Virus record (IMG/VR): IMGVR_UViG_3300031413_000569 | Source: a virus | DNA length: 30,154 nucleotides | Reading direction: 5' to 3' (one strand) | In this document: piece after piece, positions 1 to 30,154 of the stretch | How the letters are laid out: each line of letters opens with the position of its first letter | Numbering within the stretch: position 1 is the first letter of the stretch | Notes under the pieces: model-generated | Seen by the model: only the letters and a program-made list of their open reading frames with translations | Database searches by the model: none | Told to the model about the DNA's origin: nothing | Made by a program: the position numbers and the translations under genes

Positions 1-36
1 ATGATTGGTACAACACTTACGGAAAGCAGCTTACTG

Positions 37-501
37 ATGGCATTTGAACACAAAACTGGAGATATTTTCAATACCAAACTACCTGCGATTGGGCATGGAG
101 TGAACTTATATGGAGTGATGGGTGCGGGTATTGCTAAAGTCATCGCAACTGTATTCCCTCAAGTATTAGCTCCTTACAAGGAAGCTTGTAAAACCAAACA
201 GCTCACTCCTGGGACTATGCAATATGTTCAAGTGCAGAACAATCCAGCGTTTTACATCCTGAATCTGGCCAGCCAGGACCGACCAGGAAAACATGCTCGG
301 TTAGAGTGGGTGGAGAGTTCATTAGAAGCAGCAATCCTATTTTGCAAAACTAACAACCTAAAAGGTTTTGCCGTTCCCCGAATCGGTGCTCGAATTGGCG
401 GATTGGCGTGGAAGGATGTAAAAGAGATTCTTGAACGAGTCGCTTTGCAAGAACCTGACGTTTTGGTTGAAATTTGGTCATTACCTAACGCCGATGACTA
501 A
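37..501 (+). CDS. Macrodomain protein (Poa1p/TARG1/DarG-like ADP-ribose processing)
   Basis: GDIF...HGVN..GVMGAGIA and AVPRIGARIGGLAW motifs. The probable start is ATG at 37, after GGAAAG at 21-26; the ORF track starts at 1. Confidence 0.88.
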   Translation: MAFEHKTGDIFNTKLPAIGHGVNLYGVMGAGIAKVIATVFPQVLAPYKEACKTKQLTPGTMQYVQVQNNPAFYILNLASQDRPGKHARLEWVESSLEAAILFCKTNNLKGFAVPRIGARIGGLAWKDVKEILERVALQEPDVLVEIWSLPNADD

Positions 502-740
502 TCCTTTTGTTGCATAGTTTGACCAAACTGGCGAAGGAAAGCGATAAGCTTTTTTCCTTCGCCAGTTTTTTGTTCGTAGACTGTGTAGATTGATTCGCTC
601 AACACAGTCATACCCATCATAAAATCTTCTGTTGATACAGAGTTCTTGATGAGAATGGCTTGTTCATCATCTTCTGCCTGCACTGCTTCTAAGTATGCAA
701 CCGCAAGAAGAAACCTTTCTGAATTAGTCAAAGGTGTCAT
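498..740 (-). CDS. Hypothetical protein (80 aa)
   Basis: Non-overlapping 3' part of ORF 498..959. ATG at 740 lies just downstream of the phosphatase stop codon. Confidence 0.6.
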   Translation of the reverse strand: MTPLTNSERFLLAVAYLEAVQAEDDEQAILIKNSVSTEDFMMGMTVLSESIYTVYEQKTGEGKKLIAFLRQFGQTMQQKD

Positions 741-762
741 GTCTTTACCGTGTACAGAATGG

Positions 763-1584
763 TTATTCATCACTGAAGAATCGGTCAAAGTTTTCGGCAT
801 AGTCGAGAAGTGCTTTGTCTGAATGCTTCTCAGTATGGAATTCAACCCATTCTCCATTATCCCAAGAAAGACTTTCATCCCAAGGGCATGTTGCTCGGCG
901 CCAATGGAAGTTCTCAGTAATTTCTGCAGGGTTGTTAGGATTCTGCCGTGAGTATTCAATCACCATGGTGTTCTGCACTCTATAGTTAGAGTCTGCATCC
1001 ATCTCGTTGAACTTGTCGGGAGTCAGTCGTTCGATAACGAACTGTGCGACTCTAATGAATTCTCCATGAGCGACTCCAATAACGTTATTCACATTTTCTC
1101 GTCGGTACAAACTTGTCATCACCAGCTCTACACGAGAACGGACTCCAGTAGCAAGGGACTCCCCACCCTGAGGTTTCCAATACCATTCGTTCATTTCCTT
1201 CAGACGGCGAGACAGAACACTCATTGTGTCATGAAGGTTTTCATCAGGAGAAGCTACCTCACCCCAGTCGCGTTCGCGGAAACGGTCATCAACAATCCAG
1301 TCACCTTGAAGTTGCAAATGAGCTGCTGTTTCACGTGTACGCACATGAGGAGATACGTAGAAGCGGTCGAATGGATTCAAATTTTCACGAATCCATTCAC
1401 CTGTTTTCTCAGCCTGATTGACACCCTTTTTAGCAAGTCGAGCGGTGGAATCATGTCGATCAAGGAATGTTGGATTGACCAAGCCGGCGAGAGTTGTAGT
1501 GTCTTTGTCTCGGATGAACTTCTGGATACGATTGGCCTCAGAAAGCCCATGTCGGACTAAAGTAAATTTCATAGGAAGAGTCAT
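763..1584 (-). CDS. Histidine phosphatase (phosphoglycerate mutase superfamily)
   Basis: LVRHG catalytic motif, SP..RT.ETA, RERDWG, P.GGES and VAHG. Confidence 0.92.
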   Translation of the reverse strand: MTLPMKFTLVRHGLSEANRIQKFIRDKDTTTLAGLVNPTFLDRHDSTARLAKKGVNQAEKTGEWIRENLNPFDRFYVSPHVRTRETAAHLQLQGDWIVDDRFRERDWGEVASPDENLHDTMSVLSRRLKEMNEWYWKPQGGESLATGVRSRVELVMTSLYRRENVNNVIGVAHGEFIRVAQFVIERLTPDKFNEMDADSNYRVQNTMVIEYSRQNPNNPAEITENFHWRRATCPWDESLSWDNGEWVEFHTEKHSDKALLDYAENFDRFFSDE

Positions 1585-1602
1585 AGATAACTCCGTTTCT
1601 AA

Positions 1603-1658
1603 ATAGTTTGTTCCTTACCTCCTGATTATAACATACCAGGAGGTAAGGAACAAACTAT
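1603..1658 (-). promoter_or_regulatory. Perfect 22-bp inverted repeat containing a sigma-A-type promoter; may also terminate the helicase transcript
   Basis: Arms 1603-1624 and 1637-1658 are exact reverse complements. The minus strand reads TTGTTC-N17-TATAAT with an extended TG, and the -10 sits in the 12-nt loop. Confidence 0.7.
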
Positions 1659-1671
1659 ACGTTCTTACCAG

Positions 1672-3330
1672 TTATCTTTTGTTCCAATAGCAGTCTTCAC
1701 AGAATTTGAACCATGGAGAACAAGAGTTGTGGCATGAAACACAATCACCGTATCGACCTTTAGTAATCACATGGTGAAGAGTGTTAATGATTGCATCGCT
1801 GAGACGTTCTTCATATTCCATCATTTCGCTGTAAAGCAAAGTTCCGGTGGTCTCAAACATGACGTTAGCCATCTTCAGCTCACCAATGCAATGAACGCTT
1901 TGTTCAAGAGGAGCTACTTCGTCACCCATGGTGTTCTTTTCATCTACCACAGGATGGTAGAGAGGAGAAATAACGGTCCTGAAATACTCTTCCAAGGTAC
2001 GAGACTTAGTGCGATTTTTCTCTGTCAGCCAGTTTGCAATCACTTTAATGGAGTTACCCTGTGGGTTGAAAGGTCCTGAGATAAGAGTCCACAATTCTTC
2101 AGTTGTAATCCTCCACTCTCCCTGCTCTTCTGGGTACAGAGGGGCGTTCAGATGGTCTGAGACGCTATAAAGTAGGTGCTTCATGTCGTTCAGAGTGGAA
2201 GGCATAATTGGACGCTCAGAGAGCCGTACAGCAGCTTCTAACTCCCAAGACATCAACGCAGGAAGAATATCTGTAGGTTCTGTAACATTCAAGTCAGAGA
2301 ACCGTGGAGTGATGATTGCTTTTTTCACATCCAAATCGGTGGGAACTAAACCAGCTCCAGCATTTGTTCCTTCTTTGATTAGGTCGACATCTTCTGTAAA
2401 CCAATCTTTTCCTGAGAGAACATAAACTGAACCTTCAGCTGATAAACCAAATCGTCCAGCCCTACCAGAAATTTGTGCAATTTCCCAAGTATGTAAGTCA
2501 CGATTTTTGTGACCATCATATTTTTCAGATTGAGCAAATACAACGTTGTCGATAGGAAGGTTGATTCCGTGACCGATGACATCAGTAGTGACCATGATGT
2601 CGTAGTCACCCTTCAAGTATTTTTCAATCTGGGCATTACGGGCTTTCAATGGAAGTGAGCCGTAAAGAACTCCAACTTTCTTACCCGCTTCTTCTAACAT
2701 CCGAGCGACAGCATAAACAGTTTTTCGGGAGAAACAAACAACAGCAGAACGGTCAGGTACGTTGTAAACAGTCAGTTTACCTTTGAACTTCAAAGGTGTT
2801 TTGCGACTGTATTCTTTCAAATCAAGATTCTGTGCATCTTCGATAAGAGCAGCAACAACATTCAATGCTTCCATAGCTGTAAGGACATGAAAGTTTCTGT
2901 AACGACCACCAATGAGAATATTGGTCCAATGCTGACCTCTTTCAGCGTCTACAATCCAGTGAGCTTCATCCAATACAATAGAATCTCCCTCTTCTGGAAC
3001 CATCTCCACAGTGCATGCCACTAAAGGGGCATCAGGGTTTATTTGCTCTTCACCAGTGATGAAACCAACATTGTCAGCTCCGTACCGATCAACCATCTTT
3101 TCGTAGACTTCGTAAGCAAGCATTCTAAGAGGACCAGCATAAACATACTTACCTGCAGGCTTTTTCTCATACTCAGAAAATAGTGACTGTAACGCATTGT
3201 ATGTTTTCCCAGAGTTCGTGGGACCTACATACAAGGTCGCTTTCTCAGGGGCTTCGCTTCTAAGACGAATGTTGACATTGACTTCATGCTGGATGTTTGA
3301 TTTTACATCAGTATCATAAGAGATAGACAT
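1672..3330 (-). CDS. Suv3-like SF2 RNA/DNA helicase with C-terminal Cys4 zinc site
   Basis: GPTNSGKT, PLRMLAYE, TGEE, CTVEM, DEAH, YGSLP, TDVIGHGINLP, QISGRAGRFG; C-terminal CxxC...CxxC. Start is ATG 3330 (RBS AAGGAAGG) or GTG 3339. Confidence 0.9.
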   Translation of the reverse strand: MSISYDTDVKSNIQHEVNVNIRLRSEAPEKATLYVGPTNSGKTYNALQSLFSEYEKKPAGKYVYAGPLRMLAYEVYEKMVDRYGADNVGFITGEEQINPDAPLVACTVEMVPEEGDSIVLDEAHWIVDAERGQHWTNILIGGRYRNFHVLTAMEALNVVAALIEDAQNLDLKEYSRKTPLKFKGKLTVYNVPDRSAVVCFSRKTVYAVARMLEEAGKKVGVLYGSLPLKARNAQIEKYLKGDYDIMVTTDVIGHGINLPIDNVVFAQSEKYDGHKNRDLHTWEIAQISGRAGRFGLSAEGSVYVLSGKDWFTEDVDLIKEGTNAGAGLVPTDLDVKKAIITPRFSDLNVTEPTDILPALMSWELEAAVRLSERPIMPSTLNDMKHLLYSVSDHLNAPLYPEEQGEWRITTEELWTLISGPFNPQGNSIKVIANWLTEKNRTKSRTLEEYFRTVISPLYHPVVDEKNTMGDEVAPLEQSVHCIGELKMANVMFETTGTLLYSEMMEYEERLSDAIINTLHHVITKGRYGDCVSCHNSCSPWFKFCEDCYWNKR

Positions 3331-3445
3331 GATGCACACCCTTCCTTTTATCTAATAGATGATTCGATTGTGTTGCGGAAGAAATGATGGTCACAGGTTC
3401 AGATGATGAGCAACACCCCCGCAAATCGGGAAGGAAGAAAAAGCC

Positions 3446-3531
3446 ACACAGATATCTACCGGGGCAGCTACACTGCCACGCCTGACACTTAGTGTTTCAT
3501 GAATAGTCAATATTCCAGGTTCTTTCTGTGT
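3446..3531 (-). ncRNA. Candidate structured RNA / cis-regulatory leader
   Basis: Closing stem ACACAGA/TCTGTGT encloses a CCTG/CAGG stem with two hairpins plus a GGCAG/CTGCC hairpin. It begins 6 nt after a TAGGAT -10 and is followed by a U-run. Confidence 0.4.
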
Positions 3532-3603
3532 ACTACAATCCTATCGGCTTTTAGCGAAGCATCAGCAAAATAGGAGAGTGTCACAGGTAACGTTTACAAA
3601 TCG

Positions 3604-4338
3604 TTAACGCAGTAAATAAGAGATGGAATCAGCAATTGACTGCTTGTGGTCAAAGCCCAAAGGTAGGCTATCAGAGTCAGAGTATAAGGATTTGACATCA
3701 ACGAGTTTTGCAGCAGCAGCATCATCAGCTGCTTCGAACTTAGGAATCTCAGGCAAGAAAGTAACGTGGGTATTCATGACAATATGCTTCATGCGCGGGT
3801 CTCTCCAGTCATGGTCATACTTTTTGACAAAATGAACCATATCAGAAGAAACATCCATACTGGTTTCTTCTTTTAGCTCACGAACAGCAGCTTCGTGAGT
3901 GGTTTCACCTTCATCAATAAAGCCACCTGGATGGCACCAGTATCCTTTGTAAGGGAAATTACCTCGTTCAATGAGGAGAATTTTCAACCTACCGTCATCG
4001 CCTTTAGTGAAGATGATGTTATCTGCAGTGTAAGAGTACCCTGCAGGGTCTGTGCCGTACTTCCAAGGGTCATATGTCTGCAAGTATTCAGCTTCTCCTT
4101 CTCGTGTTACAGGAGCAGGTTCTTCGCTGTAATCGTGATGGTAAGAGCCAGACTTAGCATCGATTGCTTTGAGCTCACTGGTTAGGTACAGTTTTTCATC
4201 ATCTGTCAGATGAACCAGCTTGTTGACATTTGTCGTGATAAATGAAGTCATGAAATCTTCTTTCGTTGTGGTGCTAAGTCTACCATGGTGACGGCAGGTT
4301 GCAGGGTCTTTAGCTCGGCATTCAGAATGTTTTCTCAT
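3604..4338 (-). CDS. Nudix hydrolase (ADP-ribose pyrophosphatase-like) with N-terminal Cys/His motif
   Basis: Nudix box GGFIDEGETTHEAAVRELKEET, plus RDPR, AADDA and LGFDH motifs. Confidence 0.9.
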   Translation of the reverse strand: MRKHSECRAKDPATCRHHGRLSTTTKEDFMTSFITTNVNKLVHLTDDEKLYLTSELKAIDAKSGSYHHDYSEEPAPVTREGEAEYLQTYDPWKYGTDPAGYSYTADNIIFTKGDDGRLKILLIERGNFPYKGYWCHPGGFIDEGETTHEAAVRELKEETSMDVSSDMVHFVKKYDHDWRDPRMKHIVMNTHVTFLPEIPKFEAADDAAAAKLVDVKSLYSDSDSLPLGFDHKQSIADSISYLLR

Positions 4339-4351
4339 GATTTGTTATCTC

Positions 4352-4391
4352 TAACAGAAAAGCCCTCCAGTGCTGGAGGGCTTTTCTGTTA
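4352..4391. terminator. Intrinsic terminator (19-bp perfect inverted repeat)
   Basis: TAACAGAAAAGCCCTCCAG-tg-CTGGAGGGCTTTTCTGTTA, directly after the 4393 stop codon. Confidence 0.8.
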
Positions 4392-4392
4392 T

Positions 4393-4728
4393 TTACTTTT
4401 TATTGGCTTCGTTTGTTTTGTTAGCTTCATTCACCTTGTCACGAACTACAGTGACAGTGACATCTTTAGCGATTTTTGCCGCTTTAGCTGCTCTGCCGCC
4501 AAACCGAAGACCAGCTTCAATGAACGGTTTTGCATCAAACTCAGATTTTGTTGCTTCAGGAACAGCTTTGATTCGAGGCTCTTCTTCAAGTTTTTCCTGG
4601 TCCAAGTCGATTTTGACATAGCCGAAGTTCAGAAGATCGACATCTGTGGCTTCAAAAGGCTCTTCACCCTCTACATGGACGTAAAGTTTTGCGGATACTT
4701 CTCGCTGGTACGCTGCTGAAATGGGCAT
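4393..4728 (-). CDS. Hypothetical protein (111 aa)
   Basis: ORF with its own upstream promoter and downstream terminator; no recognised motif. Confidence 0.7.
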   Translation of the reverse strand: MPISAAYQREVSAKLYVHVEGEEPFEATDVDLLNFGYVKIDLDQEKLEEEPRIKAVPEATKSEFDAKPFIEAGLRFGGRAAKAAKIAKDVTVTVVRDKVNEANKTNEANKK

Positions 4729-4760
4729 AAAACACGCTTTCTTGTTGGGTTTACTCTTAC

Positions 4761-4789
4761 ATCTTACTGCATAGACTGCTTATAGTCAA
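4761..4789 (-). promoter_or_regulatory. Sigma-A-type promoter
   Basis: TTGACT-N17-TAAGAT upstream of the 4728 ATG. Confidence 0.65.
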
Positions 4790-4799
4790 TTTTAGAAAG

Positions 4800-5282
4800 T
4801 CAGCGAGTCCATGTCTCAAAAGCATACTCAATTCCAGTGGAGGAAAGTAACTTTCCTGATGTTTCACGCAGAATAAACTGGTCAGTAATGTCTGGTGCAG
4901 TGACATGACCAGGTACTTCATCAAGGTAGACACGAGTAATATAAACTTCATTAGCATAAGCCAAAGCAAGGTTATAAATCTGACTTCCTCCGATTACCCA
5001 GATATCTTCTCTGTTACCAGATTGAAGCACTGCTGATAAATCATCTGATACAGTAGCTCCTTCCAGTTCAGAAACAGTACGTGAGATTACAACATTTTTT
5101 CGAGAAGGTAAAGGTCTGACTTTTGCAGGGAGCGAATCCCAAGTTTTTCTGCCCATCACAACAGTACTGTGTCGTGTTTTTTCTGCGAAGAACTTCATAT
5201 CTTCAGGTAACTCCCAAAGAAGTTTCTCGCCGTCACCAATGACACCTGAAGGTGTTTGGGCCCAAATAAGTCGAGTAGTCAT
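4800..5282 (-). CDS. folA: Dihydrofolate reductase
   Basis: GVIG...LLW.LPEDMKFF, VVMGRKTWDS, RPLPSRKNVV, WVIGGSQIY. Coupled to thyA by a TAATG overlap. Confidence 0.96.
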   Translation of the reverse strand: MTTRLIWAQTPSGVIGDGEKLLWELPEDMKFFAEKTRHSTVVMGRKTWDSLPAKVRPLPSRKNVVISRTVSELEGATVSDDLSAVLQSGNREDIWVIGGSQIYNLALAYANEVYITRVYLDEVPGHVTAPDITDQFILRETSGKLLSSTGIEYAFETWTR

Positions 5283-6079
5283 TAAACAGCCACTACTCCA
5301 CGGATAAGAGGATGAGGGTCGTAGCCTTCAATTACTACGTCTTCGTACACATAGTCATCGATAGATGCTGCTTTGTTCAGTTTGAGAGTAGGGAATGGTC
5401 GTACTTCACGAGTGAGCTGTTCATCTACCTGCTCAGTAAGATTGTCATAGATGTGACAATCCCCACCAGTCCAGATGAATTCGCCAACATCCAAGCCTGT
5501 CTGCTGAGCAATCATGTGAGTAAGCAAAGCGTAGGATGCAATGTTGAAAGGAACGCCAAGGAACATGTCAGCGGAACGCTGGTACAACTGGCAAGAAAGC
5601 TTTCCATCTACAACATAGAACTGGAACCATGCATGGCAGGGAGGAAGAGCCTGGTCTGGAAGAGCAGCAGGGTTCCAAGCTGCAACAATCAAGCGACGGC
5701 TATCAGGATTAGTTTTAATCTCTTCAATAACTTCAGCAATCTGGTCGATTGTTCCACCATGGTAGTCTGGCCAGCTTCTCCACTGAACACCATACACAGG
5801 ACCTAAGTCTCCGTTTTCATCAGCCCACTCATTCCAGATACGAACGTTGTGTTCTTTCAGGTAGTTGATGTTTCCAGTTCCTTTGAGGAACCAAAGAAGT
5901 TCATGCACAATTGATTTAGTGTGGACTTTTTTAGTGGTAATGAGAGGGAAACCTTCTTGGAGGTCGAATCTCATTTGATGACCGAACACACTGGTCGTCC
6001 CAGTTCCTGTTCTGTCACCTTTGTGGAGGCCGTTCTTACGGATATGTGCTAAAGCGTTTTCGTACTCTGTATTAACCAT
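5282..6079 (-). CDS. thyA: Thymidylate synthase
   Basis: DRTGTGT, ELLWF, LGPVYG.QWR, SRR, catalytic [17 protein letters not shown]. Confidence 0.98.
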
Positions 6080-6149
6080 TCAACAATCTTATCATTTGAG
6101 GAGTTTTGCCCTCATTTATAGGCTAAAGAAAGATGAACATTGTCGTGTT

Positions 6150-6416
6150 TCAAAATGGAGGTTGAACTTTGTTCCAAGTTGAATCATCCCAGCTGTTGAA
6201 AGGCTGATCTTCTTCTTCCTCATCCTCATCTGGGGCAAAAGTTTCCCAACATTCTGGATGAGTGCCACTAATGAGAAGTTCTCTTGTATCGTCAGAGAAA
6301 TGCGGCAGAACTACTTGGATGGGCTCTCGGTTTTTCAGCCTGTTGTATTGATCTTGAGATAGTTCAACCTGTGAAGTTTTGTGGCAGACAATGCATGCTG
6401 ATGTGGTGACGATCAT
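6150..6416 (-). CDS. Small putative zinc-binding protein with acidic tail ending PPF
   Basis: CIVC...HPEC motif, then DEDEEEEDQPF...VQPPF. Confidence 0.75.
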   Translation of the reverse strand: MIVTTSACIVCHKTSQVELSQDQYNRLKNREPIQVVLPHFSDDTRELLISGTHPECWETFAPDEDEEEEDQPFNSWDDSTWNKVQPPF

Positions 6417-6565
6417 TTTGCTGACCCCACTTCAGAAGAATACATGTAAGACCCTGTTGAAGGATCAATAATTCGACCTTTGCCTCCACTAGCCATAAAA
6501 GCATCAATAGCTAAAAACCAAATAGCATGGAAAAGCACTTGAGGAATCAAAAGTAAAGTTTTCAT
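6413..6565 (-). CDS. Small hydrophobic protein (50 aa), not in the ORF track
   Basis: MKTLLLIPQVLFHAIWFLAIDAFMASGGKGRIIDPSTGSYMYSSEVGSAK. ATGA overlap with the next gene, and TGGTAAGAT 6 nt before the ATG. Confidence 0.65.
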   Translation of the reverse strand: MKTLLLIPQVLFHAIWFLAIDAFMASGGKGRIIDPSTGSYMYSSEVGSAK

Positions 6566-6598
6566 AGTCTTATCTTACCACTGGTATGTCAAGCCGGC

Positions 6599-6640
6599 TA
6601 ATAAAGAGAGCCGCACCAAAAGGTACGGCTCTCTTTATTA
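6599..6640. terminator. Intrinsic terminator after the RNA ligase
   Basis: TAATAAAGAGAGCCG...CGGCTCTCTTTATTA inverted repeat immediately after the stop at 6642. Confidence 0.8.
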
Positions 6641-6641
6641 T

Positions 6642-7721
6642 TTAGTTGTATTCTGTACCGTCTGCACGAGTAAGGTAATCATCGGAAACAAACTTCCCAA
6701 TCTTACGCGAACCTTCGAAGATTTTATCAGAGTTCAATGCAGAAGGTCTAACTACTACACCTTCCCGAATGTTAGCTTCAGTTCCCGAAACTTTCTCAGG
6801 ACCATAGGCTAATTCAGTAATCTTCTCCAAAGAGTAAGGGCCTTCGTACAAGCGAGGAGCCAAAGGCACTCCTGCTTCAGTAGCTAACTTCTCTGCTGTT
6901 TCTGGGTCGACCCATTCTGTGACATTACCTTCTTTAGTTGTTCTGGTCAGGTGGATGTCAAAGAGAATGAATCCAAGTTCATTATTCAGGCCGTAATGCA
7001 GGTCCTGAACAGAACCATATGTTTCTCCGAACAAAGCAACTTTCGAAATGTTCTCGAAACGAGATGCAATGAACTGAGCAAAACCCAGAAGGTCATACTT
7101 ATGGAACATTCTCCAGTAAGCGTTCTTTGGGTTTTCTTTCAAAGCAAGGTTCCTGGAACCAATTCCTTTGGAAGTCACGTAAACTGTTGGCTCAGCTAAA
7201 GCATCCACAACAGTTACACATGTTGCTGTTCCATGCACTTTTTCATCAACTACAACAAGCTCGCCTTCTTTGAACATGTCAGGGAACTTCTTGATGTTTT
7301 CAATGTCAATCCAACGCACCAATTCTGGAGCAGGAGTAACATCACCAGCAAGAGCAACAGGAATTTCTGGTTCCCATTTTTCGATTCCCAGCTGCTTTGA
7401 GTGGTCTCGCACCGTACGGTCCAATTCCCCCTCAGCAATGTCCAATGAAGCCACTAAACCTTGTGACAGTAATCCACGTAAGCGGATTGGCTTCACACGG
7501 TTCTTGCTTCTACCGGCAAGTTTGCCTTCAAGACCTAAAGCTACGATAAGAGCTTCCGGAAGTACTGCAAACTCAGGGATGTAGAAAACTTCATCACCTG
7601 TTTTGTAGGTTCCTTTTGGCACCACTACGTTGTAAAGACCTACCTGAGCATACTCAAGACGGTCAGCATTAGGATGTGGGTGTACTGCAATGTTTTCAAT
7701 TGTCACTTCAAATGTTGCCAT
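6642..7721 (-). CDS. ATP-dependent RNA ligase, DRB0094/Rnl5-like
   Basis: N-terminal HPNADRLE; nucleotidyltransferase motifs EKVHGT, FGETYG, FILFDI, REGVVVR, KFVSDDYL. Start ATG 7721 follows AAGGAG. Confidence 0.92.
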   Translation of the reverse strand: MATFEVTIENIAVHPHPNADRLEYAQVGLYNVVVPKGTYKTGDEVFYIPEFAVLPEALIVALGLEGKLAGRSKNRVKPIRLRGLLSQGLVASLDIAEGELDRTVRDHSKQLGIEKWEPEIPVALAGDVTPAPELVRWIDIENIKKFPDMFKEGELVVVDEKVHGTATCVTVVDALAEPTVYVTSKGIGSRNLALKENPKNAYWRMFHKYDLLGFAQFIASRFENISKVALFGETYGSVQDLHYGLNNELGFILFDIHLTRTTKEGNVTEWVDPETAEKLATEAGVPLAPRLYEGPYSLEKITELAYGPEKVSGTEANIREGVVVRPSALNSDKIFEGSRKIGKFVSDDYLTRADGTEYN

Positions 7722-7741
7722 CTGCGTGCTCCTTAAATGTA

Positions 7742-7780
7742 AAATAGCTGGGTCGGATTTCGAGTCCAGTAGGGCCACCA
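7742..7780 (+). pseudogene. tRNA 3'-half-like remnant
   Basis: GGTCG...TTCGAGTCCAGTAGGGCCACCA resembles a T-loop, acceptor 3' strand and CCA. No 5' half or complete cloverleaf is present. Confidence 0.35.
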
Positions 7781-7852
7781 GATATTTTCCTGAAAGGAAA
7801 CATCGTATTCATACTATCAGAGTCTTGAGGAAAAACCAAATACAAAGGAAAA

Positions 7853-8407
7853 TTAATTACCGTCTGCTTTGTATTCTGCCACAAACTCAAAACGCTTGAA
7901 TGAGTATTTGAAGTAATTGGCCAGCTGTTTCGTATCAACAGGCTCATGGTCTTCAAAGTCTGTCTTATCTGACAAATCAGCATAAGACCAACTGCCATCG
8001 GTACTCCAAGCAGCTGCAGTGGCAAACACTGTACTAAACGTAGTAGGGAACTCGTCAAATTTCCACAAGAAAGGAGAAGCCTCTCCAAATACAGGAGCAA
8101 AGACTTCAGGAACTCCGTTGAAGATAAACTGTTCTTTCGCTAAAGCTTCACTGTCCATTCCGACGAATAGCTCAGATTCATGGTCAAAAGCGTAAGTAAG
8201 AGCTGCTACAACTTTACCGTTCTCTTTGTAGAAAGCAATGTTACCTTCTTGACCCCCACCATCGTTAGATTTGAACACATCAAAGGAGGGCAAAGCCTCT
8301 GGAAGGAACTCTGCATATTCAGAATCTTCTGAAGCGATTTTCTGAGCTTCTTGATGTAAAGAGGATGGGTCTGGAATTAGAGAAATAATTTTGTCAAAGT
8401 TGTTCAT
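7853..8407 (-). CDS. Hypothetical protein with FDHES motif
   Basis: Probable start MNNFD at 8407 (RBS AGGAAG). The NDGGG...AFDHES...GVPEVF pattern recalls, from memory, an uncharacterised actinobacterial family. Confidence 0.7.
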   Translation of the reverse strand: MNNFDKIISLIPDPSSLHQEAQKIASEDSEYAEFLPEALPSFDVFKSNDGGGQEGNIAFYKENGKVVAALTYAFDHESELFVGMDSEALAKEQFIFNGVPEVFAPVFGEASPFLWKFDEFPTTFSTVFATAAAWSTDGSWSYADLSDKTDFEDHEPVDTKQLANYFKYSFKRFEFVAEYKADGN

Positions 8408-8490
8408 TAGACTTCCTATACTAGATGATCCCTTATCATATCGGAAATAGCTGACAATCGCCTGTATAAGTAAATACCGATAGTTACTGC

Positions 8491-9021
8491 ATGAGTGAAA
8501 TGTTATTCCCGAAACGCAGTCGTTGTAAAACATGTAAGAAGAAATTAGATTCAACAGTGTTGAAAGGATTGTTCTGCTCTTACAAATGTGCTGAACATCC
8601 AGCACCTTCGCCAAATGTCTCTGCGGCCCCTCGTCACTGCAAAAGAGAAGTCAACAACGTCTGGTCTTGGAAAACAAAATATCGTTTCGAACAAGAAGTT
8701 CCTGAAAAATGGCGTAATGACCCAGCTACAAACATCTACCTGTGTGACTATTGCCTAAACCTTCATATTGGTCATTCCCGTGTGAAACCGGAAGATGTAT
8801 CGAAACTTCGAAGAGTTGTTTCGGATGAAGTCACATTAGGTAGCGTCATTCAACGTCGAAGAGAGCAACTGAACTGGGATAAGAAAGTCCTGGCTAAAGT
8901 CCTTAAAGTGCCAGTCATTCGGCTTACTGAAATCGAAGCTGGCAACCCTAAGATGGATGTCTCAGTGTTGTTCAAGGTCCTGCAGAAGCTTAGGCTTACT
9001 GTAGAGTTTATAGAACGCTGA
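8491..9021 (+). CDS. Zinc-finger + XRE helix-turn-helix regulator
   Basis: CxxC/CxxxC and CxxC-H clusters. C-terminal LGSVIQRRREQLNW...LAKVL.....LTEIEAG matches an XRE HTH. Confidence 0.8.
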   Translation: MSEMLFPKRSRCKTCKKKLDSTVLKGLFCSYKCAEHPAPSPNVSAAPRHCKREVNNVWSWKTKYRFEQEVPEKWRNDPATNIYLCDYCLNLHIGHSRVKPEDVSKLRRVVSDEVTLGSVIQRRREQLNWDKKVLAKVLKVPVIRLTEIEAGNPKMDVSVLFKVLQKLRLTVEFIER

Positions 9022-9022
9022 T

Positions 9023-9664
9023 TTAGTACCAGTTACTTGCCTGTGAGTGACCCCAGGCTCCACAAGGTGTACCGTATCTGTCTGAGATGTAACCAAGACC
9101 CCACTTGATTTGGGTACCAGCGTTGGTTTGCCAGTCAGCACCTGCTGAAGCCATCTTACTACCAGGCAAAGACTGTGGAATACCGTACGCACCAGATGAA
9201 GGATTGTTAGCGTTTACTCTCCAGCCAGATTCTTTGTTCCATAAGGAGACAAGGCAGTTGAATTCACTCTGACCCCAACCGTGAGCCTGTACTTGATTCC
9301 AAGCCTCTTCTTGAGCGGAACCTGGGTTAGGAGTCACTGCTGGGGCAGAAGGTGTAGAAGGAGTAGCAGGTGACTTGACCGAGGTTTTACTCTTTACTGG
9401 AGTCTCTACAACAACTGGTTCTGGTGGTGGAGGCGGAGGAGGTGCTGTGATGCTATAGCTTTCACGTTCTATCGCAGGTGCTTTTACACTGTCAGACACA
9501 GTGAAAGACTGCGAACCAGTAGTGTCAGCAGAAGCAGAGTAGATTACGTCTTCTATATTTTGATCTGCGAGATTATTGTCAATTGGGATGGCTGAGGTTC
9601 CAGTGACTGCAAGGTTGAGAGCCAATGCAGTAGACCAGAAAGCCGAGGCTAAATTTACAAACAT
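9023..9664 (-). CDS. Secreted lytic transglycosylase (actinobacterial SLT-type)
   Basis: Hydrophobic signal, Pro-rich linker, then KESGW..NANNPSSGAYGIPQSLP...NAGTQIKWGLGYISDRYGTPCGAW. Start taken at ATG 9664 because the longer ORF start lies inside a hairpin. Confidence 0.9.
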   Translation of the reverse strand: MFVNLASAFWSTALALNLAVTGTSAIPIDNNLADQNIEDVIYSASADTTGSQSFTVSDSVKAPAIERESYSITAPPPPPPPEPVVVETPVKSKTSVKSPATPSTPSAPAVTPNPGSAQEEAWNQVQAHGWGQSEFNCLVSLWNKESGWRVNANNPSSGAYGIPQSLPGSKMASAGADWQTNAGTQIKWGLGYISDRYGTPCGAWGHSQASNWY

Positions 9665-9672
9665 ATGAATTG

Positions 9673-9680
9673 TTATCGGC
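9673..9680 (-). promoter_or_regulatory. Sigma-28-type -10 element GCCGATAA
   Basis: Exact match to the FliA/WhiG -10 consensus, 8 nt upstream of ATG 9664. No TAAA -35 is seen. Confidence 0.55.
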
Positions 9681-9722
9681 CCTGATATTGAACCGAGTCT
9701 GGAATCTGATATTTTTAACTGA

Positions 9723-9756
9723 GAATGCCCTCTGAACTCAAGTTCAGAGGGCATTC
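9723..9756. terminator. 16-bp perfect hairpin, probable terminator
   Basis: GAATGCCCTCTGAACT-ca-AGTTCAGAGGGCATTC downstream of the 9779 stop. Confidence 0.7.
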
Positions 9757-9778
9757 CACAAAGGAAGTTTTGTGTTAG

Positions 9779-9970
9779 TTAGGCTCTTAGGTCACCAATT
9801 GCCTGGCGGAACACCTGCACAATTCCACTGCAGATTGCATAGAACCAATCCCATAACATGCCGATGAAACCAGCAATATTGCCTGAACGTCCCCATACCT
9901 CCCAAATAAACAGGACCACTACGCCAATACCGATAGCCATAAGGATCGTCTTGAGGGCTTTTTTAATCAT
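9779..9970 (-). CDS. Small membrane protein (63 aa)
   Basis: Basic N-terminus, a TM helix and a second hydrophobic helix; TAATG coupling to the upstream gene. Confidence 0.75.
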   Translation of the reverse strand: MIKKALKTILMAIGIGVVVLFIWEVWGRSGNIAGFIGMLWDWFYAICSGIVQVFRQAIGDLRA

Positions 9971-10188
9971 TAGGATTCTTCCTTTGTTTCAACAATTGAT
10001 ACATTATCTCTATCAACTGTTTTTGCAATTTGACGTGTTCTGTCCGCCCAAATCAATCCAGTCCACCATCTTTCTAAAGTGCTTTCACCAGAAAGCTCCC
10101 AAGGGTCTGGAAACCAACCAGCTGGAGCTGAAAGGTAGGCAGGCATCTGATGTTGCTTGCGTTGAGAAAAAGAAGTGTCAGTCATCAT
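9970..10188 (-). CDS. DUF2510 domain protein
   Basis: APAGWFPDPW......ERWWTGLIWADRTR matches the DUF2510 PAGWYPDP...RWWDG..WT pattern. Confidence 0.8.
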   Translation of the reverse strand: MMTDTSFSQRKQHQMPAYLSAPAGWFPDPWELSGESTLERWWTGLIWADRTRQIAKTVDRDNVSIVETKEES

Positions 10189-10192
10189 TTAG

Positions 10193-11071
10193 TTATCCGC
10201 AAGTAGCAAGCATGTCTTTCAATGCTTGAACATCTGCTGCTGAAGCTGACAAGTTATAATTCTTGCTAATAACAATCCAGTCTGTAGCGTATGTGCAGTA
10301 GTTGGCAGTATTAGTTGGTTTCCACTCAGCTGGTCCTTTGTCGCTCTTAGAGCGATTCTCTCCTGCTTTCACAGCTTTCAGATGATTTGGGTTGGTCAAA
10401 TCATTTGCAAACTGTTCTTTTTTGCTTTCATCCCAAGCCTGTCCACCATGTTGAGCAGCGTAGGACAAAGGAATCATGTGGTCAATATCCAGCTCTTTAG
10501 GGTTTGTGATGGTTGTACCAGAATAAGGGTCATTCCACGTTCCTGATTTTACAGAGCAAGCTTTGCCCACTTCTGCTACTGTTTTACCTGATTTGTCAGC
10601 AAGAACCAAAGTGGCATCTTTTACCGCTTCTTCATAAAGAACTTGGTCTCTTGTGTCCCAACAGCTTGAACCCTGTGAAATCCAGTGGTTCCACTCATCC
10701 CTGTCATAGGAAACTTTTTGAGGGTCAGCTACTGTCAAAGAGCTCAATGTGTTGGTTGCTTCTGAAGGAGCTGGTTCTGTACCTGTTCCTGGAGTGCCTG
10801 GATTGGTTCCAGGAACCCCAGGAGTGCCCGTACCTGGTTGGACATTGGAAGATAATGTGCAACGGCTAAAATCACCTTTGATAGCATTTGGTGCACAGTT
10901 CTTCATCCATGCTTCCACAGTTAAGGATTTTGACTTCAACATTGACGGGATATCGTTCAAGTTGGGATCACTTGGAATGCCAAAGAACCCAATAATGCAC
11001 GCACCAATTACAAAGAAGGTAACAATGCTACCTAATTTTCCTCCACTGGACTTTCTTGAACGACTTGCCAT
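10193..11071 (-). CDS. Membrane-anchored extracytoplasmic HNH nuclease (DUF1524-like)
   Basis: N-terminal TM, GTPG linker, YDRDEW.HW, W.DPYSG, DIDHMIPL, NRSKSDKGPAEWKP, C.YA..W. Confidence 0.88.
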   Translation of the reverse strand: MASRSRKSSGGKLGSIVTFFVIGACIIGFFGIPSDPNLNDIPSMLKSKSLTVEAWMKNCAPNAIKGDFSRCTLSSNVQPGTGTPGVPGTNPGTPGTGTEPAPSEATNTLSSLTVADPQKVSYDRDEWNHWISQGSSCWDTRDQVLYEEAVKDATLVLADKSGKTVAEVGKACSVKSGTWNDPYSGTTITNPKELDIDHMIPLSYAAQHGGQAWDESKKEQFANDLTNPNHLKAVKAGENRSKSDKGPAEWKPTNTANYCTYATDWIVISKNYNLSASAADVQALKDMLATCG

Positions 11072-11122
11072 TTCTATTTACTCACTTTTTCTAAGATAAA
11101 CAACTTCCTAATACCTATCTGT

Positions 11123-13483
11123 TTAGGAACCAAAGGGGCTACCCTGTTTTGGGAAGTTTGTTTCTTTTTTCCCATCCTGATTTTGAAAAGGAGAAACAAC
11201 AGGCTTGTTTGTAGCAGCCCCTGCTGGCTTAGCAGGGAAAGCAAACGGACTAACAGGTCTGACTGGTCGTACAGGGGCTTCCTGGGCGGTTTCAGCAGGT
11301 TCTGGCTCAGCTACTGGTGCTGGCTTTGCTACAGGCTTAGAAACGGTTTTAGCGGGTACAGGTTTTGAATCGAATGGTGAAGCAGACTCCCAAAGAAGAG
11401 CCGGCGGAGCAGCTTCAACTGGCTCTTCCGCAACAGGAAGAGGAGGGACTTCCTCTTGAATTTCTTCATCCAGGTCGTCCATGTCATCAAAATCATCCAG
11501 AATGAAGTCTTCTGGCTTCAAATCTAAATCAGGTTCGATAGTCTGTTTGTTTACCGGAGTGCGAACTGGTTCTTCATTGTCATTAGGTAGCCCGTTGAAA
11601 AAAGCAGGTACAGTTCTGTCATCAACATCCACGACAGTATCTTCTGGTCGTTTACTCAAAGCATCAATAAGGCTCTGATGGTTTGCGTCAACCTCTGCAA
11701 CTGGTGCTTGATTCATAAAGTCAGGTTCTGGGTAAGAACGGGGCGCTTCATCTATTTCAGCTTTAGCGATAGAAGGAGTAGATGTTACGACTTCAGGAGC
11801 AATTTCTTGTTCTTGTTCTGATGATTCTTCTTTCAGAGGCTTCTTTCCCAAGCGAGCTTTGCGTGGCTTTTTGTCAGCTTTTGGAGCTTTCTTGGCAGAG
11901 GTTTCCAGAGTCTCAGCAGCTTCTTCTACCTCTGAAGTTTTAGCAGCCAGTTTTTCTTGGTATCTTTCGTAAAGATGTCCACCGGGAGCTACACAAGTAG
12001 GCTCAACGTGTGGGTTTTCAAGAATGAATTCATCAATCCAAGTAGGAGGTGCAAAGTAACCTTGGAAAGTCTCCAAACTTCCACCAACACGAAGAAGACC
12101 TCGACCACGGATACCTGGAAGGTTCACCGCTTCTCCAGAGTCCAAAATCATGGTAGAAGGGGTAGAGTCCATACGACCAGCAGCTAAACGAACATCCATG
12201 TTGGCCTTGAATTCGCCTCGTAGCACTACGGCGTCAGGACGCTGCATAGCTACAACCATATGAATACCGGCAGCACGACCCAATCGGAGAATCTTACCTA
12301 CAAGGTCAGAGGCTTCGGCTTTCATCATGTCCTCAGCTTTACCTTCATCAGTTTTAGAACCAGAAGCGCCAAGGAACATTGTTGCCTCATCGACCATAAG
12401 AAGAATACAGTAAGGAGGGTCTTCCAAATCCATAAGGTTGTTCTGCCCTTTTTCTTCCATCATCTTGTAACGGTCCATCATAGCGTTATACGCATATTTC
12501 AGAACTTCAAGACCTTGGTCTACTTCAGTAGCAATACCCATGACAGTCTGCTTGTACTTGTTGTACGGGGTAAGCTCCACACGTTTGAGGTCGACTCCTA
12601 AGAACCTCCAACGGTCGTTGTGTTGGATTGTGTGGAACACAATGTTTCTCTGCAACACTGATTTACCTGTACCGGAAGGTCCACCTACGAGAACGTGAGG
12701 GAAGGTTTTTAAGTCGAAGGAAACAATACCGCTTTTAGCCAAACCTACAGGGAATTCACTCCAAGAGTATTTAGAAGAGCCTGGGTACTTGAGCTCTGTA
12801 GGCAGTTTGTCTACAGCTTCAATTGTTACTTTGTCATGTGTCAAATCCCAGACAGGGTTCCAATCGTGCTCATCAGTAACGTTTTCTGTGAACGTCTTAT
12901 CAAAAGCGTTTTGAGCATTTTTGTCAGGTCCTTGACCAGCAGGGAAAGTAATGACCATTTTCTTGGGGTCTTCATCCGAAATCCATTCTTCAACAGTAAT
13001 GAAGTTCCAGAAAGCAGGATGTGAGGCGTTCTTTCCCCGAGGGCCTGAAGAGAACTTGATAGTGTTTGAAGCAATAGCAAAGATACGGCCAAGAATCTTG
13101 TCACGTTTCTTCATTACAGGTAAGGCACGACTTATTCCGAAGATGAAACTAATGGGGAACACGATGAGAAACAAGAAGTTACCAGTAAAGATGTAGGCAA
13201 GGCTTCCAGCGGTCAATCCCAGGATGTGGAGGCTTTTCAAAGAAAGAAGTTTTTGAGCTAAAGGTGAACCTTTTTTGGCTAAAGTTGCTTTGTCTTCTTT
13301 GAAAACATAACTGTTCACTTCGCTGGCAATTTTTCCAAACGGCTTGACCAATTTACCTTTGGCTAAACGGGCTGGAACATATTTCGAGTTCCACAGCCAG
13401 CTGATAACACCAAAGACTATTGGTAGTCCTACAAGCAGAATACTTGCAAGAATAATAATACGGGGAAGGAGTTCGCTAATCAT
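11123..13483 (-). CDS. FtsK/SpoIIIE-family ATPase (TraB/TcpA-like DNA translocase or coupling protein)
   Basis: N-terminal TMs; PHVLVGGPSGTGKS (Walker A), DLKRVE, LMVDEA (Walker B), RLGRAAGIH...QRPD; long acidic/Pro-rich tail. Confidence 0.92.
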   Translation of the reverse strand: MISELLPRIIILASILLVGLPIVFGVISWLWNSKYVPARLAKGKLVKPFGKIASEVNSYVFKEDKATLAKKGSPLAQKLLSLKSLHILGLTAGSLAYIFTGNFLFLIVFPISFIFGISRALPVMKKRDKILGRIFAIASNTIKFSSGPRGKNASHPAFWNFITVEEWISDEDPKKMVITFPAGQGPDKNAQNAFDKTFTENVTDEHDWNPVWDLTHDKVTIEAVDKLPTELKYPGSSKYSWSEFPVGLAKSGIVSFDLKTFPHVLVGGPSGTGKSVLQRNIVFHTIQHNDRWRFLGVDLKRVELTPYNKYKQTVMGIATEVDQGLEVLKYAYNAMMDRYKMMEEKGQNNLMDLEDPPYCILLMVDEATMFLGASGSKTDEGKAEDMMKAEASDLVGKILRLGRAAGIHMVVAMQRPDAVVLRGEFKANMDVRLAAGRMDSTPSTMILDSGEAVNLPGIRGRGLLRVGGSLETFQGYFAPPTWIDEFILENPHVEPTCVAPGGHLYERYQEKLAAKTSEVEEAAETLETSAKKAPKADKKPRKARLGKKPLKEESSEQEQEIAPEVVTSTPSIAKAEIDEAPRSYPEPDFMNQAPVAEVDANHQSLIDALSKRPEDTVVDVDDRTVPAFFNGLPNDNEEPVRTPVNKQTIEPDLDLKPEDFILDDFDDMDDLDEEIQEEVPPLPVAEEPVEAAPPALLWESASPFDSKPVPAKTVSKPVAKPAPVAEPEPAETAQEAPVRPVRPVSPFAFPAKPAGAATNKPVVSPFQNQDGKKETNFPKQGSPFGS

Positions 13484-13599
13484 GTCTTTTCTAATATTGG
13501 CTCAGTAATCGCTGCGTTTGCAGGTCATGATTTGAACTATATCTCTATCCGAGTAAGTTACAATTGGTCAAGTAACACCTGTTTTAGAGCCTTAAATCA

Positions 13600-13637
13600 A
13601 AAACAGCCCCTCAACTTATGCGTTGAGGGGCTGTTTT
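13600..13637. terminator. Intrinsic terminator after ssb
   Basis: AAAACAGCCCCTCAAC-ttatgc-GTTGAGGGGCTGTTTT. Confidence 0.85.
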
Positions 13638-13646
13638 ATTTACTTA

Positions 13647-14120
13647 TCAGAAAGGTGCGTCAACATCTTCAGCTGCAGGAGCTGGTGCTGAGTAGGATGA
13701 GCCGCCACCGTTTACACGAGGAGCGCTTGTTCCGCCACTTACCTTGTTGCCGTAAGCAGACTTATCTGTTACGTTCAAAATCTGGTGGTCCAGGCTGACT
13801 GTAACGTCATCTGCTACAATTTCGAGGCTCTGACGAGCTTCGCCGTCTTTGGTCTTGTAGGCAGAAACTTTAAGCTCACCGATAACGGTAACTTCCAAGC
13901 CCTGGTCAAGAGAAGCTACAGCATTCTCAGCAAGACGCTTGAACAATGTTACGTCATACCAGGTCAGTTCACCATCTTCCCACTGATTGGTCTGAGGGTT
14001 CAAGCGGCGTGGTTGACGAGCCAAGCTGAATGATGTTACAGCTACTCCAGAAGGAGTGTAACGCAGTTCAGGCTTACGTCCGATACGACCAGATACAAAA
14101 TGTTTGTTGAATGATGTCAT
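13647..14120 (-). CDS. ssb: Single-stranded DNA-binding protein
   Basis: GRIGRKPELRYTPSGVAV, TWY.V..F..LAEN..SL..G..V.V.G.L; acidic tail EDVDAPF. Confidence 0.95.
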   Translation of the reverse strand: MTSFNKHFVSGRIGRKPELRYTPSGVAVTSFSLARQPRRLNPQTNQWEDGELTWYDVTLFKRLAENAVASLDQGLEVTVIGELKVSAYKTKDGEARQSLEIVADDVTVSLDHQILNVTDKSAYGNKVSGGTSAPRVNGGGSSYSAPAPAAEDVDAPF

Positions 14121-14214
14121 GATTTTCTTCGTTTTCTGTGATTGTTTGTTTTGTTTCAGGCGTATAAGGTTAAGTTTATTACGCTTGTTACTTCTATTCT
14201 AACGTTTTTAGATA

Positions 14215-14727
14215 CTATATCTCAGATTTAGCATCTAAAACATAATTATTTGCGACAAGGAAGGGAACTTCCCCTGCTACGTCATAAGCTGATTTCTCAT
14301 GGTTGCGTGTTCCTGCACCTTTTGCGAAACCAGGTAAATCTTTAGGTCGCCTTCCGCACAAAACATCAGGATATCCTGTACGGCTTGTACCATTGTGACC
14401 TGGTGGAACGATTACAGCATTACTAAATCTTTGAGCTACCGCTCCAAGAACAATTCCTGCAAAAATAAGGTATTTAGGGTTAAGGGGGGCTAACTTACCA
14501 TTGTTGTAGCCCCTGGGAGCCGCTAACCCTTCTATGCCTATCTTTGCCTCTGGGAAAAGGTCAGCTACATCTGTCTGAATACGGGCACTGACTTCTATTG
14601 CCCAGCTTACAATTTCTGTTTCTTTCGGCTTCACATAAGTTGAAGACAAAAGAATCTCGTCAGTGCTAATGTTCCTTACGGAGACCCCGGTGTATTTAGC
14701 ACCGGGGTCTATTCCTATAACTATCAT
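14215..14727 (-). CDS. RuvC-like Holliday junction resolvase (RNase H fold), divergent
   Basis: VIGIDPG..YTG, IGIEG, IVPP, and NHEKSA where DxxDA is usual. Confidence 0.75.
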   Translation of the reverse strand: MIVIGIDPGAKYTGVSVRNISTDEILLSSTYVKPKETEIVSWAIEVSARIQTDVADLFPEAKIGIEGLAAPRGYNNGKLAPLNPKYLIFAGIVLGAVAQRFSNAVIVPPGHNGTSRTGYPDVLCGRRPKDLPGFAKGAGTRNHEKSAYDVAGEVPFLVANNYVLDAKSEI

Positions 14728-14735
14728 GCTATATA

Positions 14736-16292
14736 TTATAGGCTTGAAAGAACTGCTTTGAAGTTAGCTTTTCCGCTTGCCACATAGAAGTCCAAGAAAT
14801 CTCCCAATTTGTCATCAGGGATGTTCGATGCCTTGCTGTAGGACTTTCCAAAAGTGTGAGACAAAAGCTTCGCTACCTGAGCCTGCTCAGCTTTTGTCTG
14901 CAAGCCTACCTCTTCAATAATGAAGCTTCTGAACTCATCCAGCAAATCCTCTGTAGGAGCGTTAGAAGAGTTGATAGCTCCTGGCTGAAGAAGGTCCTGT
15001 GGGAACCATTCGGTACCGTCAGAGACGACTACAGAGCTTTCAGGGGCTGTTTCTGGAGCAGCTGCAGCCTCTTCTGCCTCATATGCGGGTTCTGGTTCCA
15101 CCTCAGGCTCACTGTAGCTTGGCTCAGGAACAGAAGAAGGAGCAACAGACTCTGTGTTGTCAATGACTACAGGAGCAGCAGAAACAATGCCAGAGTTTAC
15201 TTCTGTTGAAGCTTCAGACTTGTCCAAGCTTTCAAGCAAGCTTCCTACCGTGACCTGCTGCATGGAAGCTTTGATTCCAGAAAGCAGGTTATGACGAGCA
15301 GCTTTTCCAACAACCTGAACGAACTGGTTCACGGCTTCTTTATCACCAGGTGTTCCACTGGAGGAAAGAGGAATATCTACTCCGCTGTCGATGATGGTGA
15401 ATACAGAAGAACGAGCTCTTGTGTGAGAACCGGCAGAGCGGTCAACACGGAAACCTGTTCCGTAAGCACCAACCTGAATACGGTCAGCAATAGCAAGCAC
15501 AAGGAGAGTGAAAAACTCTACTGTGTCAGCATTTGGCTCAGCTTTGGACTGCTTCTGAATCTTTTCATAAACATAGTTGTATGTGTTGATACCAGAAGCT
15601 ACGGTAGCATTACCGAGGTTTGTTCTACCGTCACTGTTGTAGTCCTTGAAAGGAGGTGCTTCCTTGCTGAAAGCACTCTGAACAGCAGTAGGCTGCTCTC
15701 CAGGAATGGTTGCTGCTTCAGCAACTTCAATAGGAGTCGCACCAGCGATAAGAGCTTGAGCTTTTACTGCATCAATAACTGCCTCAGAAACTTCACGAGA
15801 AGTAGCTAAAGTGCGAAGAGTTGCAAGAACAGCTGATTTGTCAACTGTAGCCCCTCCAGTTGAACCTGCTCCTTCTGTGCGAGGACGAGGACTTGTCAAA
15901 GCGGATGTTGCCTGGCCTGTTGCAGGGTCATCTGCAGGGTTTGTGAGAGCTTCACCAGTGAATGAGCCGTTTACTGCTACAAGCTTTTTAATAATGTTCT
16001 TGTTGGCGTTTTCCTTGCGAAGCTCATTGATAGGAGTTTCGCGTGAGATACCTTTTTTACGCTGAGATTCAATGCGAACCTCAATTTCTGTTCCGTCTTC
16101 GTAAGCTTTACGAATTACTTCCAGAATAGCTTCATCTTTGTTCAACCAACCACTGATGGGCCAGTCTAAATATGTTGCTTCAATTGTTGCATTAACAGCG
16201 TTAGCTTTTTCTTCTAACTTGGTAACTTTACCTTTTGCTGTTGCTACGTATACCTCGGTACCATCGCCATCGTGTGAAACAAAAACGCTCAT
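14736..16292 (-). CDS. Hypothetical protein (518 aa) in the recombination cluster
   Basis: Long ORF with RBS AAGGAAA and its own -10; no recognised family. Confidence 0.85.
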   Translation of the reverse strand: MSVFVSHDGDGTEVYVATAKGKVTKLEEKANAVNATIEATYLDWPISGWLNKDEAILEVIRKAYEDGTEIEVRIESQRKKGISRETPINELRKENANKNIIKKLVAVNGSFTGEALTNPADDPATGQATSALTSPRPRTEGAGSTGGATVDKSAVLATLRTLATSREVSEAVIDAVKAQALIAGATPIEVAEAATIPGEQPTAVQSAFSKEAPPFKDYNSDGRTNLGNATVASGINTYNYVYEKIQKQSKAEPNADTVEFFTLLVLAIADRIQVGAYGTGFRVDRSAGSHTRARSSVFTIIDSGVDIPLSSSGTPGDKEAVNQFVQVVGKAARHNLLSGIKASMQQVTVGSLLESLDKSEASTEVNSGIVSAAPVVIDNTESVAPSSVPEPSYSEPEVEPEPAYEAEEAAAAPETAPESSVVVSDGTEWFPQDLLQPGAINSSNAPTEDLLDEFRSFIIEEVGLQTKAEQAQVAKLLSHTFGKSYSKASNIPDDKLGDFLDFYVASGKANFKAVLSSL

Positions 16293-16344
16293 GATTTTCC
16301 TTTACTGTGTCTGTGTGTTTCTACTTCTATTCTATCAGGCACAG

Positions 16345-16887
16345 TTATTCTGGGTCATTTTCAGCATTTCGATTCACTACTTCTTTAGCCACTTCGTAAG
16401 CAATTCCAGCGTTGTATCCTCTGTAAGCAAGGAAGGCAACCATCTTGCTAATTCTCTTCTGAATGTCAGGTTCTCTCATGAGGGAACGCATCTTTTTCTC
16501 AGCAAGAATTTCAGCTGTTTCGCGTAAATCTTCTTCATCCACTTCAGAAAGAAGCTCATCAATGAGTTCTCTGTCAACCCCTTTTTGCATAAGCTTCATT
16601 TTGATAGCTGACACGCCGAGTTTTTCATACTTACGCTTGCTGTAAATGAAGTTTTCCGCATAGTCCCTGTCATTGAGGTACTTAGCTTCCAAAAGTCGCT
16701 GAATAGTTGCATCAATAATGTCAGCTGGAATGATTTTCTTACGCAGCTTATCTCTAATTTGCTGCTCAGTTTGAGGAGAACGCCCTAAATGCCAGACGGC
16801 TGAATTCCAAGCTCGGTCTTTTAGCCTTCGAAGCTGGGCTTCGGTGAAGTTGCCTTCTTCATCTGGGAGAATTGGTTTACGTGCCAT
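16345..16887 (-). CDS. recX: RecX regulatory protein
   Basis: L.RS.QTE.QIRDKL, RL.EAKYLNDRDYA, G...IKMKL.QKGV and FLAYRGY, the three-helix repeats of RecX. Confidence 0.9.
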   Translation of the reverse strand: MARKPILPDEEGNFTEAQLRRLKDRAWNSAVWHLGRSPQTEQQIRDKLRKKIIPADIIDATIQRLLEAKYLNDRDYAENFIYSKRKYEKLGVSAIKMKLMQKGVDRELIDELLSEVDEEDLRETAEILAEKKMRSLMREPDIQKRISKMVAFLAYRGYNAGIAYEVAKEVVNRNAENDPE

Positions 16888-16890
16888 AGC

Positions 16891-18747
16891 TTAGACATCA
16901 GCTAACTTTTTGAAAGTACGGGTAAACACGCCTTTAGGGTTCTTCAAAGTACCTTCAAACGCCTGAAAGTCCCAAAGAATTCTTAGAGCTTCGAACATTT
17001 CGTAAATCTCTTCAGAAGAGTCAACTTCCTGGAAAGTGTATGCATCAGGAGAAAGATGAAGCACAGCAGTAAGGTCAGTCTGAGGAGGAGACACCAAAGT
17101 TTTGCTATCAGGTGAAATGAACTCAACGTTCTTGTTAGCTGCCAACTGGAAAGCCACAGGAGCGTGGGCACCTGTACGGTTTGTGTTGTGAGTAAGCACA
17201 CCACCAGTAACATGGTTGTGGGTATTCTCTACTTCGATAGCTACAGTGTGGACAGGTTCAGCGTTTTCACGAACGCGAATTACTTTGACTTCTTCAAGAC
17301 CATAAATGTGGACCTGCTCGCCTGACTGGATAGGCAAACGCAGGACAGGATGACCAGTTTTGGGGTTCATTCCAATTTTAGTAACCTGACCGTTGTTGAA
17401 GTAAAGCTGCTGCAAAGACTGCAAGCTGGCAATTTCACGATGTTCAACAAAGAAGAAGTCTTCATTTACAGCTTTGTTAGCAAACACTTCCTGGACACCA
17501 GACATGAATGCTGTCTGGAAAATCAGAGGAGAAGAGAAAACAAAGTCAGGAATGACAGGGTTGTTGATAAGTTCCAACAGCTCTTCAATGCTGAGCTTAG
17601 CTTTATTAGCAACACGACGAAGACCTGTTTTTACCCTGATACGGTCGTCGGCAGATTTCAAGAAACCAAACGAAGCAAGCTCGTCAAGAAGTTCTGCACG
17701 AGAGGTGCCAGGGAAGCTCACTTTACCTGAATCAGTCCAGTCTACATCATTGTAGTGAGCCAAAGCCCAGAGGAGTCCGAACAGGTAAGGAGAAAGGTGT
17801 TTGTTGAAGGGCCATTCGGTCTCAGACTTGTAAGGTGAGTGGGACCATCCTGAAACAATGTACACATGGTCATCACGGGAAAGTTTCTCGCTCTCTAACC
17901 AAACCATGCCCTCTGCAGCCCGCTTCAGGAACTTGTGGTTACCAGTTACTGTAATGGACTGACCAAGTTCTGTCACCACAGTGTAAGTAGGCTGGAAGCC
18001 ATTGGAGCCGGCGTAAGAAACTCGGTCTACCTGTAAGCCATCTTTTTCTGACCAAGAGACAACTTCATCGCCTACCTTGATATCTTTTGCTTGCTTCTGT
18101 GAACCGTCTTTCATCAAGACAAGTGTGTCATCAGTCGTGCATTTGTAATCGCCCAAAATATTTACTCCGTTCACAGTGGCGTGGAAGTCCGCTGTGCCAG
18201 CGAACCCTAAATCTTTGTTTCTTGTCTTACCAAAACCAGTAATCTCTGTATAGTTGAAGGTCGGCTGGAAGTCATCCAACCAACGCCTGAACTGCTCAAC
18301 GCATCCCTTTTCATACTCTGTAAGAGGCATATGAGTGATGGTTTGACCGAGCGAGATAAGTTCACAAGCATTATGAACGTTAGTTCCCTGAGTGCCCCAG
18401 AAAGTCATGTGCTTATAGGGGATATCTTTGAGATATTTGAAAGCAGCTTCTTCTCGTTCGATGACGGCACGAGTGTGCTGCACTGCCATTTTGACAGCTT
18501 CTTTGGCTGTCATTTTCGCAGCCCAGTCAGTAAGGAAGGGATTGTTCTTGACATCAATCACATTAGTAATTGACGGAACAAGATCGCCTGACTGAATAAG
18601 TCCCTTGTAGACTGGAAGAGACTGGTAGTTCTCTGGTAGAATGAAGTCAGGTCGACGGTAAAGTCGTCCTACTTTATCCCAGCGCTCTCTGTAGGGAGGA
18701 ACCACTCTTACAGAGAGCTGAGGATTTGAATCTAATAGTTCGGTCAT
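16891..18747 (-). CDS. PD-(D/E)xK (RecB/Cas4-like) exonuclease interrupted by an intein
   Basis: PSITNVI, GTNVH, E, FAGTAD...GDYK|TNRTG...FQLAA after removing the intein (about 299-aa extein). Confidence 0.85.
   Translation of the reverse strand: MTELLDSNPQLSVRVVPPYRERWDKVGRLYRRPDFILPENYQSLPVYKGLIQSGDLVPSITNVIDVKNNPFLTDWAAKMTAKEAVKMAVQHTRAVIEREEAAFKYLKDIPYKHMTFWGTQGTNVHNACELISLGQTITHMPLTEYEKGCVEQFRRWLDDFQPTFNYTEITGFGKTRNKDLGFAGTADFHATVNGVNILGDYKCTTDDTLVLMKDGSQKQAKDIKVGDEVVSWSEKDGLQVDRVSYAGSNGFQPTYTVVTELGQSITVTGNHKFLKRAAEGMVWLESEKLSRDDHVYIVSGWSHSPYKSETEWPFNKHLSPYLFGLLWALAHYNDVDWTDSGKVSFPGTSRAELLDELASFGFLKSADDRIRVKTGLRRVANKAKLSIEELLELINNPVIPDFVFSSPLIFQTAFMSGVQEVFANKAVNEDFFFVEHREIASLQSLQQLYFNNGQVTKIGMNPKTGHPVLRLPIQSGEQVHIYGLEEVKVIRVRENAEPVHTVAIEVENTHNHVTGGVLTHNTNRTGAHAPVAFQLAANKNVEFISPDSKTLVSPPQTDLTAVLHLSPDAYTFQEVDSSEEIYEMFEALRILWDFQAFEGTLKNPKGVFTRTFKKLADV
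17185..18141 (-). mobile_element. Intein (319 aa) with degenerate LAGLIDADG-type homing endonuclease region
   Basis: Starts CTTDDTLVLMKDG...KDIKVGDEV, block B TVTGNHKFL, ends AIEVENTHNHVTGGVLTHN followed by +1 Thr. Confidence 0.92.
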
Positions 18748-18784
18748 GAGGGGCGGGGAGCTTTCGTTCGGTGCTTGTGTTATA

Positions 18785-18814
18785 ACTTTAGCACCAAGAA
18801 ATACTGTTTGTCAA
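18785..18814 (-). promoter_or_regulatory. Sigma-A-type promoter
   Basis: TTGACA-N18-TAAAGT with extended TG, upstream of the nuclease-recX genes. Confidence 0.7.
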
Positions 18815-18845
18815 GTTGACTTAGACCGAATTCAAAAAGATTGTT

Positions 18846-19100
18846 TTATGAATAGAAAGAGAAGAGCGTAGCTGCTCCAACAGCAATGATACCAAGGACT
18901 GCAATGGTTCCCACAACAGGAATAGCAGTTTTAATCAATCGAGCAATGATTGATTTTGTAGTTGGGCGACTATTGGCTTGAGGAACATAATTAGAGGCTA
19001 ACCACGGAATCTCAGGCATGTCTGAGATTTTATCAGGTACAGGACGCTTTGGGCGGTCAGGAATACGGGTTTGAATATCTGTCTCAATGTCACCAAACAT
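18846..19100 (-). CDS. Small protein with C-terminal TM helix
   Basis: Hydrophobic C-terminus; last gene of a tightly packed operon. Confidence 0.7.
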   Translation of the reverse strand: MFGDIETDIQTRIPDRPKRPVPDKISDMPEIPWLASNYVPQANSRPTTKSIIARLIKTAIPVVGTIAVLGIIAVGAATLFSFYS

Positions 19101-19104
19101 AGGG

Positions 19105-19575
19105 TCAGTTCCTTTCCTGAATGAAAGTCTTCAATGAAGACAACTTATAACTATCAGCATCGCTTGCTAACAGTAATCTTTCTAATGCTTTACTACTACC
19201 TAACATTATCGGAGTAGTCAAACTGTTTAGTATCGCTACATGTAAGTCTTCATCCACATCAAGATATTCTTCGATAGTTTCTTGTAGGTTAGAAGACAAC
19301 AAAAAGCTCGAAGGGAAAGCATTGTTCAAGCTCACCTCATATACAGAACCGTATTTGCGGAGAGTGAAATTGACTTGATCCTTTTCTACTGCATACATAG
19401 GTGGAGCTACATCATTGATGCATAGATTCACATTGGGTACATATGATAAGAATTGTTCATCTTGAACTGAGTAGAACCACATGCCATTAGTGGCAATTTC
19501 TTCAGCCTCAGCATGATGACGAGGAAACATCTGTCTCATGACGTTTACCGAAACGACAGGAAATTTGGAGGTCAA
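19105..19575 (-). CDS. Hypothetical protein (156 aa)
   Basis: TTG start overlapping the upstream stop; fills the operon. Confidence 0.7.
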   Translation of the reverse strand: MTSKFPVVSVNVMRQMFPRHHAEAEEIATNGMWFYSVQDEQFLSYVPNVNLCINDVAPPMYAVEKDQVNFTLRKYGSVYEVSLNNAFPSSFLLSSNLQETIEEYLDVDEDLHVAILNSLTTPIMLGSSKALERLLLASDADSYKLSSLKTFIQERN

Positions 19576-19859
19576 TAGAGTATCTCTTTCAATTCTTGAT
19601 TTAAAGGTATTTTGCTAAGAAACTCATACTCGCCAGTAGAGAGTTTCAACGGAATGGCTCCATCAGCTTTCCCTAAACTTACTGCAATTCTTTCATATGC
19701 TGGATAAAGAACTTCGGCACGGCTTTCTGCTACTCCACATTCGATGAGGATGTTCTCAATATGAGGGTTGACTTCAGCCAAGTTAAAACGAAACTCATGG
19801 AGAGCTTCCCAAATGCCTTTAAGTTCTTGCTCAGACACCCATAATGTTTTCAAATCCAT
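19572..19859 (-). CDS. Hypothetical protein (95 aa)
   Basis: ATG 2 nt after the upstream stop; fills the operon. Confidence 0.7.
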   Translation of the reverse strand: MDLKTLWVSEQELKGIWEALHEFRFNLAEVNPHIENILIECGVAESRAEVLYPAYERIAVSLGKADGAIPLKLSTGEYEFLSKIPLNQELKEILY

Positions 19860-19861
19860 TA

Positions 19862-20518
19862 TCAGTTACCAGCTTTCACATTCTGAACTTCTCCAAAAAT
19901 GCTTTCACCTTTGATGAGGAAATAACTACCAGGCTGGCATTCACCACTCATGCATTTGACCAAGTACTCATCTTGAAGCTTGCGTGAGGAAACATCCTGA
20001 GGCTGACCAGATTCATCAACCAGCGTACCTTCATAGGATTGTGAACTTGAACCAGAGATTGAAATCTGGCCATTAGCTGCAGAGATAGTATCAACAGGTC
20101 CACTACTGATTTCACCTACGACAGGATTAGGAACACCCATGAAGGCATATTTCAATCTGTTTAGAGGGTCATCTTCAGATGCCTCAGTTCGTGAACCTAA
20201 AATTTTATCAGTTAAAGCTGGTTCTCCACCTAAGAATGTCCCACGTGCGACGAAGACCGGTTTGCCTTCCACGAAAGTGGTAAAGAATAGAGACACAGCT
20301 AAGGTAGTGTACAGCACAGCGAAGATAAGAACAGCAGACACTAAGAATAACGCACCGCTCTTGAGCCACCCTGCAAAAATCTTGAACCATGACTCTTCAG
20401 AGAACATTACAATATCTGAATTAGAATCGTAAGCCAAAGCTGGTTTGGCATCTGAGGTGTCAACAGCTAAACCGTGTTGCCTCAGACTGGGTTTGTAGTC
20501 TTGTATACGATGAACCAT
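19862..20518 (-). CDS. Membrane-anchored protein (218 aa)
   Basis: One long hydrophobic segment, then a beta-rich domain with CxxxxC. Confidence 0.8.
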   Translation of the reverse strand: MVHRIQDYKPSLRQHGLAVDTSDAKPALAYDSNSDIVMFSEESWFKIFAGWLKSGALFLVSAVLIFAVLYTTLAVSLFFTTFVEGKPVFVARGTFLGGEPALTDKILGSRTEASEDDPLNRLKYAFMGVPNPVVGEISSGPVDTISAANGQISISGSSSQSYEGTLVDESGQPQDVSSRKLQDEYLVKCMSGECQPGSYFLIKGESIFGEVQNVKAGN

Positions 20519-20521
20519 GGC

Positions 20522-21778
20522 TTACAGGTCCTCTGGGCGAATCTGAGGCAATGGACGACCTGTTGCTGATTCTGGAACAGCTTCAGCCTGTGGACGACCT
20601 TCAATCTGTGCTACATAGTTTTCAAGGTCTTTGATGTAAGCATCCTGCTGAGCTACTGCTGAGCTAAGTGTTTTCACTTCTGCTCTGAGTTTCAAGTCGC
20701 CTTCGTTAGTGAGTTCATCAATTTCATCAAGGGGCTTGGAGTCCTCTGGTAAGGAATTCAGAATACGCTGTTCGGCTTCCTGAACAGCTTCTGCAACAGC
20801 AGCTGTCAGTTCTTCCTCAGTGTAACCAGTATGAGCTGCCTCTGCCTCTGTACGAGCTTTTTGTTCAGCTGCTGCAACTGCGGACGCCGTGGCAGCTTCA
20901 ACCGCTGCAACCGCTTTATTTTTCTCAGCTGTTTTAGTAGCTTCTACTTCTGCAACTGCAGCATTTTTCTCAGCTGTTTTAGCTGCTTCTACTGCTGCAA
21001 CCGCAGCTGCTTTTTCTGCTTCTTTAGCGGCTTCAGCTTCCGCTACAGCAGTTGCAATAAATTCTTCGACTTCTTCATGAGTGTAAGTGTCGTCAGAGAC
21101 AGCTGGAGCTACTGGGATGTTTGATACTGCTTCAGCAATGAGAGCATCAGCTTGCTCTTGTGTGTAGACGCCTGCGTTCTGAGACGCATCAGCTAAAATC
21201 TTTTCTACTTCTTCAGAAGTGTAGTAACCTCGGCTTGCAATTTCTGCTTCTTTAGCTGCTTCAGCTTCCGCTACAGCAGTTGCAATGAAACCTTCAACCT
21301 CTTCACGAGAGTAGTATTCTCCTTCAGGCGACTGTACCGGTGCTGAGGCCACAGTAGCTTGGTCCCTCTGGGCAGCTTTTAGTTCTTCTTCGAGCTGATG
21401 AATGCGACCGATGAGTACATCAGTTTCGTCATCTTTTTCAACTTCATCTACGGCAAGACCAATAGCCTCGTTGTACTGCTTGTTATCAAGCTGGGCTTGA
21501 AGGTTCATCACGTTCACTTCAAGTGTGTCAATGACCTCACCCAACTTGTGCACAGCTAAGTCTCTTTGGTGGAGAACATCTGCGTAATAGTCTAAGGTTG
21601 GCTGTACTCGTTCAAAGATAAATGATTCAATATCTCCAAATGCGTAGCCCTGTGGTCGAGAAACGCGGAAACGAACACTTCGGGCTTGCCCGGAAGTCAT
21701 TATCTCTTCAGGGGGCGTAGTCTGCACTGGGATACCAAGACGCTCTAAAGCCCCTTGCTGCTGCTCGTAATTGCTCAT
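20522..21778 (-). CDS. DivIVA-domain coiled-coil protein with internal repeats
   Basis: MTSGQARSVRFRVSRPQGY...IESFI...V matches the DivIVA N-terminal pattern, followed by a long Ala/Glu coiled coil. Confidence 0.75.
   Translation of the reverse strand: MSNYEQQQGALERLGIPVQTTPPEEIMTSGQARSVRFRVSRPQGYAFGDIESFIFERVQPTLDYYADVLHQRDLAVHKLGEVIDTLEVNVMNLQAQLDNKQYNEAIGLAVDEVEKDDETDVLIGRIHQLEEELKAAQRDQATVASAPVQSPEGEYYSREEVEGFIATAVAEAEAAKEAEIASRGYYTSEEVEKILADASQNAGVYTQEQADALIAEAVSNIPVAPAVSDDTYTHEEVEEFIATAVAEAEAAKEAEKAAAVAAVEAAKTAEKNAAVAEVEATKTAEKNKAVAAVEAATASAVAAAEQKARTEAEAAHTGYTEEELTAAVAEAVQEAEQRILNSLPEDSKPLDEIDELTNEGDLKLRAEVKTLSSAVAQQDAYIKDLENYVAQIEGRPQAEAVPESATGRPLPQIRPEDL
21013..21286. repeat. 46-bp direct repeat (1 mismatch) inside the DivIVA-like gene
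   Basis: 21013-21058 vs 21241-21286, both encoding IATAVAEAEAAKEAE. Confidence 0.9.
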
Positions 21779-21946
21779 ATCCTGTCTTTCTTGGCTAATA
21801 AACTCTATGATTCTCTATCGTCTCAGAACAAAGGAATAAGCATTGTCGATTCTTTGTTGAATTAGATGACTGCAAAATAACGTTTTTGCGGTACATACCC
21901 CTAAAAATGAACTAAACGCAAGGATTGAGTTAACATAGACACACCT

Positions 21947-22267
21947 ATGAACAACGATAACAGCTTTATTCCTATTTATATTAAGCTCTTCGAACGCAGC
22001 AGCAAGTCGTTAGAGCAACTTCTCCGTGATGTTGAGTCACTTTCAAAAGAGTGCTCTTTAGAGAGTGACGTTGAATTGTCCCAAATCTCTCGCAGCGAGA
22101 AGAACTCGTCCATGTACATGGCGGTATTTTGTGTGAACACAAAACCGGCACGACAGCGACACTCTAACTCTGTTGGTGTTTTCTTAGATAAGGTGTTTAG
22201 CCAGCTTGCTGACAAACATCCTGCTTTTGCCGAACCCTTGAACCCTGACCTTGAAAGCGTGAAATGA
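21947..22267 (+). CDS. Hypothetical protein (106 aa), coupled to the sigma factor gene
   Basis: ATGA overlap with 22264. Confidence 0.7.
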   Translation: MNNDNSFIPIYIKLFERSSKSLEQLLRDVESLSKECSLESDVELSQISRSEKNSSMYMAVFCVNTKPARQRHSNSVGVFLDKVFSQLADKHPAFAEPLNPDLESVK

Positions 22268-23565
22268 ACGTTGCACAATACACCGAGCTTGATACGCTCC
22301 TGTTAGACAAACTTGCTGATGGGCAGTGGCATCCAAGCACAAAAATTTGGAGTCGTTTCGGTGACGAAGCTAAACTTCTTGATCCTAAAGTCTCCAAAAA
22401 ACAAATGCTAACAATGTTAGATGAATTGGTAGAAAAAGAGATTCTTCTTAGCGGAGCCAACCAGTCTTACCGCTTTGTTACTCGTGAACTTGAGTTGTGG
22501 AGACTTCTTTCCCCAACTCTTGACTTGACCAGCCTAAAAGACACTCCTCGCTACTTTGGAGGAATCTTAGAGGATGACGGATGGCAACGAGCTCCTCTAA
22601 GAGAGTGTCATTTGGTTCATTTCAAAGCCTCTCGTAAGCTTTCAAAAACAGAGTTATCTAAATTGGTGTCAGAGCCAATGAATATGATTAACTTGAACGA
22701 GGATGGATTATATAAAATCTATTCTCGTGATAAAGAAACCACATACAACCGCGTCAAAGAACTGAAGGTTGAGTTCCCCGAATACGAAATTAGTGGTATC
22801 AGATTAGAAGCCAACTTACGTCGACGCAGTTTAGACGAACTGCACCAGCGCTACCTGTCAGAGTTATGCAGACATTATGGCCAGTTTGCTAAAGTTCTCC
22901 TTCGTGGACAGATGTCTTCAATCAAAAAGCATCTTCCTGAAGATGATGACGCTCAGCAGCAGATTTATCTCTGGGTGATAGAAGCTGTCAAACGTTATGA
23001 TGATTCCACTTCTATTCCTTTTGCTGCTTATCTTGGAACCAGTATCAAAAAATGGGTTTACGACTTGAATCGCAAATCCTATGGCCGTTCCATCGCAGAC
23101 AAAGAATTGAAGCACTCCCGAGCTATCAACGAATTCCGTGCAATTGAAGAGCGTAACCCTACTGCTGAAGAACTTGCTCGAATTCTCAACATTCCAGTTG
23201 ATGAAGTAAACAGAGAAAAAGAAGACATCAACACTGTTGTAAATCTACGAAACCAAAAAGCTATTGAATACGATGACTTTGAGTTACCTCTTCCTGCTGA
23301 AGACCAAACAGATGCACATCTCGACAACTTGATTGAATCGACTATCCTGTCAGCTTCCATTACGACAGCATCTAAGTTGCCTAATGGTAAACGTAACATT
23401 GCTGGCTTGGTTGCTATCTATTACAAAACATGGGGTGTGGATGTTGAGAACAAGCGTATTCGATCTTGGATGCGCAGCAAAAGCACTGTGCAAGCTCTGG
23501 ATGACATCACCAGCCGAGCTGAGCAAATCATTGTAGACACAAGAAGAGAAGAGCATATCAGCTGA
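22264..23565 (+). CDS. Divergent sigma-70-family factor with about 200-aa N-terminal extension
   Basis: Region 2 DDAQQQIYLWVIEAVKRYDDSTSIPFAAYL; region 3 ERNPTAEELARILNIPVDEV. A region 4 HTH is not recognisable. Confidence 0.8.
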   Translation: MNVAQYTELDTLLLDKLADGQWHPSTKIWSRFGDEAKLLDPKVSKKQMLTMLDELVEKEILLSGANQSYRFVTRELELWRLLSPTLDLTSLKDTPRYFGGILEDDGWQRAPLRECHLVHFKASRKLSKTELSKLVSEPMNMINLNEDGLYKIYSRDKETTYNRVKELKVEFPEYEISGIRLEANLRRRSLDELHQRYLSELCRHYGQFAKVLLRGQMSSIKKHLPEDDDAQQQIYLWVIEAVKRYDDSTSIPFAAYLGTSIKKWVYDLNRKSYGRSIADKELKHSRAINEFRAIEERNPTAEELARILNIPVDEVNREKEDINTVVNLRNQKAIEYDDFELPLPAEDQTDAHLDNLIESTILSASITTASKLPNGKRNIAGLVAIYYKTWGVDVENKRIRSWMRSKSTVQALDDITSRAEQIIVDTRREEHIS

Positions 23566-24251
23566 TGTTAGGTTACGTTAACTCTTTGTTAGCGATCCTT
23601 GTTACTACCATCGGACTCTCGTTGTATACTGTGAAGGACCTTGTTCCTTCATGGAACACACGAGAGTTCGGTGTTTTACAAGGCGCATGGAACAAAATGC
23701 TTATCTGGTCTTCTGTGGTAAGTATCGGAGTGAGTTTGTCTGTCTATCATGGCACGCAGGATAGCTTCATTGCATTATTGATCGGAACTCTTACTTACTT
23801 TGTATCTTTCGCGGCTCAAACAGACATCAACTTGCATCTTGTACCGAAAGAGTTCAGCTCTTTAGCTATCATTGTAGGAGCCTTGTTCGGCGGGGTTGGT
23901 CTCATCTTCTCTGAGACTAAAACGATCATGTTTTCGCTTTTTCAGTCTCCTTTGGAGATAGCGTTGACCAGCTTAGGACTTTATACTGCAGTCATCTGTT
24001 TGATCTTTATCGCTTTGGTGTTTGGAGCTAAGGGAGTCGGTTTTGCTGATATCAAAATGTTTTGGGCTACAGGTTTCTTTGTTAGCTGGTATGCCGGCTA
24101 TATCAATATGATTGCTTTGTTCATGTTGGTGAACATTCTTCTATTTGTCCATCTCATCTATTTTAGGTTAAACAAAAGCAGGGAGAACATTCCTGTTCTC
24201 CCTGCTTTTTCCGCAGCAGTTATACTTGGTAGTATTTTACTGTTGGGGTAA
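23565..24251 (+). CDS. Prepilin peptidase (A24, TadV/CpaA-like)
   Basis: Multi-TM protein with two Asp motifs, AAQTDINLHLVP and GVGFADIK, and C-terminal IPVLPA. Confidence 0.8.
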   Translation: MLGYVNSLLAILVTTIGLSLYTVKDLVPSWNTREFGVLQGAWNKMLIWSSVVSIGVSLSVYHGTQDSFIALLIGTLTYFVSFAAQTDINLHLVPKEFSSLAIIVGALFGGVGLIFSETKTIMFSLFQSPLEIALTSLGLYTAVICLIFIALVFGAKGVGFADIKMFWATGFFVSWYAGYINMIALFMLVNILLFVHLIYFRLNKSRENIPVLPAFSAAVILGSILLLG

Positions 24252-24253
24252 GG

Positions 24254-24517
24254 TTACTTACTGTACTGTGAGCAACCTGTGGTGGTGTTTACACCAGAGA
24301 TACACTTGCTGAGCTTGGTACCCTGTGATTTCATGGCGTTTGTAATCATTGTACCTACGACAACACAGATGATTACGAAGATACCGATGATGATAACGGT
24401 CTGAACAACGTCAGCACGCTCTGAGCTTTCGCCCTTTGCAACTGCACGTGCACGACGCATTGAGTCAGCTGCAAACATCTGTGTCTTCACAGAGGCGTTT
24501 AACATTAAGTCTTTCAT
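24254..24517 (-). CDS. Flp/type IV-like pilin precursor (atypical cleavage site)
   Basis: Basic leader, ESSERA|DVVQT, hydrophobic helix and a C-terminal Cys pair. It is convergent with the A24 peptidase. Start ATG 24517 follows AAGGAAA. Confidence 0.6.
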   Translation of the reverse strand: MKDLMLNASVKTQMFAADSMRRARAVAKGESSERADVVQTVIIIGIFVIICVVVGTMITNAMKSQGTKLSKCISGVNTTTGCSQYSK

Positions 24518-24637
24518 TTCACTTTTCCTTTTGATAGTCAAGAACACTTGCTGATATACTTATCGGAAGAAGGGAAGAATTTGAGCGGATTTATGTAAAA
24601 AATCCCCTGTTTTGTGATATGATGTTTTTATTTTGTT

Positions 24638-24687
24638 TTTAAACCAGGAAAGCCCCACTATTTCTAGTGGGGCTTTCCTGGTTTAAA
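24638..24687. terminator. 23-bp perfect inverted repeat terminator
   Basis: TTTAAACCAGGAAAGCCCCACTA-tttc-TAGTGGGGCTTTCCTGGTTTAAA, after the 24690 stop. Confidence 0.8.
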
Positions 24688-24689
24688 GC

Positions 24690-25664
24690 TTATTCTTCGT
24701 CAAGGTCGTCTAAGTCGTCTTCGACCTCAGGGACTTCTTCGCCTTCAGCGTTCTGCTCAGACAAGAACGTTTCAAACTTATCTTTGAAGTCGTTCAACCA
24801 TGGGAGTACTGTATCCAGCAACTCACCAAACTCACCCCAACGCTCACGAGGAAGGAATGGTACCAGTTCTTCACCATCCCCTACAGCATTGATGTTCTTC
24901 AGCCCAGAGTACAGGTTGTAGATTTTGTCGAATTTACGACGGACATCATTAGAGTTTTCCATGGCATCATCATCTTCGAAGTCATCTGCTTCGTCAAATT
25001 CGATGTCATCTTCTTCTTCATCACCCTGCCACTGTCCACCAGTGCCGGTGCCTGCGTGAGGTGGTTCGGCAAGTTCTTCTTCGTCTTCGTCATTCAAGAA
25101 GTTATTAGCTTCCTGCTGTTCACGACGTTCGCGGATGATATCTTCGATGATAGCTCCAGCGTCATCTTCTTCATCCAAAGTCTCAACACGCTGTTCGATT
25201 TCTTCCAACAGTTCTGGAAGAACATGCTTCAATTTACTGGATACTGGTTCGGTGATCCGAATTTCAGTTCCTTCTGGAACTTTAGCTTCAATAGCTGCAA
25301 TGAAGTTAGCTTGGTTCAAAAGTCGGTAAGCGTAGACTTTAGAGAAACTGAACTCTTCTTTGACATAAGCTTCGAAAGAGTTGTATCCTAATGCTCTGTA
25401 TGCTTTACCAGCATGAGCTCGCTTTACCAGAAGGTAAAGCACATTGGAAGTTGTTCTGATGCGCTCAGTAATCTCTCGTGCAGAGTTTTCATCTAACTCT
25501 GGGGAAGAGAAATTGATTTGAGATACGACTTCATTGCCTTCAACATCATGCTGGATAAGAGTCGCAACTTCATCATCAGGGTTGTGATGAGCTGAAGAAA
25601 CAACGATTTCCCCGCCCTCGTTATCTGCTGGGTCTTTGTCCCAGTCAATGATGCTGTCTGTCAT
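24690..25664 (-). CDS. Highly acidic protein with putative phage-type HTH-like segment
   Basis: AYRALGYNSFEAYVKEEFSFSKVYAYRLL motif flanked by Asp/Glu-rich tracts. Confidence 0.8.
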   Translation of the reverse strand: MTDSIIDWDKDPADNEGGEIVVSSAHHNPDDEVATLIQHDVEGNEVVSQINFSSPELDENSAREITERIRTTSNVLYLLVKRAHAGKAYRALGYNSFEAYVKEEFSFSKVYAYRLLNQANFIAAIEAKVPEGTEIRITEPVSSKLKHVLPELLEEIEQRVETLDEEDDAGAIIEDIIRERREQQEANNFLNDEDEEELAEPPHAGTGTGGQWQGDEEEDDIEFDEADDFEDDDAMENSNDVRRKFDKIYNLYSGLKNINAVGDGEELVPFLPRERWGEFGELLDTVLPWLNDFKDKFETFLSEQNAEGEEVPEVEDDLDDLDEE

Positions 25665-25725
25665 AGTAAGTCCTTAAAGAGATTTTCCTACTAGCCCTAT
25701 CGGACAAAGTACGCACTTCTTTTGT

Positions 25726-26037
25726 CTAAATTTGTTTTTTCGGATTCAAAATTACTGCCAGGTTATCGGGCCGTGGAGGATTCACCACAGTGCCATGGGT
25801 ACCAAGTTCTTCTAAAACTTCGTTCAAAAAGTCAACACCCACTTGAGGACGAGACTTCTCACGACCTCTGAGCTGAAGAAACAGTTTCACCTGATTTTTC
25901 TTAGCAAGAAACTCTTTAGCTTTCTCAACTTGACGTGCTTTGTCTGCATCGCCTACATTAATGTGGAAACGCAAAACATGCATTTTGTGCTTTGGCTGCG
26001 GCTTTGACGCTGCATCCGGGCCGTACTTGTCAACCAA
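25726..26037 (-). CDS. Stand-alone translation initiation factor IF3 C-terminal domain
   Basis: LRFHINVGDAD...KAKEFL.KKNQVKL.LQLRGRE matches IF3-C. No IF3-N domain; TTG start. Confidence 0.8.
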   Translation of the reverse strand: MVDKYGPDAASKPQPKHKMHVLRFHINVGDADKARQVEKAKEFLAKKNQVKLFLQLRGREKSRPQVGVDFLNEVLEELGTHGTVVNPPRPDNLAVILNPKKQI

Positions 26038-26040
26038 CGG

Positions 26041-28272
26041 TTAGTCACCTTTCTTAAGTGTTATTTCATAGTCTACAATATCTTGAGCTTCTTGGGCATG
26101 ATTAATCATCAAAATCTGATTGATAGGCAGTTTGCGAATCATGCTAAGAATTGCAGAACGACGGTCTTTATCCTGAGCAGTCAATGGTTCATCAAGCCAA
26201 AGCAACTCAGGGTTGCCTCCTGTGATAAGGAAAGCCACAGCTAAACGTAGGGCAAGAGCAACAGCTGATTCCTCTCCACCGGAAAGCCAAGAAACTGGCC
26301 TTTCCACTCCTTCCGCATCAACCAACGACGCTTTGAACTCAGTATCCAACTTAACTTCAGTGAAGTCACCGTTTGTCATATCAGAAATCAAAGATGTCGC
26401 ATAATCAGAAACTTCAGGAGCAATAGAAGCCACAACTTCTTGTCTGAACTGTTCCAGAACATCTGTAGTCAAACTCTTAGCAGCATGGGATGTAGCAAGA
26501 GCCTTTTTCTTGTTCCACTGTTCATAAGAGCGAGTGTAGTTACTACGTGCAGTTTCAAAACGAATTTTAGACTCAGTTAGCTTTGAAGTAAGTTCTGTGT
26601 TGGCATTGGATGCATTCTCGAAGTCCACTCTGGTTTTCTCCAGCTTGGATTCAATGTCATGGAAGTCTCGTACAGAGAAAGCCTCAGATAATTCTTTCTC
26701 TTCCCTGCGAGCAGTTTCCAAATCAAGAGCAGCTACATCTTTACGCTCCAACAATGAAGCATAAAGGTCTCGGTCTTCTTTCAAGGAACGAGCTTTGCTT
26801 CCCAAGTCAACTACCCTCTGCTGTTCAGCCTCGACTGAAATTACCTGCTCTGTAAGCTCTGCAACTAAAGGAGCCTGAACATTAATCTGCTCTACCAATT
26901 CAGCCAGCTGAGTTTCAATGCTTTTTACAGAATCACGCAGTTCATCCAGTTCAACTAACTGCCTTTTTTGCAGTTCAAGCACCCGAGTAGACTCAAACAG
27001 TTTTTCTTGCTCAGCAAGCAAATCATCAATGGTTTCTTGGTTAGTCTTGATGATGTCTTTGAACTGATTACGCAAAGCTTCAGGATTAGCTAAGTGAGTT
27101 TTGCAGGTAGGGCAATCGTCATTGTCATGTAAAGCCTGTAAGGATTCATTTAGGTCTGAGTTCTGACCTCCCAGCTGCACAGTTCTACGGCTGATTTCAT
27201 TCAGACGAGTAACAGCAGTTTCAGTTTCTGCATCCACTGATACTTTGTCTGAAGTAATAGACTCCTCAAGAGAAACAAGCCGTTGTTTTTTGCTTTCCAA
27301 AGATGAAGTCAACTGCGATTTACTTGTCTGCAAATTATTCACAGCAGCACGAAGGTTTGATTCCTTTGTGCGAGTTTCGCTTAGTAAGGCATTGACTGTC
27401 TGGTATTTTTGACGAAGGGTGTCAACATCTTCACCCTCATCTAAATCTTTGACATAGCTAACTCTTTGTAGTTGCTGCTCTAAGTTAGGAATTTCTGCAG
27501 TCAGATTGTTCACTTTGTTCTGCACCCGAGTCAAAGCTGTCTGGTTCTCCCGTGATGCATTGAGTTTAGTCATCAGAGCAGTTCGCTCATCCCTCAGAGC
27601 GTCAAGAGTCAGCTGGACCCTTTCCAAAGACTCTTGAGCTTCACCTGTAGCGTTATTGAAGAAATCAACATCAGCTCCAGCGTTATCTACCTGGTCCTGT
27701 GAACCAGGTAAAGCATCTAAAGTCTTCTTAGAGTCTTTTTCATCTTCACGAGCTTTCTTTAAAGCGTCATTGATGGTGTCAACACCAGCAAGCTTCTCAA
27801 TAATAGCTTTACGCTCTGAAGGTAGAGCCCTAACGAAAGCGTCAAGCTCTTTCTGACGGACTACGAAAGCGGTAAGGAATCCTTCTGCTGTTACACCCAA
27901 GCGTCGTCTCATCCAGCCATCAGCGGCTCCTGAGGATGTCATAGACTCTGTTTGTCCGTCAACATAAATGTTTACGACAGGTCGGTTTTTGGCACCTTTG
28001 AGCTCACGAATTACTTCAACAATCTGTCCAGCATGTGAGAAAACAACACTTACTGAACATTCTTCTTCACCTGAGCCAATACGACGCAGACCTGCAACGG
28101 TAATGTCTTTGGGGCGAACGCCATATAAAGCAAACATTACTGCAGTTAGAACAGATGTCTTACCTGCACCATTCGCACCGAAGATACCGGTGATGCCTTC
28201 TTCTTTGGGCTGAAAAGTCAGTTCTTTGATTGCTCGGAAATTACGAATACGGATTGATTTCAAGGTCAACAT
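26041..28272 (-). CDS. sbcC: SbcC/Rad50 ATPase
   Basis: NFRA, GANGAGKT, coiled coil with CPTC zinc hook, LSGGE, LDEP, INH. Confidence 0.93.
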   Translation of the reverse strand: MLTLKSIRIRNFRAIKELTFQPKEEGITGIFGANGAGKTSVLTAVMFALYGVRPKDITVAGLRRIGSGEEECSVSVVFSHAGQIVEVIRELKGAKNRPVVNIYVDGQTESMTSSGAADGWMRRRLGVTAEGFLTAFVVRQKELDAFVRALPSERKAIIEKLAGVDTINDALKKAREDEKDSKKTLDALPGSQDQVDNAGADVDFFNNATGEAQESLERVQLTLDALRDERTALMTKLNASRENQTALTRVQNKVNNLTAEIPNLEQQLQRVSYVKDLDEGEDVDTLRQKYQTVNALLSETRTKESNLRAAVNNLQTSKSQLTSSLESKKQRLVSLEESITSDKVSVDAETETAVTRLNEISRRTVQLGGQNSDLNESLQALHDNDDCPTCKTHLANPEALRNQFKDIIKTNQETIDDLLAEQEKLFESTRVLELQKRQLVELDELRDSVKSIETQLAELVEQINVQAPLVAELTEQVISVEAEQQRVVDLGSKARSLKEDRDLYASLLERKDVAALDLETARREEKELSEAFSVRDFHDIESKLEKTRVDFENASNANTELTSKLTESKIRFETARSNYTRSYEQWNKKKALATSHAAKSLTTDVLEQFRQEVVASIAPEVSDYATSLISDMTNGDFTEVKLDTEFKASLVDAEGVERPVSWLSGGEESAVALALRLAVAFLITGGNPELLWLDEPLTAQDKDRRSAILSMIRKLPINQILMINHAQEAQDIVDYEITLKKGD

Positions 28273-29475
28273 TTAGTGGCCATGTCCTTCCAGCTCGGAC
28301 AAATCACGAGCTTGTGCTAAGTAGTCTTCTGCTGATTTGATAACAATTTCACGGTATTCTTCTGGCACGCTTTTGGCAGCATGTTCAGTGAATAGCTTGT
28401 AGTTATCGATGAGGTTCACAGTTCTGCGGTTTGTCAGACTTGCTGCCACTTTGGTGTCACGCTTTTCAGCGGTAGGCTTCATGAGTTCAAGCTGCCAAGA
28501 CAAAGTATGCTGACGGAGTGTTTTGATGCGGTTGTAGTCTAAACCTTCACGCATTACGCGACTGGTGTTCATGATTCGTTGACGTACGATAGGCTCCATA
28601 TCCAGACCGACAGTACGTTCCAAGTGCATCTCAAGTAAGTCCATCACTTCGGAAGGGTTCTTACCTTCGGCATCAATGGTAGGTAAGTCGAACTGAGGAC
28701 GTTGTGTAATGTCCTTAGGAGTCACTGTAACGGCGCCGTTTGGTTCAATCTGCACCAGGAGCCATCCACGTGGTCCTGGGTCGTCAGTGAAGCCACGACG
28801 GACTGCTGAACCTGCATACCAGGTGTTTAGCGACTCTGCTCCAACCGCATAACGTGAATGGTAGTGTCCCAGAAGGTTTGCAACAAACATGTCTTCTGTA
28901 ATCAATTCAACTGGAATGATTTGTTCACGAGGGGAGTCGATACATTTGAGAAGCGTCTGATTCTTTGGGTCCAACGCAGCACCATGGGTAGTGAAAACAT
29001 TCAACACATCAGAGGAAACTTTTAACTCTGGAGCGTCTTCTTCATGTAGTCCGTGGTGAGACATTGCATGTAGCAAGATACCATCAGTGAGTTCAATCAC
29101 TTTGTATGGCTCGTAAATCATATTGATGTTACGTCCAGGGTCATGGAATGCAGCAACAGCGGATAAATCTTCAATACGGTCAGAAGAGTCATGATTTCCT
29201 CCTACTGCGTGAACAGGAATTCCTGCTTCTGCAAATTTACGCAAGTAAAAGTTTCCTACGGCCACATCTCTTACTGAAGGCTGAGAAGAGTGCGAAAGGT
29301 CGCCTCCATGAACAACTGCATCAATAGGTACATCTGATTCAAGGATGCCTTTAGTGATATCCCGCAGAGCATTATAACCGTCTTGCACTCGAATGTTCAC
29401 ACCGCGAGTGTTGGTCTTAGAATGGGCTCGATACCCTAAATGTGAGTCTGCAAAGAAAGCGATGTTGTATGTCAT
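28273..29475 (-). CDS. sbcD: SbcD/Mre11 nuclease
   Basis: ADSHLG, GGDL, GNHD, HG, LGHYH, YAGS; adjacent to sbcC. Confidence 0.93.
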   Translation of the reverse strand: MTYNIAFFADSHLGYRAHSKTNTRGVNIRVQDGYNALRDITKGILESDVPIDAVVHGGDLSHSSQPSVRDVAVGNFYLRKFAEAGIPVHAVGGNHDSSDRIEDLSAVAAFHDPGRNINMIYEPYKVIELTDGILLHAMSHHGLHEEDAPELKVSSDVLNVFTTHGAALDPKNQTLLKCIDSPREQIIPVELITEDMFVANLLGHYHSRYAVGAESLNTWYAGSAVRRGFTDDPGPRGWLLVQIEPNGAVTVTPKDITQRPQFDLPTIDAEGKNPSEVMDLLEMHLERTVGLDMEPIVRQRIMNTSRVMREGLDYNRIKTLRQHTLSWQLELMKPTAEKRDTKVAASLTNRRTVNLIDNYKLFTEHAAKSVPEEYREIVIKSAEDYLAQARDLSELEGHGH

Positions 29476-29601
29476 ATTGGTTCTATTGTATCAATAACTA
29501 CCGAAGTTCCCTGGTTTATGAGGCTTGTTTGCCTGATTTAGCAGCGCCCGCCGATAGTTAGCTGTAGTCAGCTGCCTGGAAGAGAAAGTCTGGAAAGATA
29601 T

Positions 29602-30154
29602 ATGAGTGAAAGCTCTGAACGTGAAGAGATAACCCGTGAAAACTGGGAAAGCTATCTCCAAAACCCGACTAAGGCGTTTGAAGCGAAAGTAGTCGAAACA
29701 TACAGCTACATTCCCCGTACCATTGCATACCAGTTTGCACGTAAAAAACCACACCTTCTTGATGTAGAGGATTTGGTTCAAGCCGGCATGATGGGTTTGG
29801 TGCAAGCAATCTCCAGGTACGACCCAACTCAAAAAGCAAAGTTCAATACTTTTGCAACTTTCCGTGTTCGTGGTGCAATTCTTGACCAGATCAACAAGGT
29901 TGACTGGACTCCTCGACCAGTTAGAGAACGAATCAAAAAAGTGATTCGTGTCATTGAAATGCTCAATGGCCAGGCTAATGACGATTCATCAAATGACGCC
30001 AAGCTTATTGCTGAGCATATTGAGGACATGACTTTAGAAGAAGTAGAAAAAGTACTTCTTCAGTTGAAGAAAACCTACATCACTCATATCGATAAAGATG
30101 TCATGAGTGCGTTAGAGTTCAACAACCCAGAACAAGCCACCCGTGATAACAACC
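29602..30154 (+). CDS. FliA/WhiG (sigma-28)-like RNA polymerase sigma factor, truncated by the window end; absent from the ORF track
   Basis: Manual translation: MSESSERE...DVEDLVQAGMMGLVQAISRYDP...KFNTFATFRVRGAILDQINKVDWTPRPVR, the FliA region 2 signature. RBS GGAAAG. Confidence 0.9.
   Translation, partial: MSESSEREEITRENWESYLQNPTKAFEAKVVETYSYIPRTIAYQFARKKPHLLDVEDLVQAGMMGLVQAISRYDPTQKAKFNTFATFRVRGAILDQINKVDWTPRPVRERIKKVIRVIEMLNGQANDDSSNDAKLIAEHIEDMTLEEVEKVLLQLKKTYITHIDKDVMSALEFNNPEQATRDNN

What the first reader, a model, noticed from the sequence alone, without database searches (positions are those of the whole stretch)
9023..24517. Candidate undescribed DNA-transfer machine: FtsK translocase + surface nuclease + muramidase, with pilin, prepilin peptidase and DivIVA
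Seen: co-oriented FtsK/SpoIIIE ATPase, TM-anchored HNH nuclease, DUF2510, small TM protein and SLT (9023-13483). Also a DivIVA-led operon of membrane and unknown proteins (18846-21778) and a sigma-peptidase operon facing an Flp-like pilin (21947-24517). No relaxase, VirB4 or TadA is in this window. Known: Streptomyces TraB-type FtsK proteins move dsDNA without a relaxase, SLTs open peptidoglycan, DivIVA marks actinobacterial poles, and membrane nucleases act in DNA uptake. Inference: a pole-localised, pilus-assisted conjugation or DNA-uptake system of a giant element, linked by the shared CCGATA/GATAG promoters.
Basis: partly seen in the sequence, partly recalled or inferred. Interest (0 to 1): 0.85.

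Follow-up and report, generated by a model that had tools for sequence, protein, structure and literature searches.

The report
Giant plasmid's sigma-28-driven surface module
These genes are a real, conserved block of an undescribed family of 0.6-1.0 Mb DNA elements, likely conjugative plasmids of plant-associated actinobacteria; the pilin, cell-wall and pole genes are likely mating accessories switched on by the element's own sigma factor, while the DNA probably crosses through an ordinary Gram-positive type IV secretion system seen in a distant relative, not through a new FtsK machine.

Summary
The genes are there and travel together. FtsK, sigma, DivIVA-like, prepilin peptidase and pilin keep their neighbourhood in metagenome loci down to about 43% sigma identity, some on 0.7-0.9 Mb contigs. 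DivIVA, peptidase and pilin labels are weak in the window but hold through relatives. The 218-aa gene folds like a signal peptidase without a conserved Ser-Lys pair (SipA-like). The CCGATA box is real, resembles the sigma-28 -10 element and precedes the pilin in 13 of 13 loci, but it also precedes metabolic genes, so it marks a broad regulon rather than one machine. Against a stand-alone FtsK machine: the most distant relative carries a standard Gram-positive T4SS with its own VirD4, TcpE, TcpF/VirB4 and MobC-like relaxase under the same box, and there the nuclease and muramidase lie far from ftsK. Sequenced Rhodococcus and Dietzia plasmids join the same FtsK-SSB-SbcCD core to that T4SS. This FtsK lacks a gamma or TraB-type DNA-reading tail. 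No pilus motor and no virion gene was seen, but only about 9% of this lineage's element could be read. Verdict: a new variant of a known kind; the separate role of FtsK stays open.

The parts
9023..9664 (-). Secreted lytic-transglycosylase-type muramidase (likely start Met31 at 9664, signal-like N-terminus, Glu175 in KESGW); longest ORF starts at 9754
   Evidence: NF052397 127 bits; PHROG 12661 E 1e-37; CCGATA at 9679 lies 9 nt before this ATG; start codon inferred
9779..9970 (-). 63-aa hydrophobic protein, function unknown
   Evidence: sequence; no family hit; conservation not tested
9970..10188 (-). DUF2510 protein, 72 aa
   Evidence: PF10708 E 2e-7
10193..11071 (-). Membrane-anchored HNH-type (GmrSD_C/DUF1524) nuclease, predicted to face outward
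   Evidence: PF07510 E 1e-9; invariant D195, D197, H198, N223, N239 and four Cys in 32 rows; shares 28 of 120 contig lengths with FtsK homologues, chance mean 0.33
11123..13483 (-). Membrane-anchored FtsK/SpoIIIE-family ATPase without gamma or wHTH tail
   Evidence: PF01580; Walker A G268-S275 and Walker B D365-E366 invariant in 50 rows; residues 501-786 unconserved and P/E/A-rich, tree sister to FtsKs of three actinobacterial plasmids
13647..18747 (-). Intervening recombination/repair block: SSB, RuvC-like ORF, conserved 518-aa ORF, RecX, intein-bearing exonuclease
   Evidence: SSB and the 518-aa ORF stay near ftsK in family loci and in Rhodococcus and Dietzia plasmids
18846..19859 (-). Three conserved unknown ORFs (84 aa with C-terminal membrane helix, 156 aa, 95 aa)
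   Evidence: conserved in family loci; no useful family hit
19862..20518 (-). Membrane protein with signal-peptidase-I-like fold and no conserved Ser-Lys pair (SipA-like)
   Evidence: AF2 model pLDDT 80; top VIA match SipA 4N31 Z 8.4, rmsd 3.1, 108 aligned, next LepB 1T7D Z 7.4; column check
20522..21778 (-). DivIVA-like coiled-coil protein
   Evidence: homologue L192:11086-11928 hits PF05103 E 2e-5; family profile hits Wag31 6LFA at E 0.1 over the N-terminal motif
21947..22267 (+). 106-aa unknown protein overlapping the sigma start codon
   Evidence: 15 blastp hits in family loci, all directly before sigma
22264..23565 (+). Divergent sigma-28 (FliA/WhiG)-like factor with a 200-aa N-terminal extension; region 4 not matched
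   Evidence: TIGR02479 E 2e-10, below cut-off; family profile hits only FliA structures, E 5e-8, FliA residues 24-190
23565..24251 (+). A24 prepilin peptidase
   Evidence: D87 and D162 (GxxD motif) invariant in 11 rows; homologues over Pfam cut-off
24254..24517 (-). Flp-like prepilin, 87 aa, with two conserved Cys
   Evidence: ExG|DIVQT motif and hydrophobic helix in 13 rows; Atlas lead Flp1_like at 0.85; covered by contigs in 5 of 6 RNA runs
24561..24566 (-). CCGATA box before the pilin, predicted -10 element
   Evidence: present before the pilin in 13 of 13 loci and in G002

Best explanation
The stretch is part of the conserved backbone of a family of 0.6-1.0 Mb elements that are likely conjugative plasmids of actinobacteria, and its pilin, peptidase, SipA-like, DivIVA-like, muramidase and nuclease genes are likely envelope accessories for mating, predicted to be switched on by the element's own sigma-28-like factor, with the DNA probably passing through a standard Gram-positive T4SS encoded elsewhere. 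Steps. (1) Shown: co-occurrence and gene order. (2) Shown: a conserved CCGATA box before pilin, divIVA, ftsK and, in the distant relative, the T4SS genes; inferred: it is the -10 element read by the element's sigma, which itself has no such box upstream. (3) Inferred: the A24 peptidase cuts the prepilin, which is polymerised by a Tad-type motor encoded on the unseen part or borrowed from the host, and gives cell contact. (4) Inferred: DivIVA gathers the apparatus at poles or septa, the muramidase opens the wall, and the outward nuclease clears or excludes external DNA. (5) Shown only in relatives: VirD4, TcpF/VirB4, TcpE, VirB6-like and MobC-like genes; inferred: they carry one DNA strand across. 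(6) Inferred: FtsK is a backbone translocase that clears the large replicon from the closing septum, in line with its fixed place beside SSB, resolvase and SbcCD genes even in plasmids that have their own VirD4 and lack the sigma and pilin.
For: Synteny in 22 metagenome loci: FtsK in all 13 that reach far enough, DivIVA-like in 20, pilin in 16. G002 contigs C1, C2, C9 group by tetranucleotide profile (r about 0.95 against 0.30-0.36 to the bin's own C4) and by CCGATA use (C9 11 of 27 ORFs, C1 40 of 99, C2 21 of 53; 0 or 1 in each of 17 other contigs). C2 holds FtsK, sigma, A24, DivIVA, SipA-like and pilin homologues. C9 holds TcpE E 1e-19, AAA_10 E 3e-63, TcpF model E 6e-67, TraD/VirD4 model E 2e-22, Replic_Relax E 3e-6; PF13814 is MobC in PMC5357655 (passages). 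Plasmids W02 and W03 carry both the core and homologues of C9's VirB4 and VirD4 on one circle. Family FtsK is sister to their FtsKs (98/94) and apart from the C. perfringens clade and chromosomal FtsK. Sigma-28 -10 is GCCGATAA and WhiG drives type IV pilus genes in Rubrobacter (PMC8325347, passages). No -35 consensus in 126 sites, fitting the unmatched region 4.
Against: The T4SS was seen only in the most distant member (sigma 33%, FtsK 39%) and is tied to its core by composition and motif, not by one contig. About 70 kb of a roughly 790-kb element was read for the window's own lineage. ftsK sits behind a CCGATA-type box with envelope genes (exact in 4 of 8 loci), which suits a transfer role as well as segregation. 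The FtsK profile scores better on the coupling protein structures 6O1W/X/Z (E 1e-42) than on FtsK 2IUS (E 3e-35). W01-W03 show no Replic_Relax hit and are typed non-mobilizable, so their relaxase is unknown. The branch to the plasmid FtsKs is long (2.08). No TadA or TadB/C could be assigned to the element. No promoter, localisation or transfer experiment exists.
Confidence: 0.5

Rival explanations
1. The FtsK is the transfer motor (TraB-like for double-stranded DNA, or a TcpA-like coupling protein), working with the nuclease, muramidase, pilin and DivIVA at the cell pole.
For: ftsK and the nuclease stay adjacent across the family (10 shared contigs under 12 kb); CCGATA-type box before ftsK; best PDB match is a coupling protein; FtsK-type ATPases serve transfer in MPF_FA systems (PMC3548315, passages), in pELF plasmids (PMC13492992, abstract) and are proposed to in C. 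acnes plasmids (PMC5696575, passages).
Against: TraB model NF041214 scores only E 0.028; no conserved C-terminal domain and no 8-mer array near ftsK; relatives have their own VirD4, whereas all 47 TcpA regions in PMC3548315 lacked VirD4; in G002 nuclease and muramidase are on another contig than ftsK.
Confidence: 0.2
2. The element is a megaphage; CCGATA marks late promoters and these genes remodel the host envelope or segregate the prophage.
For: G001 is filed in IMG/VR as a provirus; thyA, DHFR, RNA ligase, inteins and SbcCD are common in large phages; one earlier AI note found CCGATA before virion genes of another element (unchecked).
Against: No capsid, portal or terminase protein among 39 further G001 ORFs or the G002 element ORFs scanned; the few virion-class PHROG hits are single shared domains (SLT, fn3, P-loop, nudix). 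Four IMG/VR scans returned no full-length family member. Core genes match plasmids, and a T4SS is present in the relative.
Confidence: 0.12
3. The genes serve maintenance and adhesion only: FtsK and DivIVA position and segregate the replicon, and the pilus sticks the host to leaf surfaces, with no part in DNA transfer.
For: The box marks a broad regulon that includes NAPRTase and a second sigma; W01-W03 carry the core, and VirB4, without the sigma or pilin; pilin contigs appear in 5 of 6 leaf-litter RNA runs.
Against: Shared control with the T4SS operon in G002 suits a joint mating programme.
Confidence: 0.12
4. The module is a DNA-uptake system: Flp pilus binds DNA, the surface nuclease cuts it, FtsK pumps it in.
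For: A tad locus was required for transformation in one actinobacterium (cited in PMC5696575, passage); outward nuclease plus RecA, RecX and SSB genes in the family.
Against: No ComEA or ComEC family hit among the ORFs scanned, on partial sequence; a donor-type T4SS is present in the relative.
Confidence: 0.06

Closest known systems
MPF_FA Gram-positive T4SS with VirD4 and MobC-type relaxase (pCW3 Tcp-like genes; unnamed plasmids NZ_CP133327.1 of Rhodococcus and NZ_CP027239.1 of Dietzia)
   Same: FtsK-SSB-518aa-SbcCD core shared; T4SS operon of the distant family member has homologous VirB4 and VirD4 in the same order.
   Different: Those plasmids are 0.2-0.4 Mb and have no match to the sigma or pilin profiles and no TadA or TadB/C; identity is only 24-37%.
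Cutibacterium acnes linear plasmids with tad locus, FtsK, VirB4 and TcpC (PMC5696575, passages)
   Same: Actinobacterial plasmid joining Flp pilins, an FtsK-domain protein and T4SS genes.
   Different: There the full tad locus is present; here only pilin and peptidase were seen, with an own sigma, DivIVA and SipA-like protein, on a far larger element.
Streptomyces TraB and pCW3 TcpA translocases
   Same: N-terminal membrane anchor plus FtsK ATPase; best PDB match 6O1W/X/Z (named coupling protein; that it is TcpA is recalled).
   Different: No TraB-type C-terminal DNA-binding domain or 8-mer array; forms its own clade apart from the C. perfringens proteins; relatives keep a VirD4.
WhiG/FliA sigma-28 regulons (Rubrobacter pilus genes, PMC8325347, passages)
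   Same: GCCGATA-type -10 box before pilin genes, sigma with FliA-like regions 2-3.
   Different: Encoded on a mobile element, 433 aa with N-terminal extension, no -35 consensus, regulon includes transfer and metabolic genes.
SipA of Streptococcus pyogenes (PMC4049620, listing and start of abstract)
   Same: Membrane-anchored signal-peptidase fold tied to a pilus system.
   Different: SipA serves sortase pili; here the pilin is class III; Z 8.4 is only just above the background range.

Membership tests
FtsK/SpoIIIE ATPase superfamily | RecA-like motor with Walker A, Walker B and N-terminal membrane anchor | tested here: met
   PF01580 over cut-off; invariant motifs; hydrophobic N-terminal stretches
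Chromosomal FtsK | C-terminal gamma domain reading KOPS | tested here: not met
   no gamma Pfam hit; tail conservation 0.10-0.25 against 0.51-0.72 in the motor
Streptomyces TraB | Score on the TraB model and C-terminal winged-helix domain | tested here: not met
   NF041214 12.9 bits against cut-off 800; unconserved low-complexity tail
Streptomyces TraB | Array of 8-bp TRS repeats beside the gene | tested here: not met
   no 8-mer more than 2-3 times in 0.8 kb upstream and 2.7 kb downstream; rest of the element not available
TcpA coupling proteins | Lies in an MPF_FA operon that lacks VirD4 | tested here: inconclusive
   not met in G002, W02, W03, which have VirD4 apart from ftsK; the window lineage's transfer region was not available
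MPF_FA conjugative plasmid | VirB4/TcpF, TcpE, VirB6, coupling protein and relaxase on the same replicon | tested here: inconclusive
   present on G002:C9, linked to the core by composition and motif only; not testable for the window's own element
A24 prepilin peptidase | Two catalytic Asp in membrane segments, second in GxGD-like motif | tested here: met
   D87 and D162 invariant in 11 rows; 3 of 5 homologues over Pfam cut-off
Flp/Tad pilin | Class III signal: Gly at -1, hydrophobic helix, Glu at +5 | tested here: inconclusive
   ExG and helix conserved, but Gln (Glu in one row) at +4, and Ala at -1 in the window; ERG|MEAAQ with Gln at +5 in G002
Tad pilus system | TadA ATPase and TadB/TadC platform | tested here: inconclusive
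   none in window, G001 or W01-W03; G002 hits lie on contigs not assignable to the element; elements incomplete
DivIVA/Wag31 | N-terminal membrane-binding motif followed by coiled coil | tested here: inconclusive
   motif aligned to Wag31 at E 0.1; best homologue 24.9 bits against cut-off 28; polar localisation not testable
Sigma-28 (FliA/WhiG) | Regions 2-4 and TAAA-N15-GCCGATAA promoters | tested here: inconclusive
   regions 2-3 and the -10 core met; region 4 unmatched and no -35 consensus
Signal peptidase I (active S26) | Conserved Ser-Lys catalytic pair | tested here: not met
   no Lys column conserved in the folded domain, Gly/Asn/Pro and Thr/Ala after the invariant Arg92
Tailed phage | Capsid, portal, terminase genes | tested here: inconclusive
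   none in the parts read; most of the element unread

The most novel reading that the evidence does not exclude
Near-megabase actinobacterial plasmids run a private sigma-28 programme that builds a pole-anchored mating station (plasmid DivIVA, SipA-like chaperone, Flp pilus on a borrowed host motor) in which this FtsK clade pumps double-stranded DNA alongside or instead of the T4SS: a second transfer route for very large replicons.
Probability: 0.17. Interest if true: 0.85.

Novelty: new variant of a known kind. Interest (0 to 1): 0.55.

Why it matters
The family is large (more than 100 clusters at 90% identity for each of three marker proteins), reaches about 1 Mb, occurs in leaf and straw metagenomes, and has no close isolate record in the plasmid or phage collections searched. 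How replicons of this size move and segregate in actinobacteria is open. A plasmid-borne sigma-28 regulon with its own DivIVA and prepilin processing gives concrete, testable parts, and smaller cultured Rhodococcus and Streptomyces plasmids with the same FtsK core allow the transfer-versus-segregation question to be tested.

Tried and rejected
No whole genome is held for the window, so the full contig could not be searched for Tad, T4SS or virion genes. IMG/VR scans with FtsK, sigma and the C9 VirB4 gave no family member. The genome collection gave one family contig among the 80 loci kept. Sigma had no match in plasmids; FtsK and SbcC matched phages only distantly. The A24 and nuclease profiles found no meaningful PDB sequence match; the pilin profile only weak ones. 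The 518-aa protein was modelled (pLDDT 74, N-terminal beta-barrel plus helical domains) but its fold search could not be run, and the Atlas gave only unnamed clusters under 0.8; its function stays unassigned. The Tad genes on G002:C157 could not be assigned to the element (correlation 0.66 against 0.64); the PilB/PilC genes on C4 belong to the bin's other DNA. The closest VirB4 homologues (54-63%) often carry inteins at the same Walker A site as family FtsKs, but such inteins are widespread, so I do not count this as a link. RNA contigs did not cover ftsK or divIVA in 4 of 4 runs laid there; contigs cannot show absence or rank genes. RNA contigs end at 24540 in 4 runs and 24521 in one, where DNA contigs go on: a weak hint of a start near the box, no more. 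Literature searches found no description of this family; the rice long-read paper's megaplasmid is rhizobial (PMC10973392, passages); supplements were not read and subscription papers are not held. No complex prediction was sent.


Full report
Observation. The window is 44% G+C and gene-dense. The FtsK, HNH-type nuclease, DUF2510 and transglycosylase labels pass family models directly. DivIVA and pilin have no hit and the peptidase is below cut-off, so I tested them through relatives. The three gene groups are separated by a repair block (SSB, RuvC-like by recalled motif, a 518-aa unknown, RecX, intein exonuclease) and a strong hairpin lies between ssb and ftsK, so they are separate transcription units.

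The family. Sigma, FtsK and nuclease each have well over 100 homologous clusters (159, 1187 including distant FtsKs, and 265). Among the 120 best of each, 8 or 9 have a longest contig above 500 kb, up to 1.0 Mb; a protein identical to the window's sigma lies on a 789-kb contig. In 22 metagenome loci centred on sigma, ftsK is within 10 kb in all 13 that extend far enough, the DivIVA-like gene in 20 and the pilin in 16, the misses being mostly short contigs; order is kept down to 42-47% sigma identity and is rearranged but still clustered in L098 and L099. FtsK and nuclease homologues share 28 of 120 contig lengths (jittered control mean 0.33, maximum 4), 10 of them under 12 kb, so the two genes are neighbours across the family. 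Fourteen DNA runs hold half or more of the stretch's words, all from phyllosphere, plant or straw metagenomes, two possibly its source. The host is inferred to be actinobacterial from DUF2510, a WhiB gene in a relative, and the closest plasmid VirB4 matches in Nocardiopsis and Nonomuraea (43-45%).

The parts. The peptidase has both aspartates invariant in 11 rows and 3 of 5 homologues pass PF01478. The pilin has a class III-like signal, one hydrophobic helix and two cysteines in 13 rows, with Gln one position early relative to the usual Glu+5; the most distant copy reads ERG|MEAAQ. The DivIVA label rests on a sub-cut-off Pfam hit in a homologue (E 2e-5) and a weak alignment to Wag31 (E 0.1). 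The 218-aa protein gave a confident model whose best structural matches are SipA (Z 8.4, rmsd 3.1, 108 residues) and signal peptidase I (Z 7.4); no Ser-Lys pair is conserved. This is a new link between the DivIVA operon and surface-protein assembly, though Z near 8 is modest. The sigma matches FliA regions 2-3 only. FtsK has intact Walker motifs, a 286-residue unconserved tail, no gamma or TraB-type domain, and no nearby 8-mer array.

The promoter box. CCGATA is the top-enriched upstream hexamer in G001 (10 seen, 0.78 expected) and in the G002 element contigs (56 seen, 1.5 expected). With three near-duplicate loci dropped, it precedes the pilin in 13 of 13 loci, divIVA in 11 of 16 (CGATAG variant in 4 more), the 324-aa gene in 12 of 14 and ftsK in 4 of 8 (variants in the rest); the sigma operon has it in the sense direction in 0 of 13, and the exonuclease has a TTGACA-type promoter instead. 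It equals the core of the sigma-28 -10 element GCCGATAA, and WhiG-type factors direct pilus genes in Rubrobacter (PMC8325347, passages). No -35 consensus shows in 126 sites. It also precedes NAPRTase, a second sigma and an HTH gene, so it defines a broad element programme, not a single machine. Pilin sequence is covered by contigs in 5 of 6 leaf-litter RNA runs that were found with a different stretch; contigs do not prove transcription or level.

What kind of element. G001, a 69-kb IMG/VR record 95% identical to the window, adds DnaE, RecG, a ter cluster and a surface protein, and no virion gene among 39 ORFs. The FtsK, SSB, 518-aa and SbcCD genes have homologues together on circular plasmids of Streptomyces anulatus, Rhodococcus and Dietzia, and in a 43-row tree the family FtsKs are sister to these three (98/94, long branch), apart from chromosomal FtsK and from the C. 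perfringens proteins. One genome bin (G002, labelled Polynucleobacter) holds a distant family member. Of 20 contigs sampled, C1, C2 and C9 group by composition and by CCGATA use. C2 has ftsK, sigma, peptidase, DivIVA, SipA-like gene and pilin; C1 has the nuclease and muramidase far from ftsK, plus DnaE, primase, gyrase, a second A24 peptidase and pilin-like fn3 proteins; C9 has a Gram-positive T4SS operon with VirD4, TcpE, TcpF/VirB4, a VirB6-like membrane protein and a Replic_Relax protein, with CCGATA before several of its genes. PF13814 is the MobC relaxase family and pairs with VirD4 (PMC5357655, passages). The Rhodococcus and Dietzia plasmids carry homologues of that VirB4 and VirD4 on the same circle as the core, lack matches to the sigma and pilin profiles, and show no Replic_Relax hit.

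Mechanism. I read the window's genes as the envelope arm of a sigma-driven mating programme on a giant conjugative plasmid: pilin processed by its own peptidase for contact, DivIVA as polar scaffold, muramidase to open the wall, outward nuclease to clear or exclude DNA, and a T4SS elsewhere as the channel. FtsK is more likely a backbone translocase for segregation, because it stays with SSB, resolvase and SbcCD in plasmids that have their own VirD4, and TcpA-type coupling systems lacked VirD4 in all 47 regions examined in PMC3548315 (passages). Against this, ftsK shares the box and an operon with envelope genes, its profile is closer to the coupling-protein structures than to FtsK, and FtsK-type proteins act in transfer of pELF plasmids (PMC13492992, abstract). 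The pilus motor is missing from everything read, so it is either on the unread 90% or borrowed from the host. All functional steps are inferred.

Comparison and novelty. Each component has a known counterpart, and C. acnes plasmids already join Flp pili, FtsK and VirB4 (PMC5696575, passages). What differs is the size, the private sigma-28-like regulon with a -10-only box, the plasmid-borne DivIVA and SipA-like proteins, and an FtsK clade that fails the TraB and chromosomal FtsK tests. Four searches of the held library showed no description of the family. Earlier AI notes describe similar second promoter classes on giant plasmid-like elements and one phage with a CCGATA box; they are leads only. 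Verdict: observation confirmed, interpretation partly supported, new variant of a known kind, interest 0.55.

Noticed in passing
window 24375-24540, run X17 record 23: An RNA-run contig matches the pilin's first half exactly and then continues with a different second half, suggesting pilin alleles with a shared N-terminus or an assembly join.
   Followed up: no
window 14736-16292: Conserved 518-aa three-domain protein of no known family, between exonuclease and resolvase genes and shared with Rhodococcus, Dietzia and Streptomyces plasmids; a candidate strand-annealing or DNA-binding partner. Covered by contigs in 4 of 4 RNA runs laid there.
   Followed up: partly
window 21947-22267: 106-aa ORF overlapping the sigma start and kept before it in the family; possible co-factor or anti-sigma.
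   Followed up: no
window 24690-25664: 324-aa acidic protein whose N-terminal domain (tested with the G002 homologue) matches small ORFs on 39 plasmid records, 36 of them Streptomyces and many near record ends.
   Followed up: partly
P0122, P0143-P0145, P0361-P0365: Many family FtsKs and the closest VirB4 homologues carry inteins inserted right after Walker A (GK|ALA..).
   Followed up: partly
L092:18101-20473, L095:17072-20326, L191:13397-14716, L229:7735-9525: Large proteins with a type IV pilin N-terminal motif, several with fibronectin-III domains, near this block in relatives; possible pilus-tip adhesins.
   Followed up: partly
L189:8458-17885: A full ter stress-response cluster (four TerD copies across G001, TelA, StiP, C-C lyase) on the near-identical record G001.
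   Followed up: no
window 25726-26037 and 16345-16887: The element encodes an IF3 C-terminal-domain protein and RecX.
   Followed up: no
G002 contigs C1, C2, C9: About 170 kb of this element family is binned into a genome labelled Polynucleobacter; the bin also holds phage-like and actinobacterial Tad contigs, so it is contaminated.
   Followed up: yes
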